Positions 1 through 34,109 of a stretch of 34,109 bases of DNA are shown piece after piece; positions within the stretch are counted from its first letter, which is position 1, and every line of letters begins with the position of its first letter. The stretch is from a virus (taxonomy: Duplodnaviria; Heunggongvirae; Uroviricota; Caudoviricetes), in the IMG/VR virus record IMGVR_UViG_2913167280_000005, positions 1 through 34,109 of that record; one strand, given 5' to 3'. The translations under genes were made by a program, and so were the position numbers. The notes beneath the pieces were generated by a model. It worked only from the letters and a program-made list of their open reading frames with translations, was not told the DNA's origin and did not search any database.

Positions 1-285
1 ATGGGCACACCACGATTTACCCCAGAGTTTAAGGAGGAAGCTGTCCGTCAGGTTACTGAACGGGGCTATTCCGTTGCCGATGTTTCTGAACGCCTCGGCG
101 TATCGGCTCACAGCCTTTATAAGTGGGTCCGGTCAGTCAGACCGGATAACAGCGAGCATCAGGCGCAGGATTTACTGGATGCGCGGACGGAGATTCTCAG
201 GCTTAAAGCGCAGCTTAAACGTACTGAGGAAGAACGGGATATTCTGAAAAAGGCAGCGCGGTACTTTGCAAGGGAGCCCGACTGA
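1..285 (+). CDS. IS3-family transposase OrfA (HTH DNA-binding part)
   Basis: 94-aa ORF starting at window position 1; motif FTPEFKEEAVRQV and a leucine-zipper-like C-terminus as in IS3-family OrfA (family knowledge). The true start may be at or upstream of position 1. Confidence 0.85.
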   Translation: MGTPRFTPEFKEEAVRQVTERGYSVADVSERLGVSAHSLYKWVRSVRPDNSEHQAQDLLDARTEILRLKAQLKRTEEERDILKKAARYFAREPD

Positions 286-332
286 AGTACCGCTTCATCA
301 ACGATCACCGTGAAATCTGGTCGATCGTAACA

Positions 333-1136
333 ATGTGTCGGGTTCTGAAGGTCGCCCGTGCGGGATTTTACGTCTGGCTTCATCGCCCTGTTTCTGCCGG
401 AGAAAAGGATAATCAGCGGTTGCTGGAGCTCATCCGCGATGCTTATGCACTGAGCGGCGGAGTCTACGGTTATCGCAGGGTTCACGGCGATCTTCGTGAA
501 ATCGGTGAAGTATGCAGCAGAAACCGAGTTGCCAGAATCATGAAGCGGAACAGGATACAGGCCGTACATGGCTATAAGGTCCCGCGTGGCGTCAGGGGAA
601 GGCCGTCACTGATAGCTCCTAATCGCGTACAGCGGGAATTTACGGTGGTAAAACCCAACCAGGTGTGGGTAACTGATATTACCTACATCCGCACCTGGCA
701 GGGTTGGCTGTATCTGGCGGTGGTTATCGATCTTTTTGCCCGTAATGTGGTGGGCTGGTCGATGAAACCAACGCTGTCGCGCGAGCTGGCACTGGATGCG
801 CTGCTGATGGCAGTCTGGCGGCGTAAGCCTGCAGAAAACGTCATAGTGCACAGCGATCAGGGCAGTCAGTATGGCAGTGATGACTGGCAGCGGTTCTGCA
901 GGGCCAACAATCTGGCGCCGAGCATGAGCCGTCGTGGCAACTGCTGGGATAATGCGGTGGCAGAATCGTTCTTCAGTTCACTGAAAAAAGAGCGCATCAG
1001 AAAGCGGATATATAAAACCCGGGACATGGCCCGGGCGGATATCTTCGATTACATTGAAGTGTTCTACAACCGGACCCGACGCCACAGTCATCTGGGTGGC
1101 GTCAGCCCGGAGGCCTTCGAAAAGGCCTCACCGTGA
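333..1136 (+). CDS. IS3-family transposase OrfB (DDE catalytic domain), likely made as an OrfAB fusion by -1 frameshift near 247-252
   Basis: 267-aa ORF with rve-type integrase-core motifs (VWVTDITYI, LYLAVVIDLFARNVVGW, GNCWDNAVAESFF); the frame is open upstream to the slippery site. Confidence 0.85.
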   Translation: MCRVLKVARAGFYVWLHRPVSAGEKDNQRLLELIRDAYALSGGVYGYRRVHGDLREIGEVCSRNRVARIMKRNRIQAVHGYKVPRGVRGRPSLIAPNRVQREFTVVKPNQVWVTDITYIRTWQGWLYLAVVIDLFARNVVGWSMKPTLSRELALDALLMAVWRRKPAENVIVHSDQGSQYGSDDWQRFCRANNLAPSMSRRGNCWDNAVAESFFSSLKKERIRKRIYKTRDMARADIFDYIEVFYNRTRRHSHLGGVSPEAFEKASP

Positions 1137-1330
1137 GGACAGAAACTGTCTACCGGAATGTGGTCACTCCATACCTTGATCATCAAAAGCTGGTATTTTA
1201 TTAGCTCGTTCAGCAGAAGACGGTAACTGATTAATTTGCTCAGGAACCCGTAATGTACGACCTAAGTTAGTGCTGGCAGTAGAGTCAACATAGTTCTTTG
1301 TGGCTGCATCCTGCGGCTGAGATGGGTCTT

Positions 1331-1765
1331 TTAAATTACGGATGTAATTATTAGTGCATCATAATAATTTGAGATAAAGGAAGGCTTACGAAGGGCTAGC
1401 CGAAGGAAACCGAAGCATTGCTGTATCAGCATTGTCAACTTATCGAAAGCATCCTCGTGAACCTCGGCGAAAAACTTCCCCTGATTACGGAGATCAATCT
1501 CCTGGGTAACCGGCAGGTCGCGAGAGATCGAAATCTGCCAGGCAGTAGTGAGTGGCGTAGCCAGAACTACATTGCCGCCGGAATATGACCCGGCACCTTG
1601 CACTGTGTAATCAGTGTCAAGAATCAGCGTGGTTAGGTTCTCGTCAAGATCCACAACCTGTACAACCAGGTCGGCTTTCTGGAAGATTCGGAAGGTGTAT
1701 GGGAATGAAGTCGTGACTCCGTTCCCGTTATATTCATTGTGGTCGACTTCGGTAGAGACCGTCAT
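1331..1765 (-). pseudogene. tail fibre/tailspike gene, N-terminal particle-binding fragment only (truncated)
   Basis: Starts MTVSTEVDHNEYNGNGVTTSFPYTFRIF, recalled as the conserved N-terminus of enterobacterial phage tail fibre/tailspike proteins; ATG at 1765 with GGAGA 7 nt upstream (track ORF begins at an upstream GTG at 1804). Only 144 codons, with no distal receptor-binding or catalytic domain, and it ends about 200 bp from the IS. Confidence 0.55.
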
Positions 1766-1865
1766 GTCTTTTCTCCAGATGTTCAGCGCCCGGCGCGCAT
1801 ACACATCTCCATTCTATTACCCATAAATCCTTATATGAATCGAATGAATAACAATCAGTTGTTTT

Positions 1866-1882
1866 ATTACCCTTTGGGTAAT
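1866..1882. promoter_or_regulatory. operator-like dyad ATTACCCTTTGGGTAAT (site G)
   Basis: Perfect 17-bp dyad read directly; lies in the intergenic region between the tail fibre start and the plus-strand 86-aa ORF. Confidence 0.35.
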
Positions 1883-1958
1883 TTGCACAACGTGCTGGAT
1901 AGGCTGCGAAACTTCTGATATATGTATATATATACAGTGCTCGCATGGAGAACACGAG

Positions 1959-2219
1959 ATGCAACGGCAGTATCATCACCCTCTGGAAGATGGATTCGCA
2001 GAACGCATACACACGCCGGGAGGCGTAAGATCCCTGATTGAAGAATCGCACCTGATGGACTTGCTGAGAGAGTTGCAAAAAGACGGGTACGACGTTAGCG
2101 GGGCAACGGCGGAACTTACCGCGCTTGTTAACTACGTCACAAGCTCACAAATTTCTATGAAAGATTTGCAGACACATCTGGACTACTGCGCCATGCAGCT
2201 ACAGCAGCAACTTAGATAG
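1959..2219 (+). CDS. hypothetical 86-aa protein encoded antisense to the late operon (moron-like)
   Basis: ORF with GGAGA 7 nt upstream of its ATG, preceded by an AT-rich tract (TATATGTATATATATACA) and followed by a GC hairpin at 2231-2246. No recognisable domain. Confidence 0.35.
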   Translation: MQRQYHHPLEDGFAERIHTPGGVRSLIEESHLMDLLRELQKDGYDVSGATAELTALVNYVTSSQISMKDLQTHLDYCAMQLQQQLR

Positions 2220-2230
2220 TAAGAATGGAA

Positions 2231-2250
2231 GGCCGCAGAAGCGGCCTTTG
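2231..2250. terminator. GC-rich hairpin (GGCCGC-AGAA-GCGGCC) with short T tract; possible bidirectional terminator
   Basis: Stem-loop read directly; followed by TTTG on the plus strand and by TTCCATTCTT on the minus strand. The U tracts are weak. Confidence 0.35.
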
Positions 2251-2261
2251 TGACATGTCAC
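2250..2261. repeat. 12-bp palindrome GTGACATGTCAC, copy 1 of 3
   Basis: Exact palindrome overlapping the stop codon of the 64-aa membrane-protein gene; the same motif recurs at 20545 and 22897. Confidence 0.45.
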
Positions 2262-2452
2262 AGAAGAGGAAGTTTGAACACGATCGCCGCCAGCACCACA
2301 AACGTTAGGAAGTAGACAGCTTTTGACGATGTTTCTCCTAGCAAGCCCTTATCAATAGCAAAGATTATCGCCCACAAATATGCGGTTCCGCAGGCAACAA
2401 CCACAGCAAACCAGAAGATAATCAGACCTAGCTTCAGTAAAATATCCATCAT
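2258..2452 (-). CDS. small membrane protein (64 aa, 2-3 predicted TM helices); virion/ejection-associated or holin-like
   Basis: Strongly hydrophobic sequence (LGLIIFWFAVVVACGTAYLWAIIFAI, AVYFLTFVVLAAIVF); start overlaps the stop of the upstream gene. Confidence 0.5.
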   Translation of the reverse strand: MMDILLKLGLIIFWFAVVVACGTAYLWAIIFAIDKGLLGETSSKAVYFLTFVVLAAIVFKLPLL

Positions 2453-5205
2453 TGCCCTACCGCCTTACCTAAATCCGGCGCACGTCTTGGCGCTGTATCA
2501 CCAGGCTCCCACCAACTGGTGGTGTTGAACTCCCGCTGGGCCCGGTCTCTCACCCTATCGTTGTAGCCAGGGTTTGCCATCTCCTGAAGCTGTTGCAGGA
2601 TCAGATGATTGGTCACCGCTTTAGCATACCAGAGGTTGGCGAACGGGGTGATCATGCGCGCCGTCTTCAGCGCATCGGCGCCGAATGACGTCTCTTCACC
2701 TTGTAGCGCCTTCTGTGGGTTGGTGATGAGGAGTTTAGTCAACTGTTCAGCGAAGCTCAGTACAGGGCCGCCCAGAGTGGCCGCAATACTGGAGCCGTAC
2801 TGCGTGTGGTCCTGGAACAGGAAATCGCCGTAGATGCCGAATGAACCACCTTTAAGCAGCGGCTGAATCCACGTCGTAGGCTTCGTCATATCAAGCGGGT
2901 CATTACCAGTAAGCAACGAGTTCATCTGGTTGGCAAACATGCCTGCCAGCGTTGTTCCAGCAATGTATGACGCAAGGAACTTGATACCGGGCACGCGGTC
3001 AAGATCTATTGTACGGTTAACCAACTGACGGAACCCGGCAAACGACGTGGTTTTGAATAGCATGAAGCTCTTCACCAGTTGTCCGGCATCATCACGGGCA
3101 TATGTATCCAGCCCGGTCGCCGTCGTGATGGCACTGGTCATTTCTCCGTGTGTGACACCCAGCAGTTTTTGAGCCGCTTCAGCACGGGCATTACGAACCA
3201 TGCGAGCAACAGTCTGTTCTGCCTCTGCATCGAACGCCTGTTTCATCCTGGTTCGACGTTCCTGTGGGATATCACCAAGAGCCGCCAAAGCGGTTTCACT
3301 CCCGGCCCTAACCTGCGCAATTCGATCAGCCATGATTGCGTGTATCGCTTCATCAGGTACGGCGTAAATCGCGTCCGGTGTCATTCCCATGTGGCCTGCT
3401 GTGGTCATTGGCCTGAGTTCTGCTGCCGCCATGATAGCCCAGTCCTCATTGCTCCAGCCTTTGCTGGCAAGAATGGTCTTGTCTGACCCCTTCACCTCAT
3501 CCAGCGTTTTAAAAGTGCGTGTCAGTTCGCCGATGTTCTTGTACATCAGCAGACCGAACGAAGCTTTGTTGGCGCGGTCCATTGCGATAAGACCGGACCA
3601 CTTCAGCGTCTTCTCAGCAAACCAGCCGGTGATGCCACGTGACAGGTCAAAGCCGCCCATCTTCGATACCACTGCGGCATGAGAATCCACCAGCAGGCCA
3701 AGCTCAGCATTAGCTCGCTTTGCGTCACCGCTGAACAGGTTTTTGATGGTGTTAGCAGAGAGACGCATACCGCCTCGCGAGAAGCCAAGAGCCTGAGCGT
3801 TGGCACGCATGATGGCCTGGTCACTGGTCGCCGTCAGAACGCTGGTACCGAGCATGGCGCTGGTCATCAGGTTACGCAGACCGCCGACGGCTGACGTGAA
3901 CACGCTTGATTCCTGCACGCCATTCAAACCGGCCATTGAGTTAAACATGCGCTCAACCATCGTTTTCTCGCTGTTCATCTTACCGACGTCTTTACCACCG
4001 GTGACTGCACGCTGATAAATCCTGTCGTTAATCAGCTTGAAGTTATTCGCCGCGTCTGGGCCAAAGGCCTTTACAGTGCCCAGGTCTCGAGACGATGACT
4101 GAAGGTGTGACATCATCACGCCGACAACCGGCTGTTCGGTGTAGCGTTCCATGTACGCGAAGTGCGACTGTGCATCCTTGAACGCCATCACCCTGCTCTG
4201 CGAACCACGATTTTTAATGCCACCTGTTCCCATGAATGCGCCGGGGTCCAACTTGTTCGCACCGTCTGTCGCCTTGGTTTCGTAAATGGCCTCCAGCGCC
4301 TGGCGGTACTCGATGTCATTCATCGGTGAGCCGTCGAGATTCACATACTGCGAGCGGTCTTGCGTGTTGTACACGTCGTCGACCCAGGCCTGTTTAGCAA
4401 ACTCAATCGGCGGCTGCCGTCCTGATAATCGAGCCTTGGCCTGCTCCGCTGCAGAAAGGCTGGCAAGCCATTCATCGCGGCCTGAATTACGGATAAGGTC
4501 AGCATCGTCGACATACGGCAGATTCCAGTTATCACGCTGCCCGATATCAAACCCGGCGTCGTTCATCTCCTGACGAGCCCGGCTGGTCACATCACCCCAG
4601 ACCTGAGCTATTTTCTTCGCCTGTGGGTTGCCCGTGTCTTCACCGTAAATCTCTTTGAGGATCTGCAACTGCCCGGACTTCGCCACGCGCTGATCGAACA
4701 GGCTGCGGAAGCGTTGCTCGCCGAGTGCCTTACTCTGCTCGAAAAACTTCTGCACTTCTGGCCCGGCCTTCAGTAGTTCGGCGCTTAGTTGGCGAGACCA
4801 GTCCTGATATGCGCCGGTGGCGAGTTCTTCCGCCGAGGTAACAGGAATATCAGTTCTGTCTGTTGTACGACGGCCGGAGAAAATAAGTTGCTGGAGGTTG
4901 GCTGGGGTTTGCTGCTCTGGCGGGATGGCGGCATCCAGCGTATCGGTGACTTTCGATATGGCAATCGCATTTTGCGCAAGGCGCTGGCGCTTCTTATACA
5001 CGTCATGCACCACGCGCTGGCGAACCAACTCGGCGGCATCCATATATGTCTGAGCGTCGGGGATACCAGTTTTGCCTTCTCGTGCATTGTTGCGGCTGAC
5101 CTGACGGACGGCTTCCTTGATGCGGTCCTCAATATTTTTCAACTCATCGGCCTTTGGCTTGCGCCCAAGCGTCTGCGCAATGGCTTCTACACATGCCTGT
5201 TTCAT
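2449..5205 (-). CDS. large internal virion/ejection protein (about 918 aa)
   Basis: Long ORF in the structural operon; ATG at 5205 overlaps the upstream stop (TAATG) with GAGGAA upstream (track start is a GTG at 5226). Function is from size and position in a T7-like gene order. Confidence 0.6.
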   Translation of the reverse strand: MKQACVEAIAQTLGRKPKADELKNIEDRIKEAVRQVSRNNAREGKTGIPDAQTYMDAAELVRQRVVHDVYKKRQRLAQNAIAISKVTDTLDAAIPPEQQTPANLQQLIFSGRRTTDRTDIPVTSAEELATGAYQDWSRQLSAELLKAGPEVQKFFEQSKALGEQRFRSLFDQRVAKSGQLQILKEIYGEDTGNPQAKKIAQVWGDVTSRARQEMNDAGFDIGQRDNWNLPYVDDADLIRNSGRDEWLASLSAAEQAKARLSGRQPPIEFAKQAWVDDVYNTQDRSQYVNLDGSPMNDIEYRQALEAIYETKATDGANKLDPGAFMGTGGIKNRGSQSRVMAFKDAQSHFAYMERYTEQPVVGVMMSHLQSSSRDLGTVKAFGPDAANNFKLINDRIYQRAVTGGKDVGKMNSEKTMVERMFNSMAGLNGVQESSVFTSAVGGLRNLMTSAMLGTSVLTATSDQAIMRANAQALGFSRGGMRLSANTIKNLFSGDAKRANAELGLLVDSHAAVVSKMGGFDLSRGITGWFAEKTLKWSGLIAMDRANKASFGLLMYKNIGELTRTFKTLDEVKGSDKTILASKGWSNEDWAIMAAAELRPMTTAGHMGMTPDAIYAVPDEAIHAIMADRIAQVRAGSETALAALGDIPQERRTRMKQAFDAEAEQTVARMVRNARAEAAQKLLGVTHGEMTSAITTATGLDTYARDDAGQLVKSFMLFKTTSFAGFRQLVNRTIDLDRVPGIKFLASYIAGTTLAGMFANQMNSLLTGNDPLDMTKPTTWIQPLLKGGSFGIYGDFLFQDHTQYGSSIAATLGGPVLSFAEQLTKLLITNPQKALQGEETSFGADALKTARMITPFANLWYAKAVTNHLILQQLQEMANPGYNDRVRDRAQREFNTTSWWEPGDTAPRRAPDLGKAVGQ

Positions 5206-7142
5206 TATGGATTCCTCAGGAAGCACGCCGCCGCAACGGAGTAAACTTTCGATTTTGCTTTTGCAGTCTGGATCTGCTCGTCAAAGTCAGCCAGAACATC
5301 GGATAACTTCATCTGCTGCCCGGTGTCAGGATGCGTTACGGTCAGATCAGGATTAGCTGTCGCCATGTCGCGCGCTGCCATCAATTCATAGTTGTTGTCA
5401 GAAATGGCCTGTCCACTGTCCGGATCAACGCTTACCTGTCCGGCATCTTCATCAACACGAGAAAATGCGCTTTCGCTGCGTGGAGCCTGCGCCTCCATGA
5501 CGGCATCACGCGGCGTTTCATAGTGAACGCCATTCTCCTGGAAAACCTGCTCCATTGCATGGTACTGATCGTTGGCTGACTCCAGCATGCCAGGACGCGC
5601 CGGGCCATCCAGCCCACGCGCCTGCATAACGATGTTAACCGGCTGGCCTTCTGACAACTGACGGGCTGCCTCATCCATGGCGGCCACATGGCTGTTAATA
5701 CTCTCGTTTGTACCATGCAGTACTGGTGCAGATTCGATGTCGTAATACAACCCCTCGTTCAGCGTGTGTGCCGCGTCAATGTCGCTGGGTTTGATTGGTG
5801 TTTCCGGAACCAGGCCGCGCATACTCTCAGGAATGATCCCCTGTTCCATACGTGATAAGTCGGCTTTTGCCTCGTAGAACTGGCCGCCTGGCTCATGCGG
5901 AGCCAGGGTGTCTCTGGCGTTTTGCAGACGGTCTCGCGCAACAGTCAGCTGATTGCTGATATCGATTAATTTCTCACGATTGGCTTCGTAGTAGCGCTTG
6001 TTGGCACCCGCTGAGCCGGTCGGCTGAGCATCACGAATTGCCTTTTCCTCGGCCTCCAGTCGCGCCACAGTTCGCTCACCATTGGCAATATCTGATTGCC
6101 ACACTTTCCTGTCACCGCGTGACATCAGTTTCCCGGCGCTGTCCTGTAGTTCTGCCATCCTGGAATCGAATGTTGCTGGTGGCTGCACTGCATCTGTAGG
6201 CGTTCCGATCTCAACAGTTGCTTGCTGCGTAGCATCGACAGGAGCAGCATCAGGTGCAACAATTCCATCAGGTGCGCTCTGCACCTCAGCCGCCGGGATA
6301 GGCGCTTCCACATCGACAGGGTTTGCTGTATCAGTGGCAACCGTGTCGGCACCATCAGCACCGCGCGCAGAAAGATGGTGAGCGCCACCGAACGCGCCGC
6401 CCAGTACCGCATCAATCATCACAGCCTGTCCATCCCATACGCGGTACTGCTTCGCCATATCGGAATAGCCTTTTTCTTCCAGCGTTTCTCCGACGGAAAA
6501 ACGGTTTATACCGCCGAATCCGACGTTGATCCCCACGCCTGAAGCGATACGCGTCAGCAGTGTTTTCCCAAGCGCGGCAGGAAGCGCCATACCCGCAGCG
6601 TTGAAGGTACTTTGCTGCGCTGCGAGATTACGCGCCGTGGACTCATCCACTCCCTTAGCTCTGAAATCCTGATAAGACTGCTCATAAGTAGAGCCGAATG
6701 CCGTTGACGCACCAATAACCGGGCCGCCAGCGATCGTTGCACCAATTGCAGGAACGAACTGGCCCAGACCATTTAACACTTCGGCGGCAGTTCCCTGGCT
6801 TGCCGGGTCTGGTTTGACGTATGCACGCGCACTCTTCAGCGAGTCACTCAGGCTGTCGTAGCTTTCATTGAGCTGCTTGTCAGCATCAGGGAACATCACG
6901 CGGAACATATTCACCGTCGGGGCTACAGCATCAGCCAGAGCAGGATCGCTGATCAGCCGCTTACTGAATCCCACAGCCGACTGCGCCAGCCCCGTAGCGC
7001 CCTCCGCAATGCCGCGCGGCAATGCAGACGCAGATCCCTGAAAGAATGTCGGGTCGTAGTCTTCTGGCCTGGCTGGGTTGGCCTGTGTCTTGTCATCAGT
7101 CCATGCCTGGCCTTCTGGTGCCAGCGAAAATACATCTGCCAT
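5205..7142 (-). CDS. internal virion/ejection protein (645 aa, Ala/Gly-rich segments)
   Basis: ATG at 7142 overlapping the upstream stop; composition and position typical of podovirus core proteins. Confidence 0.6.
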   Translation of the reverse strand: MADVFSLAPEGQAWTDDKTQANPARPEDYDPTFFQGSASALPRGIAEGATGLAQSAVGFSKRLISDPALADAVAPTVNMFRVMFPDADKQLNESYDSLSDSLKSARAYVKPDPASQGTAAEVLNGLGQFVPAIGATIAGGPVIGASTAFGSTYEQSYQDFRAKGVDESTARNLAAQQSTFNAAGMALPAALGKTLLTRIASGVGINVGFGGINRFSVGETLEEKGYSDMAKQYRVWDGQAVMIDAVLGGAFGGAHHLSARGADGADTVATDTANPVDVEAPIPAAEVQSAPDGIVAPDAAPVDATQQATVEIGTPTDAVQPPATFDSRMAELQDSAGKLMSRGDRKVWQSDIANGERTVARLEAEEKAIRDAQPTGSAGANKRYYEANREKLIDISNQLTVARDRLQNARDTLAPHEPGGQFYEAKADLSRMEQGIIPESMRGLVPETPIKPSDIDAAHTLNEGLYYDIESAPVLHGTNESINSHVAAMDEAARQLSEGQPVNIVMQARGLDGPARPGMLESANDQYHAMEQVFQENGVHYETPRDAVMEAQAPRSESAFSRVDEDAGQVSVDPDSGQAISDNNYELMAARDMATANPDLTVTHPDTGQQMKLSDVLADFDEQIQTAKAKSKVYSVAAACFLRNP

Positions 7143-8122
7143 TATTCGACCCTCACCACGATAGCCTGCCCTGTTTTCGGATCGGTTGCCCAGCGCCCAC
7201 TGCCGCTAACCATCCTGTACTGTCCGTTACCGATATTCACCGGCGTGAAGTTGCTGGCGGCGTTTTCGTTCAGCCCGGCATCTTTAAGCGCCTGCTGCGC
7301 TGATACGGTATAGCGGTCCTTGAAGGTGCTTTTGTCCATGCCAAACGGCATTACCACATCGCCACCATTGAATCCCTTATAAATACCACCAGTTGCCATC
7401 TGCGCAGCTTTGGAAACCACATCTGAATTCGCCGCGTCTGTGCGTGCCAGGCCGCTGTCACCTGACTGATATGCAATACCAGCATACGCAGCCTTAAACA
7501 GGCTATAGCTCATCTGGCGAGCCTGAGCGTTATAGGAAAACGAGTTGCCGACCTCATCATCGAAAGCGCGCTTGAGCTTGTCATCGCTCGGCAGTTGGAC
7601 GGGCTGAATGCCGGAGTCCTTCATCGCCTTCGTCGGATTCAGCAACTGATCCCCGGCCAGAATAGTTTTTGAAACGTCGTACTTGTTCATAGTCGGCTTG
7701 TAGCCAATGAACTGATCGTACGAAATAACCGGGTTCTTGTTGTCGTACTGGTTGTCAGGCGTACCAAGCAGCAGCGCGGAATAGGCCGTCGCCGCATTGT
7801 TCGGAGCAATAGCCCCGGCTACCTGCCGCATTGCCGCCGGTGGCAGTGATTGCCCCATGCTCTGCAACAGGTTAATGGTCTGATTAACGTTCTGCGTGCC
7901 GCGAACCTGCTGCGCCAGTGTAGCCGCCTCTTCGCTTGAAAGGATTGGCGCAGTGATACCGAGTTGCTTAAGCCCTTCCTGCGCAGAGAAACGGCTGGAA
8001 ACTTCTTTCGTGATGTCCTGCGGGTTGTTGGTGCTGAGCGGGTGATACGCGCCAATATCGACTGCCGCGTTGAACGGGTTATTCTGGCGATCGCTGATAA
8101 CCTTTGTAGCAGCCGTTTTAAC
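7142..8122 (-). pseudogene. open reading frame continuing the 8123-9682 gene past an in-frame TAG; no independent start signal
   Basis: Same reading frame as the 519-codon ORF. The 85 codons between the TAG (8123-8125) and the first start codon (TTG 7867, ATG 7858) contain no stop and no ATG/GTG/TTG, and there is no Shine-Dalgarno before 7858. The translation looks protein-like (VKTAATKVISDRQNNPFNAAVDIGAYHPLSTNNPQDITKEVSS...). Confidence 0.45.
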
Positions 8123-9682
8123 CTAGTCGAATAACTGAGCGCGCGACGCATACCCCTCGCCAGTTTCGCCAGTGTCAGGTCGCAGTTGATTCACATAGGC
8201 AGTGATGCTGCTAGTCGGCATATTGCGGAATGAGCCAATGTACTGACCGGCAACCTGAGTATTCTTGAATTCGGTATAACGGAGATTTCCTTCACGTACA
8301 CCATAAGCCGCCATGAATGCCGCTTCATCAGGTGGGTTGGGGAACTCAACGCCGCGCATGTATGCGGCGGTGGCATCGCGTACCTGACCATCAATAGTGG
8401 TTTTGTACTGCGCTTGCTGCTGCTTACGCATCTGGTCAGCCTGGCGCATAAACGTTGCCTGAGCTTCTGGTGAGGCAGCGTCAAACGCCGCATTCCCGGT
8501 GTAACGCTTCCCGACCGTCGGCAACTCTGACAGGCCGAGCGCAGCGCTAACTCCGCTGCCGATCTGCTCTTTGGTGTACGGCTGATCCCCGTTCTCATGC
8601 TTGATGATTGCCGAGCACAGCGCACTCAGTGTGTCAGGGTTTGATGCGTCAATCTGCTGATCGGGATGAACACCAAGTTGAGCACAGACGGCTTTGACAT
8701 AAGCAGACGTATCGTTGTTGTCACCAGGCGGTGCCCAGCGGTTAATGATGTCGTTTACCGTATCAATGCCCTGACGCTGGTATGAAAGTAGATTGCGACC
8801 CAGCGCACGAATGCCATGCTCTGGCGTTTCGAATTTGGCAAAGCGGCCGTCATCACCATTCTGGCCTACCCACGGATTAGACTTGCTGTATTCGAGATTA
8901 CCGGGGTTGTTATTTCGGATGCCGCGCGCACCTTCCGCGCCGGAAACATCTGGAGTGCTGGCAACGGCCCGGCGTGAACCAACAACCGTGTCACTAAGCT
9001 CCCCATTCTTCTCGATGAATTCCATGGAGTTATTAGCTGACCATTGCGACAGCGCGTTATCGGCCACCTTCTCTTTGAACTCATTTTTTTTGGCGGTGAT
9101 TTGCTCAGCACTCCAGCCATGCGCCGCACAGTAATCATCAATCTGCTGGAATGTCTGCGAGTTAGCATTAACGTACGCGGCATTATTGCCGTACATCGAT
9201 GCGGCAGTTTTCCCGTTATTCAGCAAAGTGGCCTGGAACTGGCCTTCTTCGTAGGCATTGAGTTGCCCGACTTCATGCCGCCCGGCCTGTGCAGTGAACT
9301 GTATGCGCTGATTCTGAGCTTGCTGGAGGAATCCAGCCCGTGCAGACTCCGGCAGCGTTAGTGCCAGTTCCTGCGCTTTCATGTCGAATTGCTGGGTGTA
9401 CTCCTGGCCTTTGCCAAGAGCATTTTTTCCCTGAAGATTAAGCAGACCCGTATCCGGGTTTGTCATCAGATCACTGGCTGTCTGGCTCAGTTGCAGCGAT
9501 GCATCCTGAGACATGGCAACGTCGGCGCGCAGCTTGGCCTGACCGAGAATGTTCACATACTGATCGGCAACATTCGCCAGGCCACCGCCGAACACATCCG
9601 GGGATGCCTGCACATTGAAACCGCCAGTTGATACACCGCGGCTCTCAACCTGACGACCAGTTGTAGTTGGAACTACTGGCAT
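8123..9682 (-). CDS. internal virion protein, N-terminal part (519 aa), terminated by an in-frame TAG
   Basis: ATG at 9682 with strong AAGGAGGA upstream. Contains a conserved-looking block GIRNNNPGNLEYSK...RWAPPGDNN that I cannot assign to a family. Confidence 0.6.
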   Translation of the reverse strand: MPVVPTTTGRQVESRGVSTGGFNVQASPDVFGGGLANVADQYVNILGQAKLRADVAMSQDASLQLSQTASDLMTNPDTGLLNLQGKNALGKGQEYTQQFDMKAQELALTLPESARAGFLQQAQNQRIQFTAQAGRHEVGQLNAYEEGQFQATLLNNGKTAASMYGNNAAYVNANSQTFQQIDDYCAAHGWSAEQITAKKNEFKEKVADNALSQWSANNSMEFIEKNGELSDTVVGSRRAVASTPDVSGAEGARGIRNNNPGNLEYSKSNPWVGQNGDDGRFAKFETPEHGIRALGRNLLSYQRQGIDTVNDIINRWAPPGDNNDTSAYVKAVCAQLGVHPDQQIDASNPDTLSALCSAIIKHENGDQPYTKEQIGSGVSAALGLSELPTVGKRYTGNAAFDAASPEAQATFMRQADQMRKQQQAQYKTTIDGQVRDATAAYMRGVEFPNPPDEAAFMAAYGVREGNLRYTEFKNTQVAGQYIGSFRNMPTSSITAYVNQLRPDTGETGEGYASRAQLFD

Positions 9683-9691
9683 AAATCCTCC

Positions 9692-10234
9692 TTATCGACC
9701 GGTTGGTGTGCCGATGGATGAGCTGATCGGGGCGGCCTGGCTCTGCGTGAACGGACTCCAGGAACCACCGCCCATCTGATACGCGCCGTAGGCCTTAGCC
9801 GGAGCGGTCAACAGTGTCTGCGTTACTGCTGATTTACCCTGATAAGCTGCCATGTTTCCCTGGGCCTGTGAGTTCATGGAACTCACCTGATAGCCGTAGG
9901 CCTCGCGCTGTGCGTTATTCACAGTGGTCAACGCATCGAGGGTGCCGAATTGCGCGGTGTCACCGAACATATCCAGTGCTGATCCTGAAGAAAGGTCTGC
10001 ACCGGTTGCACCCATGGTGGCCGCCTGGGTACCCTGGCGCTGGCGCATTTCGCGGCGGCGCTGTTCGGCTTCTGCGTTGCCACGGTTGATTGAGTCCTGC
10101 GCCTGATTCTCTGCAATGTCAGAGTTCTGATCTGCAACTGCTTGCTGGTATTTAGAGGACTGATGCTGACTGTAGGCACTCATAGCCGTTGACGCTACGG
10201 TCACCGCCACCAGTGCAATCGCTGGGCTACACAT
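9692..10234 (-). CDS. virion protein with N-terminal hydrophobic segment (180 aa, Gly/Ala/Gln-rich)
   Basis: ATG at 10234; N-terminus MCSPAIALVAVTVASTAMSA is signal- or TM-like; position matches T7 gp13/gp14-type small core proteins. Confidence 0.5.
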   Translation of the reverse strand: MCSPAIALVAVTVASTAMSAYSQHQSSKYQQAVADQNSDIAENQAQDSINRGNAEAEQRRREMRQRQGTQAATMGATGADLSSGSALDMFGDTAQFGTLDALTTVNNAQREAYGYQVSSMNSQAQGNMAAYQGKSAVTQTLLTAPAKAYGAYQMGGGSWSPFTQSQAAPISSSIGTPTGR

Positions 10235-10698
10235 TATTTTCTCTCCATGTGGAAACGGTGGAAGCTCATGCCGAGGGCACCATACGGTGCCGGGTCTTCG
10301 AGTTTGAAGCCAAGCCAGTGCAGCCAGGACTTCGCCACGTGGTTGCGCTCGTCAACGTAGTTTTCGAGATGTGGGTAGATTGAGAGCATTGCCTGCAATG
10401 CGTGACGGCTACCGCGCAGGAACGTCTTCTGATATTTCTCAACCAGTGGAGTGCTGACAAGCCACGGCACGCCATTGCCGCCGATCATCGATGCAGGCGA
10501 CACACCAAACATCGTGACAAGCTCACCATTAGCGAAACCTGACCAGGCCATTGTTGAAGTACGCAGGCCAACGCGAATAGCCTGCTCAGTGGTCATCAGT
10601 GAAACGGCATAGAGTTCATCGATATCGGCCTGACGAACATTAGGCAGTATCATCTGCAAGTGCTCTTCCGTTGCCTGGAGTAACTGGACGTCAATCAT
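10234..10698 (-). CDS. hypothetical structural protein (154 aa)
   Basis: ORF translationally coupled on both sides within the structural operon. Confidence 0.5.
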   Translation of the reverse strand: MIDVQLLQATEEHLQMILPNVRQADIDELYAVSLMTTEQAIRVGLRTSTMAWSGFANGELVTMFGVSPASMIGGNGVPWLVSTPLVEKYQKTFLRGSRHALQAMLSIYPHLENYVDERNHVAKSWLHWLGFKLEDPAPYGALGMSFHRFHMERK

Positions 10699-13172
10699 CA
10701 GAATCCTCCCACGGTAATGCGAGGGATAACCGCCAGCACAGACAGCGGTAGCGGGTCAGTTTGCTGCACTTTAATGCGCCCGTTCTTATCCCAGTCGCTG
10801 TCCAGTTTCACTTCTACTTTGCCAGTGGCGTCGTCAACTGGATCGTCGTAAAACTCAAACTCGCGCTGTGGGTACTCGTACCACTTTCCGCCAGGTGTTG
10901 ATGCAAAGATGCCGCGGCTGGCATTCACCACCAGCGTAACGGTAGGGATTATCTGTTTTTTATCGAGCAGCGTTTCCTGCCCGTTAATATTGATGTCCAG
11001 CGTTTCAAACTGAGCATTAATCGGCAGGCCGATATGCACCACGCCGCCGGGAGATTCCAGCGTTACCTTGCCGGCAGTGACAATTTTCTGAGGCTCGACG
11101 CTGGCATCAGACAGAATGTTTACTGTTTGGCCTTCAAGGTGATTAAGCCCGGCAAACGTCATACGCGCCATGCGCCAGTTGGTGGTTGCGGTGTTTCGCA
11201 GTACCGGAGGAATGTTGCGGTTAGCGCGAACGGTGACGACAGTTCCGCTGGTATAAGCAACGATGTCACAACGCAGCTCCATATCAACCGGCTCGCCTGA
11301 AACCGGATCTGTTCCGATGTATGGCATCTGTATTTGAGAACCGACATCACCGGCATTGAAGTAGCTGGCGCTCATAGTCAGCGTGTAATCAGTTTGATAG
11401 ATCCAGTCTCCGCTACCGCCGCTGATAGTTGCCGTTGTTGTTCCAGTGTTGCGGCCATCATAGCTCAGTCCACAGTCTACAAAGAAGGCATCCAGATCGT
11501 TGGTGAACTGACGGCTCGAAAGGCGTTCGATGTAACGGACTGTCTGACCGTTAATGACACGCTTCACGCTGAAATACACGGCATCTTCGTCGCCTTCGCT
11601 GATGCAACAAGTGCTTTCATAGAATCCGGCGCTGGACTGCGGAGCCCAGGCGAAGACCTGCTGATCACGAAGATAGGTCAGCACCAGTAGTTTGCCATCG
11701 TCACGAATGCAGAAAGCGCTGGAGTACGGCACAATACAAAATGACCAATCGACCAGGCTGTGCTTCTGAAACAGATGGTTTGCCAGAATGGTAAGGTCTG
11801 AACCCTGATACCCGTCAACGTCGAACGAATAGGCCAGATCCCGCACCACGCTGCCTTTTTCCTGAATGAACAACGCGATGTTTGCCACGGCAATTGGCGG
11901 CACATTGCTACATCCGTTTGAGCCCTGAGAGCTGAAAGAGAATGCGCTTGGTGTCAGCACCTTATTCTGGTCACCGGACACCACATATTCACCACCGGAT
12001 GTCAGCACCACCAGTGATCCCACATCAATCAGGTGACGGATCTCATTCACCTGCCGCCCGGCGTAGGTGTAGATAATCCGGTCATCGTCCTGCGTCGGGT
12101 TGTTCTTGCCGAAGTCTTTGTAATCGCCTGTACGGCTGGCCCAGATAGTTTGCGGGAACGCGGTAGACGCGGCGAAGTAAAGACGCTGCTGGTAATACAC
12201 CACGGTGCCGGGATAGCCGTTTACGCTATTCCAGGCATATGGTGCCCACTTGTAGCTGGCCTTATCAGTGCCCACCACGTTCTCAGGAACGCGTGATACC
12301 ACGGTTGCGGTCGCGCTTTTGTTATTTCCTGCTACGGCAGTAATGCGGACAATGCCAAATCCAGAGTGCAGGTATTCCCACTGGATTCCAGTATCATCGT
12401 CACCAGTTCCGCCCCAGCCATCCCACGACATCCCCTCAGTGTGAGACGGTCGCAGAGTGCCAGTTTTCCCGGCAGTGTTTGCCCGGTAGTAATTGCTGTC
12501 AGCGCGGCGGATATCATCAATAACTGTTGTCTTGCTGGTCTCCCATACAGGAACGGAGTCAACAGCAGGCTGCTCAAGATAAAAAAGCGTGCCCACTAGT
12601 TCACTGCCGAAAATTGCTGAGTTTGATACGAGGGCAACAGTGCCGGTTGTGCCGCTGGAATAGACGGTGATCGACTCATCAACGTTGATATCTTCGAATG
12701 GGCCGTTGCTAGTCACCACATCGACTATCTGCCAACTATCATGGGCAAATCTGCGAAGCTCTTTCGGCGGGTACGACGGATGCACCAGAGTCAGCACATC
12801 GGCGCTTTGTGTGAATTTGATACGGAACAGATCTGCTTCGGTGTACGGCATCGCCAATTCATAAATGACGTTGCTGCTGTTGAGCACGTATGCGCCGTCT
12901 TTGATAACGCGCATGTAGTTGTGGCCGAACTCCAGCGCATAGGTCTGGATGGTCGAGAACTGGAACGGGATCAGACGGCATTTTCTTGTTGGATATTTTG
13001 CAGCGCCGATGAACTGTGTGCCAGGACGGTTCTCAACGCCGCCATATTGACGAACGATGAAGTTGTCGCATTTACGCAGCGCAACCTGGTATTTAGCCAT
13101 GTCGATACGCCCGTACAGCGACGGGCCAATTTCACCACCAGCAAAGCTCGGTTGTATCCAGCTCACAGCCAT
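10698..13172 (-). CDS. tail tube/nozzle protein (824 aa; T7 gp12-like by size and position)
   Basis: Large ORF immediately downstream of the adaptor-like gene; start overlaps the upstream stop. Confidence 0.55.
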   Translation of the reverse strand: MAVSWIQPSFAGGEIGPSLYGRIDMAKYQVALRKCDNFIVRQYGGVENRPGTQFIGAAKYPTRKCRLIPFQFSTIQTYALEFGHNYMRVIKDGAYVLNSSNVIYELAMPYTEADLFRIKFTQSADVLTLVHPSYPPKELRRFAHDSWQIVDVVTSNGPFEDINVDESITVYSSGTTGTVALVSNSAIFGSELVGTLFYLEQPAVDSVPVWETSKTTVIDDIRRADSNYYRANTAGKTGTLRPSHTEGMSWDGWGGTGDDDTGIQWEYLHSGFGIVRITAVAGNNKSATATVVSRVPENVVGTDKASYKWAPYAWNSVNGYPGTVVYYQQRLYFAASTAFPQTIWASRTGDYKDFGKNNPTQDDDRIIYTYAGRQVNEIRHLIDVGSLVVLTSGGEYVVSGDQNKVLTPSAFSFSSQGSNGCSNVPPIAVANIALFIQEKGSVVRDLAYSFDVDGYQGSDLTILANHLFQKHSLVDWSFCIVPYSSAFCIRDDGKLLVLTYLRDQQVFAWAPQSSAGFYESTCCISEGDEDAVYFSVKRVINGQTVRYIERLSSRQFTNDLDAFFVDCGLSYDGRNTGTTTATISGGSGDWIYQTDYTLTMSASYFNAGDVGSQIQMPYIGTDPVSGEPVDMELRCDIVAYTSGTVVTVRANRNIPPVLRNTATTNWRMARMTFAGLNHLEGQTVNILSDASVEPQKIVTAGKVTLESPGGVVHIGLPINAQFETLDININGQETLLDKKQIIPTVTLVVNASRGIFASTPGGKWYEYPQREFEFYDDPVDDATGKVEVKLDSDWDKNGRIKVQQTDPLPLSVLAVIPRITVGGF

Positions 13173-13777
13173 TATGACATCCTCGCCCTGGTAAACTCGT
13201 CAACTGGCATCTGCGGTTCCTGGCTTTCATTCATGCTGTGTGACCCAGCGCTGAGGATCGTCATCTGATACATCTTTAGCGCGTTGTTGCCGAGATCTGC
13301 GCTTCCGGTCAGCACCATGTTGATTGCTGCCGCCAGACGCCAGGCTAGCGCCTCCTGAAAAATGGCATCAAACATATTCACGTCAGTGATACGTGAAACA
13401 TATTTCAGCCACGCCTGCGGCTGATCGGTATAAATCAGCTTTCCGGTGCCGTCGTCATTTGCCCCGGTAACGAACTCAATACGCATAGCTGCCGGTGGGT
13501 TTCGAATGCCAGGCACAGGGATTTCAATGATGCGCATGCAGTCCGTAGGGTACTGGTATGCATAGGCCCAGTCAGAAGGCGGGTTGTTCGTATCGGCAAG
13601 GGCCACTCGTTTGGTGGCAAAGTTCCATTCAGCGTCTGACAGAACAGCATCACGGCATGATTCGTAATGCAGCGAGCACTGATCGGCTTCTTTGCTGGCT
13701 TCGACCAGGCTGTTGATGCTGCGGTTATTCCCGATATTGCTCAGCGCTCGGTTGCAGATTTCGATAACAGAGGCCAT
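13172..13777 (-). CDS. tail adaptor/gatekeeper-like protein (201 aa; T7 gp11-like by size and position)
   Basis: ATG at 13777; the size and acidic C-terminus resemble gp11-type adaptors (recalled, not aligned). Confidence 0.5.
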   Translation of the reverse strand: MASVIEICNRALSNIGNNRSINSLVEASKEADQCSLHYESCRDAVLSDAEWNFATKRVALADTNNPPSDWAYAYQYPTDCMRIIEIPVPGIRNPPAAMRIEFVTGANDDGTGKLIYTDQPQAWLKYVSRITDVNMFDAIFQEALAWRLAAAINMVLTGSADLGNNALKMYQMTILSAGSHSMNESQEPQMPVDEFTRARMS

Positions 13778-13780
13778 GAC

Positions 13781-14101
13781 TTACCCCTCAGAACCATACA
13801 GAGTGTCAGCTGCTGATTTAGGCGCTTCACCTGATGCTGGTGCAATTGCCATATCAGTGATCTGAAGGCTGGCGCTATGCTGCATACCTTCTTCACTCTC
13901 ACGTGTAGAAGTTGAACGAATGATGGCTTTAGCGGTGATCATAACTTCCGTTCCCGCTGATTGCGGTGTGGCTTTCAGCTTGGTCAGAGTGTCGTTATTC
14001 AGTTCAATGCACAGGCCCCATGGATAATCATCGCGAGTCTGTGTTTTCCCGTCTTCATCCTGATAGCTGTCAGTGCCGGTTTTGAGGTTTACCAGTTCCA
14101 T
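13781..14101 (-). CDS. hypothetical virion protein (about 106 aa)
   Basis: ATG at 14101 with GGAGAG 5 nt upstream; the track ORF extends to an upstream TTG at 14116. Confidence 0.5.
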   Translation of the reverse strand: MELVNLKTGTDSYQDEDGKTQTRDDYPWGLCIELNNDTLTKLKATPQSAGTEVMITAKAIIRSTSTRESEEGMQHSASLQITDMAIAPASGEAPKSAADTLYGSEG

Positions 14102-14117
14102 AACGCTCTCCTGCAAT

Positions 14118-14141
14118 AAAGGGGCCGAAGCCCCTTGTTTG
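14118..14141 (-). terminator. intrinsic terminator (GGGGC-CGAA-GCCCC plus T-rich tract) inside the late operon
   Basis: Hairpin read directly; TTTATT follows on the minus strand, just downstream of the stop at 14153. Confidence 0.5.
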
Positions 14142-14152
14142 ATTAGCGAGGC

Positions 14153-14530
14153 TTAAACGCCCAGTGCTGCGTGCTTCTCGGCGATCTTCTCGCGGAGAGT
14201 TTTGGCGCTGGTGTTGTGATGAGGTTTATCGTTGAAGAGCACTTCGTACTCTTCGCGGAGTTTATCCAAATCATCGTCGCCTTCACCTGCTCCAGTGCCG
14301 CTACCCGGCTCGCCGTCATCGTCGGATTTGTTATCCGATTCATGCGAAACGTATTCCTGTCCGCGCTTTTTCAATGCCGCCGTCTTTGCCTTAACTGCTG
14401 CCTCGTTAAGAGGCTCCAGCGCGCTACCCGGCTCGCCGTCATATTCAACTTCTGAACCTTCAGGCCAGAGGTTGTTATGAATATGGGATAAGCGCAGGAC
14501 GCGGTATTTTGCTTTTTCCATCGCCATCAC
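14153..14530 (-). CDS. acidic hypothetical virion protein (125 aa)
   Basis: ORF in the capsid module; Asp/Glu-rich. Confidence 0.5.
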   Translation of the reverse strand: MMAMEKAKYRVLRLSHIHNNLWPEGSEVEYDGEPGSALEPLNEAAVKAKTAALKKRGQEYVSHESDNKSDDDGEPGSGTGAGEGDDDLDKLREEYEVLFNDKPHHNTSAKTLREKIAEKHAALGV

Positions 14531-14531
14531 C

Positions 14532-14972
14532 TTAGCCAGTTACTTTGGAACGTACTGGGTAGTACGGCGTGTTGTTATCCACATCCAGGTTAATGCCGGA
14601 AGTGAATGCGCCAGCGGTCAACGGGCCAGTGCCAACCGAATAGTTCACGCGCAGGTAACGCTGAACACCAGCCGGAACTTTCGTCGAGAACAGACGCTTG
14701 CCTGCGGTAAGAGTCGCCAACGCCAGTGCGCCGCTGTCGCAAATGGTGGTCCAGGTGGAGTTATCCGGGCTGGTCTGCAACTGCACGTTCAGGGTTGCCG
14801 CGCCAGCTGCGGTTGCAGTGGTGTCAACGGTGGCCCAAAACTCCAGTGGGTAGCCAACGCCGATGTCACGGCGGGTGCCGTCAATCGGGCCGAGGTCAAT
14901 CACATCCGTAGAAGCTGCGGAAGCAGTTACCGCCTGCTTCTCGGAGAACATCAACAGTTTGTCGAGGATCAT
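14532..14972 (-). CDS. hypothetical capsid-associated protein (146 aa; possible decoration protein)
   Basis: ORF directly downstream of the major capsid gene; Thr/Ala/Gly-rich. Confidence 0.5.
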   Translation of the reverse strand: MILDKLLMFSEKQAVTASAASTDVIDLGPIDGTRRDIGVGYPLEFWATVDTTATAAGAATLNVQLQTSPDNSTWTTICDSGALALATLTAGKRLFSTKVPAGVQRYLRVNYSVGTGPLTAGAFTSGINLDVDNNTPYYPVRSKVTG

Positions 14973-15023
14973 TTTCTTTCTCCATTCATGGGCCAGTTAA
15001 GGCCCACTGATTAATAACAGGCG

Positions 15024-16010
15024 TTAAACAACGCGCGCTTCGGTTTCCAGAATCGCATCAGTTTCACGGATAGGGATGCCACGGAATGCAGTCCACCAGT
15101 CCCCCTCAGTCTCTTTGACGCTAAGCGCCAGAGAAGCCTTGTCCAGAGATTGCAGGTCCAATGCCTGGCCTACGGTACGGTTCATGTAGAAAGCCGCGCG
15201 CCCCATTTTCAGGTTAGGCACGCGGTGCAGTGCTTTAACCATCTGGGTAACGATATTTGCCGCACTCGCAGGTACAGACAAATCGCTCACATCGATATTT
15301 GCGATGCGCACAACGTAGCGCCAGTCACGAAGAGTCAGGCCGTTATCCCACTTGTAGTGGGTGCGGTAACCTTCGTATGGGTTGTTGTTGGCGTCACGCA
15401 ACGTCTGTTGGCCTTTATCTACCATCTGGAGACCGGCTTTCTGACCTTTAGGGAAGGTGCCATGTACGGTATTTTCACCCCACACAACCAGCCAGATAGA
15501 GGTGTTATCGGTGCCGGTACCGCCTGCGTCGATAATGTTCTGGCCATTCCCGGCAGATTTGCTGGAATAACGAGAAGACAGACCCATGAACTGCTGAGGG
15601 TTAATGCTCGTATCGCCGTAGAAAAGCGTGGTTTCCATCTGCTGGTTCATCGCTTCCAGGAACGCACGGTCTTCCGACAGACGAAATTCTGAGGTATTAC
15701 CGTTCAGATCAGCCAATGACTTATCTACTTCTGCATAGGCTTCCAACATACCGATGGAGTCGGTAACCTGAACGGTGGTTGATTTGCTCGGCTGAACACC
15801 ATAGTTAAGCAAGCGCCAGGTTGCTGATGGCAGACCTGAACGAACAGTGGTTCGGTGGCCGGTTGGAAGGTTGCCTTCAACAATCAGCATGTCTTCCAGG
15901 ATCGGGTTAGTTTGAGACAGAAGCTCGATGATTTTATCGATCTTCCCATTTGGGTCTACGCGCTTACCCCAGTCTGCCAGCGTCAGCGCAGTTAAGCCTT
16001 TAACAGCCAT
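15024..16010 (-). CDS. major capsid protein (328 aa, HK97-fold type by size and context)
   Basis: ATG at 16010 with GAGGAAA upstream; sits between the scaffold-like gene and the tail genes. Confidence 0.8.
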   Translation of the reverse strand: MAVKGLTALTLADWGKRVDPNGKIDKIIELLSQTNPILEDMLIVEGNLPTGHRTTVRSGLPSATWRLLNYGVQPSKSTTVQVTDSIGMLEAYAEVDKSLADLNGNTSEFRLSEDRAFLEAMNQQMETTLFYGDTSINPQQFMGLSSRYSSKSAGNGQNIIDAGGTGTDNTSIWLVVWGENTVHGTFPKGQKAGLQMVDKGQQTLRDANNNPYEGYRTHYKWDNGLTLRDWRYVVRIANIDVSDLSVPASAANIVTQMVKALHRVPNLKMGRAAFYMNRTVGQALDLQSLDKASLALSVKETEGDWWTAFRGIPIRETDAILETEARVV

Positions 16011-16024
16011 GGTTGTTTCCTCTC

Positions 16025-16738
16025 TTATTTGCCATACAGCACTTCGGCAGCGCTACGCTGGCCGGTTTCTTTTCCGGTGACCATGTTGTCTTCAGTCATG
16101 GTCGCGCCGATTTTTACAAAAGCTCGAACGAGATCAGGGTGATTTCCCAGACCGGTAGAGCTGAGATAGTCCTTCAGACCTGGAGGTCCGAACGTGTCCA
16201 GAGCACGCTGGGCAAGGCTCAGATTTGAGGTCAGTTTGTCGCCGCCGATCTCTTTGTCGGCTTTGACTTCTGCGGCCCAGTCTTCGGTCTGCTTCTGCCA
16301 GGCTTCGGTCTGGCGCTGCTGCACACCGGCCAGAATTTTCGGGTATGCGTCTACCAGTTTCTGCGCCTGCTCGTTTGACAGGTTCAACTCACGGGCCACA
16401 GGCTCGAAGTCGGCCAGCGCCGCGGTATCAAGCTCCACGCCCTCTGCGGTCTTGAAATCGTATTTATCTGGCGCGCCTTCTGGCTTATCGTCCTTCTTGC
16501 CGTCCTTTCCTTCTTCGCCAGCATTTTTGTCGCCGTCTTTGTTTTCACCTTCTTGCTTCTGCTCGCCTGGCTGACCTCCACCTTCTGCTCCGGGCTGCGG
16601 CTCACCACCAGCGGGAACTGCTTCTCCGGCTGGTGCTGAACTTGCAGCTGCAGGTTCAGATGATGCCGGGGCAGCACCACCATCAGCGGGTTGCTCATTG
16701 CAGAGGCGACAATGCAGCAGACGTTCAAATAAATTCAT
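16025..16738 (-). CDS. scaffolding protein (237 aa, acidic, Ala/Gly/Glu-rich)
   Basis: Low-complexity acidic protein immediately upstream of the capsid gene. Confidence 0.6.
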   Translation of the reverse strand: MNLFERLLHCRLCNEQPADGGAAPASSEPAAASSAPAGEAVPAGGEPQPGAEGGGQPGEQKQEGENKDGDKNAGEEGKDGKKDDKPEGAPDKYDFKTAEGVELDTAALADFEPVARELNLSNEQAQKLVDAYPKILAGVQQRQTEAWQKQTEDWAAEVKADKEIGGDKLTSNLSLAQRALDTFGPPGLKDYLSSTGLGNHPDLVRAFVKIGATMTEDNMVTGKETGQRSAAEVLYGK

Positions 16739-16749
16739 TGGTTATCTCC

Positions 16750-17073
16750 TTAAACCGGGATCGTTTTGGCTTTCAACTGGGCCAGAACAGCGGCAAGAGT
16801 GGTACGTAGTGCGGTTGCATCTGTCAGCAGCGCGTTGTATTTGGCTACCAGGTCATTGTGGTCAGTAACAAGACCAGCAACGTCTGATGCTGAAGAGTTG
16901 GTGTCTGCGGTAGCCGTCATTGCAGCCGGTGCCGCGATAGTCGCTCCAAGCTTTACACCGCCGTAATCGGTTGTGGTCGGAGCGCCAATTACTGCTGGAG
17001 AAGGATCCGGAACCTCAACTACCTGATTTGAGCCATCGAGACGCACGACGCGCTGAGTTTGTACCTGTGTCAT
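16750..17073 (-). CDS. hypothetical head protein (107 aa)
   Basis: ORF between the portal and scaffold genes. Confidence 0.5.
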   Translation of the reverse strand: MTQVQTQRVVRLDGSNQVVEVPDPSPAVIGAPTTTDYGGVKLGATIAAPAAMTATADTNSSASDVAGLVTDHNDLVAKYNALLTDATALRTTLAAVLAQLKAKTIPV

Positions 17074-17381
17074 AAATTGTCCTCACCGGCCTCTGCGGCC
17101 ATCTTCAGATACTGATCCGGGCAGTGCGCCATTACGCGCTGAAATAGCATCAGCGCCAGATTGCGCTGCCCTTCGTTGAATGCAGTCACATACGGGTCAT
17201 TGGTGAAGCAAGGGCCAAAAACACTTCCCTTTTCCAGCAGAGACCACAACACCCGACGGCCCTGTTCAGATCCCATGACGCGTTGAATGTCTTCAATGTC
17301 GCGCTTACGAAGAATCTCATTGGCCACTTCACGGGCTTTTCTTTCTTCGGCGTTCTCTTCATCAAGCAGATCGCTCACCAT
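17070..17381 (-). CDS. hypothetical head protein (about 103 aa)
   Basis: ATG at 17381 overlaps the portal stop (ATGA). Confidence 0.5.
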   Translation of the reverse strand: MVSDLLDEENAEERKAREVANEILRKRDIEDIQRVMGSEQGRRVLWSLLEKGSVFGPCFTNDPYVTAFNEGQRNLALMLFQRVMAHCPDQYLKMAAEAGEDNL

Positions 17382-19066
17382 CACTGACGAGCCCCCGCGC
17401 CAGTGGCGTTAGCCGCTGCGTTTGAAATGGCAGTCAACGCGCTAGGGTCCGACGTCTGCGTTTCGCTGAGAGTCTTGGCCCCCTGAGCCGCTGCCATCCC
17501 CATCTGCATCTGTTGCTGCATCTGAGCCTGTTCGGCGCGAGCTTTACGCAACTGCTCAACCTCTTCCTGCGAGGTGATAACGCTCGGCGATACGCCGGAC
17601 ATTTCCGCGAATGCGTCGATCGCTTCGTCGGCATTGAGCTTGTCGAGTGCTTCCGGTTTGACGGTCGCCAGCTGACCAATGAATGCAACGGTCTGAGAAA
17701 GGCTGGAAATTCCGATTGATTTCTGTGCCTGCGCCATCACCGAGATGTACTCGACTTTCAGCGGCATGCCCTGCATGACCTCAGGCGGTGGCGGCAGCAT
17801 GTTCTTGCGTGCCATGATGGAGAATGCGCGGTCGATAAGCGGGTTAAGGCACTCGTCATTGAGGCGCTCGAGCACCGGGCCAAGCATCAGGAGCTTCTCT
17901 TCCTTCATCTCGATCACCGCTTCAACAGGCATTGAGCGGGTATTGATGTTCTGCAACATCATGAAGAGGTCGACGAAGTAGGCGTTTTTGATGACCTGGC
18001 GTGTGTCCTGAATGTCAGCCAGCAGGTCGGCGGTGTTCGGGTTTACGAGGTAAGCAGGTTTGAATCCGTCCTGATTACCCACCTGGTCGATGTAGGTGAT
18101 GTCGCCAGGCAGCAGGGAGACGCGCTGATTCTTCAGTGACGACGGACCGATCATTGGTGGATTGGTGGCCTTGTCGATCAGCTGGCTCTTGCGTTTCTGC
18201 TCAAGCTGAAGCGCCTTCACCGGGCCCAGTGCAATCATGCCTGGGCAAGATGAGCCGTAAACGTCCTCGCCGTTAACTTCCCAGCGCGGAGCCATGATCG
18301 GGAATTCGTCGTAGCCGGACTCGCGCAGCAGCTTTTCGTTGTCGCCGCCAACCTCAAAGTAAACCGACTTGTACGGCTTGTTCTTGCTGTCCAGCTTGCC
18401 AGTGTCGCGGTCGGTGTTCGGGTATACGGAATGAATCACCTCGATCCACTTCTCGTATGTTCCGTTTTCCCACATGCTTTTAACGGAAGTGCTGACCTTA
18501 TCAAGGCCGAATTCCATCACCATCTGGCGAACGGTCATCGAGAACTTACGGAAGCAGGTATCGACGCTGCCGCGAGCAGAGTTCGACAGGTAGTAGCTGC
18601 CAATCGGGAACATCTGCGTACGGATGATATCGGTGTCGTCTTCCAGTACAGCCATTGCACCAGAGCTGTACGTTCCGAGTGAGGAATACAGCAGCGGCAA
18701 AGACTGATACAGGTTCGAGCGGTTGAACATTTCGTTCATGTATCGCTGAACGGTTTCGCACCACTGCTTAACCGGGCCGTAATCCATCATGTCGGGATCA
18801 GGTGTTGCCAGCTTGAACCACGGACGGGCCGGACTGGTGATGCCTGACATCATGCCACTGGAAAGCACGCGCTCTGCCAGGGTCGCGGTAGGGTCAATGA
18901 TTCTGGTATTGCGGCGATCACGGTTTACGTCAGTGACCAGGAAACGGGAACCACGCGGAATGATGTAATCACTCAGCTCTCGCCAGTGAGATTCGAACGA
19001 AGTACGCTCATTCTCCATTTGCGCAAGCTGCTTAATCAGTTGCTCTTTTACGGTTTCCGTCGCCAT
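17381..19066 (-). CDS. portal protein (561 aa)
   Basis: Size and position between the terminase genes and the scaffold/capsid genes; ATG at 19066. Confidence 0.8.
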   Translation of the reverse strand: MATETVKEQLIKQLAQMENERTSFESHWRELSDYIIPRGSRFLVTDVNRDRRNTRIIDPTATLAERVLSSGMMSGITSPARPWFKLATPDPDMMDYGPVKQWCETVQRYMNEMFNRSNLYQSLPLLYSSLGTYSSGAMAVLEDDTDIIRTQMFPIGSYYLSNSARGSVDTCFRKFSMTVRQMVMEFGLDKVSTSVKSMWENGTYEKWIEVIHSVYPNTDRDTGKLDSKNKPYKSVYFEVGGDNEKLLRESGYDEFPIMAPRWEVNGEDVYGSSCPGMIALGPVKALQLEQKRKSQLIDKATNPPMIGPSSLKNQRVSLLPGDITYIDQVGNQDGFKPAYLVNPNTADLLADIQDTRQVIKNAYFVDLFMMLQNINTRSMPVEAVIEMKEEKLLMLGPVLERLNDECLNPLIDRAFSIMARKNMLPPPPEVMQGMPLKVEYISVMAQAQKSIGISSLSQTVAFIGQLATVKPEALDKLNADEAIDAFAEMSGVSPSVITSQEEVEQLRKARAEQAQMQQQMQMGMAAAQGAKTLSETQTSDPSALTAISNAAANATGAGARQ

Positions 19067-19080
19067 TTCGCAGGACTCCG

Positions 19081-19287
19081 TTACTGTCCGAGCAGCGTTT
19101 TACCGCTGGTATTTGCGGTCGAGGTATCGCCTTGCGCACCGGTCAGCATCGTGGACTTCTGCCCGGCAGCAGCACGGCGTCGACGTTCTTCATCGTCACG
19201 CGCTGACACAACGGCCTGATCCTGTTCCTGTGGTGCGGCCTGAACTTCTGGTGCCGCTGGTACTGAAGGTGAGCCACCCATGCACAT
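19081..19287 (-). CDS. small hypothetical protein (68 aa) upstream of the portal gene
   Basis: ORF with GGAG about 9 nt upstream; Ala/Gln/Arg-rich. Confidence 0.45.
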   Translation of the reverse strand: MCMGGSPSVPAAPEVQAAPQEQDQAVVSARDDEERRRRAAAGQKSTMLTGAQGDTSTANTSGKTLLGQ

Positions 19288-19355
19288 AAACGTAACTCCG
19301 CACGCAATTAAATTATTACCAATTTAACCACATAAGGATTATTTTACGTAGTGCA

Positions 19356-19393
19356 TTGACATTTTATCGAGCAATTATTACCTTAAAGGTAAT
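19356..19393 (+). promoter_or_regulatory. candidate sigma70-type promoter (TTGACA, 17-bp spacer, TACCTT) overlapped by operator dyad ATTACCTTAAAGGTAAT (site A)
   Basis: TTGACA at 19356-19361; dyad at 19377-19393 overlapping the -10 position. Confidence 0.35.
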
Positions 19394-19399
19394 TAATCA

Positions 19400-20156
19400 T
19401 TGCATGATTGATTTGGTGAAGGATGTTGCTATGTGACATTCAACTCACCAGATGAGCCGAATAATTCAGGTTATCGGCTCACAACATGAGAGTGCATTCC
19501 TGACTATCCCCATACGGTAAGCCGTTAAATCCAAATGGTGGAGTGTGCTCTCAGTTGTGAATAACAACCGTTGTATGGCACATGCAGCGATAGCGGTCCG
19601 GCGGGTTCCTTGTAGGGTTCCCTTTCCTAGCCGGGTAGCCGGAATGTGCAAGCCTGGCTCGCTAACGGCCTTAGGGCGATTCACCATCGTGGCGATACGG
19701 TGTGACACCTCGGAAGAGACGAGGATGCAATGATGAGAGCATTGGTCATGGAGCGGTGGAGAATGAATCTGAGCTTCTTGGCGGTTGCAGCGGATTCTTA
19801 CATGAAAACCTGTGCTTTCTTCATTGTGGCAATGCGGCTGTGCGCACGTGACGAGGCATTTCATTCCACGCTTGAAATGAAAAGTTATCTAATAGTTTAA
19901 CGTCGTCAGCCGTAGCCGGGCTGACAGGTGGAGGCACCACCGCCACAAATCAAATCACGCCTCAGGACCGTTATACCCGTAGTACCTGTAACGATAGCTT
20001 TAACTTGGCGGTGTCAGAAACAACCATCCCGAAGTCGCTGGCACCGCCCTTTTTACACCAGAACGTCATTGCGATGGCTTTCCGTTGTAAACCCGTAATG
20101 CCAAGGAAGGCAGACTCCCATGCTTCCAGCTCGCCCACTTCGGTGGGCATTTTTTT
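19400..20156 (+). ncRNA. long untranslated leader / candidate structured RNA ending in an intrinsic terminator
   Basis: About 750 nt with no convincing ORF on either strand; stable hairpins at 19452-19480 and 19904-19924; a long GGCGGTG...CACCGCC hairpin plus CTTTTT at 20008-20055; canonical terminator at 20133-20156. Confidence 0.3.
20133..20156 (+). terminator. intrinsic terminator (GCCCAC-TTCG-GTGGGC plus 7 T) abutting the ribosome-binding site of the downstream ORF
   Basis: Perfect 6-bp GC stem with a 4-nt loop and U tract; AAGGTGA follows immediately, with the ATG at 20169. Confidence 0.7.
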
Positions 20157-20168
20157 AAGGTGAAAATT

Positions 20169-20540
20169 ATGAAAGAGATTGAAGAACTTAACCCGCCACG
20201 CGGCGAGATGACAGAATACCTAAAACAAGCTATCGGCGAAGGATATCAGCCTGAGCATGAAGATGCGGTATCTGACCTGTCAGTGATTGATGGTCTGAAT
20301 GATGGAGATCTGAATCGTGAGTTCGGTAAGTGCTGGCAGTGGTACAATATGGGCGGCGGACTCCATGAAACATTAGAGAATGGACTATCAAAATCAGATG
20401 CCGATTACCGCAGTGAACACTTATACAACATGAAATTACAATGCCTGCATGCGGCGATTATTCAGAATGGGCTATTCGATAAAACCAATGCCACCAATAT
20501 TGCGGAAGCAATCAACGCTGGATTCGATGCCATTAAGTAA
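20169..20540 (+). CDS. acidic hypothetical protein (123 aa), plus-strand accessory gene between terminase and portal
   Basis: ATG at 20169 with AAGGTGA 5 nt upstream (track start is a GTG at 20160); about 23 Asp/Glu against 11 Lys/Arg; no recognisable domain. Confidence 0.6.
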   Translation: MKEIEELNPPRGEMTEYLKQAIGEGYQPEHEDAVSDLSVIDGLNDGDLNREFGKCWQWYNMGGGLHETLENGLSKSDADYRSEHLYNMKLQCLHAAIIQNGLFDKTNATNIAEAINAGFDAIK

Positions 20541-20544
20541 CACC

Positions 20545-20556
20545 GTGACACGTCAC
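20545..20556. repeat. 12-bp palindrome GTGACACGTCAC, copy 2 of 3
   Basis: Begins 5 nt after the TAA stop of the 123-aa ORF. Confidence 0.45.
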
Positions 20557-20715
20557 AATCATCCTGCTCATCTGTATTGGTTTATGAACTCAACATTGTT
20601 ATTCTGAATAGCGCGGTAAATTCTCGGGCTAACGAGACGGGGAAAGAAGGTGGCTGTTGTCAACCTGCCACATGCTGGGTATCAGCACCAGCTACCGCGC
20701 ACTGATGATGTCATG

Positions 20716-20741
20716 AGCCAGCCGATGCGCTGGCTTTTTTT
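20716..20741 (+). terminator. intrinsic terminator (AGCCAGC-6 nt-GCTGGCT plus 6 T) closing the plus-strand cassette
   Basis: Stem-loop and U tract read directly; ends 6 nt before the convergent terminase large-subunit stop codon. Confidence 0.7.
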
Positions 20742-20746
20742 GTGCA

Positions 20747-22213
20747 TCATGCAAAGGGGTCATAATCTGTTATGGCTTTCCCTTGCTGCTGACCCGGCAG
20801 ATTCATCTTCTTCGCTACCGGAAACGCGAAGGTCAGCAGTAGCGCGTCACCGTCACCAGGCGAACGCCCGAGACGATCTTTAATGTCTTCTTTCGGCTCC
20901 ATCACAATCTTGCCATCCACCCTGACTTTGTACTCTGCCGCCGACAGGTCATCGGCAGTCTGCTGATTGTCAAGCATACCGCCGAGCTTCAGCCATGACT
21001 TGCAACTGTTGAACATCTCGCCGCGCTTGTTAAGCATTTGCGGATCTGTTGATGCGCCACCGAACGGAACAAGTTGCCATGAACGCCCCCAGCCATCACT
21101 GACAGATTTCAGCCCGGTTCCGTAGCCGAAGTCGATGAACACTGCGTCGGCCTTGTACTCGTCCTCGAAGTCGGCGATGCGCTTCGCCATAATCAGGTCG
21201 TCGGTTGTCTTCGAGCCAGACCAGAGCTTTTTGCTATGCAGCCCCTGGCGCAGGTATATCACCGCGTCATCAGCACCGGAGTATGCCGGATCAACGCCGA
21301 TAATCACCGGCGCATGAGCCACCTGCGCAGCGGTAACGACGCGCTTCATCGCAGCATCAGTGAGCCCGGTCGGGATAAACTGCAGCTCTGATGCATCAGG
21401 GAAGATCCCACGCACGCGAACCTTCACGAAGTCAGAATCCTCGCCGTAATCGTCAACCCACTTCTGCAACTGCTCTTTGTTCGTGCCCTCTACGGTGCGG
21501 GAATCAATCTGCGCCGTCTTCCACCGATGCTTGTATTTGCGGAAGCACTCGCGGAAACGTCCGGTGTTTCGCGTCGGGTTACCGAACGCCACCCAAATAA
21601 TCTCGGTGTCCTCGTCCGTCAGAGCGCCCTCGGCAACCTCCCACACCAGATCGGCAATGTTGGATGCTTCATCGAATACCACAATGATCCGCTTGCGCTC
21701 GTTGTGCAGCCCGGCGAATGCCTCGGTATTGTGCTCAGACCATGGGATAGCGTCAGCACGCCAGCGCTTATCATGCCCGGCATCGTTGCTGTACATCGCT
21801 GTGGCGGTGCAGGTGAACCACTCTTTTGTGATAGCCAGGTTCGACCATTTGATGATTTCCGGCCATGTCTTGGTGCGAAGCTGGTTATCGGTGTTGGCGG
21901 TCACCACCACCTTGCAGTCCTCGCAGGTGGACATGCCCCAGTTAATCAGCATCGAGATGAATGCCGATTTCCCGATGCCGTGTCCGGATGCGCGGGCAAT
22001 CATCAGCGGCTGGTAACGTGTTGCGGGATTCTGGAGGTGATCTCGTATCTCGCGGAATGCGTCTGCCTGCCACTTACGCGGCCCAGTAGCGTGTGACAGC
22101 TCGGTGCCATCCTCACCCCAAGGGAATGCATACAGTGCATAGCCAAGCGGGTCATGTGTAAACCCGGCAATGTCCTCGATGAGTTGCTCTTCTGGCGACG
22201 GTGATTCGGTCAT
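20747..22213 (-). CDS. terminase large subunit (488 aa)
   Basis: Walker A-like GHGIGKS; ATG at 22213 overlaps the small-subunit stop (ATGA); size typical. Confidence 0.9.
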   Translation of the reverse strand: MTESPSPEEQLIEDIAGFTHDPLGYALYAFPWGEDGTELSHATGPRKWQADAFREIRDHLQNPATRYQPLMIARASGHGIGKSAFISMLINWGMSTCEDCKVVVTANTDNQLRTKTWPEIIKWSNLAITKEWFTCTATAMYSNDAGHDKRWRADAIPWSEHNTEAFAGLHNERKRIIVVFDEASNIADLVWEVAEGALTDEDTEIIWVAFGNPTRNTGRFRECFRKYKHRWKTAQIDSRTVEGTNKEQLQKWVDDYGEDSDFVKVRVRGIFPDASELQFIPTGLTDAAMKRVVTAAQVAHAPVIIGVDPAYSGADDAVIYLRQGLHSKKLWSGSKTTDDLIMAKRIADFEDEYKADAVFIDFGYGTGLKSVSDGWGRSWQLVPFGGASTDPQMLNKRGEMFNSCKSWLKLGGMLDNQQTADDLSAAEYKVRVDGKIVMEPKEDIKDRLGRSPGDGDALLLTFAFPVAKKMNLPGQQQGKAITDYDPFA

Positions 22214-22800
22214 TTCTCACCAGCCTCTCTGATGCGGCGGCGCGCGGATGCCATGCGGTCTGCAATGGTGACGGTGCCGGAAACCTCGAGGCGTTCTTTG
22301 AACGCCATAACATCGACGTGCTTGCCGATGAGCTCCAGATTCTTCACCTTGTCGGGCCATTTTATCTTTTTGAGGATGCCGACCAGTTCTTTCTCATCGC
22401 CGCGCCCCTCAAACATGTCTGCCAACTCGAATCCGGTAAGATACTGGCGCCAGACCCTCGGCCACTCCGAAACCGGTTTAATACTCATGTCATCGTTCAG
22501 AATGTCGATCACATCCATCTGGTCGATTTCCACCAGGCGAAGCAGAACATAATCAGCGCTGACGCGGGTGCGCTTGTTGCGCTCCTCCATGAGTTCAGCA
22601 ATCCGTTTCTGGATTCGCTCATCGCGCATCATGACGCTGGCTTTGACCGCCGCCGTATTAGGAGAAAATCCTGCGTCTATCGCCGCCTGAGACTGATTTT
22701 CAGGGCTCTTGATGTATGACTGGCAGTAAGCCTCCTGCATCGCTGTAAGCGGCTTAAATTGCGTTGATTTGCGTTTGTGTGGTTTTGGTTCCGCTGGCAT
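22210..22800 (-). CDS. terminase small subunit (about 196 aa)
   Basis: Directly upstream of and coupled to the large subunit; ATG at 22800 with GGTGG upstream (track start is a TTG at 22812). Confidence 0.75.
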   Translation of the reverse strand: MPAEPKPHKRKSTQFKPLTAMQEAYCQSYIKSPENQSQAAIDAGFSPNTAAVKASVMMRDERIQKRIAELMEERNKRTRVSADYVLLRLVEIDQMDVIDILNDDMSIKPVSEWPRVWRQYLTGFELADMFEGRGDEKELVGILKKIKWPDKVKNLELIGKHVDVMAFKERLEVSGTVTIADRMASARRRIREAGEK

Positions 22801-22802
22801 TG

Positions 22803-22837
22803 TTACCACCAAAGTAATTAATTACCGTTGTGGTAAT
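22803..22837. promoter_or_regulatory. two adjacent operator-like dyads (GTTACCACCAAAGTAAT and ATTACCGTTGTGGTAAT; sites B0 and B) just upstream of the terminase small-subunit start
   Basis: Read directly; centres 19 bp apart; B0 is a 4/5 half-site match. Confidence 0.4.
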
Positions 22838-22845
22838 ACTATCAT

Positions 22846-22873
22846 GCAAAACAAAGCCGCCATAGTCGGCGGC
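22846..22873 (-). terminator. intrinsic terminator (GCCGCC-6 nt-GGCGGC plus TTTGTTTTG) immediately upstream of the late operon
   Basis: Hairpin and U tract on the minus strand, between the small early genes and the terminase start. Confidence 0.6.
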
Positions 22874-22896
22874 CGTTGCTGTTATTTATATTCATC

Positions 22897-22908
22897 GTGA
22901 CATGTCAC
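22897..22908. repeat. 12-bp palindrome GTGACATGTCAC, copy 3 of 3
   Basis: Directly abuts the stop codon (22910-22912) of the 56-aa gene, upstream of the late-operon terminator. Confidence 0.45.
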
Positions 22909-22909
22909 A

Positions 22910-23080
22910 TCACCCGTACCACTTCTCCATGCTATCGAAAATATCAGCTGCTTCTTCGCATCCAGTTTCTCGCAGCCACTGGATGATTAGCTCATCTGCG
23001 TCGACGTGAGTAAACCCGGCGTGCCTCTCTGTCTCCTCCGAAAGATGACGTAGCTTGTTTGTGAATTCCTCTTTGGTCAC
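22910..23080 (-). CDS. small acidic hypothetical protein (56 aa), not in the ORF track
   Basis: GTG start at 23080 with strong GGAGGTG 5 nt upstream; overlaps the stop of the 112-aa gene; translated by hand as MTKEEFTNKLRHLSEETERHAGFTHVDADELIIQWLRETGCEEAADIFDSMEKWYG. Confidence 0.45.
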   Translation of the reverse strand: MTKEEFTNKLRHLSEETERHAGFTHVDADELIIQWLRETGCEEAADIFDSMEKWYG

Positions 23081-23081
23081 T

Positions 23082-23420
23082 TCACACCTCCAGTTTTACG
23101 TTATGCCAACCCATTGTAACCCAGCACGACGAATCACCATCGAACGGACACAACTCAACCGGCAGCATATCGCCGCATTTCCCGCAGCGGTTCGCGCCGA
23201 TTGATTTGATACGACCACGAACGCGAGCATCATCCTGGCGGATCAGCATCGCGATGTATTCGCTCATCTCGTACGGCGCGCGCCCAGGGCGACGGGCGGC
23301 GCAATTTCGCGCCAGCATATCCACTTCCTGTTCGTCGAGATACAGTTCCAGTTTGCGTTCACCGGCGGCGGTTTGCCGGGCGCGCTGCGCTGCTTTGCGC
23401 TCTGCTGCTGATTTAGTCAT
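23082..23420 (-). CDS. basic protein with C-terminal zinc ribbon (112 aa); candidate late-gene regulator or antiterminator by position
   Basis: C-terminal CGKCG...C...C motif and Arg-rich N-terminus; last sizeable gene before the terminator and late operon. The functional call is positional inference only. Confidence 0.55.
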   Translation of the reverse strand: MTKSAAERKAAQRARQTAAGERKLELYLDEQEVDMLARNCAARRPGRAPYEMSEYIAMLIRQDDARVRGRIKSIGANRCGKCGDMLPVELCPFDGDSSCWVTMGWHNVKLEV

Positions 23421-23820
23421 TGCTCTTCCCCTGCTGCGGTGCTGATGGCAGTGCGCAAGCTTCTACAGCAGATTCATGAATCTGCTTGATGGTGTCCCAC
23501 CCAATAGTAATTTCACCATCCCAGCCGCCTTCCTCGTTGCAGTCCTCACAACCTACACCGCCGCACGACTGGCAGAGGATACGATGTGTAACCTGGAACT
23601 CTCCGGATAAGGCACCCTTAGCGCCATTTTCAGCGGTGAGCTTTTTAGGCATAACACAGTAACCTTCCAACTGCGCGTGTGCATCAATAACCGCCAAAAT
23701 GAATTTAGACATGACGGCCAGCTCTTCATAATTAGCGCCGGTAAATCCACCCAGCCCATCAGTCCAGTCTTCAAGAAGCTCGCGGCGCGGTAGTTGCTGT
23801 TTCAATTCGTCAATAGTCAT
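23413..23820 (-). CDS. hypothetical protein with CxxC-GxG-CxxC zinc-finger motif (135 aa)
   Basis: CQSCGGVGCEDC motif; coupled ORF. Confidence 0.55.
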   Translation of the reverse strand: MTIDELKQQLPRRELLEDWTDGLGGFTGANYEELAVMSKFILAVIDAHAQLEGYCVMPKKLTAENGAKGALSGEFQVTHRILCQSCGGVGCEDCNEEGGWDGEITIGWDTIKQIHESAVEACALPSAPQQGKSND

Positions 23821-24299
23821 TCTGTAGGCTCCTTTCCTGCGTAGCCTACTTGTTCGGAATTACCGGACAACTGCGGGGCGGAAACATTGGCAAACGCAGC
23901 ACGCAGACCAGTTTTGATGTCCTCAAACTCATCTTCCATCGCTTCTGCGCTCACCTCTCCATCTGTTAGAGCACGGATGAATGCCAGCGCCATCTCGTCG
24001 TTTATCTCGATGGGTGCCGCTTTTCGGTATTCCTGAAGCTCTGCTCGGTCGTTGCTGATGAATGCAGGTGGAAGGCCCAGCGGTGGTTTCCATTGCTCGC
24101 CACCACACCAGGTGAAACCATGGCGCTCGAGCGTTTCGACAGCAGCGTTATACTTAGGCTCCTGCTCCATTCCGGCCAGCGCCAACTGTAGTGATTCCAG
24201 TGTCATCTGATGTTCCATATCAACGCCAAAGGTTTCTTCATCACGGCGCTTCATGTGTGCGATTTTCTGCTGTAACCATTCTTTGGTGATAGTGGTCAT
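23817..24299 (-). CDS. hypothetical protein (160 aa)
   Basis: Coupled ORF in the early-right operon. Confidence 0.55.
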   Translation of the reverse strand: MTTITKEWLQQKIAHMKRRDEETFGVDMEHQMTLESLQLALAGMEQEPKYNAAVETLERHGFTWCGGEQWKPPLGLPPAFISNDRAELQEYRKAAPIEINDEMALAFIRALTDGEVSAEAMEDEFEDIKTGLRAAFANVSAPQLSGNSEQVGYAGKEPTE

Positions 24300-24302
24300 G
24301 GC

Positions 24303-24491
24303 CTAACCCCTAACTTCAATATTGACATTAATGTTAATTACGCCGACATCGACGCTCATGTCGGTTGAGTCAGCAGTAATCATGTATTCAGCAGTAACCA
24401 TTGCCAGACGCTTTAGGGATTCCTCCATGTCGTTGCCTGTTAATTCATTCACAAGCGCAACCACTGGCTGCATATGCTCTCCCATTTTCAT
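24303..24491 (-). CDS. small hypothetical protein (about 62 aa)
   Basis: ATG at 24491 overlaps the HNH gene stop (ATGA). Confidence 0.45.
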   Translation of the reverse strand: MKMGEHMQPVVALVNELTGNDMEESLKRLAMVTAEYMITADSTDMSVDVGVININVNIEVRG

Positions 24492-25015
24492 CACTCACCT
24501 CCCTGATATTGCTCAAACCAGAAAACCACAGGCTTTTCGATAACCTCCACAATGCCGAACCGCTCAGCGGTACGGAAGTTCACACTGTATGCTCTGGCTC
24601 GCTCGGCCTGCTTAGAGATTTCTTTCCGCATCATTTCCACACTGAATGCAGCCTTGAACAGATTGCACGGCGCGCAGGATGGAAACAGATTATCGATGGC
24701 GTGCAGCTCCGGATGCATTACCTTACCAGTGCTGCGCGCGACGACGGACGAGCCGCTACCGGCCGGAGCCCGAACGAACTCAAAATCCCGACGAACCGGT
24801 TCAACGTGATCGGCGTGCCAGCCTTTTTCTGGCAACTTACAACCGCAATAAGCGCAGCGACCACCAAATTTCATACGCAATTCAGCGCGCTGCGCTTTGG
24901 TGATTTTGTTCTTCGGTTTTGAATAACGATCATCAGGCAGACCCACCCTCGGAAGAATGGTGGTTTGCTCCGGCAGTTCTATCATCATCCCTTTACGATT
25001 CGCGACCTGAGACAT
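24491..25015 (-). CDS. HNH endonuclease
   Basis: CAYCG...WHADHVEP...N...CAPCN motif block; ATG at 25015 (track start is a GTG at 25018). Confidence 0.8.
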   Translation of the reverse strand: MSQVANRKGMMIELPEQTTILPRVGLPDDRYSKPKNKITKAQRAELRMKFGGRCAYCGCKLPEKGWHADHVEPVRRDFEFVRAPAGSGSSVVARSTGKVMHPELHAIDNLFPSCAPCNLFKAAFSVEMMRKEISKQAERARAYSVNFRTAERFGIVEVIEKPVVFWFEQYQGGE

Positions 25016-25359
25016 CACTCACCTCCCTGAATCTGTAGGGTGATGCCAGCAGCGGAACAGGCATCCTGAATATCAGGAAGGTTCACTACCAGCGGGCAAT
25101 CAATATCGCCGTCAGGGTAAAACGGCTCTGGAAGTACGATTACTTGCTGCTCTGCGGAATCGGCGCGCTGCTCAATAAGAGACTTCAGCCCCGCATTCTC
25201 CGCCGCCAGCGCATCGCGTTCAGCACATGCAGTCCGGGTTGCAACCAGCGAACAATCAAACCGAGTAGCCAGTTCATTCAGCAGTTGAGCCGCCTTCTCG
25301 TTCTCGTACTTCGCCACAACCCGAGCAGTTTCAATCAGTTGTTCATTGTTCCATTCCAT
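25015..25359 (-). CDS. hypothetical protein (about 114 aa)
   Basis: ATG at 25359 with GGGGGTAAAG upstream (track start is a TTG at 25371). Confidence 0.5.
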   Translation of the reverse strand: MEWNNEQLIETARVVAKYENEKAAQLLNELATRFDCSLVATRTACAERDALAAENAGLKSLIEQRADSAEQQVIVLPEPFYPDGDIDCPLVVNLPDIQDACSAAGITLQIQGGE

Positions 25360-25420
25360 CTTTACCCCCAATTACCCGTATAAGTTATTGATTACGCTGA
25401 TAACAAAAAGGATCGTCGTT

Positions 25421-25765
25421 TCAGAACTCTTCGACCTTCCAGCCTCCACCCGCTTTCTTTGGCTTCGGCGTTACTGCGATGATGCGGAACGGATACTGAT
25501 CGGCTGCCACTTTGGTTTTCACCCTGGCATCATCAGTCCACATGCCCTTCGCCTCGTGCAGTTCCATCTCACCGCTGGCGAGCATCACTGCAAAGTCAGG
25601 CGTGTAGAACGTGTTATCCGCCAGCCGCAGCTTGATGCCTTCAAACCGGTACCAGGCAACTTCCCCTGCACGCTTACGCAGTTCCAACATCTGGCAGTAG
25701 GCCGCCTCGGTCTGGTTCATCTGCCCGGTCTTCAGTCGGCCAAGCGCCTGTAGTCTCTTCTGCAT
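25421..25765 (-). CDS. small PD-(D/E)xK-type nuclease-like protein (about 114 aa)
   Basis: YTPDF...ELHEAKG resembles a D...ExK catalytic motif; ATG at 25765 with AAGAGG upstream (track start is a GTG at 25795). Confidence 0.5.
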   Translation of the reverse strand: MQKRLQALGRLKTGQMNQTEAAYCQMLELRKRAGEVAWYRFEGIKLRLADNTFYTPDFAVMLASGEMELHEAKGMWTDDARVKTKVAADQYPFRIIAVTPKPKKAGGGWKVEEF

Positions 25766-25831
25766 CGCCTTACCTCTTGGGTAATTAAAATCCACTTACG
25801 GATTAATATCAATAGTTATGCGCATTTATTT

Positions 25832-25846
25832 TTACCTGACAGGTAA
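25832..25846. promoter_or_regulatory. operator-like dyad TTACCTGACAGGTAA (site C)
   Basis: Perfect 15-bp palindrome in the intergenic region upstream of the nuclease-like gene. Confidence 0.4.
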
Positions 25847-25898
25847 CAATTCAGGCGTAAAAAAATGCGCTGCTGCGCTGCCTGTTAACGACTATTGC

Positions 25899-26573
25899 CT
25901 ATGCGCCGTCGCTTCGAACCATGATGATGTGCCGCGCCAGCTTCTGCTGCCACTGGTATTGATTAAGCGACACCTCTTCGCATTTCCAGAAGTCGATGAA
26001 TGACGCCAACTCTGTTTTCCTGACACCTCGCTCAACCGGCGTACCCCATTCTTTCGACTGCTCTGCAAAGTCTGGATCTGGCCTCCAGTCTGAATGCATC
26101 AAAAAGTTATCCACAGAGTTTTTCGCGCGCGCGTTATGAGTGGGGTTTATATGGGGTTTATATTCTTCCTCTTCCTCTTCCTCTGGTAACGTTTTTTGTA
26201 ACGCTGGTTGCGTTACCTTTTGCGTTTCACGCTTTCTAAGTTCTGCCACCCTTCTGTTTGTAAGTGCTCGTTTTTTCGATGATTCTCCGTTATGCCGCTC
26301 AAAGTTAGGCAGGATGAGCTTTCCTTCCTGATAGGCAAGCCAGCCTACAGAGATCAGTGCGTCGGCGAATCCTGTAATAAAAGCGATCCTGTCGAACACT
26401 CCCTTTGTAACGCTGCCAGCGTTACCGTCTATCGTTTGTTGATCGGCCCATGCCCATATGCGAACCAACTTTCCAAGAACAGCATCCGGGTCAATATTCA
26501 ACAGTTCTGCTATCTGGAAAATCTCGGGCTTGTCAGGGGTGATTACTTCAACCTTAATCCAACTACTTGCCAT
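25899..26573 (-). CDS. replication protein (DnaT-like / replisome-organiser-type N-terminal domain, 224 aa)
   Basis: N-terminal region recalled as typical of prophage DnaT-like replication proteins; acidic EEEEEEE linker; position in the replication module. Confidence 0.55.
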   Translation of the reverse strand: MASSWIKVEVITPDKPEIFQIAELLNIDPDAVLGKLVRIWAWADQQTIDGNAGSVTKGVFDRIAFITGFADALISVGWLAYQEGKLILPNFERHNGESSKKRALTNRRVAELRKRETQKVTQPALQKTLPEEEEEEEYKPHINPTHNARAKNSVDNFLMHSDWRPDPDFAEQSKEWGTPVERGVRKTELASFIDFWKCEEVSLNQYQWQQKLARHIIMVRSDGA

Positions 26574-27624
26574 AGTTCACCCCCATATAAGCCCGGATGA
26601 ATTCAGCCTCAGCCTGTGCGTTTATGGCGTTACCGTAACCCTTAAGGCGGCCTGTTCGGTTGCGGCCTGCCAGTGCTCGTAATGAGGACTTTCCGTGTCC
26701 CAGGCTTTTGGCAAACCTTGCAACCAACGGGAATGTGCCGGATTCAACTGGACGCCATTGCCCATCTCGACAAAAGAGCCAGTCCGCATCTCGCCAAAAA
26801 CCGTTAACCTCAAGGGGCCCGCTGTGTATGCCTGTCTCGGCAACTGATCCAGTCGCTCCTTTCCATCCCGCTGCGCTGTCATGCCAGATGTGTCCTTCCA
26901 GTCGCGAGTCGTTGGCGTTACCCATCCGGCTAGTAGTGCTGTGCCCGGTAGTTTCAGGCAGACTTTCGGTGACCCGTCCTGATTTCTCCCGCTGTAGCAA
27001 TGAGTCGAACCGGTTGAATCGTTCGCCATTGGTGTTTGCCATCCCGTTAACCGCGCCGCTCCGGAGACATGTTGCAGGCCGCGCTTCGTTTCCGGCTGCG
27101 GGTTTGTGTTCGCCACTGGCGTGGGCCACCCAGTAGGCCCGCTCTCTGATGTGCGGCGCACCGACGCCCGCTGCCGCAAACGGCACAAGCCCGAAGGCGT
27201 ATCCCAATCCTTCCAGGTCAGCTTGTACAAGGTCGAACCATGGGTTTGCGTTACCAGCTGCAACCTGTTCGCCAAAGACATGCTGAGGTCCGCACTCGCT
27301 GATGAGGTGGAAGAAGGCTGGCCATAAGTGCCGCTCGTCATCAAACCCATCTCCTTTACCTGCCGCGCTGAAAGGCTGGCACGGGGGGGAGCCTGTCCAT
27401 ACTGGTTTATCGTCAGGCCATCCGGCGAGGCGGAGGGAGTGAGACCAGACACCGATCCCGGCAAAAAAGTGGTGCTGAGTGAATTCTCGCAGGTCGTCAG
27501 GTGTGACATCTTCAATGCTCCTTTCGTCAACTTCACCGGGCGCTATGTGTCCGCCGGCGATTAGGTTACGCAGCCACTGAGCTGCAAACGGGTCAATTTC
27601 GTTGTAGTACGCGGCTGGGATCAT
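26563..27624 (-). CDS. DNA cytosine-5 methyltransferase (Dcm-type)
   Basis: C5-MTase motifs FAGIGV (motif I) and PPCQPFSAAGK (motif IV, catalytic PCQ); ATG at 27624 overlaps the upstream stop (track ORF extends to 27696). Confidence 0.85.
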   Translation of the reverse strand: MIPAAYYNEIDPFAAQWLRNLIAGGHIAPGEVDERSIEDVTPDDLREFTQHHFFAGIGVWSHSLRLAGWPDDKPVWTGSPPCQPFSAAGKGDGFDDERHLWPAFFHLISECGPQHVFGEQVAAGNANPWFDLVQADLEGLGYAFGLVPFAAAGVGAPHIRERAYWVAHASGEHKPAAGNEARPATCLRSGAVNGMANTNGERFNRFDSLLQREKSGRVTESLPETTGHSTTSRMGNANDSRLEGHIWHDSAAGWKGATGSVAETGIHSGPLEVNGFWRDADWLFCRDGQWRPVESGTFPLVARFAKSLGHGKSSLRALAGRNRTGRLKGYGNAINAQAEAEFIRAYMGVNYGK

Positions 27625-27815
27625 GCTGCTTCTCCCGCTGCTTTCATCAGAGCTTTGATTTCTGCCTGCCGACGGCGGTTTGTTTCCATCGTGCATTCGA
27701 CGCAGTGTCCGTTATATGTCCAGCGTTCGCTTTGATGTCCGTGTTTGCAGACCTTGCCAGTGTAGTAGCGCTTCAACCCGCTTTTAGCGGCATCATTGCG
27801 CGTAATAATCTCCAT
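27621..27815 (-). CDS. small zinc-ribbon protein (64 aa) directly downstream of the Cro-like gene
   Basis: CKHGH...HCVEC motif; AGAGG upstream of the ATG. Confidence 0.55.
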   Translation of the reverse strand: MEIITRNDAAKSGLKRYYTGKVCKHGHQSERWTYNGHCVECTMETNRRRQAEIKALMKAAGEAA

Positions 27816-27893
27816 CTTCGTAACCTCTTTGGATTGCGGTTACGGTGATTTTCAATCAGGAGCAAAAAAAGATCAACCGTATACGGATATTTA

Positions 27894-27908
27894 TTACCTG
27901 AGAGGTGT
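27894..27908. promoter_or_regulatory. operator-like half-degenerate dyad TTACCTGAGAGGTGT (site D) in a module near-identical to the one at 29032-29069
   Basis: TCAACC..ATACGGATATTTATTACCT matches TCAACC...ATACGGATAATTATTACCT at 29032-29059 with one indel, but has no TTGACA -35. Confidence 0.3.
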
Positions 27909-27962
27909 TAATAGAAGTGATTAGGCCGCCTGACGGCGGCACTGAGGTGGTTCAGAGGGTGT

Positions 27963-28193
27963 TCAGGAGTAGAAGAATACGGCGAGCTCTGGTTTTGTTC
28001 TTACCCAGCCACGGGATTTGCATGCTTTAAAAAGCCCATTCATCAATGCCTTACCAGGCATTTTACGCTTCCCGGTCAAGTGCGTCTGGATGTAGTGAGC
28101 GGTGGTTTCTGCCTCATCTGCAAACGCTTTCCTTTCGTCAGGCGTGAGCTGGAGCCAGTGTTTTTTGAAATCGAATGGGATGTTGTCACTCAT
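27963..28193 (-). CDS. Cro-like early regulator (76 aa), assigned by position only
   Basis: Transcribed divergently from the repressor gene with operator dyads between them; no clear HTH recognised. Confidence 0.45.
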   Translation of the reverse strand: MSDNIPFDFKKHWLQLTPDERKAFADEAETTAHYIQTHLTGKRKMPGKALMNGLFKACKSRGWVRTKPELAVFFYS

Positions 28194-28260
28194 TTCTATT
28201 GCCTGATATTAATTTCAGATAACCAATATTCACCCATAAGGTAACAAAAAGCAAGGTTCG

Positions 28261-28292
28261 TTACCTGTACGGTGCATTTACCTGTGGGGTAA
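28261..28292. promoter_or_regulatory. rightward operator region: two dyads (TTACCTGTACGGTGC and TTACCTGTGGGGTAA) between the Cro-like and repressor genes
   Basis: Read directly; centres 17 bp apart in the 153-bp divergent intergenic region. Confidence 0.5.
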
Positions 28293-28346
28293 TATCGATT
28301 TTAATTGGCTCATAAATGATTCACTTACGAGACTAATCACCAGAGC

Positions 28347-28934
28347 ATGAAAAGTATCCACGATATTCGCCGCAAGAACCTCATCGATTTAATCGAACGC
28401 GATTTTAACGGTGTGCAAACGCGCCTGGCGGAGCGCCTGGATACTCAGCCTAATCTGGTAAACCGCTGGGCTCGTGGCACTAAAATCATCGGCGACCAGT
28501 CTGCACGTAAAATTGATATGGCAGCCAACAAGCCGACAAACTGGCTCGACACAGATCATGAACTTGTTTCTGTATCGGAATTCCAGCCGGTTGGCCCGAG
28601 TGATATCGGATTGCTGGCAGCTGAGAACCTGGCGCGCTGGATGCGTGAAAGTCGCGACCTGTCTACCCAGGGTAAGCTATCACGGGCATCAGGTGTGGCG
28701 CAGTCAACGCTGAACAGAATGCTCAACAATGAAGCCAGCATCACCCTTGCCACCCTGGAAGCCATCGCTGCCCCGTTCGGTCGCCGCGGTTATGAGTTGC
28801 TCATCCATCCGAAAGACCCCGCAGGAATCAGATACGACAGAACGAAGTACGCATCGTTACCTGAAAGCGAGAAAAGTAAGATTGAAAGTTTCATTGATTT
28901 TGTGATTACTCAGCACGCAAACAACCAGCTATAA
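28347..28934 (+). CDS. prophage repressor with two HTH (XRE-type) motifs, no S24 peptidase domain
   Basis: GVQTRLAERLDTQPNLVNRWARG and LSRASGVAQSTLNRMLNNE look like HTH segments; divergent from the Cro-like gene and followed by a strong terminator. Confidence 0.7.
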   Translation: MKSIHDIRRKNLIDLIERDFNGVQTRLAERLDTQPNLVNRWARGTKIIGDQSARKIDMAANKPTNWLDTDHELVSVSEFQPVGPSDIGLLAAENLARWMRESRDLSTQGKLSRASGVAQSTLNRMLNNEASITLATLEAIAAPFGRRGYELLIHPKDPAGIRYDRTKYASLPESEKSKIESFIDFVITQHANNQL

Positions 28935-28944
28935 CATACTGAAT

Positions 28945-28968
28945 TCTCAGACATAAGCCGCCATTGAG
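28945..28968 (+). terminator. intrinsic terminator (AAGCCGC-6 nt-GCGGCTT plus T tract) after the repressor gene
   Basis: Hairpin and TTTTTT read directly, 11 nt after the stop codon. Confidence 0.75.
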
Positions 28969-28991
28969 CGGCTTTTTTATCGCCCAAATCA

Positions 28992-29069
28992 TTACCCAAT
29001 GGGTAATTTTTTATCATCATATCTATTGACATCAACCCACATACGGATAATTATTACCTCAACGGTAAC
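28992..29069 (+). promoter_or_regulatory. leftward-operon promoter/operator: dyad ATTACCCAATGGGTAAT, -35 TTGACA (29026-29031), dyad ATTACCTCAACGGTAAC (29053-29069)
   Basis: Two dyads flank a consensus -35 hexamer; the second covers the -10/+1 region; the first ORF of the plus-strand operon follows at 29088. Confidence 0.5.
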
Positions 29070-29087
29070 AAGCCGAGGTAAAGAATC

Positions 29088-29237
29088 ATGCAGTGGAAGA
29101 TCATCAATGGTTGGTACTGCGTTACGGCGTGCGGGCTCATGAGCTGGAAGTTCCCGACGCTTGGTGAAGCAATCGAGTGGGCATTCGTCAGCAAGCTGGC
29201 GGTGAAAACAGAAATGGATATGGGGGTAACAAAGTGA
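29088..29237 (+). CDS. small hypothetical protein (49 aa), first ORF of the early-left operon; not in the ORF track
   Basis: ATG with GAGGTAAAG upstream; its stop overlaps a GTG start of the next gene (GTGA). Confidence 0.35.
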   Translation: MQWKIINGWYCVTACGLMSWKFPTLGEAIEWAFVSKLAVKTEMDMGVTK

Positions 29238-30193
29238 CTGATTTAGCAATTATCGAAATCGCACCAGATCTGGCACCAACTCTTTATGTTGAAAACGGAC
29301 TGGAATCCTTTCTTGAGCAAATCCGTGAAGCCGTAAAAGAAGTTCCTGACCTGAGCACAGCGAAAGGCCGGGCGCGCGTTGCTTCACTGGCTGCCCAGGT
29401 TTCACGCAGTAAAACTGCTGTCGAAAAGCCAGGTCGTGATTACCTGAAGCGCCTCAAGGAACAGCCGAAAGTGGTTGAGGCCGAGCTTCGCCGCTTCGTG
29501 ACTGAATGCGACAACCTTCGTGATGAAGTCCGTCGCCCTCTCACAGAATGGGAAGAAGAGCAGGAACGCATCAAAGCTGAGGAAGAGGCGAAGAAGAAGG
29601 CCGAAGAGTTGGCGGCAAAAGTCGAAGCCGACCACGAAATGGCACTGCTGATGAACGCCAATCACGACCGCGAAGTCGCTGAGAAAAAAGCAGAAGCAGA
29701 TCGCCAGCGCATTGCTCACGAAGAAGAGCTTAAGCGCCAGGCAACTGAGCAGGCAAAACGCGACGCAGAACGGAAGGCAGCGGCAGAACTGGCCGCAGCG
29801 CAAAAGCGAGAAGCTGATGCTATTGCTGCGAAGGCGCAGGCCGAGTTACTGGCGAAACAGGCAGCAGAACGTGCAGAGCAGGATCGCCTTAACGCAATCG
29901 CAAAAGCTGAAGCCGATGCGAAAGCGGCAGCGGAGAAAGCTGAAAAGGATAAGCAGGATGCGATCGAAGCAGAACGCATGAAGGCTAAACAGGCAGAAGA
30001 AGCACGCCTTGCAGAGCAGAAGCGAATCGCTGATGAAGAAGCGCGCCGCGCAGCTGACATTGAGCACCGTCGTGCAATCAATAGACAGGTAATTGCAGAT
30101 CTGGTTTCTGCCGGATTGCCAGAAGAGTTTGCCACCGAAGCTCTGAAAGCTATCGCCAGCGGAAAAGTCAGCAACACCATGATCAAGTACTGA
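29234..30193 (+). CDS. long coiled-coil protein (Ala/Glu/Lys/Arg-rich, about 319 aa)
   Basis: Highly charged heptad-like repeats (AEKAAAE, KAEADAKAAAEKAEKDKQ); start uncertain (GTG 29234 coupled to the small ORF, or the track GTG at 29177). Confidence 0.55.
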   Translation: MTDLAIIEIAPDLAPTLYVENGLESFLEQIREAVKEVPDLSTAKGRARVASLAAQVSRSKTAVEKPGRDYLKRLKEQPKVVEAELRRFVTECDNLRDEVRRPLTEWEEEQERIKAEEEAKKKAEELAAKVEADHEMALLMNANHDREVAEKKAEADRQRIAHEEELKRQATEQAKRDAERKAAAELAAAQKREADAIAAKAQAELLAKQAAERAEQDRLNAIAKAEADAKAAAEKAEKDKQDAIEAERMKAKQAEEARLAEQKRIADEEARRAADIEHRRAINRQVIADLVSAGLPEEFATEALKAIASGKVSNTMIKY

Positions 30194-30200
30194 GGTGACT

Positions 30201-30500
30201 ATGCACATTCAGCAATTCAACAACCTGAAAAAAATCGTCGCGTTGTTCGAGTCAGATTTTAAGTTGTCATCGCAGGTGTACGACCGCCACGTCGAACTGA
30301 TCGACGCGGTGAGCGGTATTGAAATGGACCCAGCATTCGAGCGCGCCCTGATTCGTACCGGTGTTCGTCCTGAAATTCTGGAAGCAGCGAAGGAGAGCGT
30401 CGAGTACGAAGATCTATTCGCCAGTTTCATCAGCGAACTGACCAGCGTCGTGGCGAAACTGGACGTGGCTGACCAGGTAGACAGTGCGAGGGCAGCATGA
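30201..30500 (+). CDS. hypothetical protein (about 99 aa)
   Basis: ATG at 30201 with GAGG upstream (track start is a GTG at 30195); stop overlaps the next start. Confidence 0.5.
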   Translation: MHIQQFNNLKKIVALFESDFKLSSQVYDRHVELIDAVSGIEMDPAFERALIRTGVRPEILEAAKESVEYEDLFASFISELTSVVAKLDVADQVDSARAA

Positions 30501-30730
30501 GTAATCAAGATATTTTGACTGTCCATCCAACTACTGAAGCGAACTGGACTAACGAGAACGTCAGAACCGAAGGATTGCTCATTCGCGACTACTTCGCAGC
30601 AAAGGCTATGCAAGGGATGCTGTCTAACCCTGGCATGTGGGACCTCATCAATGAAAAGAACGCACAGGTAGTGGCAATAGATGCATACCTGGTGGCCGAT
30701 GCAATGCTGAAAGCTCGGGAGGGTCAATGA
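30497..30730 (+). CDS. hypothetical protein (77 aa)
   Basis: ATGA overlaps on both sides within the recombination module. Confidence 0.5.
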   Translation: MSNQDILTVHPTTEANWTNENVRTEGLLIRDYFAAKAMQGMLSNPGMWDLINEKNAQVVAIDAYLVADAMLKAREGQ

Positions 30731-31548
30731 CACCTGGCATCTACTTCGACATCAGCAATGCTGACTACCACGCCGGGGACGGCGTGAGTAAGTCTCAGCT
30801 CGATATGGTCGCCAAAAACCCTTCGCTGCTCCAGTGGGTGAAAGCAGCGCCAGAGGACGAAGAGAAAAAATCCGCGCTGGACATGGGAACAGCGCTGCAC
30901 TGCCTGCTGCTTGAGCCTGGCGAGTTCGATAAACGTTTCATCGTAGCGCCAGAGTTCAACCGCCGTACCAATGACGGAAAGGCCGCTGAGAAATCATTCC
31001 TCGAAAGCGTCGCGGATCTAGGCATGACGGTGATGACTGCTGACGAAGGCCGCCGCCTGAAGTTGATGCGTGAAAGTGCCCTGGCTCACCCAGCGGCACG
31101 CTGGATGCTTGAAGCTCCAGGCCACTGCGAAGCGTCGATGTACTGGAACGGCGAGGCCACTGGCGAATTGTGTCGCATCCGCCCAGACAAGTGGCTGAAC
31201 GATCACAACGTGATCGTCGACGTGAAAAAGGTAGCCGACATGGAACGGTTCGCCAGACACATTGAAGAGTTCCGCTACCACGTTCAGGACGCGTTTTATA
31301 GAGAAGGTGCGCTGCGCACCACCGGGGAACCACACGGATTCTTCTTCCTGGCTGTCAGCGAAACAATCGACTGCGGTCGCTACCCGGTGCGCGTGTTCCA
31401 ACTCGACGAAGAAGACGTTAACACCGGGCACTCATTGTTCCGCCGGGATCTGAATACCTATCACGAATGCCGAGTTAATAACGACTGGGGCGGCGTGGAG
31501 ATAATTAAACGCCCTGCGTGGGCACGCAAACAGGATATGTACATATGA
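30727..31548 (+). CDS. PD-(D/E)xK exonuclease (RecE C-terminal-domain-like)
   Basis: N-terminal YFDISNADYHAGDGVSKSQL and a later IVDVKKV (D-x-K) block, recalled as typical of RecE-like phage exonucleases; immediately upstream of the annealase. Confidence 0.7.
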   Translation: MTPGIYFDISNADYHAGDGVSKSQLDMVAKNPSLLQWVKAAPEDEEKKSALDMGTALHCLLLEPGEFDKRFIVAPEFNRRTNDGKAAEKSFLESVADLGMTVMTADEGRRLKLMRESALAHPAARWMLEAPGHCEASMYWNGEATGELCRIRPDKWLNDHNVIVDVKKVADMERFARHIEEFRYHVQDAFYREGALRTTGEPHGFFFLAVSETIDCGRYPVRVFQLDEEDVNTGHSLFRRDLNTYHECRVNNDWGGVEIIKRPAWARKQDMYI

Positions 31549-32396
31549 GCAACGACATCGCAATCACCTCACAGCCTGGCGCTACTGTCGGAACCGCTGC
31601 CGCAATTTTCAGCCAGGAAGGTATGAATCAACTGGTGCGTTTCGCCGACTTGATGGCGCAAAGCAAAGCCACTGTTCCGGCGCACCTTGCCGGGAAGCCT
31701 GCCGATTGTTTGGCCGTTACCATGCAGGCTGCACAGTGGGGCATGAACCCGTTCGCCGTGGCGCAGAAAACGCATGTGGTAAATGGACAACTTGGTTACG
31801 AGGCTCAACTTGTTAACGCTGTTGTCCAGCAATCTGGCGCAATCAAAGGGAGATTTCACTACGAATACAAAGGCGAAGGAGCAGCACTTGAGTGTCGCGT
31901 AGGAGCAATAATTCGTGGTGAACAGGATATAACCTGGAATGAATGGCTGTGCATATCCAGCATAACAACAAAAAATTCTCCTCTATGGAAAACAAACCCA
32001 AAACAACAGATCGGATACCTTCAAGTAAAAAACTGGGCCAGAGCTCATACCCCTGGGGCAATTCTTGGTGTTTACACGCCTGATGAACTACAGGAAACAG
32101 CTCCACGCGCTGAGCGTGACATCACTCCACCAGCAGGCACTGCCGCAGGGATTAACAACCTGATTAACTCCAAACCTGAGCAGCAGGAAGAGCGCAGCAA
32201 GAATACCGACGAACGGGAACCCGATGAAATCCTGTCAGCGTTCACCGATGCAGCCATGACCTACAACACCGTTAAGGATCTGGACAAGGCCTACACGTAC
32301 GTTGCCAAAAAACTGGCAAACGACGATGAGCGCCTGGCGAAGGCCACCGACGTTTACACCATCCGTCGCGATGAGTTGAACGAAATCCCGGTTTAA
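31545..32396 (+). CDS. single-strand annealing protein (RecT/Bet family)
   Basis: QWGMNPF block resembles the lambda Bet QYGLNPW region; ATG at 31545 overlaps the exonuclease stop (track start is an upstream GTG at 31518). Confidence 0.7.
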   Translation: MSNDIAITSQPGATVGTAAAIFSQEGMNQLVRFADLMAQSKATVPAHLAGKPADCLAVTMQAAQWGMNPFAVAQKTHVVNGQLGYEAQLVNAVVQQSGAIKGRFHYEYKGEGAALECRVGAIIRGEQDITWNEWLCISSITTKNSPLWKTNPKQQIGYLQVKNWARAHTPGAILGVYTPDELQETAPRAERDITPPAGTAAGINNLINSKPEQQEERSKNTDEREPDEILSAFTDAAMTYNTVKDLDKAYTYVAKKLANDDERLAKATDVYTIRRDELNEIPV

Positions 32397-32449
32397 CGAT
32401 CACCACCGCGGCGCGAGAAGCGCCGCACATGCAACCAAGTGAGGAATTT

Positions 32450-32698
32450 ATGAAAGGTGCATTCGACAAAAAGAAATTGCTGGCGGTGGTGCCATTGTCA
32501 TGGAGCACAATCGATCGGCTTGAGCAGGCAGGTGAATTTCCTAAGCGCTGGTATATCACCGATAAGCGCTGCGCGTGGACTCAGGAAGAGGTAGAGAAGT
32601 GGCTGGATGAGCGCAAGGCAAATAGCCCTGATGAATTTCAAGGAAAGAAGCCCCCGGTTGAACTTCGAAAATATCGCCCGGTGAGTAGCGCCGCATGA
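32450..32698 (+). CDS. AlpA-like excisionase/transcriptional regulator (about 82 aa)
   Basis: LLAVVPLSWSTIDRLEQAGEFPKRWYITDKRCAWTQEEVEKWL fits the AlpA pattern; GAGG 5 nt upstream of the ATG at 32450 (track start at 32429). Confidence 0.65.
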   Translation: MKGAFDKKKLLAVVPLSWSTIDRLEQAGEFPKRWYITDKRCAWTQEEVEKWLDERKANSPDEFQGKKPPVELRKYRPVSSAA

Positions 32699-32811
32699 CT
32701 GCGCTCACGCGGCACTTCGATAAATGGTCAGGCTGGTATTGGTGCCTGGCCGCAATCAGCGCCTGGCTGTTCCTGCTGGCGCTAATCGCAAGAGAGGGCT
32801 GGATACGATGA
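32695..32811 (+). CDS. 38-aa single-TM hydrophobic peptide, overlapping both neighbouring genes; not in the ORF track
   Basis: Translated by hand as MTALTRHFDKWSGWYWCLAAISAWLFLLALIAREGWIR; start overlaps the AlpA-like stop (ATGA) and stop overlaps the next ATG. Confidence 0.35.
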   Translation: MTALTRHFDKWSGWYWCLAAISAWLFLLALIAREGWIR

Positions 32812-33113
32812 AAAGCATTTCAAGAGCGGAGCGTTATCGCAATGATTATGTGCCGCTTCGCCGCTGTGAGAAGGTTGTGGCGGTCACTGCTGAAGCAATG
32901 GAGATAGAGAGCCGCGCAGTAGAACGTGAAAAACGTGGGCAGTATCGCATTGCCGCCCGTCTTTGGCTGGAATGTATGGACGCGGCACAGGGTGAAGTTG
33001 AGCGCGCCCGTATCGCAGTACGTCGAACTCAATGCATTGCGCGGGGAAATGGCCTGCGCCGAGGCGAGTATTCTGGAATTAGTGCAGGTTGTAATGGGGT
33101 GGTTTATGACTAA
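32808..33113 (+). CDS. PerC-like small transcriptional regulator (about 101 aa)
   Basis: AEAMEIESRAVEREKRGQYRIAARLW resembles the conserved PerC-family core (recalled); ATG at 32808 with GAGAGGG upstream (track ORF starts at 32724). Confidence 0.45.
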   Translation: MKSISRAERYRNDYVPLRRCEKVVAVTAEAMEIESRAVEREKRGQYRIAARLWLECMDAAQGEVERARIAVRRTQCIARGNGLRRGEYSGISAGCNGVVYD

Positions 33114-33750
33114 GTACACGCTAATCTACGCAGATCCGCCTTGGGTTTACCGTGACAAAGCTGCCGACGGAAGCCGCGGGGCCGGGTTCAAATACCCGGT
33201 AATGAACGTCATGGATATATGCCGCCTGCCAGTATGGGATCTGGCCGCCGACGATTGCCTTCTGGCGATGTGGTGGGTGCCGACTCAACCGGTCGAAGCG
33301 CTGAAGGTTGTCGAGGCATGGGGATTCAGGCTGATGACCATGAAGGGCTTCACCTGGCACAAAACGAATAAGCACAAAGGCAACAGCGCGATAGGAATGG
33401 GCCACATGACCCGGGCGAACAGCGAAGACTGTCTGTTTGCCGTTCGAGGAAAACTACCGGCGCGCATGGATGCCTCGATATGCCAGCACATCACGGCACC
33501 GCGGATGGAGAACTCGCGCAAGCCGGATCTCATTCGCGAAAAACTGGTGCAGTTGCTTGGCGATGTACCAAGGATCGAGCTTTTCGCCCGCCAGTCGTCG
33601 CATGGCTTCGACGTATGGGGCAATCAGTGCGAAGGCCCGGCGGTGAAGTTGCAACCAGGATATGCGCTTGATATCGCTGGATTGACGCAGGCATTAAAAA
33701 ACACTCCGCTATCACCATCAGATAAGCAGGGCCAGGAGCGTGCAGCATGA
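33106..33750 (+). CDS. MT-A70-family DNA N6-adenine methyltransferase
   Basis: IYADPPW catalytic motif near the N-terminus; ATG at 33106 (an alternative ATG at 33094 is in frame; track start at 32926). Confidence 0.85.
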   Translation: MTKYTLIYADPPWVYRDKAADGSRGAGFKYPVMNVMDICRLPVWDLAADDCLLAMWWVPTQPVEALKVVEAWGFRLMTMKGFTWHKTNKHKGNSAIGMGHMTRANSEDCLFAVRGKLPARMDASICQHITAPRMENSRKPDLIREKLVQLLGDVPRIELFARQSSHGFDVWGNQCEGPAVKLQPGYALDIAGLTQALKNTPLSPSDKQGQERAA

Positions 33751-34109
33751 GTGGATCACTGGAAAAACTTGCTATTCAGCAATATGAATTAACGACTGAA
33801 ATTAAACGTTTGAAAAAACTTTCTGGAGAAATTATTGAAAAATGCCACCCAGAGGATATTGAATCAAACGATCCTGCTAAAGGTTATTTCAACCATATCC
33901 AGTGGGTAATTCAGCTTCATAAAGAGCAGGAGCCAGACTACCCATTTGGACCGGAAAGCTTTGGCGACATATTTAATGCTGAAGTTACCTGCCCTCATTG
34001 TCGTGAATGGTACAGAATACAGAGGAAAGAAATACTTCCTCTTAAACGCAAGCTTGGTTCAGTTAAAGGAGCAATCACCAAAGCCGGAAAACGACTTGCC
34101 ACAGCCTAA
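33747..34109 (+). CDS. hypothetical protein (120 aa) with Cys/His motifs, AT-rich gene
   Basis: ATGA overlap with the methyltransferase stop; CH..(n)..CPHC motifs; visibly lower GC than neighbouring genes; stop is at the window end. Confidence 0.5.
   Translation: MSGSLEKLAIQQYELTTEIKRLKKLSGEIIEKCHPEDIESNDPAKGYFNHIQWVIQLHKEQEPDYPFGPESFGDIFNAEVTCPHCREWYRIQRKEILPLKRKLGSVKGAITKAGKRLATA

What the first reader, a model, noticed from the sequence alone, without database searches (positions are those of the whole stretch)
1..1804. IS3-family element adjacent to a truncated tail-fibre gene; prophage probably defective
The tail fibre ORF keeps only about 144 codons of the conserved N-terminal anchoring domain and ends about 200 bp from the IS, with AT-rich non-coding DNA between. 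No lysis cassette or distal fibre domain is present in the window. The transposase ORF starts exactly at window position 1, so the left part of the IS and the true prophage/host junction lie outside the window. Together with the in-frame TAG at 8123-8125 this argues for a decaying prophage.
Basis: partly seen in the sequence, partly recalled or inferred. Interest (0 to 1): 0.4.

Follow-up and report, generated by a model that had tools for sequence, protein, structure and literature searches.

The report
Insertion sequence splits a prophage tailspike gene
A common jumping gene (an IS3-family insertion sequence) has landed in, and removed a piece of, the tailspike gene of an epsilon15-like prophage in an environmental Escherichia strain; this is an ordinary case of prophage decay, and the "missing" half of the gene and the lysis genes are simply beyond the edge of the window.

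Summary
Window 1-1171 is an ISEc24-like IS3-family element, 99.2% identical to E. coli copies and lacking only its first 59 bp. The 144-codon ORF (1765..1331, minus strand) is the start of an epsilon15-type tailspike gene.

The 159 bp between the ORF and the IS are not non-coding. They are tailspike codons about 139-198, thrown out of frame by a 1-nt deletion near 1353, and they run right up to the IS end at 1171/1172.

The gene is split, not truncated. The window comes from contig RHJM01000016 of GCA_004212315.1, which breaks inside the IS. Contig RHJM01000019 of the same assembly starts in the IS left end. It carries the distal 683 tailspike codons as one open frame, then an intact acyltransferase, holins, endolysin, Rz, an att core and host yfgI. 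Integrase and guaA lie just right of the window.

About 54 codons are missing at the IS junction: 87 of 87 homologues carry a conserved segment there that this gene lacks. IS excision would therefore not restore the gene.

With the real CAG->TAG change in the gp15 homologue, the prophage very probably cannot make infectious particles. It is otherwise complete and only recently damaged. Ordinary; low interest.

The parts
1..1171 (+). ISEc24-like IS3-family insertion sequence. The full element is 1230 bp; its first 59 bp, including the left inverted repeat TGGAGTGCCCCC..., lie outside the window.
   Evidence: 99.2% identity over 1-1171 to E. coli copies annotated 'IS3-like element ISEc24 family transposase, programmed frameshift'. 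The element is 1230 bp in the E. coli copies, and the left end is read in L006/L007.
1..285 (+). IS orfA (94 aa, HTH_Tnp_1)
247..252 (+). AAAAAG run in the orfA/orfB overlap, the likely -1 slippage site that would give the 378-aa OrfAB fusion
   Evidence: Read from the sequence. The fused product is called as 378 aa in L007. RefSeq marks the E. coli copies 'programmed frameshift'. The exact slip site is inferred.
333..1136 (+). IS orfB (267 aa from the first ATG; HTH_21 + rve DDE core + rve_2/rve_3)
1142..1171 (+). Right inverted repeat of the IS, ending ...GGTCACTCCA. It is an imperfect match to the left repeat: 7/7 terminal bases, and about 19 of the first 26.
   Evidence: (IR comparison)
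1172..1352 (-). Tailspike codons about 139-198, out of frame with the start of the gene. They abut the IS end directly, and the last codon is cut after its first base.
   Evidence: tblastn with epsilon15 gp20: residues 140-205 align to 1349..1173. DNA alignment. Translation.
1353..1354 (-). Site of the 1-nt deletion (CTT->CT, Leu138) that shifts the frame
   Evidence: The state is identical in L006, L007 and L008.
1331..1333 (-). Premature TAA stop created by the frameshift
1354..1765 (-). Tailspike codons 1-138, the conserved particle-binding N-terminal module. The true start is ATG 1765-1763, with GGAG at 1776-1773. The GTG at 1804 is not the start.
   Evidence: 80% identity to epsilon15 gp20 residues 1-138, starting at the same Met. 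PHROG phrog_1640 'tail protein', E=4e-130.
1766..1958 (.). Divergent intergenic region between the tailspike gene and the gp19 homologue (1959-2219, + strand). Epsilon15 has annotated IHF and repressor sites in the equivalent region. One promoter-like match on the minus strand at 1839-1811.
   Evidence: This is a consensus match only.
8123..8125 (-). In-frame TAG (codon 520 of 846) in the gp15 homologue 9682..7142. Epsilon15 has Gln at this position.
   Evidence: Identical in L006, L007, L008 and L009.

Best explanation
The region is the junction between an ISEc24-like IS3-family insertion sequence and the 5' part of the single tailspike gene of an epsilon15-like (Uetakevirus-type) prophage. 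The prophage is integrated at the 3' end of guaA in an Escherichia cryptic clade II strain.

The IS sits inside the tailspike gene, after the first base of codon 199. The proximal 198 codons are in the window. The distal 683 codons, the beta-helix receptor-binding part, lie on the other side of the IS, outside the window.

Three lesions inactivate the gene:
1. A 1-nt deletion at codon 138, which creates the 144-codon ORF.
2. The IS insertion itself.
3. Loss of about 54 codons exactly at the IS junction. This removes the end of the conserved N-terminal module and the start of the receptor-binding module.

The third lesion points either to an IS-mediated adjacent deletion or to recombination between two IS copies.

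Shown: the anatomy, the three lesions, and the presence of the rest of the prophage.
Inferred: the prophage may still excise, replicate and lyse the cell. Any particles would lack tailspikes, and would lack full-length gp15 because of the amber codon, so they would not be infectious.
For: - IS identity and ends.
- Tailspike homology in two frames up to base 1172.
- The repaired 198-aa N-terminus aligns over its full length, in one piece, to tailspikes of TL-2011b, SPN1S, epsilon15, phiV10 and others at 73-77%.
- The whole window is collinear with epsilon15, from terS to gp20 and through the early region.
- Source and context: the window is 100% identical to GCA_004212315.1 contig RHJM01000016 (L007), which starts 1 nt before the IS left end.
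- Contig RHJM01000019 of the same assembly (L013) starts 20 nt inside the IS left end. It continues with a 690-aa open frame (P0247), a 381-aa acyltransferase, holins, a GH19 endolysin, Rz, and host yfgI/yfgH/yfgG/pdeF.
- The Ion Torrent assembly of strain E2593 (L006) joins both sides across one IS.
- Deletion: P0126 and P0128, which have the same N-terminal module and a related receptor-binding module, have about 54 extra residues at the junction.
- 87 of 87 homologues with the RANK..AFD..G motif continue with N.I...P.SGSASDV..LA, which is absent here.
- The flanking triplets differ, CAC versus TAC.
- Integrase and guaA lie right of the window. An att core lies at the guaA 3' end and a near copy next to Rz, as published for Uetakevirus ZX5 (PMC9782041).
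Against: - No read or contig in hand physically spans the 1.23-kb IS. The two good contigs overlap by only 21 nt, 20 of them IS sequence. The Ion Torrent assembly used manual, repeat-based gap closure (PMC6639607). A structure with two IS copies and extra DNA between them is therefore not excluded.
- No intact close relative of this exact gene was found. The best N-terminal match is 79% and the best receptor-binding match is 81%. The size of the deletion therefore rests on more distant homologues.
- The target-duplication test is weak. One E. coli copy has TGA/TGA, but another site has TTC/CTT.
- Loss of infectivity is inferred, not tested.
Confidence: 0.9

Rival explanations
1. The tail-fibre gene is truncated after about 144 codons and is followed by non-coding DNA. 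The distal fibre domain, the lysis cassette and the prophage end were lost, for example by an IS-mediated deletion reaching into host DNA.
For: Inside the window there is no distal domain and no lysis gene. The flanks of the IS show no perfect target duplication.
Against: Tailspike homology continues in a second frame to the very end of the IS. The distal 683 codons, acyltransferase, holins, endolysin, Rz, an att core and the expected host neighbour yfgI all lie directly left of the IS, in two assemblies.
Confidence: 0.02
2. The 144-aa ORF is a complete, functional small adaptor or anchor protein rather than a gene fragment.
For: It has a good ribosome-binding site and the native start codon, and it contains most of the conserved N-terminal module, so it could be made.
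Against: All 25 PHROG families shown match it with profiles of 506-1084 positions, nearly all over their first ~200 positions. All phage homologues are long tailspikes. Its last 6 residues (ALIITSVI versus ALNNYIRN) are frameshift read-out. The next 60 codons of the normal gene follow in another frame.
Confidence: 0.02
3. The small lesions (the 1-nt deletion at about 1353 and the TAG at 8123) are sequencing or assembly errors, and the IS insertion is the only real damage.
For: One of the assemblies (PDII, strain E2593) is Ion Torrent and is full of false +1 homopolymer calls. It differs by 13 gaps and no substitutions over 8 kb, including false frameshifts in guaA, in the distal tailspike and in the acyltransferase.
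Against: Both lesions are identical in the window, in the Logan assembly of SRR8835200 and in the Ion Torrent assembly. The errors of that assembly are all insertions in runs of 4 or more bases. In contrast, the tailspike lesion is a loss within TT and the gp15 lesion is a C->T substitution.
Confidence: 0.06

Closest known systems
ISEc24 (IS3 family), as annotated in E. coli RefSeq genomes
   Same: 99.2% nucleotide identity over all 1171 bases present. The E. coli copies are 1230 bp, and the L007 start (59 bp) plus window 1-1171 give the same length here. Same orfA/orfB arrangement with a 378-aa fusion, same terminal repeats TGGAGTG...CACTCCA.
   Different: The host is Escherichia cryptic clade II rather than E. 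coli. The insertion is in a prophage tailspike gene. The flanking triplets are not identical (CAC/TAC).
Salmonella phage epsilon15 and relatives (genus Uetakevirus: phiV10, TL-2011b, SPN1S, vB_EcoP_ZX5)
   Same: Gene order is collinear from terS to the tailspike and through the early region, with 36-92% protein identity. The lysis cassette lies downstream of the tailspike. Integration is at the guaA 3' end with the same att core as ZX5. The tailspike N-terminal module is 73-77% identical.
   Different: The receptor-binding module is unrelated to that of epsilon15. An acyltransferase replaces the epsilon15 O-antigen polymerase and inhibitor genes. The capsid genes are only 36-43% identical. The tailspike is disrupted and gp15 carries an amber codon.
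Intact modular tailspikes P0126/P0128 (Enterobacter hormaechei 'phage tail fiber protein') and P0121
   Same: P0126 has the same N-terminal module and a related receptor-binding module, 43% identical over its full length. P0121 has the closest receptor-binding module (81%), on a P22-type head-binding N-terminus.
   Different: They are uninterrupted proteins of 823-936 aa. P0126 and P0128 keep the ~54 residues at the module junction that are missing here.
IS-damaged and point-mutated prophages of enterobacteria in general (for example the cryptic prophages of E. coli K-12 and the defective prophage pool of O157 Sakai; from general knowledge)
   Same: Inactivation of a structural gene by an IS plus small mutations, while the rest of the prophage stays in place.
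   Different: Here the decay is at an early stage. Only two genes are visibly hit, and both ends, the integrase and the lysis genes are intact.

Membership tests
IS3 family insertion sequence | Two consecutive, partly overlapping ORFs (orfA with an HTH domain, orfB in the -1 frame) that give an OrfAB fusion by programmed -1 frameshifting | tested here: met
   orfA is 1-285 and orfB is in the -1 frame, open up to 1136. An AAAAAG run lies in the overlap. The fused 378-aa product is called in L007. Frameshifting itself is not tested.
IS3 family insertion sequence | DDE transposase of the rve (retroviral integrase) type | tested here: met
   PF00665 rve E=1e-30, plus rve_2, rve_3 and HTH_21
IS3 family insertion sequence | Imperfect terminal inverted repeats ending 5'-TG...CA-3'; length about 1.2-1.5 kb | tested here: met
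   TGGAGTG... on the left (outside the window, read in L006/L007) and ...CACTCCA at 1171. The element is 1230 bp in E. coli copies.
IS3 family insertion sequence | Short (3-4 bp) direct target duplication flanking the element | tested here: not met
   CAC on the left versus TAC on the right. This fits a deletion next to the IS. The test is weak because one of two independent E. coli sites also lacks a perfect duplication.
Epsilon15-type (Uetakevirus) tailspike, gp20 | Conserved N-terminal module of about 200 aa that starts MTVSTEV... | tested here: met
   75-80% identity to epsilon15 gp20 residues 1-205 after repair of the frameshift. phrog_1640 E=4e-130.
Epsilon15-type (Uetakevirus) tailspike, gp20 | One uninterrupted polypeptide of about 750-1070 aa that joins the N-terminal module to a beta-helix receptor-binding module | tested here: not met
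   The gene is broken by a frameshift, a 1230-bp IS and loss of ~54 junction codons. The distal part is an open frame of 683 codons with a weak Beta_helix match.
Uetakevirus-type prophage | Gene order terS-terL-portal-...-gp17-gp18-gp19-tailspike-(conversion)-lysis-att-int, as in epsilon15 | tested here: met
Uetakevirus-type prophage | Integration at the 3' end of guaA with the core ATTGAGTGGGAATGATT | tested here: met
   The core, with 1 mismatch, lies at the guaA stop (L011 8340-8356). A copy with a 1-nt deletion lies next to Rz (L013 5262-5277)..
Uetakevirus-type prophage | Ability to produce infectious particles | not testable with these tools
   Predicted to be lost (tailspike and gp15 lesions). 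An induction experiment is needed.

The most novel reading that the evidence does not exclude
The 144-aa N-terminal fragment is still expressed from its native start and occupies the tailspike sites on the tail hub. Alternatively, the spike-less particles are armed in trans by a tailspike with the same conserved N-terminal module from another prophage or an infecting phage. In that case the IS-hit prophage would survive as a particle factory with a borrowed host range rather than as dead DNA. The only hint is that one short-read contig (L009) breaks inside the conserved module at window 1470, which might reflect a second copy in that genome.
Probability: 0.04. Interest if true: 0.4.

Novelty: new member of a known kind. 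Interest (0 to 1): 0.12.

Why it matters
It matters mainly as a correction. The apparent truncation of the prophage is a contig break at a repeated IS, and the 'non-coding spacer' is frameshifted coding sequence.

The case shows an early step of prophage domestication. The receptor-binding gene is hit first, while the integrase, att sites, lysis genes and almost all structural genes remain intact.

It also shows that frameshifts seen only in the Ion Torrent assembly of strain E2593 are artefacts and must not be counted as decay.

Nothing here would surprise a phage or IS specialist.

Tried and rejected
- A scan of genome contigs for the exact IS/tailspike junction (40-mer) found nothing. I did not use the second scan.
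- A megablast of 1172-2460 against 5426 complete E. coli genomes found no relative of the prophage. The host flank is only ~89.5% identical to E. coli, which led to the cryptic-clade host.
- I first counted a third frameshift, a T7 run in the distal tailspike of L006, and two frameshifts in the acyltransferase as further decay. I rejected this. L006/L010 differ from all other assemblies only by +1 calls in homopolymers, including in guaA. The window's own assembly has both genes open. The paper confirms Ion Torrent sequencing.
- A search for an exact attL/attR repeat gave only a chance 12-mer. The published ZX5 core located both sites.
- The target-duplication test on further E. coli copies was inconclusive. 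Four hits were the same insertion site.
- No suppressor tRNA is in the window that could read the gp15 amber codon.
- The promoter and terminator scan added nothing beyond chance level.
- Structure prediction was not used. Sequence homology settled the question.

Full report
WHAT IS IN THE SEQUENCE

Window 1-1171 is an insertion sequence. It has orfA (1-285, 94 aa) and orfB (ATG at 333, open to 1136) in the -1 frame. Pfam gives HTH_Tnp_1 for OrfA, and HTH_21, rve, rve_2 and rve_3 for OrfB. The DNA is 99.2% identical over 1-1171 to many E. coli copies. RefSeq annotates those as 'IS3-like element ISEc24 family transposase, programmed frameshift'.

The match stops at 1171, where the element ends ...GGTCACTCCA. 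In E. coli the element is 1230 bp and begins TGGAGTGCCCCC, 59 bp before the orfA ATG.

THE TAIL-FIBRE ORF

The ORF on the minus strand runs from ATG 1765 to TAA 1333-1331, 144 codons, with GGAG at 1776-1773. The GTG at 1804 listed by the ORF finder is not the start.

The ORF is the beginning of an epsilon15-type tailspike. epsilon15 gp20 residues 1-138 match 1765..1352 at 80%. Residues 140-205 match 1349..1173 at 67%, in a different frame.

The DNA alignment shows a single missing T (CTT->CT) at about 1353 and continuous homology right to base 1172. The 159 bp between the ORF stop and the IS are therefore frameshifted coding sequence, not AT-rich spacer. Their G+C is 44%, against 47.6% for the ORF.

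With the T restored, the 198-aa product aligns end to end, in one piece, with the tailspikes of TL-2011b, SPN1S, epsilon15, phiV10 and others at 73-77%.

THE PROPHAGE

tblastn with the epsilon15 proteins shows that the window is collinear with epsilon15, in reverse orientation. The matches are:
- tailspike start, gp19, gp18 and gp17 through gp3;
- terL and terS;
- gp49, replication genes and the repressor;
- recombination genes, xis and a methyltransferase.

In epsilon15 the conversion genes, holin, endolysin, Rz, attP and int follow the tailspike. In an integrated copy the lysis cassette therefore lies beyond the tailspike. That is exactly where the window stops.

The ORFs of the window without an epsilon15 match were searched against Pfam and PHROGs. 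None is a tail protein. No other tail-fibre gene is in the window.

WHERE THE WINDOW COMES FROM, AND WHAT LIES LEFT OF THE IS

Exact look-up of the gp19 homologue found four contigs.

- L007 (GCA_004212315.1, RHJM01000016.1) is 100% identical to the window. It starts one base before the IS left end. The window edge is therefore a contig break at a repeat.
- L006 (GCA_004745395.1, PDII01000024.1, Escherichia sp. E2593) is contiguous across the IS. To its left it shows more tailspike sequence, an acyltransferase, two holin-type genes, a GH19 endolysin, an Rz gene and host genes.
- The host flank is yfgI-yfgH-yfgG-pdeF, about 89.5% identical to E. coli.

To the right of the window, a 414-aa integrase overlaps the last ORF by 4 nt and is followed by guaA, guaB and xseA.

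The att core published for the Uetakevirus vB_EcoP_ZX5 is ATTGAGTGGGAATGATT, at the guaA 3' end (PMC9782041). It is present at the guaA stop with one mismatch. A copy lacking one G lies next to Rz. The whole prophage is about 40.6 kb including the IS.

A TRAP AVOIDED

In L006 the distal tailspike is broken by a T7 run, and the acyltransferase is split into three ORFs. At first sight this looks like more decay.

L006 and L010 differ from the window and from the Logan contigs only by +1 calls in homopolymer runs. These include one in guaA and one in the IS orfB. Against L013 there are 13 gaps and no substitutions in 8 kb. The PDII assemblies were made from Ion Torrent reads (PMC6639607).

The window's own assembly settles the point. 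Contig RHJM01000019.1 (L013) starts 20 nt inside the IS left end. It carries the distal tailspike as one 690-aa partial protein (P0247; 7 residues of IS read-through plus 683 tailspike residues). It also carries an intact 381-aa acyltransferase and an intact lysis cassette. The extra frameshifts are artefacts.

The 1-nt deletion at about 1353 and the TAG in gp15 are different in kind. One is a loss within TT and the other is a C->T substitution. Both are shared by all assemblies that cover them.

IS THE IS A SIMPLE INSERTION?

Removing the IS and one flanking triplet joins ...KIPAFDDQG to (T/A)SLSNSRQVVQDDTGLWWFYTG... in frame, which gives an 881-aa protein. The junction is nevertheless not native, for four reasons.

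- P0126 and P0128 have the same N-terminal module and a related receptor-binding module. They carry about 54 extra residues at this point.
- 87 of 87 homologues with the RANK..AFD..G motif continue with N.I...P.SGSASDV..LA. This gene lacks that segment.
- The start of the receptor-binding module (..DYE..EF.R...FA.GG..) is also missing. It is present even in P0121, which has a P22-type N-terminus.
- The triplets flanking the IS differ, CAC versus TAC. One E. coli copy has TGA/TGA, but another site has TTC/CTT, so this test alone is weak.

The best reading is an IS insertion accompanied or followed by loss of about 160 bp. This could be an adjacent deletion or recombination between two IS copies. 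Precise excision of the IS would not restore the gene.

THE TAG AT 8123-8125

The gp15 homologue (9682..7142, 846 codons) has one internal stop, at codon 520. epsilon15 has Gln there, and the sequence stays conserved and in frame on both sides. The window carries no tRNA gene. This is a second inactivating lesion, in an internal virion protein.

HOW IT MOST LIKELY WORKS

Shown:
- the only tailspike gene is broken in three ways;
- gp15 is truncated;
- everything else that could be checked has intact reading frames, including int, xis, the repressor, replication genes, terminase, portal, capsid and tail genes, holins, endolysin and Rz, and both att cores are present.

Inferred:
- the element can probably still be induced, excise and lyse;
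- the particles would be non-infectious;
- the small number of lesions means the damage is recent;
- the 144-aa fragment may be made, but no evidence points to a function. All matching PHROG profiles shown are 506-1084 positions long, and in nearly all of them the fragment aligns to the first ~200 positions.

COMPARISON AND NOVELTY

The IS is a known element. The prophage is a new but typical member of the epsilon15 group, with a shuffled receptor-binding module and an acyltransferase in place of the epsilon15 O-antigen polymerase genes. Inactivation of a prophage structural gene by an IS is commonplace.

CAVEAT

No sequence in hand physically spans the IS, so two IS copies with DNA between them cannot be excluded.

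Noticed in passing
window 7142-9682 (TAG at 8123-8125, minus strand): The gp15 homologue (an internal virion protein; lytic-transglycosylase-like in the epsilon15 annotation) has a single CAG->TAG nonsense codon at position 520 of 846. The sequence is otherwise conserved and in frame, and the codon is identical in four assemblies.
   Followed up: partly
L006 and L010 (GCA_004745395.1, PDII01000024.1): This Ion Torrent assembly has systematic +1 errors in homopolymer runs. They create false frameshifts in the IS orfB, the distal tailspike, the acyltransferase, a replication gene and guaA. Pseudogene counts from this assembly are unreliable.
   Followed up: yes
L013 2102-3247 (outside the window, left of the IS): A 381-aa Acyl_transf_3 protein, probably an O-antigen acetylase, sits between the tailspike and the lysis cassette. 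epsilon15 has its O-antigen polymerase and inhibitor genes there. This is a swapped serotype-conversion module.
   Followed up: no
L011 8340-8356 and L013 5262-5277: The two att cores are not identical. The copy at the guaA stop has one mismatch to the published 17-bp ZX5 core, and the copy next to Rz lacks one G. Whether this affects excision is unknown.
   Followed up: partly
P0121-P0125 compared with L013 1-2073: The receptor-binding module of this tailspike is found, at 56-81% identity, on three different N-terminal modules: epsilon15-type, P22 head-binding PF09008, and PF18668. This is a clear case of module shuffling among podovirus tailspikes.
   Followed up: partly
L009 (Logan SRR6148325), which ends at window 1470: This contig breaks inside the conserved N-terminal tailspike module, not at the IS. 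The break might reflect a second copy of the module elsewhere in that genome, or only read errors.
   Followed up: no
window 24491-25018 (minus strand): A 175-aa ORF with a strong PHROG match to HNH endonuclease / endonuclease VII (E=1e-56) lies in the early region, roughly where epsilon15 has its RuvC-type resolvase. Several neighbouring ORFs (23413-25795) have no epsilon15 counterpart.
   Followed up: no
window 33747-34109 and beyond: The window ends exactly at the stop of a 120-aa ORF with no family match. The integrase gene starts (on the other strand) 4 nt inside this ORF and lies wholly outside the window. Both window edges therefore follow gene boundaries, not prophage boundaries.
   Followed up: yes

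What the first reader, a model, noticed from the sequence alone, without database searches (positions are those of the whole stretch)
1866..29069. One 17-bp dyad, ATTACC-N5-GGTAAT, at 10 intergenic sites spanning both immunity and late regions
Copies at 1866-1882, 19377-19393, 22803-22817 (4/5 half-site), 22821-22837, 25832-25846, 27894-27908 (degenerate), 28261-28275 (degenerate), 28278-28292, 28992-29006 and 29053-29069. Scanning every TTACC in the window gave no matching dyad inside any coding region. Sites between the repressor and Cro-like genes and flanking the leftward -35 behave like classical operators. Unusually, further copies sit upstream of the terminase genes, the portal-proximal gene and accessory cassette, the tail fibre and antisense 86-aa ORF, and two early-right genes. 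This suggests one DNA-binding protein (repressor or Cro-like) touches most transcription units, reminiscent of multi-site repressor systems such as mycobacteriophage stoperators, though these sites are symmetric.
Basis: partly seen in the sequence, partly recalled or inferred. Interest (0 to 1): 0.7.

Follow-up and report, generated by a model that had tools for sequence, protein, structure and literature searches.

The report
Epsilon15-type prophage repressor operator set
The repeated 17-bp palindrome is real and is most likely the binding site of the master repressor of an epsilon15-like prophage; the same sites at the same gene junctions are already annotated as predicted repressor-binding sites in phage epsilon15, so this is a new example of a known system, not a new kind of regulation.

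Summary
The dyad ATTACC-N5-GGTAAT is real. The core TTACC-N5-GGTAA occurs 8 times exactly. All 8 lie in the 8.4% of the window that is intergenic (p = 2.5e-9). The background is about 0.3 per 34 kb in E. coli DNA.

The window is an epsilon15-like (Uetakevirus) prophage. The epsilon15 GenBank record already annotates the same 17-mer as predicted "repressor" binding sites upstream of terS, of gp3/portal and of the tailspike, beside the repressor gene and upstream of the resolvase gene.

The 195-aa repressor is a homologue of SPC32H Rep (PDB 5D50). The "antisense 86-aa ORF" is its antirepressor Ant, and it carries a LexA-type box.

The dyad is the most over-represented palindrome in six relatives, and 69 IMG/VR loci carry the sites flanking rep. 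It sits at orthologous positions throughout.

One feature I did not find described in the papers I could read. At three window promoters a distal and a proximal site lie exactly 62 bp apart and bracket the promoter; a fourth, degenerate pair is 60 bp apart. The -10 hexamer overlaps the proximal site. This fits a tetrameric Rep clamping the promoter.

Verdict: observation confirmed, interpretation supported, new member of a known kind, low to moderate interest.

The parts
28347..28934 (+). Rep, the prophage master repressor (195 aa). It has an N-terminal DNA-binding domain, a middle dimerisation domain (where the Pfam HTH_3 hit falls) and a C-terminal tetramerisation / Ant-binding domain.
   Evidence: phmmer against PDB: 5D50_A 'Repressor' (SPC32H), E = 9.7e-45 over residues 1-190. 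Pfam HTH_3 at residues 100-146. It is 45-70% identical to the Reps of six Uetakeviruses, and the N-terminal stretch NLVNRW is invariant. The domain scheme is taken from PMC9986798.
27963..28193 (-). gp39-like 76-aa Cro-like protein, transcribed divergently from rep
   Evidence: phrog_35 'transcriptional repressor', E = 2.4e-9. It is 74-87% identical across the genus. There is no Pfam hit.
28229..28245 (.). Operator in the rep/gp39 intergenic region, nearest gp39 (core TCACC-N5-GGTAA, 1 mismatch). It lies in the spacer and -10 region of the conserved leftward TTGxTT promoter.
   Evidence: The site is conserved at the same column in 7 genomes.
28260..28276 (.). Middle operator of the rep/gp39 region (TTACC-N5-GGTGC, 2 mismatches)
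   Evidence: Its degeneracy is conserved in the window/BUCT554/ZX5/Tyrion clade, and the core is exact in the epsilon15 clade. It lies 17 bp from the next site.
28277..28293 (.). Operator nearest rep (exact core). It overlaps a candidate rep promoter, -35 TTTACC / -10 TTTAAT.
   Evidence: An exact site is present at this position in 69 of 69 IMG/VR loci. The promoter assignment is inferred.
28955..28974 (+). Rho-independent terminator after rep. It insulates rep from the early-left promoter cassette.
   Evidence: Terminator scan. The hairpin is conserved in the alignment.
28991..29007 (.). Distal operator of the early-left promoter cassette (exact 17-mer, followed by an invariant T6 run)
   Evidence: It lies 62 bp centre to centre from 29053-29069.
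29026..29054 (+). Early-left promoter, TTGACA-17-AATTAT
   Evidence: 10 of 12 consensus match. The -35 block CTATTGAC and the -10 ATTAT are invariant in 7 genomes.
29053..29069 (.). Proximal operator of the early-left cassette. Its first two bases are the last two bases of the -10 hexamer.
27893..27909 (.). Distal, degenerate operator (2 mismatches) of the promoter that follows the gp39 terminator and precedes the 64-aa gene and the methylase/replication genes
   Evidence: The right half GGTAAT is invariant and the left half is degenerate in 6 genomes. It lies upstream of the invariant -35 TTGATC (27876-27871).
27833..27849 (.). Weak proximal site of the same cassette (3 mismatches). It overlaps the -10 GAAAAT (27853-27848) and lies 60 bp from the distal site.
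   Evidence: BUCT554 has a one-mismatch site at this position. This is the weakest part of the set.
25831..25847 (.). Distal operator of the cassette upstream of the DUF1064 / Holliday-junction-resolvase gene
   Evidence: It is preceded by a conserved terminator-like GCGC hairpin plus T7 run.
25769..25785 (.). It overlaps the -10 TTTAAT (25789-25784), and its spacer carries the Shine-Dalgarno sequence of the gene that starts at 25765.
   Evidence: The 62-bp spacing is conserved in all 7 genomes. -35 TTGATA at 25812-25807.
22821..22837 (.). Operator upstream of terS (exact 17-mer). It overlaps a conserved extended -10, TGnTAsTAT (22844-22836, minus strand).
   Evidence: It corresponds to the epsilon15 'repressor' site at 12-27.
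22802..22818 (.). Second terS site (1 mismatch), 19 bp away. It covers the terS ribosome-binding site, just upstream of the ATG at 22800.
   Evidence: A degenerate partner is conserved in six of the seven genomes.
22855..22874 (-). Terminator that ends the early-right operon, immediately upstream of the terS promoter/operator
   Evidence: conserved in the alignment.
19377..19393 (.). Operator upstream of gp3/portal (exact 17-mer)
   Evidence: It corresponds to the epsilon15 'repressor' site at 2931-2947.
19315..19331 (.). Proximal half-site (perfect ATTACC only), exactly 62 bp from 19377-19393. It lies in the 100% conserved leader TTAAATTGGTAATAATTTAA.
   Evidence: The distance is also 62 bp in epsilon15. 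Its function is inferred.
1866..1882 (.). Single operator between the divergent ant and tailspike promoters
   Evidence: It corresponds to the epsilon15 'repressor' site at 19895-19911. It lies upstream of both -35 elements and does not overlap either.
1959..2219 (+).
   Evidence: 77% identical to SPC32H Ant; phrog_450 and phrog_1760 'anti-repressor'.
1922..1937 (+). LexA-type box over the ant promoter. Here it reads ATGT-N8-ACAG, one arm off the consensus.
   Evidence: In the alignment with 4 relatives, all four read CTGT-N8-ACAG.

Best explanation
The dyads are the operators of Rep, the master repressor of an epsilon15-like (Uetakevirus) prophage.

Rep is a homologue of the SPC32H repressor, which is reported to bind palindromic DNA as a tetramer. 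It is inactivated by the small antirepressor Ant, not by cleavage (the last point is from my memory of Kim & Ryu 2013).

The genome is cut by terminators into many short transcription units, and each has its own promoter guarded by Rep sites:
- At the early-left, resolvase, post-gp39 and terS promoters, the last two bases of the -10 hexamer are the first two bases of a site, so bound Rep occludes RNA polymerase.
- At three promoters in the window a second site lies exactly 62 bp upstream (about six helical turns). One tetramer, which has two DNA-binding pairs, can then hold both sites and clamp the promoter between them. A fourth, degenerate pair is 60 bp apart.
- Three graded sites between rep and the divergent Cro-like gene form the switch proper.
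- The single site between ant and tailspike lies upstream of both promoters. How it acts there is not clear.

Shown here: the sites, their enrichment, their positions, their conservation and the protein homologies. Inferred: that Rep binds them, the promoter assignments, and the clamp.
For: Enrichment and position in the window:
- The dyad is strongly enriched and exclusively intergenic.
- The window is about 77% identical to epsilon15, Tyrion, SPN1S and SPC32H structural genes.

Existing annotation and homology:
- The epsilon15 GenBank record annotates seven protein_bind 'repressor; lysogeny' features, and their sequences are this dyad. They lie upstream of terS, gp3/portal, tailspike/gp19 and RuvC, and beside rep.
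- Rep matches PDB 5D50 at E = 1e-44. Ant is 77% identical to SPC32H Ant.
- Papers describe SPC32H Rep as an N-terminal DNA-binding domain plus a tetramerisation domain, binding palindromic sites as a tetramer and released by Ant.
- Overexpressing the ZX5 homologue (70% identical to the window's Rep) abolishes free phage and cuts holin and endolysin mRNA by more than 99.9%.

Conservation:
- The dyad is the top palindrome in all 6 relatives, with 8-11 exact copies each at orthologous junctions.
- In 69 distinct IMG/VR loci every one keeps the site upstream of rep and the downstream pair.

Promoter overlap and spacing:
- Phylogenetic footprints show terminator, distal site, invariant -35, 17-bp spacer, then a -10 overlapping the proximal site.
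- A 62-bp offset is the only spacing that stands out: mean best match 6.56 of 10 against 3.35 +/- 0.44, and 130 instances in the 69 loci.
- The half-sites are invariant while the 5-bp spacer varies freely across 197 distinct copies. That is the pattern of protein recognition, not of an RNA stem.
Against: - No binding experiment was accessible to me. The epsilon15 features are bioinformatic predictions, and the three primary papers (Kropinski 2007; Kim & Ryu 2013; Kim et al. 2016) are not in the library.
- Rep's N-terminal domain and the Cro-like gp39 are both conserved across the genus, and the operator is invariant. Covariation therefore cannot say which protein reads the dyad.
- At the ant/tailspike junction the full dyad lies tens of bp upstream of both predicted promoters, where simple occlusion does not work. 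At gp3/portal it abuts or lies upstream of the candidate promoter, depending on which -10 is used.
- Consensus sigma-70 hits are not more frequent than in shuffles. Promoter calls therefore rest on conservation only.
- A 62-bp loop is very tight.
Confidence: 0.85

Rival explanations
1. The Cro-like gp39 (76 aa) reads the same dyads, either together with Rep as in the lambda CI/Cro arrangement, or as the main binder at some sites.
For: gp39 matches a phage 'transcriptional repressor' family (phrog_35, E = 2.4e-9). It has a helix-turn-helix-like stretch (TTSHYIQTHLTG) and is 74-87% conserved, as invariant as the operator itself. It is transcribed divergently from rep across three graded sites, which is the classical layout for shared operators.
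Against: There is no direct evidence. The epsilon15 annotators assigned the sites to the repressor. Rep is the protein reported to bind palindromic DNA. This reading does not exclude the best explanation, because both proteins may bind.
Confidence: 0.35
2. At the late-gene junctions (gp3/portal at 19377 and ant/tailspike at 1866) the dyad is an upstream activator site, or a site where Rep blocks an activator, rather than a direct occluding operator.
For: The ant/tailspike dyad is centred well upstream of both predicted promoters, and the gp3/portal dyad lies upstream of every candidate -10. In several relatives the gp3 and tailspike promoter regions share the motif TCATAT-N11-GGTAAT followed by a -10-like hexamer with a poor -35; in the window only the tailspike copy keeps it. 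That suggests dependence on a factor. The window encodes other regulators, a PerC-like activator and a phrog_536 regulator.
Against: The sequence is the same as at sites that overlap -10 elements. At gp3 a perfect half-site sits exactly 62 bp downstream, as in the repression cassettes. Rep overexpression in ZX5 shuts late lysis genes down.
Confidence: 0.15
3. The dyads act as RNA hairpins (terminators or processing sites) rather than as protein-binding DNA.
For: The site at 28991-29007 is followed by an invariant T6 run and is picked up by the terminator scan.
Against: Only that one copy has a T run. The stems are 6 bp with just two G-C pairs. The half-sites never vary and show no compensatory changes in 197 distinct copies, while the 'loop' varies freely. 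Several copies lie upstream of transcription starts. Rfam finds nothing.
Confidence: 0.03
4. The pattern is a chance or compositional feature, or the site of a host transcription factor.
For: Two-mismatch matches are no more frequent than in E. coli DNA.
Against: There are eight exact cores against about 0.3 expected, and all are intergenic. They sit at orthologous positions in phages of Salmonella, Escherichia, Enterobacter and Klebsiella and in prophages of Citrobacter, Erwinia and Buttiauxella. The motif therefore travels with the phage and its Rep gene, not with a host.
Confidence: 0.02

Closest known systems
Phage epsilon15 predicted repressor-binding sites (GenBank AY150271.2; Kropinski et al. 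2007)
   Same: The 17-bp dyad ATTACC-N5-GGTAAT is identical. The junctions are the same: upstream of terS, of gp3/portal, of tailspike/gp19 and of the resolvase gene, and beside rep. The gene order is the same.
   Different: The window is a different phage, about 77% identical at the nucleotide level, with a Rep only 46% identical. Its spacers are less A+T-rich. It has two sites rather than three downstream of rep. The epsilon15 record leaves four exact cores unannotated: 24704, 33341, 33358 and 35969.
SPC32H Rep / Ant / LexA switch (PDB 5D50, 5D4Z; Kim & Ryu 2013; Kim et al. 2016)
   Same: Rep is a homologue (E = 1e-44). Ant is 77% identical. A LexA-type box lies over the ant promoter. SPC32H carries the same operator motif at 10 exact sites.
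   Different: The window's LexA box has one arm off the consensus (ATGT instead of CTGT). I could not read which operators were tested experimentally.
Phage P1 C1 repressor with operators dispersed over the genome (own knowledge)
   Same: One repressor directly controls many separate transcription units through many scattered operators.
   Different: P1 operators are asymmetric 17-mers, and C1 is unrelated. No homology was tested here.
Mycobacteriophage L5/L1 gp71 stoperators
   Same: There are many copies of one repressor site spread through early and late regions.
   Different: Stoperators are asymmetric, orientation-dependent and act on elongating polymerase within operons (PMC1934351 abstract, for asymmetry and multiplicity; the rest is own knowledge). 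Here the sites are symmetric, and at five of the seven clusters in the window a site overlaps the predicted core promoter.
Streptomyces phage phiC31 repressor and its 17-bp conserved inverted repeats (own knowledge)
   Same: It has symmetric 17-bp repeats at many intergenic sites, bound by one repressor.
   Different: The protein, the motif and the host are unrelated. It was not tested here.
Loop-forming tetrameric repressors (LacI, lambda CI, pLS20 Rco with TetDloop)
   Same: Paired operators bracket a promoter, and the repressor is a tetramer with two DNA-binding units. Rep's C-terminal domain is reported to share the TetDloop fold with Rco, which loops 75 bp.
   Different: The 62-bp fixed spacing is used at several promoters of one genome. 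Looping by Rep has not been shown.

Membership tests
Epsilon15/SPC32H-type (Uetakevirus) Rep-operator immunity system | A repressor homologous to SPC32H Rep (N-terminal DNA-binding domain, middle domain, C-terminal tetramerisation domain) | tested here: met
   phmmer against PDB: 5D50_A at E = 9.7e-45 over residues 1-190, and 5D4Z over residues 91-191. Alignment with six genus members.
Epsilon15/SPC32H-type (Uetakevirus) Rep-operator immunity system | The operator is the 17-bp dyad ATTACC-N5-GGTAAT | tested here: met
   The sequences under the epsilon15 'repressor' features are this dyad. It is the top dyad in the window and in 6 relatives.
Epsilon15/SPC32H-type (Uetakevirus) Rep-operator immunity system | Sites lie at the same gene junctions as in epsilon15 (terS, gp3/portal, ant/tailspike, rep flanks, resolvase) | tested here: met
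   Site maps of 7 genomes and alignments of each junction.
Epsilon15/SPC32H-type (Uetakevirus) Rep-operator immunity system | A small antirepressor Ant is encoded divergently from the tailspike gene | tested here: met
   77% identity to SPC32H Ant, E = 2e-50.
Epsilon15/SPC32H-type (Uetakevirus) Rep-operator immunity system | A LexA box lies over the ant promoter (SOS control of Ant) | tested here: inconclusive
   The box is present at the conserved position but reads ATGT-N8-ACAG. Four relatives read CTGT-N8-ACAG.
Epsilon15/SPC32H-type (Uetakevirus) Rep-operator immunity system | Rep physically binds the dyad | not testable with these tools
   This needs EMSA, footprinting or ChIP. The primary papers are not held in the library.
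Mycobacteriophage stoperators | An asymmetric site whose orientation follows the direction of transcription | tested here: not met
   The site is a perfect dyad.
Mycobacteriophage stoperators | Sites lie inside transcribed operons, away from promoters, and act on elongation | tested here: not met
   At five of the seven clusters in the window a site overlaps or directly abuts a conserved -35 or -10 element. The gp3 and ant/tailspike sites lie upstream of promoters.
Rho-independent terminator hairpins | A G+C-rich stem followed by a U tract, with stem pairing kept by compensatory changes | tested here: not met
   Only 28991-29007 has a T run. The stems have 2 G-C pairs out of 6, and the half-sites are invariant in 197 copies.
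Lambda-type tripartite divergent operator (OR-like switch) | Three graded operator copies lie between divergent repressor and cro-like genes and overlap both promoters | tested here: inconclusive
   Three sites with 0, 2 and 1 mismatches, spaced 17 and 31 bp apart, are conserved in 7 genomes. The promoter positions are inferred only.

The most novel reading that the evidence does not exclude
Rep works as a fixed-geometry promoter clamp. One tetramer holds a distal and a proximal operator exactly 62 bp apart, with the whole promoter inside the micro-loop. This terminator-insulated cassette is reused at several promoters: early-left, resolvase, post-gp39 and, with a half-site, gp3/portal. Together with the terS, lysis and int sites seen in relatives, Rep would then gate every transcription unit directly. 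On that reading the phage needs no dedicated late activator, and the order of lytic gene expression is set by the hierarchy of operator affinities as Ant titrates Rep. I did not find this geometry described in the papers I could read. One of them states that Rep's repression mechanism is not extensively characterised.
Probability: 0.3. Interest if true: 0.45.

Novelty: new member of a known kind. Interest (0 to 1): 0.22.

Why it matters
The finding correctly identifies the regulatory wiring of a prophage from sequence alone. The system itself, however, is already annotated in phage epsilon15 and has been studied structurally in SPC32H.

What it adds:
- It is one more, diverged, member of the family. 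It lacks a complete tailspike gene (truncated next to an IS element) and has an off-consensus LexA box.
- It gives a genus-wide view of the operators. The half-site is invariant across phages of at least four host genera, although their repressors are only about 45% identical.
- It shows a strictly conserved 62-bp pairing of operators around promoters. That gives a concrete, testable model for how the tetrameric Rep represses.

The operators also make a compact, portable set of repressible promoter cassettes that might be useful as genetic parts.

Tried and rejected
- **Primary literature.** Kropinski 2007, Kim & Ryu 2013 and Kim et al. 2016 are not held under any identifier. A search for my recalled consensus string found nothing. 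I relied on the GenBank features and on secondary descriptions.
- **Covariation to decide between Rep and gp39.** The operator is invariant and both proteins are conserved in all seven genomes. The IMG/VR scan returned only close relatives, because its patterns were the invariant peptides. The test is uninformative.
- **Finding the host.** A genome-contig scan with the conserved early-left cassette returned 7 related prophages (Citrobacter, Pseudescherichia, Pseudocitrobacter, Erwinia, Buttiauxella). None is the source of the window; the best segments were 73-91% identical. I used 100 kb of E. coli K-12 as a proxy background instead.
- **Consensus promoter scan.** Hits are no more frequent than in shuffles. 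Promoters were therefore called only where hexamers are conserved in the alignments.
- **RNA explanations.** There are no Rfam or tRNA hits.
- **Counting degenerate copies.** Two-mismatch matches are at background level. I kept only those at orthologous positions.
- **A 62-bp partner for the ant/tailspike and terS sites.** None was found.
Full report
**1. Observation**

The exact 17-mer ATTACC-N5-GGTAAT occurs four times in the window, at 1866, 19377, 22821 and 28991. It occurs in none of 100 dinucleotide-preserving shuffles. The 15-bp core TTACC-N5-GGTAA is exact at eight places: 1867, 19378, 22822, 25770, 25832, 28278, 28992 and 29054.

I counted every 5-mer dyad with a spacer of 0-10 bp, without prior assumptions. 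This dyad ranks first with 8 copies. The next unrelated dyads have 3.

I set gene starts by comparison with relatives. All eight exact cores then fall in the 8.4% of the window that is intergenic (binomial p = 2.5e-9).

As a real-DNA control, 100 kb of E. coli K-12 chromosome holds one exact core, inside the yacL coding sequence. It also holds four one-mismatch and 55 two-mismatch matches.

- The exact copies are therefore about 25-fold enriched.
- Two-mismatch copies are not enriched at all: 24 in the window against 17-20 per 34 kb in E. coli.

**2. What the window is**

The structural genes are about 77% identical to Salmonella phage epsilon15, Enterobacter phage Tyrion, SPN1S/SPC32H, Klebsiella phage ST11-OXA245phi3.2 and other members of the genus Uetakevirus. 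The immunity region is 75% identical to Enterobacter phage BUCT554. No E. coli genome holds it at more than about 80% identity.

The window runs, in reverse orientation relative to the epsilon15 record, from the tailspike gene to the early-left operon. It does not include the lysis genes or the integrase gene.

**3. The sites are already annotated in epsilon15**

The epsilon15 GenBank record AY150271.2 carries seven protein_bind features labelled "repressor; lysogeny". Their sequences are this dyad. Their positions are:

- upstream of terS (12-27);
- upstream of gp3/portal (2931-2947);
- between gp19 and the tailspike gene (19895-19911);
- three between gp37 and the repressor gene (32479, 32554 and 32616);
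- one upstream of the RuvC-type resolvase gene (35906).

Epsilon15 has four more exact cores that its record does not annotate: 24704 (upstream of the lysis cassette), 33341 and 33358 (between rep and gp39), and 35969.

**4. The proteins**

The 195-aa protein (28347-28934) matches the SPC32H repressor, PDB 5D50, at E = 9.7e-45 over residues 1-190.

Published descriptions that I could read say the following about SPC32H Rep:
- It has an N-terminal DNA-binding domain, a middle dimerisation domain and a C-terminal tetramerisation domain that also binds the antirepressor Ant.
- It binds palindromic DNA as a tetramer, with each DNA-binding pair formed by subunits of different dimers.
- Its repression mechanism "has not been extensively characterized".

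The Pfam HTH_3 hit in the window's protein falls on residues 100-146, which is the middle domain. The N-terminal domain carries its own helix-turn-helix, with NLVNRW invariant across the genus.

A LexA-type box lies over its promoter.

The 76-aa protein made divergently from rep matches a phage "transcriptional repressor" family (phrog_35). It is 74-87% conserved.

In phage ZX5, whose Rep is 70% identical to the window's, overexpressing Rep abolished free phage. It also cut holin and endolysin mRNA by more than 99.9%.

**5. Conservation**

The dyad is the most frequent palindrome in each of six complete Uetakevirus genomes, with 8-11 exact copies each. It sits at orthologous junctions in all of them.

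A scan of IMG/VR found 368 contigs that encode a Rep relative. Of the 80 loci kept, 69 distinct ones carry full flanks. Every one of these has the exact site upstream of rep, its one-mismatch partner 48 bp away, and the pair downstream of rep.

A scan of species-representative genomes with the conserved early-left cassette found related prophages in Citrobacter, Pseudescherichia, Pseudocitrobacter, Erwinia and Buttiauxella. None of them is the source of the window.

Across 197 distinct copies the half-sites never vary, while the five central bases vary freely. The consensus is aTTACCy-N3-rGGTAAt. This is the signature of sequence-specific protein recognition, not of an RNA stem.

**6. Anatomy**

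Alignments of each junction show a repeated cassette. In order it contains:
- a rho-independent terminator;
- a distal operator;
- about 18 bp;
- an invariant -35 element (CTATTGAC or CTATTGAT);
- a 17-bp spacer;
- a -10 hexamer whose last two bases are the first two bases of the proximal operator.

The cassette occurs at these promoters:

| Promoter | Elements in the window |
|---|---|
| Early-left | sites 28991-29007 and 29053-29069; TTGACA-17-AATTAT at 29026-29054 |
| Resolvase gene | sites 25831-25847 and 25769-25785; TTGATA-17-TTTAAT |
| After the gp39 terminator (degenerate form) | sites 27893-27909 and 27833-27849; TTGATC-17-GAAAAT |

Upstream of terS, a conserved extended -10 (TGnTAsTAT) overlaps the dyad at 22821-22837 in the same way. 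A second, one-mismatch site 19 bp away covers the ribosome-binding site.

Between rep and gp39, three sites with 0, 2 and 1 mismatches are spaced 17 and 31 bp apart. The site next to gp39 lies in the spacer and -10 region of a conserved leftward TTGxTT promoter. The exact site overlaps a candidate rep promoter. Both promoter positions are inferred.

**7. The 62-bp rule**

The distal and proximal sites of the early-left and resolvase cassettes are exactly 62 bp apart, centre to centre, in all seven genomes.

I took the 66 exact sites of the seven genomes and asked which offset between 12 and 120 bp carries a second good match. Only 62 bp stands out:
- The mean best match is 6.56 of 10, against 3.35 +/- 0.44 for other offsets.
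- 42% of the sites have at least 7 of 10 matches at that offset.

In the 69 IMG/VR loci the spacing of 62 bp occurs 130 times.

The gp3/portal dyad (19377-19393) has a perfect ATTACC half-site centred exactly 62 bp downstream (19315-19331). This half-site lies inside a 100% conserved leader. The same holds in epsilon15. The post-gp39 pair is 60 bp apart.

Sixty-two bp is close to six helical turns, so both sites face the same side of the helix. A Rep tetramer has two DNA-binding pairs. Its middle-domain pairs are reported to lie about 100 Å apart. The simplest reading is that one tetramer holds both sites and clamps the promoter between them. This is an inference. Such a loop would be very tight.

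**8. What remains unclear**

- The dyad between ant and tailspike (1866-1882) lies upstream of both divergent promoters. It has no 62-bp partner.
- In several relatives the gp3 and tailspike promoter regions share the motif TCATAT-N11-GGTAAT followed by a -10-like hexamer, with a weak -35. In the window only the tailspike copy keeps it. They may need an activator. The dyad there may work by looping, by blocking an activator, or in some other way.
- Sequence cannot decide whether gp39 shares the operators. Both regulators and the operator are invariant across the genus.
- I could not read the three primary papers. The statement that Rep binds these particular 17-mers therefore rests on the epsilon15 annotation, on homology and on secondary descriptions.

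**9. Comparison with known systems**

This is a member of the epsilon15/SPC32H Rep-Ant-LexA immunity system. The repressor, the antirepressor, the operator sequence and the operator positions all match. Only the LexA box is off consensus.

It works like other "one repressor, many scattered operators" phages, namely P1 C1, phiC31 and the mycobacteriophage stoperators. It is not a stoperator system, because the sites are symmetric and, at five of the seven clusters in the window, a site overlaps the predicted core promoter. The paired sites resemble loop-forming tetrameric repressors such as LacI and pLS20 Rco.

**10. Verdict**

- The finding is a new member of a known kind.
- The 62-bp promoter-clamp geometry, and the invariance of the operator across repressors that are only about 45% identical, are modest additions that can be tested.
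- Interest is low to moderate.

Noticed in passing
window 2250-2261, 20545-20556, 22897-22908: A second perfect palindrome, GTGACATGTCAC (GTGACACGTCAC at 20545), occurs at three positionally conserved places in most of the seven genomes: all three in the window, epsilon15, SPC32H and ZX5; the terL and gp18 sites in Tyrion, whose record ends inside the terS copy; variant cores in BUCT554 and PAT1. The places are at or just after the stop codon of the last early-right gene (before the terS terminator), in the convergent gap after terL, and at the stop codon of the last structural gene, gp18 (before the terminator shared with ant). It is not annotated in the epsilon15 record. It always lies at the 3' end of a transcription unit and at a border between conserved and variable modules. 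Its function is unknown. Candidates are a site for a second DNA-binding protein, a control of termination, or a recombination boundary.
   Followed up: partly
window 1-1136 and 1331-1804: The window starts with an IS3-family transposase pair (HTH_Tnp_1, then HTH_21 + rve). Only the first 144 codons of the tailspike gene are present; they are 78% identical to the N-terminus of the 901-aa BUCT554 tailspike. The prophage therefore appears to lack a functional tailspike gene.
   Followed up: partly
window 1922-1937: The LexA-type box over the ant promoter reads ATGT-N8-ACAG, where four relatives read CTGT-N8-ACAG. From memory, a single-base change in this box makes Ant constitutive in SPC32N. Here it may mean weakened SOS control in a prophage that is decaying.
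   Followed up: no
window 19300-19335 (minus strand leader of gp3): The stretch GGTTAAATTGGTAATAATTTAATTG is 100% conserved in all seven genomes. It contains the inverted repeat TTAAATT...AATTTAA around a GGTAAT half-site. In relatives the preceding TCATAT and this GGTAAT resemble the tailspike promoter region (TCATAT-N11-GGTAAT). This may be a shared late-promoter or leader element.
   Followed up: partly
window about 1783-1800 (tailspike leader): A G+C-rich block, GCGCGCCGGGCGC, is invariant in five genomes. It lies between the tailspike promoter and the start codon and could form a hairpin in the leader.
   Followed up: no
window 28347-28934 and relatives L001-L006: The operator half-site is identical in phages of Salmonella, Escherichia and Enterobacter, although their Reps are only 45-70% identical overall. 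The conservation is concentrated in the N-terminal domain. Immunity specificity in this genus may therefore lie in the Rep-Ant pairing rather than in operator recognition, and cross-immunity between these phages is predicted. The window's Rep groups with ZX5, Tyrion and BUCT554 (65-70% identical), while its Ant is 77% identical to that of SPC32H, whose Rep is only 45% identical.
   Followed up: no
relatives only: L001 26882 and 24704; L002 26960 and 24782; L004 28568 and 26408; L005 8026; L006 10746 and 8586: Outside the part of the genome covered by the window, relatives keep two further sites. One is a conserved one-mismatch site (TTACCyTAAAGGTAT) just upstream of the integrase gene. The other lies upstream of the lysis cassette. 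Rep sites therefore appear to guard those units as well.
   Followed up: no
window 25769-25785 and 22802-22818: The proximal operators of the resolvase gene and of terS carry the gene's Shine-Dalgarno sequence inside or next to the variable 5-bp spacer (GAGAGG, GGTGG). Each start codon follows within 4-5 bp, so these mRNAs would have very short leaders.
   Followed up: no

What the first reader, a model, noticed from the sequence alone, without database searches (positions are those of the whole stretch)
1883..2261. Antisense 86-aa ORF between the tail fibre and ejection-protein genes
A plus-strand ORF with good ribosome-binding site (GGAGA, 7 nt) and an unusually AT-rich upstream tract lies inside the otherwise minus-strand late operon, downstream of operator dyad G and followed by a hairpin and the GTGACATGTCAC palindrome. 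It has the same cassette-like layout as the 20169-20540 locus.
Basis: seen in the sequence. Interest (0 to 1): 0.4.

Follow-up and report, generated by a model that had tools for sequence, protein, structure and literature searches.

The report
SOS-controlled antirepressor gene of a prophage
The 86-codon gene is this prophage's copy of a known small "antirepressor", made when the host senses DNA damage and used to switch off the phage repressor, so the finding is real but ordinary.

Summary
The ORF 1959-2219 (+) is a real gene: it is intact in about 99 related loci, with dN/dS of 0.02-0.18. It is not an anonymous antisense cassette. The window is an epsilon15-like (Uetakevirus) prophage. The ORF is the orthologue of epsilon15 gp19 and of Ant of Salmonella phage SPC32H, a solved antirepressor (PDB 5D50 chain E, E=8e-41, 65/86 identical). 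Its partner Rep lies at 28347-28934 (5D50 chain A, E=9.7e-45) and has HTH hits only, with no S24 peptidase hit.

The "AT-rich tract" is an SOS (LexA) box at 1920-1939 that overlaps the putative ant promoter. "Dyad G" is a Rep operator at 1866-1882. The hairpin is the conserved late-operon terminator.

One twist: the box reads ATG-N10-CAG instead of CTG-N10-CAG. This variant is found in 17-18 of about 94 related loci, in at least three deep Ant lineages, and is conserved more strongly than synonymous sites. LexA control is therefore likely but unproven.

The palindrome GTGACATGTCAC sits at the same three junctions in this window, epsilon15 and SPC32H. Its function is unexplained.

The prophage's tailspike is a pseudogene (frameshift plus IS insertion).

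Verdict: a new member of a known kind, of low interest.

The parts
1959..2219 (+). ant: 86-aa small antirepressor, orthologue of SPC32H Ant and epsilon15 gp19
   Evidence: PDB 5D50 chain E 'Anti-repressor protein', E=8e-41 over residues 1-84 without gaps. phrog_450, 1.7e-44. 65/86 identical to SPC32H Ant, dN/dS 0.02-0.18. Syntenic with the annotated ant of SPC32H.
1947..1951 (+). ribosome-binding site GGAGA, 7 nt before the ATG
   Evidence: Read from the sequence. The motif GCATGGAGA is shared by most of the related upstream regions listed.
1920..1939 (.). SOS (LexA) box ATATGTATATATATACAGTG. The core at 1922-1937 is ATG-N10-CAG, one mismatch from CTG-N10-CAG.
   Evidence: It aligns with the canonical box TACTGTATGTTTATACAGTG of SPC32H, the box that carries the SPC32N C-to-A change. 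It is the only SOS-like site in the window: 18.9 bits, next best 10.7. The same variant occurs in 17-18 related loci.
1896..1924 (+). putative ant promoter: -35-like TGGATA (1896-1901), 17-nt spacer, extended-10 TG (1916-1917), -10-like TATATG (1919-1924). Inferred, not mapped.
   Evidence: TGCTGGATAG and TG-N-TA are 90% or more conserved across 72 distinct upstream regions. In the canonical relatives the arrangement reads TGGATA-17-TACTGT with TGn. The consensus scan did not call it.
1866..1882 (.). Rep operator ATTACCCTTTGGGTAAT, lying between the divergent ant and tailspike promoters
   Evidence: 8 exact and 4 one-mismatch copies of TTACC-N5-GGTAA in the window against 0.43 expected. The homologous site in epsilon15 is annotated 'repressor, lysogeny'. 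90% or more conserved.
1811..1839 (-). promoter-like site for the tailspike gene (TTCATA-17-TAGAAT), divergent from ant
   Evidence: The block CCTTATATGAAT...ATTCTA is conserved in relatives.
2228..2249 (.). G+C-rich hairpin (GGCCGC-AGAA-GCGGCC core). It is the terminator between the convergent late operon and ant; the U-tract is weak on both strands here.
   Evidence: -19.0 and -19.3 kcal/mol, z = -4.4 and -6.4. The homologous stem-loop is annotated as a rho-independent terminator in epsilon15. It does not meet the T-run rule of the scan.
2250..2261 (.). 12-bp palindrome GTGACATGTCAC, a conserved junction element of unknown function
   Evidence: Copies at 2250, 20545 (GTGACACGTCAC) and 22897. 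epsilon15 and SPC32H each have exactly three copies at the same three junctions. It moves to after the Bro-N gene when one is inserted behind ant.
28347..28934 (+). rep: the prophage repressor, the presumed target of Ant
   Evidence: PDB 5D50 chain A 'Repressor', E=9.7e-45 over residues 1-190. Pfam gives only HTH_3/HTH_26/HTH_31, with no S24 peptidase hit. Operators flank it at 28230, 28278, 28992 and 29054.
1173..1765 (-). tailspike pseudogene. The N-terminal head-binding domain is kept, with a frameshift near 1345, and the gene is cut by an IS3-family element that ends near 1172.
   Evidence: phrog_1640 tail protein, 7.3e-93, for residues 1-138. Homology continues to about 1173 in another reading frame. 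IS genes at 1-285 and 333-1136 carry rve and HTH_21 domains.
2258..2452 (-). gp18-like 64-aa small hydrophobic protein, last gene of the late block that converges on ant
   Evidence: phrog_29212, 1.4e-30. Syntenic with epsilon15 gp18.

Best explanation
The ORF is the ant gene of an epsilon15-like prophage. [quoted passage not shown]

Proposed mechanism:
1. In the lysogen, host LexA sits on the SOS box at 1920-1939. This box overlaps the -10 region and the expected transcription start of the ant promoter, so ant stays silent.
2. The phage repressor Rep (28347-28934) occupies its TTACC-N5-GGTAA operators across the genome. Its Pfam hits are HTH only, so it gives no sign of an autocleavage domain.
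3. DNA damage activates RecA and LexA cleaves itself.
4. ant is then transcribed rightward, against the silent late operon, and stops at the hairpin at 2228-2249.
5. Ant binds Rep and breaks up its DNA-binding tetramer, which releases the lytic promoters.

What is shown here: gene identity, synteny, the presence of the partner, the position of the box, and selective constraint on the box.

What is inferred from the SPC32H orthologue: LexA binding, the promoter assignment, and Ant-Rep binding.

In this lineage the left half of the box is ATG, not CTG. Repression is therefore probably weaker, or tuned differently, than in SPC32H.

Because the tailspike gene is broken, induction here could not yield infectious particles.
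For: - Sequence identity: full-length, ungapped match to the solved SPC32H Ant (5D50_E, E=8e-41). The orthologue is annotated 'ant, anti-repressor protein' at the same position in SPC32H and SPC32N. It also matches phrog_450, and its C-terminal part matches the anti-repressor family phrog_1760.
- Conserved architecture with epsilon15 and SPC32H: tailspike start, Rep operator, SOS box, ribosome-binding site, ant, terminator, palindrome.
- The aligned box in SPC32H is a perfect CTGTATGTTTATACAG. One of only two differences between the 4.6-kb stretches of SPC32H and SPC32N compared here is CAG to AAG in that box. This agrees with the published account that this mutation makes Ant constitutive. 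That account is my recollection of the abstract of Kim & Ryu 2013, J Virol 87:11775, which is not held in the library.
- 74 related loci have a canonical box at the same distance from the ATG, 21 nt in most of them.
- The window's box is the only SOS-like site in 34 kb. It scores inside the range of E. coli LexA boxes recalled from the literature.
- The box and 5' UTR differ at 3 of 47 positions from L018, where synonymous sites of ant are saturated (dS 1.49, 34 of 86 third positions changed).
- The Rep homologue is present, with HTH hits only and no S24 peptidase hit.
- Literature: SOS-made Ant inhibits the repressor by protein-protein contact (PMC7380047). [quoted passage not shown]
- SOS boxes with a changed outer base of a trimer can work, for example TTG in dinG (PMC8265657).
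Against: - The box is not canonical: ATG-N10-CAG.
- My position-weight matrix gives it 18.9 bits. That is about 7 bits below SPC32H's box and no better than the SPC32N box (19.8), which is reportedly derepressed. The matrix therefore cannot certify LexA binding.
- All isolated phages in the phage collection that match this stretch have the canonical box where checked. The variant is seen only in prophages and metagenomic contigs.
- The inferred -10 (TATATG) lacks the usual final T, and the consensus scan does not call the promoter.
- No expression data and no binding data are available.
- The role of the Rep operator 15 bp upstream of the putative -35 is unknown.
Confidence: 0.85

Rival explanations
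1. It is an Ant orthologue, but in this lineage it is no longer under effective LexA control. The ATG half-site together with the remodelled -10 would make ant leaky, or put it under another regulator (Rep through the adjacent operator, or an unknown factor). Ant would then act at infection, or set a high spontaneous induction rate, rather than sense SOS.
For: - The left trimer is ATG in the window and in 17-18 relatives.
- The matrix score equals that of the SPC32N box.
- A Rep operator lies just upstream.
- In relatives a second antirepressor-like gene (Bro-N with a C-terminal Ant-like domain) sits next to ant behind Rep operators, not an SOS box. Rep-controlled antirepressors therefore exist in this group.
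Against: - The rest of the box (TGTATAT..ATACAGT) is kept across deep lineages while the neighbouring spacer and synonymous sites have diverged. That is hard to explain unless a dimeric LexA-like binder still uses it.
- Outer-base trimer variants are functional in E. coli dinG.
- The operator does not overlap the putative core promoter.
Confidence: 0.1
2. It is a relic gene in a decaying prophage. It no longer serves its own phage. It is either drifting, or it is kept only because it can act in trans on the repressors of co-resident prophages.
For: - The tailspike is frameshifted and cut by an IS.
- All four contigs carrying the identical Ant end at, or contain, the same truncation.
- Antirepressor cross-talk between prophages is documented for the Gifsy phages (PMC7380047).
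Against: - The ORF, its ribosome-binding site, the box and the operator are all intact and identical in the four contigs that carry the identical protein.
- Rep and the operators are also intact.
- The decay appears recent and confined to the tailspike.
- Close relatives with the same ant region have full-length tailspikes.
Confidence: 0.04
3. It is an anonymous antisense 'moron' cassette, or a non-coding or antisense RNA that modulates late-operon read-through into the tailspike gene. This is the reading implied by the first stage.
For: - Its orientation is opposite to the late operon.
- It is bounded by a terminator and a palindrome, like the variable slot at 20169-20540.
Against: - There is strong purifying selection on the protein frame.
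- There is 76% identity to a protein whose structure and partner are solved.
- The slot content is constant across about 99 loci.
Confidence: 0.01

Closest known systems
Ant of Salmonella phage SPC32H (Uetakevirus; PDB 5D50, in complex with Rep)
   Same: - 86 aa, 65/86 identical, alignable without gaps.
- Same position and orientation between the tailspike and the last late-block genes.
- Same upstream operator, an SOS box 21 nt from the ATG, and the same ribosome-binding site, terminator and palindrome.
- A homologous Rep partner with no peptidase-domain hit is present in the same genome.
   Different: - The left half of the SOS box is ATG, with one extra base, so the -10 reads TATATG instead of TACTGT.
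- The host is an Escherichia cryptic-clade strain rather than Salmonella.
- The downstream neighbour is a gp18-like 64-aa protein rather than the SPC32H_019 protein.
- The prophage has a broken tailspike.
- Nothing has been tested experimentally here.
epsilon15 gp19 (annotated 'hypothetical protein')
   Same: - 62/86 identical.
- Identical layout, including the annotated repressor site, IHF site and rho-independent terminator.
- Three palindrome copies at the same three junctions.
   Different: epsilon15 has the canonical box TACTGTATGTTTATACAGTA.
Bro-N antirepressor-like proteins of Uetakeviruses (phrog_1760; for example the Bro-domain ORF4 of vB_EcoP_ZX5, PMC9782041)
   Same: The C-terminal 80 residues of the 228-aa Bro-N protein encoded next to ant in close relatives are 43% identical to the window's Ant (E=4e-23). 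Overexpression of the ZX5 Bro-domain protein pushes that phage towards lysis.
   Different: - They are about 230 aa, with an N-terminal Bro-N domain.
- They are preceded by Rep operators rather than an SOS box.
- No such gene is present at this locus in the window.
LexA-controlled antirepressors of other phages: Tum of coliphage 186, and the Gifsy/Fels-2 antirepressors
   Same: Same logic: a non-cleavable repressor is inactivated by a small protein whose gene is repressed by LexA (PMC7380047).
   Different: - No sequence relationship turned up in the Pfam, PHROG or PDB searches.
- They belong to different phage types.
- I recall the primary paper calling SPC32H Ant structurally distinct from these.
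immI region of phage P22 (ant, with mnt and arc)
   Same: It is an antirepressor gene lodged between the ejection-protein genes and the tailspike gene of a short-tailed temperate phage. The position is from my own knowledge of the P22 map; P22 Ant under Mnt control is stated in PMC7380047.
   Different: - P22 Ant is a large unrelated protein; there is no Pfam ANT hit here.
- It is controlled by the phage repressors Mnt and Arc, not by LexA.
- P22 remains SOS-inducible without ant.

Membership tests
SPC32H-type small antirepressor (Ant; phrog_450) | Full-length sequence homology to Ant of SPC32H (PDB 5D50 chain E), about 86 aa, single domain | tested here: met
   E=8e-41, residues 1-84 aligned to 1-84 without gaps. 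phrog_450, 1.7e-44, residues 1-86 on profile positions 3-88 of 88.
SPC32H-type small antirepressor (Ant; phrog_450) | Conserved position: divergent from the tailspike gene, convergent with the late structural block | tested here: met
   Annotated maps of epsilon15 and SPC32H. Three-way DNA alignment. Gene maps of related contigs.
SPC32H-type small antirepressor (Ant; phrog_450) | A cognate Rep-type repressor (HTH plus C-terminal tetramerisation/Ant-binding domain, no autocleavage domain) in the same genome | tested here: met
   Window 28347-28934 against 5D50_A, E=9.7e-45. The C-terminal part also matches 5D4Z_A at 3.2e-20. Pfam gives HTH families only, with no Peptidase_S24.
SPC32H-type small antirepressor (Ant; phrog_450) | A LexA-binding site overlapping the ant promoter | tested here: inconclusive
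   A box lies at the homologous position, but as ATG-N10-CAG. It is unique in the window and within the score range of functional boxes, yet no better than the derepressed SPC32N box. The promoter is inferred only.
SPC32H-type small antirepressor (Ant; phrog_450) | Ant binds Rep and dissociates its tetramer; ant is required for SOS induction | not testable with these tools
   Known for SPC32H from the literature. It needs biochemistry or genetics for this pair.
LexA (SOS) regulon operator of Enterobacteria | Canonical CTG-N10-CAG core with an AT-rich spacer | tested here: not met
   The core is ATGTATATATATACAG, which is 15 of 16. There is no perfect CTGT-N8-ACAG anywhere in the window.
LexA (SOS) regulon operator of Enterobacteria | Score within the range of experimentally known boxes and well above the genomic background | tested here: met
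   18.9 bits. The recalled E. coli sites range from 12.7 to 28.3 bits, the next best site in the window scores 10.7, and the window mean is -28.5 with sd 9.4. The matrix was built from sites recalled from memory, so it is approximate. Outer-base variants such as TTG in dinG are functional (PMC8265657).
LexA (SOS) regulon operator of Enterobacteria | Sequence constraint on the box beyond neutral expectation | tested here: met
   3 of 47 differences from L018 in the box plus 5' UTR, against 34 of 86 third-codon positions. The variant box is retained in at least three deep Ant lineages.
P22-type Ant (immI) | Homology to P22 Ant, with Mnt/Arc ribbon-helix-helix regulators adjacent | tested here: not met
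   No Pfam family at E of 0.1 or below for the 86-aa protein. The neighbouring ORFs are a tailspike fragment and a 64-aa hydrophobic protein.
Tum / Gifsy-type LexA-controlled antirepressors | Sequence homology to Tum or GfoA/GfhA | not tested
   No direct comparison was run. None appeared among the PHROG, Pfam or PDB hits.

The most novel reading that the evidence does not exclude
The ant cassette of this lineage may be wired differently from the SPC32H paradigm in two ways.

1. A long-lived half-consensus SOS operator (ATG-N10-CAG fused to a remodelled -10) may set a distinct induction threshold, or hand control to another factor.
2. The strictly conserved 12-bp palindrome GTGACATGTCAC bounds the cassette. 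It recurs at exactly the same three late-operon junctions in this window, epsilon15 and SPC32H, always next to a terminator hairpin. It may be the site of an undescribed regulator of termination or read-through in epsilon15-like phages.
Probability: 0.25. Interest if true: 0.45.

Novelty: new member of a known kind. Interest (0 to 1): 0.2.

Why it matters
It gives a function to a gene that sources label "hypothetical protein" (for example in Escherichia sp. E2593). It also explains the odd-looking AT-rich tract and the dyad as the two inputs, LexA and Rep, of a published lysis-lysogeny switch.

Three minor points could be followed up:
- A conserved non-canonical SOS-box variant could be used to study how operator strength tunes prophage induction thresholds.
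- The Ant module also occurs as the C-terminal domain of neighbouring Bro-N proteins.
- A 12-bp palindrome at three syntenic junctions has no assigned function.

None of these changes the overall picture of a known system.

Tried and rejected
- Pfam scan of the 86-aa protein: nothing significant (best hit GatB_Yqey, E=0.19). Identification had to come from PHROGs, the PDB and the phage annotations.
- Megablast of 1300-2500 against 5,426 complete E. coli genomes: no real match, only a 33-nt hit. The element is not in that set. The identical protein is recorded from Escherichia sp. E2593 and from assemblies of sequencing runs.
- Primary papers: Kim & Ryu 2013, Kim et al. 2016 and Kropinski et al. 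2007 are not held. Their content is used only through secondary papers or marked as recalled. The SPC32H/SPC32N box difference was checked directly on the sequences instead.
- Reading the palindrome as a second LexA box: TTGTGACATGTCACAG is one mismatch from CTGT-N8-ACAG. Rejected, because the outer bases are not conserved in epsilon15 or SPC32H while the inner 12 bp are.
- Reading the palindrome as a CRP site. Rejected, because TGTGA and TCACA are 4 bp apart, not 6.
- Reading the palindrome as an RNA hairpin: only -2.7 to -4.9 kcal/mol, no better than shuffled sequence.
- Literature search for the palindrome sequence: no paper holds it.
- An alternative LexA register using the upstream CTG (CTG-N17-CAG). 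Rejected on spacing, and because that CTG is TTG in other variant loci. It fits better as the TG of an extended -10.
- The consensus scans do not call the ant promoter or the hairpin as a terminator. Both assignments rest on conservation and on the epsilon15 annotation.
- Structure prediction was not run, because a 76%-identical solved structure exists.

Full report
**1. What is in the sequence**

The window carries a plus-strand ORF at 1959-2219 (86 aa, ATG start). GGAGA lies at 1947-1951, 7 nt upstream of the ATG.

The neighbours run on the minus strand:
- a tailspike N-terminal fragment at 1331-1765 (phrog_1640, 7.3e-93);
- a 64-aa hydrophobic ORF at 2258-2452 (phrog_29212);
- a 925-aa virion protein at 2449-5226 (phrog_684).

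The 200-nt window 1801-2000 has the lowest GC (0.395) of the first 5 kb, because of the tract gatatatgtatatatata at 1917-1934.

Three further elements are present:
- The dyad ATTACCCTTTGGGTAAT lies at 1866-1882. Its core, TTACC-N5-GGTAA, has 8 exact and 4 one-mismatch matches in the window, against 0.43 expected.
- After the stop codon comes a stable hairpin at 2228-2249 (about -19 kcal/mol on either strand, z = -4.4 and -6.4).
- The palindrome GTGACATGTCAC follows at 2250-2261.

**2. Is it a gene?**

Yes.
- A protein search found 146 relatives, nearly all 85-86 aa.
- 277 viral contigs and 6 representative genomes encode a relative.
- In all the loci inspected, about 99, the ORF is intact.
- Against eight relatives, substitutions pile up at third codon positions. 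dN/dS is 0.02-0.18 in the seven comparisons where it could be computed.

The 114-aa minus-strand ORF 1734-2078 that overlaps it is therefore the chance ORF.

**3. What is it?**

DNA similarity places the region in epsilon15-like phages (genus Uetakevirus), at about 70-76% identity.

The homologous gene is gp19, a "hypothetical protein", in epsilon15. There it is flanked by an annotated repressor-binding site, an IHF site and a rho-independent terminator. In Salmonella phages SPC32H and SPC32N it is annotated "ant, anti-repressor protein".

The protein matches the solved "Anti-repressor protein" chain of PDB 5D50 over residues 1-84 without a gap (E=8e-41). It is 65/86 identical to SPC32H Ant.

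The other chain of that crystal, the phage repressor Rep, also has a homologue in the window at 28347-28934:
- E=9.7e-45 against 5D50 chain A, and its C-terminal part matches 5D4Z chain A;
- Pfam finds only HTH domains and no S24 peptidase;
- it is flanked by four of the TTACC-N5-GGTAA operators.

According to the literature available here, SOS-induced Ant inhibits the lytic repressor by protein-protein contact (PMC7380047). [quoted passage not shown]

**4. The upstream region**

The three-way alignment shows that the AT-rich tract aligns with TACTGTATGTTTATACAGTG in SPC32H, which is a perfect LexA box (CTG-N10-CAG).

I compared 4.6-kb stretches of SPC32H and SPC32N directly. They differ at two positions. 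One turns the CAG of this box into AAG. This matches my recollection of the abstract of Kim & Ryu (2013, J Virol 87:11775): a single change in the LexA site overlapping the ant promoter makes Ant constitutive. That paper is not held in the library.

Of the related loci classified, 74 carry a canonical CTGT-N8-ACAG box, ending 21 nt before the ATG in most.

A conservation profile over 72 distinct upstream regions shows discrete footprints:
- the tailspike ribosome-binding site and start codon;
- a GC-rich palindrome, GCGCCCGGCGC, within the conserved tract at 1786-1798;
- a tailspike promoter-like pair, TTCATA-17-TAGAAT, at 1839-1811;
- the Rep operator;
- TGCTGGATAG;
- TG-N-TAC followed by the box;
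- GCATGGAGA.

From this I infer an extended -10 promoter, TGGATA-17-(TGn)TACTGT, in the canonical phages. The left half of the box would lie inside the -10. This is inference only: no transcript start is available, and the consensus scan does not call it.

**5. The twist in this window**

Here the box reads ATATGTATATATATACAGTG (1920-1939). The left trimer is ATG, and there is one extra base, so the -10 position reads TATATG. No perfect CTGT-N8-ACAG exists anywhere in the window.

I built a position-weight matrix from E. coli LexA boxes recalled from the literature, so it is approximate. The scores are:
- the window's site, 18.9 bits;
- the next best site in 34 kb, 10.7 bits;
- the recalled functional boxes, 12.7-28.3 bits;
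- SPC32H's box, 26.2 bits;
- the SPC32N mutant box, 19.8 bits.

The matrix therefore cannot decide whether LexA binds.

Four observations argue for retained function:
- The same ATGT variant, always as TG-N-TATATGTATAT..ATACAGT, occurs in 17-18 related loci. Several of these are full-length (37-43 kb) phage contigs.
- The variant loci fall into at least three deep Ant lineages.
- Against L018, the box plus 5' UTR differ at 3 of 47 positions, while synonymous sites of ant are saturated (dS 1.49).
- SOS boxes with a changed outer base of a trimer are known to work, for example TTG in dinG (PMC8265657).

One observation argues for caution. The isolated phages I could check, including Tyrion and BUCT554, have the canonical box.

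I therefore rate LexA control of this copy as likely, about two in three, and probably weaker than in SPC32H.

**6. Downstream elements**

The hairpin is the stem-loop annotated in epsilon15 as the terminator of the late block. In the window its U-tracts are weak on both strands, and it fails the T-run rule of the scan. Even so, it is the most stable local structure. It separates the convergent late operon from ant. This fits with the tailspike gene having its own conserved promoter-like site.

The palindrome GTGACATGTCAC is not specific to ant. The window has copies at 2250, 20545 (GTGACACGTCAC) and 22897. epsilon15 and SPC32H each have exactly three copies, at the same three junctions:
- after the large terminase gene;
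- after the last late-block gene, just before the terminator and ant;
- at the end of the early-right operon, just before a terminator, a Rep operator and the small terminase gene.

When a Bro-N gene is inserted behind ant, the palindrome is found after that gene instead. It is not a LexA or CRP site and not a convincing RNA hairpin. No paper in the library contains the sequence. Its function remains unexplained.

**7. Comparison with the 20169-20540 locus**

The two loci share the plus-strand orientation inside the minus-strand late region, and the palindrome just after the stop codon.

They differ as follows:
- No SOS-like site is present there.
- The nearest Rep operator is about 790 nt upstream.
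- A plus-strand terminator lies immediately before its start.
- Its product has no similarity to the epsilon15 gene in the same slot.

That slot is a variable cargo position. The ant slot always holds ant.

**8. State of the prophage**

The tailspike gene keeps its head-binding domain but is frameshifted near 1345. Homology continues in another frame to about 1173, where an IS3-family element begins; its genes are at 1-285 and 333-1136.

All contigs carrying the identical Ant show the same truncation or break off there. Close relatives with 94-99% identical Ant have full-length tailspikes, plus a Bro-N gene behind ant.

That Bro-N protein ends in an Ant-like domain: 43% identity over 80 residues, E=4e-23. 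This explains the partial hit of Ant to the anti-repressor family phrog_1760.

**9. Verdict**

The finding is real and well described, but it is a member of a known system: the LexA-Ant-Rep antirepression switch of epsilon15-like podoviruses.

I file it as a new member of a known kind. Homology, synteny and the presence of the partner are met. LexA control is inconclusive because of the ATG half-site. Ant-Rep binding is untestable here.

Interest is low (0.2). The modest residual interest lies in the conserved non-canonical SOS box and in the unexplained three-site palindrome.

Noticed in passing
window 2250-2261, 20545-20556, 22897-22908; L099 (epsilon15) 2142, 19517, 39612; L100 (SPC32H) 2145, 19634, 38629: The 12-bp palindrome GTGAC-N2-GTCAC occurs exactly three times in each of the three genomes, at the same three junctions of the late operon, and always next to a terminator-type hairpin. 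It follows the Bro-N gene when one is inserted behind ant. No function is known, and no paper in the library contains the sequence.
   Followed up: partly
window 1-1172 (IS) and 1173-1765 (tailspike remnant, minus strand): An IS3-family element (orfA at 1-285; orfB at 333-1136 with rve and HTH_21 domains) cuts the tailspike gene. The gene is also frameshifted near 1345, so only the N-terminal head-binding domain remains. The prophage cannot make a functional tailspike.
   Followed up: partly
L014 3578-4264, L015 2689-3375 and L018 3577-4266 (relatives of the window): In close relatives, a 228-229-aa Bro-N protein encoded directly behind ant carries a C-terminal domain 43% identical to Ant. It is preceded by Rep-type operators rather than an SOS box. 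These phages therefore carry two antirepressor-like genes with different inputs. The window lacks this gene.
   Followed up: partly
window 1786-1798: A GC-rich palindrome (GCGCCCGGCGC, within GCGCCCGGCGCGC) lies between the tailspike promoter-like site and the tailspike ribosome-binding site. It is 90% or more conserved across 72 distinct related upstream regions. It may be a leader hairpin or a protein site; its function is unknown.
   Followed up: no
window 20129-20156 and 20169-20540: A plus-strand terminator-like hairpin with a T-run ends only about 12 nt before the start of the plus-strand ORF 20169-20540, so it is unclear how that ORF is transcribed. The ORF has no similarity to the epsilon15 gene in the same slot, which makes this a variable cargo position.
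   Followed up: partly
window 1867, 19378, 22822, 25770, 25832, 28278, 28992, 29054 (exact); 11780, 15236, 22803, 28230 (one mismatch): The Rep operator core TTACC-N5-GGTAA is spread over the whole prophage, including in front of the small terminase gene and on both sides of rep. This matches the 'repressor' sites annotated in epsilon15. Rep seems to hold several promoters directly, late ones included.
   Followed up: partly
L066 (IMG/VR contig 643348548_000010), upstream of ant: One relative has a single-base insertion inside the SOS-box spacer (CTGTATGTTTTATACAG, that is CTG-N11-CAG). This should disrupt LexA binding, so it may be a natural derepressed variant like SPC32N.
   Followed up: no

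What the first reader, a model, noticed from the sequence alone, without database searches (positions are those of the whole stretch)
2250..22908. 12-bp palindrome GTGACAYGTCAC marks the 3' ends of three small genes
Copies at 2250-2261 (overlapping the stop of the 64-aa membrane-protein gene, beside the 2231-2246 hairpin and the antisense 86-aa ORF), 20545-20556 (5 nt after the stop of the acidic 123-aa ORF) and 22897-22908 (abutting the stop of the 56-aa gene, 23 bp upstream of the late-operon terminator). Three exact or near-exact copies of a 12-mer at equivalent gene-end positions in 34 kb are unlikely by chance. Candidates: a protein-binding site for late-transcription control, a cassette-boundary or recombination signature for small accessory genes, or an RNA processing site.
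Basis: seen in the sequence. Interest (0 to 1): 0.55.

Follow-up and report, generated by a model that had tools for sequence, protein, structure and literature searches.

The report
Conserved phage operator palindrome at operon ends
The 12-bp palindrome is real and strongly conserved, and it is most likely the DNA docking site of a small, uncharacterised phage regulator encoded right beside one copy, marking the ends of three phage operons rather than three small genes.

Summary
GTGACAYGTCAC occurs exactly three times in the window (2250, 20545, 22897), against 0.02 expected. The window is an epsilon15-like (Uetakevirus) prophage with its late genes on the minus strand.

All eight Uetakevirus genomes examined carry GTGAC-NN-GTCAC at the same three syntenic places, always with a 2-bp spacer:
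- the end of the early-right operon, at or after the stop of the 112-aa gp49-like gene;
- the terL/moron convergence point;
- the end of the virion-structure operon (gp18-like).

Each site lies beside an intrinsic-terminator hairpin.

The motif travels with the gp49/N15-gp46 protein family (PHROG 536) across unrelated backbones. It overlaps or abuts the gene's stop in 73 of 80 IMG/VR loci, and also in N15, ZF40, lambdoid, Mu-like and P2-like phages. N15, ZF40 and Vibrio K303 each hold three copies. A distant protein subfamily carries a co-varying variant (GTGACCGGACAC). Lambda, which lacks the gene, has none.

The protein models confidently as a ribbon-helix-helix-like fold plus a Zn knuckle with weak TraR likeness.

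Best reading: this is the cognate operator of that regulator, probably controlling RNA polymerase at operon boundaries. Binding and effect are inferred, not shown. No paper in the searchable library contains the motif.

The parts
22897..22908 (.). Palindrome copy A (GTGACATGTCAC), at the end of the early-right operon
   Evidence: The syntenic copy overlaps the gp49 stop in epsilon15, SPN1S, 65FD, BUCT554 and the Klebsiella phage and in 73 of 80 IMG/VR loci.
20545..20556 (.). Palindrome copy B (GTGACACGTCAC), between convergent terL and the plus-strand moron
   Evidence: A syntenic copy is present after terL in all eight Uetakevirus genomes. In the others it lies directly beside the bidirectional hairpin that follows terL.
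2250..2261 (.). Palindrome copy C (GTGACATGTCAC), at the end of the virion-structure operon; it overlaps the stop of the 64-aa gene
   Evidence: A syntenic copy is present in all eight genomes, 1-3 nt (17 nt in the Klebsiella phage) from a GC-rich hairpin shared with the convergent ant-like gene.
23082..23420 (-). gp49 / N15-gp46-family gene (112 aa, PHROG 536), the candidate binder of the palindrome
   Evidence: - PHROG 536 match, E = 2.8e-49.
- AlphaFold model with pLDDT 93.
- hhalign to TraR gives 72% probability over residues 46-106.
- Gene and motif co-occur across backbones.
22910..23080 (-). 56-aa ORF inserted between the gp49-like gene and palindrome A
   Evidence: No family hit. Most relatives have no ORF here. 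Three IMG/VR loci carry other insertions at this place.
22855..22874 (-). Intrinsic terminator of the early-right operon, 22 nt after palindrome A
   Evidence: In relatives a terminator follows site A in 62 of 76 loci, with at least four unrelated hairpin sequences, against 76 of 1600 random windows.
2231..2246 (.). GC-rich hairpin (GGCCGC-AGAA-GCGGCC) abutting palindrome C, between the convergent 64-aa and 86-aa genes
   Evidence: Fold z = -4.9. The epsilon15 equivalent is annotated as a terminator. The T-run is imperfect in this window.
20715..20736 (+). Terminator between the moron and the terL stop. In this window it is displaced about 160 nt from palindrome B
2258..2452 (-). gp18-like 64-aa membrane protein, the last gene of the structural operon
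   Evidence: PHROG 29212; synteny with epsilon15 gp18.
1959..2219 (+). 86-aa antirepressor-like (Ant) moron convergent on site C
   Evidence: PHROG 450 and 1760 anti-repressor. The 65FD homologue is annotated as an anti-repressor.
20169..20540 (+). 123-aa moron convergent on terL, ending 4 nt before palindrome B
   Evidence: Different phages carry unrelated genes here.
20747..22812 (-). terS-terL operon, bracketed by palindromes A and B
22821..22837 (.). ATTACC-N5-GGTAAT site in front of terS (context: operon start signal). Further copies at 19377-19393 and 1866-1882
   Evidence: The epsilon15 record annotates these as 'repressor' sites.

Best explanation
GTGAC-NN-GTCAC is a dyad-symmetric DNA operator. 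I propose that a dimer of the phage's own small regulator binds it. That regulator is the gp49 / N15-gp46-family protein (PHROG 536), encoded at 23420..23082 immediately upstream of copy A.

The gene and a copy of its site form a portable module, with the site overlapping or abutting the gene's stop codon. Phages that carry the module usually hold about two further copies.

In epsilon15-like phages the three copies sit at the 3' boundaries of the early-right operon, the terminase operon and the virion-structure operon. Each lies next to an intrinsic-terminator hairpin, and two lie where late transcription meets convergent moron transcription.

The most likely role is that the bound regulator decides what RNA polymerase does at these boundaries: read-through versus stop. 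This would time the passage from early to late genes and insulate convergent units.

- Shown: non-randomness, synteny, gene-site co-occurrence, co-variation of site variant with protein subfamily, and a confident model with the fold of a nucleic-acid-binding protein.
- Inferred: that gp49 binds the site, that it binds as DNA rather than RNA, and the direction of any effect on termination.
For: **Non-randomness.** The window has 3 copies against 0.02 expected. Each full genome has 1-4 copies against 0.03-0.05 expected. Lambda, which has no homologue, has 0.

**Synteny.** The same three places are occupied in 8 of 8 Uetakevirus genomes at about 77% DNA identity. The arms are invariant and only the two central bases vary.

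**Link to the gene.**
- The site overlaps or abuts the gp49 stop in 73 of 80 IMG/VR loci, and in 3 more after an inserted ORF.
- The same holds for homologues at 43-68% identity in other backbones: L091, L092 (lambdoid with Q), L095/L096, Mu-like L099/L100 (where the site is kept inside a C-terminal extension encoding VTGH), ZF40, N15 gene 46 and Yersinia P2-like gp13.

**Extra copies elsewhere.**
- N15, ZF40 and Vibrio K303 each have three copies.
- The N15 repA-internal site is conserved at the homologous place in L092, with a non-synonymous change of the central dinucleotide.

**Co-variation.** The roughly 37%-identity subfamily (Aeromonas phage 85AhydR10PP and L094) carries 3 and 2 copies of the same asymmetric variant, GTGACCGGACAC, all in one orientation relative to the genes.

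**Reverse test.** Of 120 viral stretches holding CGTGACATGTCACG, 28 encode a family member. In 15 of those the site lies within 116 nt of the gene's 3' end.

**Protein.**
- AlphaFold pLDDT is 93.
- A few family members give weak Pfam RHH hits.
- The C-terminal helix plus CxxC...C knuckle aligns to TraR with hhalign probability 72%.

**Terminator link.** A terminator lies within 100 nt after site A in 62 of 76 loci, using at least four unrelated hairpins, against 4.75% of random windows.
Against: - The TraR likeness is weak: E = 0.05 against PDB sequences, nothing with DksA, and nothing by Foldseek.
- Some family members show no site in the DNA examined (L088 and L097). L087 lacks site A, and phiV10-like phages have a one-mismatch site A.
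- The geometry relative to the terminator differs between sites: about 20 nt upstream at A, abutting at C, and on the far side of the hairpin in the late direction at B. In other phages the sites lie inside genes or just before Shine-Dalgarno sequences. A single termination mechanism is therefore not evident.
- N15, ZF40 and L092 also encode Q, so the family is not a general substitute for Q.
- Most viral-contig occurrences of the 14-mer have no family member in the held stretch. Some are explained by coding (VTCH zinc-finger motifs) or by iteron arrays of another protein.
Confidence: 0.55

Rival explanations
1. The palindrome is read as RNA, not DNA. It would be a small hairpin or sequence tag at transcript 3' ends or just before ribosome-binding sites. 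It would serve mRNA processing or stability, translational coupling, or recognition by an RNA-binding protein; gp49 has an arginine-rich N-terminal helix and a Zn knuckle.
For: - Sites overlap stop codons and precede terminator hairpins.
- In N15, L092, Vibrio K303 and the Aeromonas phage, sites sit 2-20 nt upstream of a Shine-Dalgarno sequence and start codon.
- The asymmetric variant is always in the same orientation relative to transcription, 5 of 5 sites.
- At sites A and C the fold places a small stem-loop beside the terminator hairpin.
Against: - The hairpin is only 4-5 bp, and it is absent from the minimum-energy fold at window site B.
- The arms are invariant with no compensatory stem changes, while the 'loop' varies. 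This is the signature of a double-stranded dyad site rather than an RNA stem.
- The variants GTGACCGGACAC and GTAACGCGTCAC break pairing.
- Site B lies downstream of the terL hairpin in the late direction.
- Rfam has no match.
- The protein fold matches DNA-binding RHH proteins.
Confidence: 0.15
2. A conserved host protein of enterobacteria and vibrios binds the site. The nearest known candidate is MatP, whose matS site GTGACRNYGTCAC has identical half-sites. The phage would exploit it for nucleoid positioning or protection.
For: - The half-sites are identical to matS, whose consensus was confirmed in PMC6907758.
- The common central pairs AT, AC/GT and GC equal matS with its middle base removed.
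- Phages carrying the motif infect Escherichia, Salmonella, Klebsiella, Yersinia, Pectobacterium, Vibrio and Aeromonas. From my own knowledge, this is the clade that has MatP.
Against: - The spacer is 2, never 3, in every site seen, so the defining 13-bp matS pattern is not met.
- The motif tracks a phage gene across backbones, and its variant co-varies with that gene's subfamily. A fixed host protein would not predict this.
- Relatives integrate at guaA (PMC9782041). From my own knowledge, guaA lies outside the Ter macrodomain.
Confidence: 0.12
3. The motif is a recombination or cassette-boundary signature at which accessory genes (morons) are exchanged.
For: - The moron next to site B differs between phages (at least three unrelated genes), yet it always ends 4-28 nt from the palindrome, often as TAA-CACC-GTGAC.
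- Extra ORFs are inserted on either side of site A in different phages.
Against: - No recombinase co-varies with the motif.
- 12 bp is too short for known site-specific systems, and no attC-like or core-plus-arm structure is present.
- Sites inside essential coding regions (N15 repA, ZF40 cII-like gene) are conserved without any cassette.
- Junctions are expected to coincide with any selectively retained element.
Confidence: 0.05
4. The sites belong to DNA packaging or replication: pac recognition by terminase, or initiator iterons.
For: - Copies A and B bracket terS-terL in all Uetakeviruses.
- Vibrio K303 has a copy 19 nt before terS.
- The Tyrion record is opened exactly at the palindrome centre.
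- An unrelated viral contig (L128) has GTGAC-rich iteron-like arrays inside an initiator-like gene.
Against: - Tyrion is circularly permuted and terminally redundant, so the record's ends are not physical ends (PMC5754475).
- N15 is a cos phage and Mu-like phages package differently, yet both keep the gene-site module.
- Single dispersed sites are not an iteron array.
- ZF40 and N15 sites are far from the terminase genes.
Confidence: 0.05

Closest known systems
matS / MatP (E. coli Ter macrodomain organiser)
   Different: The site is 12 bp rather than 13 bp (spacer 2, never 3). gp49 has a Zn knuckle instead of a four-helix bundle and coiled coil. The binder is encoded by the phage beside its site.
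Lambda-type Q antiterminator with QBE and tR'
   Same: The regulator gene is the last early gene, directly before the late genes. Its presumed DNA site is followed within about 20 nt by an intrinsic terminator that late transcription must pass.
   Different: gp49 is not a Q-family protein (no Pfam hit). No promoter or pause element is evident at the site. Q co-exists with the family in N15, ZF40 and L092. Two of the three sites have a different geometry.
Operators of ribbon-helix-helix regulators (Arc/Mnt of P22, CopG, omega heptads, ParG/ParR, antitoxins)
   Same: Short dyad or heptad repeats with half-sites about 7 bp apart. The protein is small and basic, with a strand-helix-helix core and an N-terminal basic arm. 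Top structural matches are MazE, KacA, TacA, CopG, ParD, NikR and Arc.
   Different: Those operators overlap the promoter of the regulator's own operon. Here the site sits at the 3' end of the gene and at other operon ends. The loop between the two helices is long (9 residues), and a Zn knuckle follows.
TraR / DksA family (RNA-polymerase secondary-channel factors; includes phage lambda Orf73)
   Same: A long helix followed by CxxCG..(I/L)P...G...C and a short C-terminal helix. hhalign to F-plasmid TraR gives 72% probability, covering nearly all of TraR.
   Different: The fourth Cys is displaced. The residues aligned with TraR's acidic N-terminal tip are basic (RRPGRAPYE). A 45-residue domain precedes the helix. 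There is no similarity to DksA, and no structural hit by Foldseek.
N15 dispersed sopC-like centromeres (SopB sites scattered in the phage genome, reported to affect late gene expression; from my own knowledge)
   Same: A few copies of a short palindrome dispersed through a temperate phage genome, recognised by a phage-encoded protein, with a possible link to late transcription.
   Different: The sequence is different (TGGGACC..GGTCCCA type), as is the protein (ParB-like SopB). The present motif also occurs in integrating phages that need no partition.
SlmA-binding site (GTGAGTACTCAC) and CRP site (TGTGA-N6-TCACA)
   Same: The outer GTGA...TCAC bases.
   Different: Four of the 12 positions differ from the SlmA site, at the AG..CT core. 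The CRP site has a 6-bp rather than a 4-bp gap. Neither pattern is met.

Membership tests
matS (MatP site) | 13-bp pattern GTGACRNYGTCAC | tested here: not met
   All sites have a 2-bp spacer. No spacer-3 site occurs in the window or in the 12 phage genomes examined. The consensus was taken from PMC6907758.
matS (MatP site) | Bound by host MatP; located in the Ter macrodomain | not testable with these tools
   No binding assay is possible. Relatives integrate at guaA, which from my own knowledge lies outside Ter.
Operator of a phage-encoded dimeric regulator | Dyad symmetry with invariant half-sites and a tolerant centre | tested here: met
   The GTGAC arms are invariant, and the centre is AT, AC, AG, CC, GC or TG.
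Operator of a phage-encoded dimeric regulator | Co-occurrence and co-variation with the regulator gene across unrelated genomes | tested here: met
   At least seven backbones carry the pair. A variant site goes with the distant subfamily. 28 of 120 motif-bearing viral stretches encode the family. Lambda has neither gene nor site.
Operator of a phage-encoded dimeric regulator | Direct sequence-specific binding by the protein | not testable with these tools
   This needs EMSA, footprinting or ChIP.
Ribbon-helix-helix superfamily (the protein) | Strand-helix-helix fold, dimeric, with sequence or structure similarity to known RHH proteins | tested here: inconclusive
   - Model pLDDT 93, with an extended segment at 19-29 and helices at 30-42 and 52-75.
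- Weak Pfam RHH_5, RHH_1 and RepB-RCR_reg hits in 5 of 55 members.
- The dimer could not be modelled.
DksA/TraR C4 zinc-finger family (the protein) | CxxC-N17-CxxC zinc finger after a long helix; significant profile match | tested here: inconclusive
   - hhalign to TraR gives 72% probability.
- hmmsearch against PDB sequences gives E = 0.05.
- The fourth Cys is not conserved.
- No Pfam PF01258 hit.
- No match to DksA.
Q-type antitermination module | Q-family protein (for example PF06323) with a DNA site at a late promoter or pause, followed by a terminator | tested here: not met
   The protein has no Q-family hit, and no promoter is predicted at the sites. Only the 'terminator downstream' feature is met, at site A in 62 of 76 loci.
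nut/boxB-type RNA antitermination site or other structured RNA | Stable conserved hairpin with covarying stem; known RNA family | tested here: not met
   The stem is a weak 4-5 bp and is absent from the minimum-energy fold at site B. No compensatory changes were seen. There is no Rfam hit.
Intrinsic terminator | GC-rich hairpin followed by a U-run | tested here: not met
   The palindrome itself is not a terminator. It lies beside separate terminator hairpins.
Cassette recombination site (integron attC-like or recombinase core) | Longer imperfect palindrome with a conserved core and an associated recombinase | tested here: not met
   Only 12 bp are conserved and the flanks are not. No recombinase is linked to the motif. 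Sites inside conserved coding regions have no cassette.

The most novel reading that the evidence does not exclude
The gp49/gp46 family would be a new class of elongation-stage transcription factor. A dimer is tethered to matS-like 12-bp DNA sites through a MatP-like ribbon-helix-helix core, and its TraR-like zinc domain engages RNA polymerase as the polymerase arrives. This would switch terminators at operon boundaries, in effect a DNA-site-loaded late-gene antiterminator (or terminator enhancer) for Uetakeviruses, which have no Q or N. Because the site is a perfect palindrome, it would present the same signal to polymerases arriving from either direction at convergent gene pairs. A corollary is that MatP and this phage family may share ancestry.
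Probability: 0.15. Interest if true: 0.85.

Novelty: new variant of a known kind. Interest (0 to 1): 0.6.

Why it matters
Late-gene control in epsilon15-, phiV10- and SPN1S-like phages is not understood. They have no recognisable Q or N, and this group includes serotype-converting phages of Salmonella and E. coli O157.

A conserved regulator-operator pair at the three operon boundaries gives a concrete, testable handle on the early-to-late switch, and on how prophage morons are insulated from late genes.

The same gene-site module occurs in N15-like, lambdoid, Mu-like, P2-like, Vibrio and Aeromonas phages. A single experiment, gp49 binding to the 12-mer, would therefore annotate a protein family (PHROG 536) currently labelled only as 'transcriptional regulator' or hypothetical.

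If the TraR-like domain really contacts RNA polymerase, it would be the first sequence-tethered secondary-channel-type factor. The identity of the half-sites with matS also raises an evolutionary question about the origin of MatP.

Tried and rejected
- **Chance:** rejected by shuffles and by conservation.
- **CRP, SlmA or matS membership:** the spacing or core bases do not fit.
- **Prophage-repressor operator:** the epsilon15 record's 'repressor' sites are a different palindrome, ATTACC-N5-GGTAAT. It marks operon starts, not the GTGAC sites.
- **Physical genome end:** the Tyrion record is cut at the palindrome centre, but the paper reports a circularly permuted, terminally redundant genome.
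- **Promoter element:** GTGACA resembles a -35 hexamer, but no consistent -10 follows, and no promoter is predicted at any of the three sites.
- **Known RNA family:** none found.
- **Literature:** no paper in the searchable library contains GTGACATGTCAC, GTGACTGGTCAC or GTGACNNGTCAC in a phage context. The epsilon15 genome paper, the SPC32H papers and the MatP-matS structure paper are not held.
- **Pfam and NCBIfam:** nothing for gp49 or for the small neighbouring ORFs.
- **Foldseek against PDB and BFVD:** uninformative. The afdb50 library was unavailable.
- **Profile-based locus search:** the diverse alignment failed for lack of conserved stretches. It was replaced by exact look-ups of individual distant homologues.
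- **Reverse scan for the 14-mer:** many single hits have no family member nearby. Inspection shows coding-driven occurrences (VTCH zinc-finger motifs) and one iteron array, so these are not counter-examples, but they limit the test.

Full report
**1.

GTGACAYGTCAC occurs exactly three times in the 34,109-bp window: at 2250-2261, 20545-20556 and 22897-22908. Dinucleotide-preserving shuffles expect 0.02. Relaxing to two mismatches adds only chance-level matches, and no other spacing between GTGAC and GTCAC is present.

- The hairpin at 2231-2246 is very stable (fold z = -4.9), but in this window it lacks a good T-run.
- At 20545 the nearest terminator (20715-20736) is about 160 nt away.

**2. 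What the window is**

The window is an epsilon15-like (Uetakevirus) prophage, about 77% identical to epsilon15, Tyrion, SPN1S and relatives, with its late genes on the minus strand. An identical copy of its 112-aa protein is on record from Escherichia sp. E2593.

In the late direction the order is:
1. The early-right operon, ending with the 112-aa gp49-like gene (23420..23082) and an inserted 56-aa ORF.
2. Palindrome A, then a terminator (22874-22855).
3. An ATTACC-N5-GGTAAT site, then terS-terL.
4. A hairpin, then palindrome B and a convergent moron.
5. A second ATTACC-N5-GGTAAT site, then the portal-to-gp18-like structural operon.
6. Palindrome C overlapping the last stop, then a hairpin and a convergent ant-like gene.
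7. A third ATTACC-N5-GGTAAT site, then a tailspike gene truncated by an IS3-family element.

**3. Conservation**

Epsilon15 itself has exactly three copies, at the equivalent places. The same is true of all eight Uetakevirus genomes examined, once Tyrion is circularised. PhiV10-type phages carry a one-mismatch site A. The GTGAC arms never change. Only the two central bases vary, and the spacer is always 2.

The flanks diverge, and the adjacent small genes differ between phages. At least three unrelated morons occur at site B, and ORFs are inserted on either side of site A. The motif therefore marks three syntenic operon ends, not three particular small genes.

The richly annotated epsilon15 record does not annotate the motif. 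No paper in the searchable library contains it.

**4. The decisive association is with one protein family**

In epsilon15 and in 73 of 80 IMG/VR relatives, the palindrome overlaps the stop codon of the gp49 gene. Three more loci, like this window, have a small ORF inserted between gene and site. Two loci are truncated, and two lack the site or have a degenerate one.

I then took distant members of the family from an exhaustive HMMER search (148 clusters at 50% identity) and looked up their contigs.

| Homologue (identity to window protein) | Backbone / locus | Site found |
|---|---|---|
| 59% | L091 | GCCGTGACCTGTCACGGC over the stop |
| 50% | L092, lambdoid-type phage with Q | CGTGACATGTCACG over the stop, plus a second copy |
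| 57% | L095/L096, another phage | TAG stop followed at once by the palindrome |
| 45% | L099/L100, Mu-like phage | Site kept inside a C-terminal extension (codons VTGH), where other members stop |
| 43% | Yersinia P2-like phage | Site over the stop |
| 68% | Pectobacterium phage ZF40 | Three copies; one lies 2 nt after the homologue's stop |
| about 39% | N15 (gene 46) | Three copies; one overlaps the gene 46 stop |
| 37% | Vibrio phage K303 | Three copies |
| about 37% subfamily | Aeromonas phage and contig L094 | Three and two copies of one asymmetric variant, GTGACCGGACAC, all in the same orientation relative to the genes |

Further points:
- The site inside N15 repA is conserved at the homologous place in L092. 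There its central pair differs non-synonymously and matches the pair at that genome's gene-end site.
- Lambda has neither the gene nor the motif. Expected counts are 0.03-0.05 per genome.
- In the reverse direction, 28 of 120 viral stretches holding CGTGACATGTCACG encode a family member, and in 15 of these the site lies within 116 nt of the gene's 3' end.
- The remaining stretches are mostly single hits. Some of those inspected are explained by coding, and one by iterons of another protein.
- A few family members show no site in the DNA examined: L088, L097 and L087.

**5. The protein**

Pfam and NCBIfam give nothing, and PHROGs places the protein in family 536, 'transcriptional regulator'.

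An AlphaFold model built on a 55-sequence alignment is confident, with pLDDT 93. It has a basic N-terminal helix, an extended segment, two helices, a CxxC...C...C knuckle and a short C-terminal helix.

- **TraR likeness.** The family profile's best PDB sequence matches are TraR and YbiI (E about 0.05). hhalign against TraR gives 72% probability over nearly the whole of TraR. There is nothing against DksA, and Foldseek does not confirm the match.

I therefore call the protein RHH-like with a possibly TraR-like zinc domain, and I treat both assignments as leads.

**6. DNA or RNA?**

Four observations favour a double-stranded dyad read by a dimer:
- The arms are invariant while the centre varies.
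- No compensatory stem changes are seen.
- Conserved variants cannot pair.
- The RNA hairpin is only marginally stable.

Two observations keep an RNA-level role alive as the main rival. The asymmetric variant has a constant orientation relative to transcription, and several sites lie just before ribosome-binding sites.

**7. Likely function in this phage**

Site A is followed by an intrinsic terminator within 100 nt in 62 of 76 relatives, mostly 17-24 nt downstream. At least four unrelated hairpin sequences are used. Random windows score 4.75%. The other loci mostly carry a LexA-box promoter and a UmuD-like gene there. Sites B and C abut hairpins at points of convergent transcription.

The regulator gene is the last early gene before the late genes, as Q is in lambda. 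Uetakeviruses have no Q or N homologue in the annotations seen.

I therefore propose that gp49 bound at the three operon ends modulates termination or read-through. This would time late expression and insulate convergent units.

This step is inference. The geometry differs between the three sites, other phages place sites inside genes, and several of them also encode Q.

**8. Comparison with known systems**

The site is not matS (12 bp, not 13), not an SlmA or CRP site, not a terminator, not a known RNA and not an attC-like site (see the membership table).

It works most like an RHH-type operator. It resembles matS/MatP in half-site sequence and protein core, and the Q-QBE-terminator arrangement in genome position. 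I file it under neither.

**9. Verdict**

This is a real, deeply conserved and apparently undescribed cis-element. It is best explained as the operator of the PHROG-536 regulator.

- Confidence in the cognate pair: about 0.55-0.6.
- Confidence that it controls termination at operon ends: about 0.3.
- Confidence in the more radical reading, a DNA-tethered TraR-like factor acting on elongating polymerase: about 0.15.

Noticed in passing
window 1866-1882, 19377-19393, 22821-22837, 28991-29007 (exact); 25769, 28277, 29053 (one mismatch): A second palindrome family, ATTACC-N5-GGTAAT, has 7 sites against 0.03 expected. The epsilon15 record labels it 'repressor'. It lies directly in front of terS, the portal operon and the tailspike, as well as around the rep/cro region. 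Each late operon therefore starts with this site and ends with the GTGAC palindrome.
   Followed up: partly
window 1-1136 and 1331-1804: An IS3-family insertion sequence (orfA 1-285, orfB 333-1136 with an rve domain) truncates the tailspike gene, whose remnant is the minus-strand ORF 1804..1331. The prophage is probably defective.
   Followed up: partly
L002 (Enterobacter phage Tyrion, NC_031077.1), record ends: The deposited record ends ...GTGACA and starts TGTCAC..., so it is opened exactly at the centre of palindrome A. The genome paper nonetheless describes a circularly permuted, terminally redundant genome.
   Followed up: partly
L056, L080, L019, L022 downstream of site A; window 22888-22896 remnant: Some relatives have a Shine-Dalgarno sequence and an 8-codon mini-ORF (MCDEYDGF) between palindrome A and the early-operon terminator, reminiscent of a leader peptide. 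The window keeps only a fragment (GATGAATAT).
   Followed up: no
L006 (BUCT554) 7860-8260; L007 30139-30540; about 11 IMG/VR loci (e.g. L013, L024): In these phages palindrome A is followed not by a terminator but by a TTGACT promoter with a LexA box (CTGT-N8-ACAG) driving a UmuD-like gene inserted before terS.
   Followed up: no
L103 (N15) 33237 and L092 647: A palindrome copy lies inside the N15-type repA gene at the homologous codon positions in two diverged phages. The central pair differs (TG versus AT), changing the encoded residue (Q versus M).
   Followed up: partly
L128 4690-5140: An unrelated viral contig has dense GTGAC/GTCAC iteron-like arrays, including three GTGAC-NN-GTCAC, inside a 329-aa initiator-like ORF. 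It has no gp49-family gene in the held stretch. Another DNA-binding protein may use the same half-site.
   Followed up: no
window 20129-20148 and 20160-20540: The plus-strand moron downstream of terL is bracketed by its own terminators. The upstream one is GCTCGCCCAC-TTCG-GTGGGC followed by T7. The moron's product is acidic and has only a weak PHROG match (4846).
   Followed up: no

What the first reader, a model, noticed from the sequence alone, without database searches (positions are those of the whole stretch)
7142..9682. Single in-frame TAG splits an 846-codon internal-virion-protein frame
The 519-codon ORF (8123-9682) and the 241-codon ORF (7142-7867) are in the same frame. The 85 codons between the TAG at 8123-8125 and 7867 contain no stop, and also no ATG/GTG/TTG, and encode ordinary-looking protein. 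There is no ribosome-binding site before the first ATG at 7858, unlike neighbouring genes, which are translationally coupled. This is either a nonsense (amber) mutation in a decaying prophage, which would fit the truncated tail fibre, or stop-codon read-through or suppression used to make a long and a short form.
Basis: seen in the sequence. Interest (0 to 1): 0.6.

Follow-up and report, generated by a model that had tools for sequence, protein, structure and literature searches.

The report
Amber mutation in prophage ejection-protein gene
A single C-to-T change has turned a glutamine codon into a stop in the middle of a prophage gene for an internal virion (DNA-ejection) protein; this is an ordinary inactivating mutation in a prophage that is also crippled by an insertion sequence in its tailspike gene.

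Summary
On the minus strand, one 846-codon frame (9682..7145) is interrupted by a single TAG at 8125..8123, and the next in-frame start lies 85 codons further on. The frame is the epsilon15/SPN1S-type internal virion protein that follows the T7-gp14-like gene. It carries an endolysin-like domain at aa 252-385. All 12 orthologous loci and the 120 best database homologues are single ORFs of 806-946 aa. The aligned residue is Gln in 103 of 120, and the four closest loci have CAG, so TAG is one C>T transition from CAG. A search with the N-terminal 519 aa alone found no other 519-aa form. The TAG recurs in two GenBank assemblies of Escherichia cryptic clade II strains and in two independent assemblies from public sequencing reads, so it is not an assembler artefact. 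No gene product is on record for this stretch in either GenBank assembly. The prophage encodes no tRNA, and TAG ends three other genes in the window. Substitution counts downstream of the stop show no relaxed constraint, so the mutation is recent. The tailspike gene of the same prophage is interrupted by an IS3-family element. Verdict: a recent nonsense pseudogene in a defective prophage, not programmed read-through. Interest is low.

The parts
8126..9682 (-). Codons 1-519 of the interrupted internal virion (ejection) protein gene. This is the only part expected to be translated. In RefSeq it is WP_240780589.1 (519 aa).
   Evidence: ORF. It matches phrog_992 positions 1-447 at E=6e-177. An exact protein match is in NCBI nr and in a Logan assembly.
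9687..9692 (-). Shine-Dalgarno sequence AGGAGG, 4 nt upstream of the ATG at 9682.
   Evidence: Read directly from the sequence.
8528..8929 (-). Endolysin-like (putative peptidoglycan hydrolase) domain, aa 252-385, with the motif GIRNNNPGN. It lies upstream of the stop and is retained in the truncated product.
   Evidence: phmmer against PDB: 9vvp_L Gp29 at E=3e-38 and 7q47_A Endolysin at E=1e-17. PHROG hits carry the annotations endolysin and tail injection transglycosylase.
8123..8125 (-). In-frame amber codon TAG (codon 520). It derives from CAG (Gln) by one C>T transition, which is G>A on the + strand at 8125.
   Evidence: CAG in the four closest loci L001, L005, L006 and L010. Gln in 103 of 120 homologues. 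The identical TAG is present in L004, L015, L016 and L017.
7145..8122 (-). Codons 521-846, the C-terminal module. It is still an intact open frame but has no start codon or ribosome-binding site of its own for 85 codons, so it is inferred to be untranslated.
   Evidence: phrog_992 positions 449-759 at E=1e-96. It is 91% identical to L010. Lineage-specific changes are 19 non-synonymous to 48 synonymous, against 18 to 51 in the intact relative.
7142..7144 (-). Original TAA stop of the gene. It overlaps the ATG of the next gene by one base (TAATG).
5205..7142 (-). Downstream 645-aa virion gene (phrog_1145). It is normally translationally coupled to the interrupted gene, so it may suffer polarity from the premature stop. 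The polarity is inferred, not shown.
   Evidence: The gene is full length and has no stops when compared with the ET358 orthologue.
9692..10234 (-). Upstream T7-gp14-family internal virion protein gene (180 aa). It fixes the position of the interrupted gene within the ejection-protein operon.
   Evidence: Pfam PF24072 at E=2e-9, above the curated cut-off. phrog_418.
1..1172 (+). IS3-family element (ISEc24-like, 99.2% identical to E. coli copies), cut off by the window start. It is inserted in the tailspike gene and is a second lesion in the same prophage.
   Evidence: The full element is L015 15972-17203, with tailspike-like sequence on both sides.
1173..1765 (-). Remnant of the tailspike N-terminal (head-binding) domain, about 198 codons. 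It has a 1-nt deletion near 1353 and ends at the IS junction.
   Evidence: The conceptually repaired 198 aa align in one piece at 100% coverage and about 76% identity to the SPN1S and E15-type tailspikes. The deletion is visible in the DNA alignment with SPN1S.

Best explanation
The stretch 9682..7142 (-) is one gene of an epsilon15/SPN1S-like (Uetakevirus-like) prophage of Escherichia cryptic clade II, integrated beside guaA. The gene encodes the roughly 846-aa internal virion (ejection) protein that follows the T7-gp14-like gene and carries an endolysin-like domain. A recent C>T transition changed Gln codon 520 (CAG) to amber (TAG). Translation therefore stops after 519 residues. The 326-codon C-terminal module has no start or ribosome-binding site and is not made. 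Loss of translational coupling may also lower expression of the two large virion genes downstream. Together with the IS3 insertion in the tailspike gene, this leaves a defective prophage that cannot make infectious particles.

Shown: the gene is a single unit in all relatives; the ancestral codon was CAG; the TAG is reproducible across assemblies; other lesions exist in the same prophage; no suppressor tRNA is encoded in the prophage.

Inferred: the C-terminal part is not translated; polarity on downstream genes; the prophage is non-infectious.
For: - Single-gene status. Both halves match one PHROG profile end to end, positions 1-447 and 449-759 of phrog_992.
- Orthologous loci. All 12 encode one uninterrupted ORF: 806 aa or more at L009, whose match starts inside the gene, and 836-946 aa at the other eleven. 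CAG is at the aligned codon in the four closest, and CAT/CAC/AAT in the others.
- Database homologues. The 120 best are all 840-943 aa, and the aligned residue is Gln in 103 of them.
- Unbiased check for short forms. A search with only the 519-aa part gave 116 of 120 hits at 835-845 aa. No other 519-aa form appeared outside this protein's own cluster.
- Reproducibility. The TAG is present in GCA_004212315.1, GCA_004745395.1 (strain E2593) and Logan assemblies of SRR8835200 and SRR6148325. WP_240780589.1 is labelled MULTISPECIES.
- Annotation. No gene product is on record between the gp14-like gene and the 645-aa gene in either GenBank assembly. That is consistent with a pseudogene call, which I did not see directly.
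- Rest of the prophage. All other structural genes are full length and stop-free against the E. coli ET358 prophage. The tailspike gene, however, is interrupted by an IS3 element.
- Age of the mutation. Downstream of the TAG the window lineage has 19 non-synonymous and 48 synonymous changes, against 18 and 51 in the intact L010 lineage (Fisher p=0.85). The inactivation is therefore recent.
Against: - Raw reads could not be inspected.
- The assemblies carrying the TAG are almost identical to each other: 2 differences in 17 kb, both at homopolymers. At least one is Ion Torrent data (PMC6639607). They may represent one clone from one site rather than independent lineages.
- The host genomes could not be scanned for an amber suppressor.
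- The downstream frame is still perfectly open and shows purifying-selection-like substitution ratios. That fits a recent mutation, but it would also fit a gene that is still functional through read-through.
Confidence: 0.9

Rival explanations
1. The TAG is translated at useful frequency by stop-codon read-through or suppression, giving a 519-aa short form and an 846-aa long form. The reading agent would be a host amber suppressor or near-cognate tRNA-Gln, and the site would be a functional recoding site or a tolerated leaky amber.
For: The ancestral residue is Gln. By established knowledge this is the residue that supE-type suppressors and near-cognate reading of UAG insert, so read-through would restore the wild-type protein. 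The downstream frame is intact and shows no excess of non-synonymous change. The stop lies at the boundary between the two evolutionary modules of the protein.
Against: None of 12 orthologous loci, 120 full-length homologues, or 119 N-terminal-ranked homologues outside its own cluster has a stop here. No tRNA gene lies in the window or in the flanking prophage DNA. TAG ends three other genes in the window. The prophage cannot use the product anyway, because its tailspike gene is interrupted by an IS. Wild enterobacterial isolates are not expected to carry amber suppressors (general knowledge, not tested here).
Confidence: 0.04
2. The TAG is a sequencing or assembly error, and the real gene is intact.
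For: At least one of the assemblies that carry it (E2593, PDII01) is 40-100x Ion Torrent data with evident errors. Both of its differences from the window are at homopolymers, and guaA is left uncalled in it (PMC6639607).
Against: The lesion is a base substitution outside any homopolymer (GAC TAG GTT), which is not the Ion Torrent error type. It appears identically in two GenBank assemblies and in two Logan assemblies built independently from raw reads.
Confidence: 0.04
3. The locus is naturally two genes, a 519-aa protein and a separately initiated C-terminal protein.
For: The stop coincides with a mosaic module boundary. A gene caller did call a 238-aa product downstream. The small family phrog_35810 (201 profile positions) matches part of the C-terminal region.
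Against: No start codon occurs for 85 codons after the stop, and there is no Shine-Dalgarno sequence before TTG 7867 or ATG 7858. Such a product would lack the first 85 residues of the conserved module. Every relative has one ORF.
Confidence: 0.01
4. The phage uses a reassigned genetic code in which TAG is read as Gln, as in some recoded phages.
For: The in-frame TAG aligns with Gln in relatives.
Against: There is only one in-frame TAG in the whole late region, and all other genes are stop-free against their orthologues. TAG terminates three other genes. No suppressor tRNA is encoded in the prophage. The closest relatives use CAG.
Confidence: 0.005

Closest known systems
Internal virion / 'head' protein of epsilon15-like phages (Uetakevirus): SPN1S_0017 (YP_005097992.1, 937 aa), Enterobacter phage Tyrion gp16 (YP_009287748.1, 837 aa), E. 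coli ET358 prophage WP_106486908.1 (842 aa); phrog_992
   Same: Same gene position: after the tail tube genes, the 154-aa gene and the gp14-like gene, and before the roughly 600-645-aa and 824-918-aa virion genes. It is alignable over the full length, at 75-87% amino-acid identity for the closest relatives, and carries the same endolysin-like domain.
   Different: The copy here has an amber codon at position 520 where the relatives have Gln, Asn or His. It therefore encodes only the N-terminal 519 residues.
T7-type ejection (internal core) proteins gp14/gp15/gp16, and gp15-like proteins with lysozyme activity such as K1E/K1-5 gp35 (review PMC8954989)
   Same: An operon that starts with a gp14-family gene (PF24072), followed by large internal proteins, one of which carries a peptidoglycan-hydrolase-type domain. 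PMC8954989 lists Epsilon15 among podoviruses with gp14-, gp15- and gp16-like genes.
   Different: No detectable sequence similarity to T7 gp15 or gp16 (no Pfam hit). The hydrolase-like domain is of the 7q47 endolysin type, not the T7 gp16 lytic transglycosylase type. Ejection was not tested.
Classical amber (nonsense) mutations in phage structural genes, and point-mutation decay of defective prophages in enterobacterial chromosomes (general knowledge)
   Same: A single CAG>TAG transition truncates an essential virion protein. It is accompanied by an IS insertion in another virion gene of the same prophage.
   Different: Nothing substantive. This one is natural rather than laboratory-selected, and it happens to lie at a module boundary.
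Programmed stop-codon read-through or TAG reassignment in phages (general knowledge)
   Same: An in-frame TAG that aligns with Gln.
   Different: The stop is not conserved, no suppressor tRNA is present, and TAG is used as a terminator elsewhere in the same element.

Membership tests
Epsilon15-like internal virion protein family (phrog_992) | Sequence matches the family profile over its full length | tested here: met
   The N-terminal part covers profile positions 1-447 (E=6e-177) and the C-terminal part covers 449-759 (E=1e-96) of the 764 positions.
Epsilon15-like internal virion protein family (phrog_992) | Conserved position in the structural operon, directly after the gp14-family gene | tested here: met
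   Same gene order as SPN1S, Tyrion and the ET358 prophage.
Epsilon15-like internal virion protein family (phrog_992) | Encoded as one uninterrupted ORF of about 840-940 aa | tested here: not met
   An in-frame TAG at codon 520. The locus is therefore a pseudogene copy of the family, not a functional member.
T7-type ejection proteins (gp15/gp16-like) | Lies in an operon with a gp14-family gene | tested here: met
   PF24072 on the upstream 180-aa gene scores 38 bits against a cut-off of 27.
T7-type ejection proteins (gp15/gp16-like) | Sequence similarity to T7 gp15 or gp16 | tested here: not met
   No Pfam family at E<=0.01 for either half. The PDB sequence search gives only Gp29 (9vvp) and an endolysin (7q47).
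T7-type ejection proteins (gp15/gp16-like) | Located inside the capsid and ejected into the host envelope | not testable with these tools
   Needs virion proteomics or cryo-EM.
Nonsense-mutation pseudogene | Orthologues have a sense codon one substitution away from the stop | tested here: met
   CAG in L001, L005, L006 and L010. Gln in 103 of 120 homologues.
Nonsense-mutation pseudogene | The stop is reproducible and not an assembly artefact | tested here: met
   Identical in two GenBank assemblies and two Logan assemblies. Raw reads were not examined.
Programmed read-through / recoding site | The stop codon is conserved among relatives | tested here: not met
   Absent from all 12 loci and from all listed homologues.
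Programmed read-through / recoding site | A cognate suppressor tRNA is available | tested here: inconclusive
   None in the window or in the flanking prophage and host DNA held here.
Phage with TAG reassigned to Gln | TAG is not used as a terminator, and many in-frame TAGs occur | tested here: not met
   TAG ends three other genes, and there is only one in-frame TAG in the structural region.

The most novel reading that the evidence does not exclude
The amber is leaky or useful rather than simply inactivating. One version: near-cognate tRNA-Gln read-through of UAG would insert the ancestral Gln and regenerate wild-type protein, at the low copy number an ejection protein needs. Another version: because the stop falls exactly at the junction of the conserved N-terminal module (which holds the endolysin-like domain) and the exchangeable C-terminal module, the 519-aa product is a stable stand-alone protein retained by the host.
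Probability: 0.03. Interest if true: 0.35.

Novelty: already known. Interest (0 to 1): 0.08.

Why it matters
The main value is for annotation.

- The two ORFs, 519 aa and 241 aa, should be merged and marked as one pseudogene.
- The prophage should be scored as defective, because it has an amber in an ejection-protein gene and an IS in the tailspike gene.
- The in-frame TAG should not be taken as evidence for recoding.

The locus also gives a clean natural example of very recent prophage decay in the little-studied Escherichia cryptic clade II. It opens no new biological question.

Tried and rejected
- **A second TAG-bearing allele.** I first took WP_246769583.1 (K198Q) as evidence of an independent allele carrying the TAG. 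The difference lies next to an A8 run (window 9091). The only other difference in 17 kb is a T-run indel, and strain E2593 was sequenced on Ion Torrent. It is probably a sequencing error, so I dropped it as evidence.
- **The 840-aa member of the same 90% cluster (P0123) and P0147 as direct ancestors.** Their N-terminal parts are about 95% identical, but their C-terminal modules are of the other (SPN1S) type. At the DNA level the L022 locus as a whole is only 83% identical to the window. They are mosaic cousins, not ancestors.
- **A recombination joint as the origin of the TAG.** L010 has the same C-terminal type with continuous homology and CAG at the site, so a simple point mutation suffices.
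- **Promoter and terminator scan of 5000-10000.** Counts were at shuffle expectation, and there is no internal promoter for a C-terminal product.
- **Literature searches** for the assembly and run accessions found nothing.
- **Look-up of P0122** in the contig index found nothing.
- **The megablast phage search** covered only the N-terminal 55-59% of the query, because the listed phages carry the other C-terminal module.
- **Structure prediction, fold search and Rfam** were not run, because they could not change the verdict.
Full report
**Observation**

The minus strand of 7142-9682 is one reading frame of 847 codons: 519 sense codons, TAG at 8125..8123, 326 sense codons and a terminal TAA. The ORF listing reports the two pieces as 8123..9682 (519 aa, ATG) and 7142..7867 (241 aa, TTG). 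That places the first in-frame ATG/GTG/TTG after the TAG 85 codons downstream. The first ATG (7858) has no Shine-Dalgarno sequence before it, whereas the gene's real start at 9682 has AGGAGG at 9692-9687. Neighbouring genes share end and start coordinates at 13172, 10698, 10234 and 7142, which are one-base overlaps typical of translational coupling.

**What the gene is**

The window is an epsilon15/SPN1S-like podovirus prophage. DNA searches hit Salmonella phages 65FD, PAT1 and SPN1S, Enterobacter phage Tyrion (genus Uetakevirus), and prophages in 17 E. coli genomes, at 73-77% identity.

- The gene upstream (9692..10234) is a T7-gp14-family internal virion protein (PF24072).
- The interrupted frame has no Pfam hit. 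Its two halves match one and the same PHROG, phrog_992: the N-terminal part to profile positions 1-447 and the C-terminal part to 449-759.
- Residues 252-385 (motif GIRNNNPGN) match two solved chains by sequence: Gp29 of 9vvp (E=3e-38) and the endolysin 7q47_A (E=1e-17). PHROG hits are annotated endolysin or tail injection transglycosylase.
- By position and content it is therefore the large internal virion (ejection) protein with a peptidoglycan-hydrolase-type domain. The review PMC8954989 lists Epsilon15 among podoviruses with gp14-, gp15- and gp16-like genes. It also notes that hydrolase domains move between gp15-like and gp16-like proteins.
- Membership in the T7 gp15/gp16 families by sequence was tested and not met.

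**Orthologues**

- In the E. coli ET358 prophage, Tyrion and SPN1S the corresponding gene is a single annotated CDS of 842, 837 and 937 aa.
- Nine further loci from species-representative genomes (Scandinavium, Pseudocitrobacter, Ca. Erwinia dacicola, Buttiauxella, Pantoea, Rahnella, Pectobacterium, Klebsiella, Advenella) all read through without a stop. Their lengths are 836-946 aa, except L009, whose match starts inside the gene and reads 806 aa.
- At the column of the TAG, the four closest loci (76-87% identical) have CAG. The others have CAT, CAC or AAT.
- The 120 best database homologues of the conceptually repaired protein are all 840-943 aa. They have Gln at this column in 103 cases, His in 10, Asn in 5, Arg in 1 and Ser in 1.
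- Ranking by full-length score is biased against fragments, so I repeated the search with the 519-aa part alone. Of the 120 best hits, 116 are 835-845 aa and three are 605-690 aa on short Logan contigs. The only 519-aa entry is this protein's own cluster.

The TAG is thus a lineage-specific CAG>TAG transition in a gene that is a single unit everywhere else.

**Is the TAG real?**

- The exact 519-aa product is on record as WP_240780589.1 (MULTISPECIES, unclassified Escherichia).
- The window is 100% identical to GCA_004212315.1 contig RHJM01000016.1 over 17.1 kb, to a Logan assembly of SRR8835200 over 18.5 kb, and to a Logan assembly of SRR6148325 over 7.6 kb.
- It differs at two positions from GCA_004745395.1 (PDII01000024.1). 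All four carry the TAG.
- PDII01 is strain E2593, one of 16 Escherichia cryptic clade II isolates from Hong Kong intertidal sediment, sequenced on Ion Torrent (PMC6639607).
- Both differences between E2593 and the window lie at homopolymers. guaA is uncalled in that assembly but called as intact in the Logan assembly. Indel-type differences in these data therefore deserve caution, and the 'K198Q allele' is probably an error.
- The TAG itself is a substitution in a non-homopolymer context (GAC TAG GTT), which is not the Ion Torrent error type.
- No gene product is on record between the gp14-like gene and the 645-aa gene in either GenBank assembly. That is consistent with a pseudogene call, which I did not see directly.

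I could not inspect reads. The carriers may be one clone.

**State of the rest of the prophage**

- Against the ET358 prophage, every other structural gene is full length and free of stops: terminase, portal, capsid, both tail tube genes, the gp14-like gene, and the 645-aa and 918-aa genes. Only the target has a stop inside its alignment.
- The integrase (414 aa) lies just beyond the window end, next to guaA.
- The lysis genes beyond the other end are called at normal lengths.
- The tailspike gene is broken. Window 1-1172 is an IS3-family element, 99.2% identical to ISEc24 copies in E. coli. It is inserted after about codon 198 of the tailspike N-terminal domain.
- That domain also has a 1-nt deletion near 1353. 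Once the deletion is repaired conceptually, the 198 residues align in one piece at about 76% identity to the SPN1S and E15-type tailspikes.
- Beyond the IS, seen only in the Ion Torrent contig, the beta-helix part is split into two overlapping ORFs and an acyltransferase gene also looks split. I give these last two little weight.
- The IS insertion alone makes the prophage unable to build a normal tailspike.

**Age of the mutation**

I used three outgroups to polarise changes. Downstream of the TAG the window lineage has 19 non-synonymous and 48 synonymous substitutions. The intact Scandinavium lineage has 18 and 51 (Fisher p=0.85). The upstream part gives 46:78 and 41:78. These ratios are far below what I would expect for an unconstrained sequence (an expectation from general knowledge, not computed here). 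The C-terminal module was therefore under purifying selection for essentially the whole branch, and the amber is recent. This fits the absence of any second lesion in 326 codons.

**Alternatives**

- Suppression or read-through. No tRNA gene is present in the window or in 70 kb of overlapping and flanking loci. TAG terminates three other genes in the window. The stop is not conserved. The host genome outside these loci could not be scanned, so a host suppressor is not formally excluded. One is not expected in wild isolates (general knowledge).
- Genetic-code reassignment is excluded by the same TAG usage and by the stop-free state of all other genes.
- A natural two-gene arrangement is contradicted by the lack of any start signal and by all relatives.
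- No promoter-like or terminator-like excess occurs in 5000-10000.

**A curiosity**

The stop falls at a mosaic junction. P0147 (840 aa) is 100% identical in protein sequence to the window from about residue 361 to 521, then drops to about 25% identity. Nucleotide homology between its locus and the window ends at 8121, two bases after the TAG. Two C-terminal module types circulate: the window/ET358/Scandinavium type and the SPN1S/Tyrion type. The 519-aa product thus equals the conserved N-terminal module almost exactly. I regard this as coincidence, because the same-type relative L010 has continuous homology and CAG across the site. It is the only feature that leaves a small opening for a more interesting reading.

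**Likely consequences (inferred)**

Ribosomes terminate 978 nt before the coupled start of the next gene (TAATG at 7142). By the classical polarity mechanism this could reduce expression of the 645-aa and 918-aa virion genes. The truncated protein keeps the endolysin-like domain but lacks the C-terminal module.

**Verdict**

This is a real but ordinary feature: a recent amber nonsense mutation that makes a pseudogene of an ejection-protein gene in a defective prophage. No gene product is on record for it in the GenBank assemblies. Novelty: already known in kind. Interest: about 0.08.

Noticed in passing
window 1-1172 (continues beyond the window start; full element at L015 15972-17203): IS3-family element, 99.2% identical to ISEc24 copies in E. 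coli, inserted in the tailspike gene of the prophage. I saw no clean target-site duplication at the two junctions, so a rearrangement may have accompanied the insertion.
   Followed up: partly
window about 1353 (minus strand; tailspike N-terminal domain 1765..1173): A 1-nt deletion relative to SPN1S (CT-AAT against CTGAAC) shifts the frame after ...SNYYDA. Repairing it restores a 198-aa domain that aligns in one piece to epsilon15-type tailspikes. It could be a sequencing error if the missing base was part of an A run, because at least one of the related assemblies is Ion Torrent data.
   Followed up: partly
window 8121-8125 and protein residues about 495-521: The amber codon sits at a mosaic junction. 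Relatives with an identical N-terminal module (P0147, P0123) switch to an unrelated C-terminal module (SPN1S/Tyrion type) right after codon 521. Some relatives (943-946 aa) also carry an insertion of about 100 aa before the endolysin-like domain.
   Followed up: partly
window 8528-8929 (minus strand): The endolysin-like domain (GIRNNNPGN motif) embedded in an internal virion protein matches solved chains 9vvp_L (Gp29) and 7q47_A (Endolysin) by sequence. No Pfam family covers it.
   Followed up: partly
window 9091: The A/C difference next to an A8 run between the window and the E2593 assembly creates the RefSeq variant WP_246769583.1 (K198Q). A Logan contig of SRR6148325 breaks at this position. 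It is probably an Ion Torrent homopolymer artefact rather than a true allele.
   Followed up: yes
L018 9604-11444 against L019 8342-9919: No product is called for guaA, next to the prophage integrase, in the E2593 GenBank assembly. It is called as an intact 525-aa gene in a Logan assembly of a sister data set. This suggests frameshift errors in the Ion Torrent assembly.
   Followed up: no
L015 17136-19257 and 19286-20211 (beyond the window start): The beta-helix part of the tailspike is split into two overlapping ORFs, and an Acyl_transf_3 gene appears split into pieces of 163 and 108 aa. These are either further decay or assembly indel errors.
   Followed up: no
window 33747-34109 and L018/L019: The prophage is integrated beside guaA with an intact 414-aa integrase. 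This is the same chromosomal site as the related prophage of E. coli ET358.
   Followed up: partly
window 26563-27696 and 33112-33747: Two DNA methyltransferase genes lie in the early region: a 353-377-aa PF00145 C5-methylase and an MT-A70-family methylase. The replication module differs from that of the ET358 prophage.
   Followed up: no
window 2258-2452 (minus strand): A small 64-aa hydrophobic ORF overlaps the stop of the 918-aa virion gene by 4 nt. It is also called in the public assemblies. Its function is unknown.
   Followed up: no

What the first reader, a model, noticed from the sequence alone, without database searches (positions are those of the whole stretch)
14118..14141. Internal terminator between capsid-proximal and tail genes
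A GGGGC-CGAA-GCCCC hairpin with flanking T-rich tracts lies within the late operon, just before the 106-aa gene and the adaptor/nozzle genes. It is likely a partial terminator setting the head-to-tail protein ratio, a common phage arrangement.
Basis: partly seen in the sequence, partly recalled or inferred. Interest (0 to 1): 0.2.

Follow-up and report, generated by a model that had tools for sequence, protein, structure and literature searches.

The report
Leaky terminator hairpin after capsid genes
A short, very stable RNA hairpin followed by a U-rich stretch sits between the capsid-shell genes and the tail genes of an epsilon15-like prophage; it looks like an ordinary leaky transcription terminator, and its counterpart is already annotated as one in phage epsilon15.

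Summary
The hairpin is real. The late genes lie on the minus strand, so the RNA reads AAGGGGC-UUCG-GCCCCUU (window 14136..14119, 7 bp, about -12 kcal/mol), followed by UAUUGC, the AGGAG ribosome-binding site and the AUG of the 106-aa gene.

It lies in one of only two gaps longer than 15 nt in a roughly 16.6-kb structural operon. The window is an epsilon15-like (Uetakevirus) prophage.

- **Conservation:** the hairpin is present in 165 of 166 related loci. Across 24 sequence variants the 7 bp are always kept, through compensatory changes at three pairs. Loops vary freely, and the 8 nt after the stem hold 4-7 U.
- **Distant relatives:** BPP-1, a Caulobacter phage and an environmental podovirus carry a GC hairpin plus U tract directly upstream of the adaptor gene.
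- **Prior annotation:** the epsilon15 RefSeq record marks the orthologous stem-loop as a rho-independent terminator.

The U tract here is weak, and late antitermination cannot be excluded.

The 106-aa gene downstream is the homolog of epsilon15 gp10, the 'capsid staple'. That assignment is probably wrong, and the gene is missing in several relatives. Verdict: an ordinary, already known kind of element, of low interest.

The parts
14119..14136 (-). Stem-loop H2 (the finding). RNA is AAGGGGC-UUCG-GCCCCUU: 7 bp (5 G:C, 2 A:U) with a cUUCGg tetraloop.
   Evidence: -12.1 kcal/mol. Conserved with compensatory changes.
14113..14120 (-). U-rich tail UUUAUUGC after the last G:C pair. The first two U also pair with the AA at the stem base. 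RNA 3' ends are predicted at about 14116-14113.
   Evidence: T-weight 3.19. In 71 related sequence contexts, 4-7 of these 8 nt are U. The 3'-end position is inferred.
14137..14148 (-). A/U-rich single-stranded spacer (CGCUAAUCAAAC) between the post-stop GCCU and H2. Its sequence varies among relatives.
14149..14162 (-). Small hairpin GGGC-GUUUAA-GCCU that holds the stop codon (14155-14153) of the 125-aa gene in its loop. It includes the conserved post-stop GCCUC.
   Evidence: found in 10 of 11 lineage representatives with different sequences, -3.5 to -9.8 kcal/mol. Individually weak: 7.8% of 22-nt windows fold as well.
14099..14112 (-). Shine-Dalgarno AGGAG (14112-14108) and the AUG (14101-14099) of the 106-aa gene. 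The SD starts 8 nt after the G:C core of H2.
13781..14101 (-). 106-aa gene, Pfam Gp10-like, homolog of epsilon15 gp10.
   Evidence: 3j40_N, E = 5.6e-21; PF21628. Missing in several relatives.
14153..14530 (-). 125-aa gene (epsilon15 gp9-like, function unknown) whose stop codon precedes H2.
   Evidence: (phrog_590)
14532..14972 (-). 146-aa Bbp16-family capsid cement/decoration protein gene.
   Evidence: 3j4u_H, E = 5.8e-28; 8cjz_B, E = 7e-24; PF21190.
15024..16010 (-). Major capsid protein gene (328 aa).
   Evidence: phrog_212, E = 5.8e-105
14988..15007 (-). Stem-loop H1 in the only other long gap, between the capsid and cement genes. RNA is GUGGGCC-UUAACU-GGCCCAU, followed by GAAUGGAG with no U tract.
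   Evidence: Strong covariation across relatives.
13172..13777 (-). Adaptor / tail tubular protein A-like gene (201 aa).
   Evidence: (phrog_394)
10698..13172 (-). Nozzle / tail tubular protein B-like gene (824 aa).
   Evidence: phrog_376

Best explanation
H2 is an intrinsic (Rho-independent) terminator-type signal of low to moderate efficiency. It ends the capsid-shell part of the structural operon: portal, protease, major capsid protein, Bbp16-type cement protein and a small gp9-like protein.

Proposed mechanism, inferred rather than shown:
1. Eighteen nucleotides after the gp9-like stop codon, the nascent RNA folds into a 7-bp G:C-rich hairpin with a UUCG tetraloop.
2. The hairpin is followed directly by UUUAUUG. 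The hairpin in the RNA exit channel, together with the weak rU:dA hybrid, releases a fraction of host RNA polymerases at about 14116-14113.
3. The remaining polymerases read through into the gp10-like gene, the adaptor, the nozzle and the ejection-protein genes. These have no promoter of their own.
4. Terminated transcripts end in a very stable 3' hairpin. This should also protect the capsid mRNA from 3' exonucleases.

Both effects raise capsid-shell mRNA relative to tail mRNA. That fits the copy numbers: hundreds of shell subunits against 6-12 copies of the tail parts.

Shown here: the structure, its position, its conservation, its covariation and the persistence of the U tract. Inferred: termination itself, its efficiency, and the effect on protein ratios.
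For: - Sense-strand hairpin plus U-rich tail in a 51-nt gap, one of only two gaps longer than 15 nt in the operon.
- Only 3 strict terminator-like sites on the 34-kb sense strand, against 0.92 +/- 1.07 in shuffles. One of the other two is the counterpart of the epsilon15-annotated terminator upstream of terS.
- 165 of 166 related loci carry the hairpin.
- Across 24 loop-anchored variants (23 of them in the alignment A3 that was scored) the 7 bp are always kept. Pairs 2, 6 and 7 change on both sides (G:C to C:G, A:U to G:C, A:U to C:G). There are 18 double-change cells, and 0 of 500 shuffles reach the observed covariation score.
- Loops vary freely (UUCG, UUAG, UCAG, AUUC, AUAC, UUUC, GCCU, GGAU, GGAA, GAAA). 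This argues for a structure rather than a sequence-specific site.
- The 8 nt after the last G:C pair hold 4-7 U in all 71 contexts. Distant relatives have canonical tracts such as UUUUUUAUUUU and UUUUUUUC.
- The other conserved hairpin of the operon, H1, lacks a U tract in nearly all lineages. The U tract at H2 is therefore not a by-product of 'hairpin plus ribosome site'.
- A GC hairpin plus U tract sits directly upstream of the adaptor gene in BPP-1 (CGGGGGC-UUCGU-GCCCCCG CUUUUUCUU), Caulobacter phage Jess A and the environmental podovirus ctQRb9. In Burkholderia phage E332 it sits after the cement gene.
- Epsilon15 RefSeq NC_004775 annotates the orthologous stem-loop 7664..7686 as a rho-independent terminator.
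- No conserved promoter lies downstream, and in gp10-less relatives the hairpin is 22-26 nt from the adaptor ATG.
- Leaky terminators that balance expression are documented in phages: more than 60% of LUZ7 terminators have efficiency below 50%, and T7 is cited for the same strategy (PMC9163698).
Against: - No RNA 3'-end or coverage data exist for any phage of this group.
- The U tract here is interrupted (5 of 8 U, only 3 consecutive). It is poorer in a large subgroup (UUCUUGCA, 4 of 8).
- The stem is short.
- The tool's own consensus scan did not list the site on the minus strand, because the A:U pairs at the stem base use up two of the U.
- H1 shows that this phage family maintains intercistronic hairpins that are not canonical terminators.
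- A regulator gene (phrog_536) followed by a strong terminator lies just upstream of terS. This recalls lambda Q-tR', and Q-type antitermination would make H2 ineffective. No similarity to known Q proteins was found.
Confidence: 0.6

Rival explanations
1. H2 is a post-transcriptional element that terminates little or nothing. It acts as an intercistronic stabiliser or processing barrier. In one version it blocks 3' exonucleases after cleavage downstream, which stabilises the capsid mRNA. In another it forms a protective 5' hairpin for the downstream segment after RNase E cuts the A/U-rich spacer upstream of it.
For: - The cUUCGg tetraloop hairpin is very stable.
- The U tract is weak here and in many relatives.
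- The sister hairpin H1 is strongly conserved by covariation, has no U tract, and shares the layout: stop codon, A/U-rich spacer, GC hairpin, Shine-Dalgarno.
- This would be the only possible role if late transcription is termination-resistant.
Against: - The U-rich tail is kept in every lineage and is canonical in distant ones (UUUUUUAUUUU), unlike at H1.
- No processing data exist.
- Stabilisation of terminated RNA is part of the best explanation rather than exclusive of it.
Confidence: 0.2
2. H2 is a translation element. It sits 8 nt upstream of the AGGAG site and insulates or presents the ribosome-binding site of the next gene. Alternatively, together with the conserved post-stop GCCUC, it sequesters the Shine-Dalgarno so that translation of the next gene is coupled to termination of the gp9-like gene.
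For: - The 51-nt gap folds at -20.5 kcal/mol with AGGAG paired to CUC-G-CU just after the stop codon; this fold has an ensemble frequency of 0.68.
- GCCUC is conserved in the close group.
- Spacing between the hairpin and the SD is constant. The same hairpin-SD unit drives the adaptor gene where gp10 is absent.
Against: - The outer helix is not maintained in relatives. The bases next to CUC and after GGAG vary without compensation. U to C in L158-L160 breaks the U:A pair.
- With more sequence context the SD pairing probability is only about 0.5 on average.
- GCCUC is absent from the epsilon15-type, L163-L166 and BPP-1 lineages, which still have the hairpin.
Confidence: 0.08
3. H2 is a translation-sensitive attenuator of the trp type. 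It would have four segments: GGGC at the 3' end of the gp9-like gene, GCCUC after the stop codon, GGGGC, and GCCCC plus U. Pairing of GCCUC with GGGGC would prevent the terminator from forming, unless a ribosome at the stop codon covers GCCUC.
For: - GCCUC can pair with the terminator's 5' arm (-5.8 kcal/mol) or with GGGC across the stop codon (-5.7).
- L158 has GCCCC and L167 has CCCCC at this position, both complementary to their own 5' arms.
Against: - No such complement exists in the epsilon15-type, L163-L166 or BPP-1 lineages.
- The candidate antiterminator has a 13-nt loop and is far weaker than the terminator hairpin.
- No two-sided covariation was seen.
Confidence: 0.05
4. H2 acts on the other strand or at the DNA level. 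It could be a terminator for antisense (+ strand) transcription, or a palindrome that marks a recombination or module boundary.
For: - The + strand also reads hairpin plus UUGUUUGA (T-weight 3.11).
- Epsilon15 annotates terminators on both strands at this site.
- The presence/absence junction of gp10 abuts the element, and one relative has an inversion breakpoint in the loop.
Against: - No + strand gene ends nearby.
- The antisense tail is less conserved and less U-rich than the sense tail in distant relatives.
- The asymmetric U tract and the free loop sequence point to RNA in the sense direction.
- The single inversion may be an assembly artefact.
Confidence: 0.04

Closest known systems
Predicted rho-independent terminator of Salmonella phage epsilon15 (RefSeq NC_004775, stem_loop 7664..7686 on the + strand and 7647..7681 on the - strand, between gp9 and gp10)
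   Same: It occupies the same syntenic gap, between the gp9 stop codon and the gp10 start. It has the same GGGGC(C)/(G)GCCCC stem core, a U-rich tail, and then the Shine-Dalgarno of gp10.
   Different: The loop is AUUC rather than UUCG. The second pair is flipped (C:G). The tail is CUUUUCUA, with a longer A/U extension (-20 kcal/mol with flanks). The epsilon15 annotation is itself a prediction, not an experiment.
Phage T7 T-phi, the leaky terminator downstream of major capsid gene 10 (own knowledge; T7's use of inefficient terminators is cited in PMC9163698)
   Same: It is a hairpin plus U-tract terminator inside the late region, after the capsid gene. Tail genes downstream depend on read-through, which gives more capsid than tail mRNA.
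   Different: T-phi acts on T7 RNA polymerase and lies directly after the capsid gene. Here host RNA polymerase is presumed, and two more genes (cement and gp9-like) lie between the capsid gene and the hairpin. There is no sequence relationship. Efficiency is measured for T-phi and unknown here.
Unannotated hairpin between bbp15 and bbp14 of Bordetella phage BPP-1, with similar elements in Caulobacter phage Jess A and podovirus ctQRb9
   Same: It is a GC hairpin (CGGGGGC-UUCGU-GCCCCCG) plus CUUUUUCUU at the boundary between the capsid/cement block and the adaptor gene.
   Different: In these phages it lies directly upstream of the adaptor gene. The gp10 homolog (Bbp20) lies after the portal gene instead. 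The flanks are not alignable.
Intercistronic mRNA-stabilising hairpins of bacterial operons, such as REP elements in malE-malF and the puf and pap operons (own knowledge)
   Same: It is a stable stem-loop in an intercistronic gap that could set different mRNA levels for upstream and downstream genes.
   Different: Those elements lack a U tract and act only through decay. H2 has a conserved U tract. The neighbouring H1 fits this class better.

Membership tests
Intrinsic (Rho-independent) terminator | G:C-rich stem-loop in the nascent RNA, typically 5-14 bp with a short loop | tested here: met
   7 bp (5 G:C), UUCG loop, -12.1 kcal/mol
Intrinsic (Rho-independent) terminator | U-rich tract of about 7-9 nt immediately 3' of the stem | tested here: met
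   UUUAUUGC: 5 of 8 U, 3 consecutive, T-weight 3.19. This is weak for the class. Relatives have 4-7 of 8 U. The tool's consensus scan misses it on the minus strand because the A:U pairs at the stem base are counted as stem.
Intrinsic (Rho-independent) terminator | Sense orientation, downstream of a stop codon, in non-coding sequence | tested here: met
   The stem starts 18 nt after the UAA of the 125-aa gene, in a 51-nt gap on the gene strand.
Intrinsic (Rho-independent) terminator | Structure, not sequence, maintained in evolution | tested here: met
   Three of 7 pairs show two-sided changes. 92.9% of cells are paired. 0 of 500 shuffles reach the covariation score. Loops vary. The alignment was anchored on the loop by hand.
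Intrinsic (Rho-independent) terminator | Generates RNA 3' ends and lowers downstream transcription without Rho | not testable with these tools
   No transcript data were found for Uetakevirus or Rauchvirus phages.
Leaky late-operon terminator separating capsid from tail genes (T7 T-phi type) | Lies after the high-copy capsid genes and before low-copy tail genes | tested here: met
   Upstream: the major capsid protein and the Bbp16 cement protein. Downstream: gp10-like, adaptor and nozzle genes. The caveat is that gp10 is named a capsid staple in PDB and RefSeq, an assignment disputed in PMC9207676.
Leaky late-operon terminator separating capsid from tail genes (T7 T-phi type) | Downstream essential genes have no promoter of their own, so read-through is required | tested here: met
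   No promoter-like site on the minus strand between 14100 and 10698. The -10-like GCTAAT in the gap is not conserved. In gp10-less relatives the hairpin is 22-26 nt from the adaptor ATG. Only consensus promoters were scanned.
Leaky late-operon terminator separating capsid from tail genes (T7 T-phi type) | Measured partial termination efficiency | not testable with these tools
   Requires Term-seq or reporter assays.
trp-type transcription attenuator | Conserved alternative (antiterminator) pairing that competes with the terminator stem | tested here: not met
   GCCUC:GGGGC is possible in the close group and in L167. It is absent from the epsilon15-type, L163-L166 and BPP-1 lineages.
Rfam RNA families | Match to a curated covariance model | tested here: not met
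   No hit at gathering threshold in the window. Only chance-level hits with E up to 10 in 13700-15200.

The most novel reading that the evidence does not exclude
H2 is not a simple terminator. It would be one half of a family-wide system of two intercistronic RNA modules, one after the capsid gene and one after the gp9-like gene. Each module is built as stop-codon hairpin, A/U-rich spacer, GC hairpin, Shine-Dalgarno. Together they would set capsid, cement and tail protein ratios through ribosome-sensitive folding. In that reading the conserved GCCUC after the stop codon switches between the stop-codon hairpin, the terminator's 5' arm and the Shine-Dalgarno. The evidence does not exclude this, because the parallel layout of the two gaps and the recurrent stop-codon hairpins are real. 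The specific alternative pairings are not conserved across lineages.
Probability: 0.08. Interest if true: 0.45.

Novelty: already known. Interest (0 to 1): 0.15.

Why it matters
If the element works as proposed, it is one more example of a phage using a leaky terminator, together with the stable 3' hairpin it leaves, to make far more capsid-shell mRNA than tail mRNA. This strategy is established for T7 and is seen widely in recent long-read phage transcriptomes. The orthologous stem-loop is already annotated in epsilon15, so nothing new in kind is gained.

The practical value is modest:
- It gives a well-defined, conserved site to check in any RNA-seq of induced epsilon15/phiV10-like prophages. 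About 10% of complete E. coli genomes carry relatives.
- It offers a compact natural weak terminator for synthetic-biology libraries.

The side observations bear on how the capsid genes of this phage group should be annotated. The 'capsid staple' gp10 gene is dispensable in natural relatives. A second, covarying hairpin without a U tract follows the capsid gene.

Tried and rejected
- **Rfam:** a scan of the whole window and a permissive scan of 13700-15200 found nothing relevant.
- **Promoter in the gap:** this would make H2 a 5' hairpin of a tail transcript. The -10-like GCTAAT is not conserved (GCGAAT, GGGAAC, AGGTGT, TTGAGT and others), and the -35 position is poor. Rejected.
- **Anti-Shine-Dalgarno helix:** predicted for the 51-nt gap. 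It is not maintained in relatives and is context-dependent. Rejected as a family feature.
- **Antiterminator pairing GCCUC:GGGGC:** lineage-specific only.
- **RNase III site:** the stems are 7-9 bp, too short (own knowledge of RNase III substrates). Not pursued.
- **Search for a Q-like antiterminator:** Pfam, PHROGs and PDB searches of the 112-aa regulator and its neighbours gave only 'transcriptional regulator' (phrog_536) and no Q match. The question stays open.
- **Paralogy of the 106-aa protein** with the 104-aa and 107-aa proteins after the portal gene: none.
- **Literature searches** for transcript maps of epsilon15, phiV10, BPP-1 or Uetakevirus phages: none found.
- **MAFFT alignment of the whole gap** across lineages (A2): it misaligns the stems, so a loop-anchored alignment (A3) was used for pair counts.
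- **Structure prediction of the 106-aa protein:** not run, because it would not change the verdict on the hairpin.

Full report
**1. What is in the sequence**

The + strand at 14118-14141 reads AAAGGGGCCGAAGCCCCTTGTTTG. All long ORFs in this part of the window are on the minus strand, so the transcript carries the reverse complement.

From the stop codon to the next start codon, the minus-strand RNA reads: UAA (14155-14153), GCCUCGCUAAUCAAAC, AAGGGGC-UUCG-GCCCCUU (14136-14119), UAUUGC, AGGAG (14112-14108), AGCGUU, AUG (14101-14099).

The stem has 7 pairs: 5 G:C and 2 A:U. The loop is a cUUCGg tetraloop. The hairpin alone is worth -12.1 kcal/mol, and the G:C core alone -9.6.

**2. Is it more than chance?**

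- The tool's loose terminator pattern is frequent: 27 sites against 18.9 +/- 4.4 expected in 19 kb. The motif alone proves little.
- A stricter rule requires a perfect stem of at least 5 bp ending in a G:C pair, at least 4 G:C pairs, and a d'Aubenton-Carafa-type T-weight of at least 3. The weighting was recalled from memory. Under this rule the whole 34-kb sense strand has three sites, against 0.92 +/- 1.07 in 100 dinucleotide shuffles.
- The three sites are 22873..22856 (upstream of terS), 14134..14121 (this one) and 1035..1018.
- The structural operon is tightly packed. From the portal gene (19066) to 2449, only two gaps exceed 15 nt. Both are 51 nt and both contain a GC-rich hairpin.
- The 51-nt gap folds at -20.5 kcal/mol, z = -2.99. 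Only 1.5% of 51-nt windows of the sense strand fold as well.

**3. Context**

The window is an epsilon15-like (Uetakevirus) prophage. Its closest relatives are Salmonella phages PAT1 and 65FD and Enterobacter phage Tyrion, at about 80% DNA identity. The phiV10 group is at about 76%. The best E. coli prophages reach only about 79%, so the host is probably another enterobacterium.

Gene order on the minus strand:

| Gene | Window coordinates | Evidence |
|---|---|---|
| Portal (561 aa) | 19066..17381 | |
| Bbp19-like (104 aa) | 17384..17070 | |
| 107-aa gene | 17073..16750 | |
| Protease | 16738..16025 | |
| Major capsid protein | 16010..15024 | |
| Hairpin H1 | 15007..14988 | |
| 146-aa Bbp16-family cement protein | 14972..14532 | 3j4u_H E = 5.8e-28; PF21190 |
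| 125-aa gp9-like gene | 14530..14153 | |
| Hairpin H2 (the finding) | 14136..14119 | |
| 106-aa Gp10-like gene | 14101..13781 | 3j40_N E = 5.6e-21; PF21628 |
| Adaptor | 13777..13172 | |
| Nozzle | 13172..10698 | |
| Internal proteins | further downstream | |

**4. Comparative evidence**

*Close relatives.* Eighty IMG/VR loci were fetched with the 106-aa protein and 80 with an adaptor alignment. With the reference phages, 165 of 166 loci carry a hairpin at this place. In the close group the hairpin and its 3' flank are more conserved than third codon positions of the flanking genes.

*Stem, loop and tail.* When the sequences are anchored on the loop there are 24 distinct variants.
- All 24 keep the 7 pairs.
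- Pair 2 is G:C or C:G.
- Pair 6 is A:U, G:U or G:C.
- Pair 7 is A:U, G:U or C:G, with a single exception.
- Ten different 4-nt loops occur.
- On the 23-row alignment A3, 92.9% of cells pair. Three pairs and 18 cells show changes on both sides. No shuffle out of 500 reaches the observed covariation score, and slid registers score far lower. The caveat is that I anchored the alignment by hand.
- The 8 nt after the last G:C pair contain 4-7 U in all 71 distinct contexts. More distant relatives have textbook tails, such as GCCCCUUUUUUAUUUUCUAC and GGCCCCUUUUUUUCAGGAG.

*Epsilon15.* Epsilon15 has CGGGGCC-AUUC-GGCCCCG CUUUUCUAUG in the same gp9/gp10 gap. Its RefSeq record annotates this as a 'rho-independent terminator' on both strands.

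*Outside the genus.*
- BPP-1 has CGGGGGC-UUCGU-GCCCCCG CUUUUUCUU between bbp15 and the adaptor gene bbp14.
- Caulobacter phage Jess A and the environmental podovirus ctQRb9 have a GC hairpin plus U tract directly before the adaptor gene.
- Burkholderia phage E332 has one after the cement gene.

A hairpin plus U tract at the end of the capsid-shell block therefore recurs in podoviruses of alpha-, beta- and gamma-proteobacteria. In these distant phages the sequences are unrelated.

**5. An internal control**

The other long gap, between the capsid and cement genes, holds H1: GUGGGCC-UUAACU-GGCCCAU. Its stem is entirely different in different relatives. Examples are UGGGUC/GACCCA, AGCGGCCCG/CGGGCUGCU, GGCGGGCC/GGCCCGCC, AGCGGGGC/GCCCCGCU and GUCGGCC/GGCCGAC.

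H1 is followed by (A/U)AAUGGAG, with no U tract in nearly all lineages. BPP-1 and BcepC6B also have a GC hairpin without a U tract after the capsid gene.

Selection in this family can therefore keep a hairpin without a U tract. The persistent U tract at H2 is thus a feature in its own right, and it points to termination.

**6. Mechanism**

The best reading is a leaky intrinsic terminator that also leaves a protective 3' hairpin on the capsid-shell mRNA.

Read-through is required. No promoter-like site follows on the minus strand. The -10-like GCTAAT in the gap is not conserved. In relatives without the 106-aa gene, the hairpin lies 22-26 nt from the adaptor ATG.

Low efficiency is expected from the short stem and the interrupted tail. 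Weak terminators that tune expression are common in phages (PMC9163698).

What is shown is structure, position, conservation and covariation. Termination, its efficiency and its effect on protein ratios are inferred. I put 0.6 on this reading.

**7. What weakens it**

- No transcript data exist for these phages.
- The U tract is weak here and weaker in a large subgroup (UUCUUG).
- H1 shows that non-terminator hairpins are used in the same operon. A purely post-transcriptional role (stabiliser or processing barrier) is the main rival, at 0.2.
- A regulator gene (phrog_536) followed by a strong terminator and a palindrome lies just upstream of terS. If late transcription were Q-like and termination-resistant, H2 could not terminate. 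No similarity to known Q proteins was found. Epsilon15 annotates operator sites upstream of the portal operon, which suggests a separate promoter there.

**8. Alternative foldings**

The conserved GCCUC just after the stop codon has three possible partners:
- GGGC at the end of the gp9-like gene, which places the stop codon in a loop (-5.7 kcal/mol);
- the 5' arm of H2 (-5.8);
- the Shine-Dalgarno, as in the 51-nt minimum-energy fold at -20.5.

The last two would give translational coupling or a trp-like attenuator. Neither pairing is kept in the epsilon15-type, L163-L166 or BPP-1 lineages. The flanking bases also vary without compensation. I keep these as low-probability readings.

A small hairpin enclosing the stop codon does recur in 10 of 11 lineage representatives, with different sequences. 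Each instance is individually weak.

**9. The downstream gene**

The 106-aa protein is the homolog of epsilon15 gp10, deposited as the capsid 'staple' in PDB 3J40. If that were right, a terminator in front of it would not separate head from tail.

A 2022 re-analysis concluded that the staple density belongs to a 130-aa protein and that the 111-aa gp10 was mis-assigned (PMC9207676). In epsilon15 the 130-aa protein is gp8, the Bbp16 homolog.

This work agrees with that:
- The 146-aa protein here matches the BPP-1 cement protein and a second solved decoration protein.
- The gp10-like gene is missing in at least three lineages: L105/L122/L130, L100/L107 and L170.
- In BPP-1 and BcepC6B its homolog lies after the portal gene.

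The position of H2 is therefore consistent with the end of the shell genes.

**10. Comparison, novelty and score**

The element is the ortholog of a stem-loop already annotated, by prediction, as a terminator in epsilon15. It works like T7 T-phi and other leaky late terminators. It meets all sequence-level criteria of an intrinsic terminator. The functional criteria cannot be tested here. It matches no Rfam family.

Novelty: already known. Interest: 0.15. The most novel reading not excluded is a ribosome-sensitive two-module RNA system. I give it a probability of 0.08 and an interest of 0.45 if true.

Noticed in passing
window 14988-15007 (minus strand), in the 51-nt gap 14973-15023: A second intercistronic hairpin, H1, lies between the major capsid gene and the Bbp16-type cement gene. 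Its RNA is GUGGGCC-UUAACU-GGCCCAU, followed by GAAUGGAG with no U tract. About 30 relatives keep it with completely different stems, so there are many compensatory changes. It is absent from the epsilon15 type. BPP-1 and BcepC6B have an analogous GC hairpin after their capsid gene. It is not a canonical terminator. It may be an mRNA stabiliser or a translation element.
   Followed up: partly
window 13781-14101 (106-aa gene); loci L100, L105, L107, L122, L130, L170; L086 2920-3249: The gp10-like 'capsid staple' gene is optional. At least three lineages lack it and have H2 22-26 nt from the adaptor ATG. In BPP-1 and BcepC6B the homolog lies after the portal gene. The 146-aa protein (14532-14972) matches solved cement/decoration proteins. 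Together these points support the published doubt (PMC9207676) that gp10 is the epsilon15 staple. RefSeq still names such genes 'gp10: capsid staple protein'.
   Followed up: partly
window 14149-14162 and 15021-15034 (minus strand): The stop codons of the gp9-like gene and of the capsid gene each sit in a small hairpin: GGGC-GUUUAA-GCCU and GCGUU-GUUU-AACGC. At the gp9-like stop codon, such a hairpin recurs in 10 of 11 lineage representatives with different sequences, including epsilon15 and BPP-1. GCCUC after the stop codon is invariant in the close group. Each hairpin is weak on its own. The function is unknown.
   Followed up: partly
locus L029 (IMGVR_UViG_2531839651_000003), positions 511-2473: In this one relative the capsid-cement-gp9 segment (equivalent to window 14128-16078) is inverted relative to the gp10-like gene. 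One breakpoint lies exactly in the loop of H2. This is either a real inversion at the palindrome or an assembly artefact.
   Followed up: partly
window 7145-9682 (minus strand): The homolog of epsilon15 gp15 (842 aa, transglycosylase-like internal protein) aligns in one frame over its whole length at 78% identity. It is interrupted by an in-frame UAG at 8125-8123. This could be a nonsense mutation (a defective prophage), a sequencing error or read-through.
   Followed up: partly
window 22800-22920 (minus strand): A strong terminator-like hairpin, GGCCGCCGACUAUGGCGGCU followed by UUGUUUUG, lies at 22874..22855. It is preceded by the palindrome TGTGACATGTCAC. It sits between a 112-aa regulator gene (phrog_536) and terS. 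Epsilon15 annotates a terminator and a repressor site at the corresponding genome ends. Whether late transcription reads through it by antitermination is unknown.
   Followed up: no
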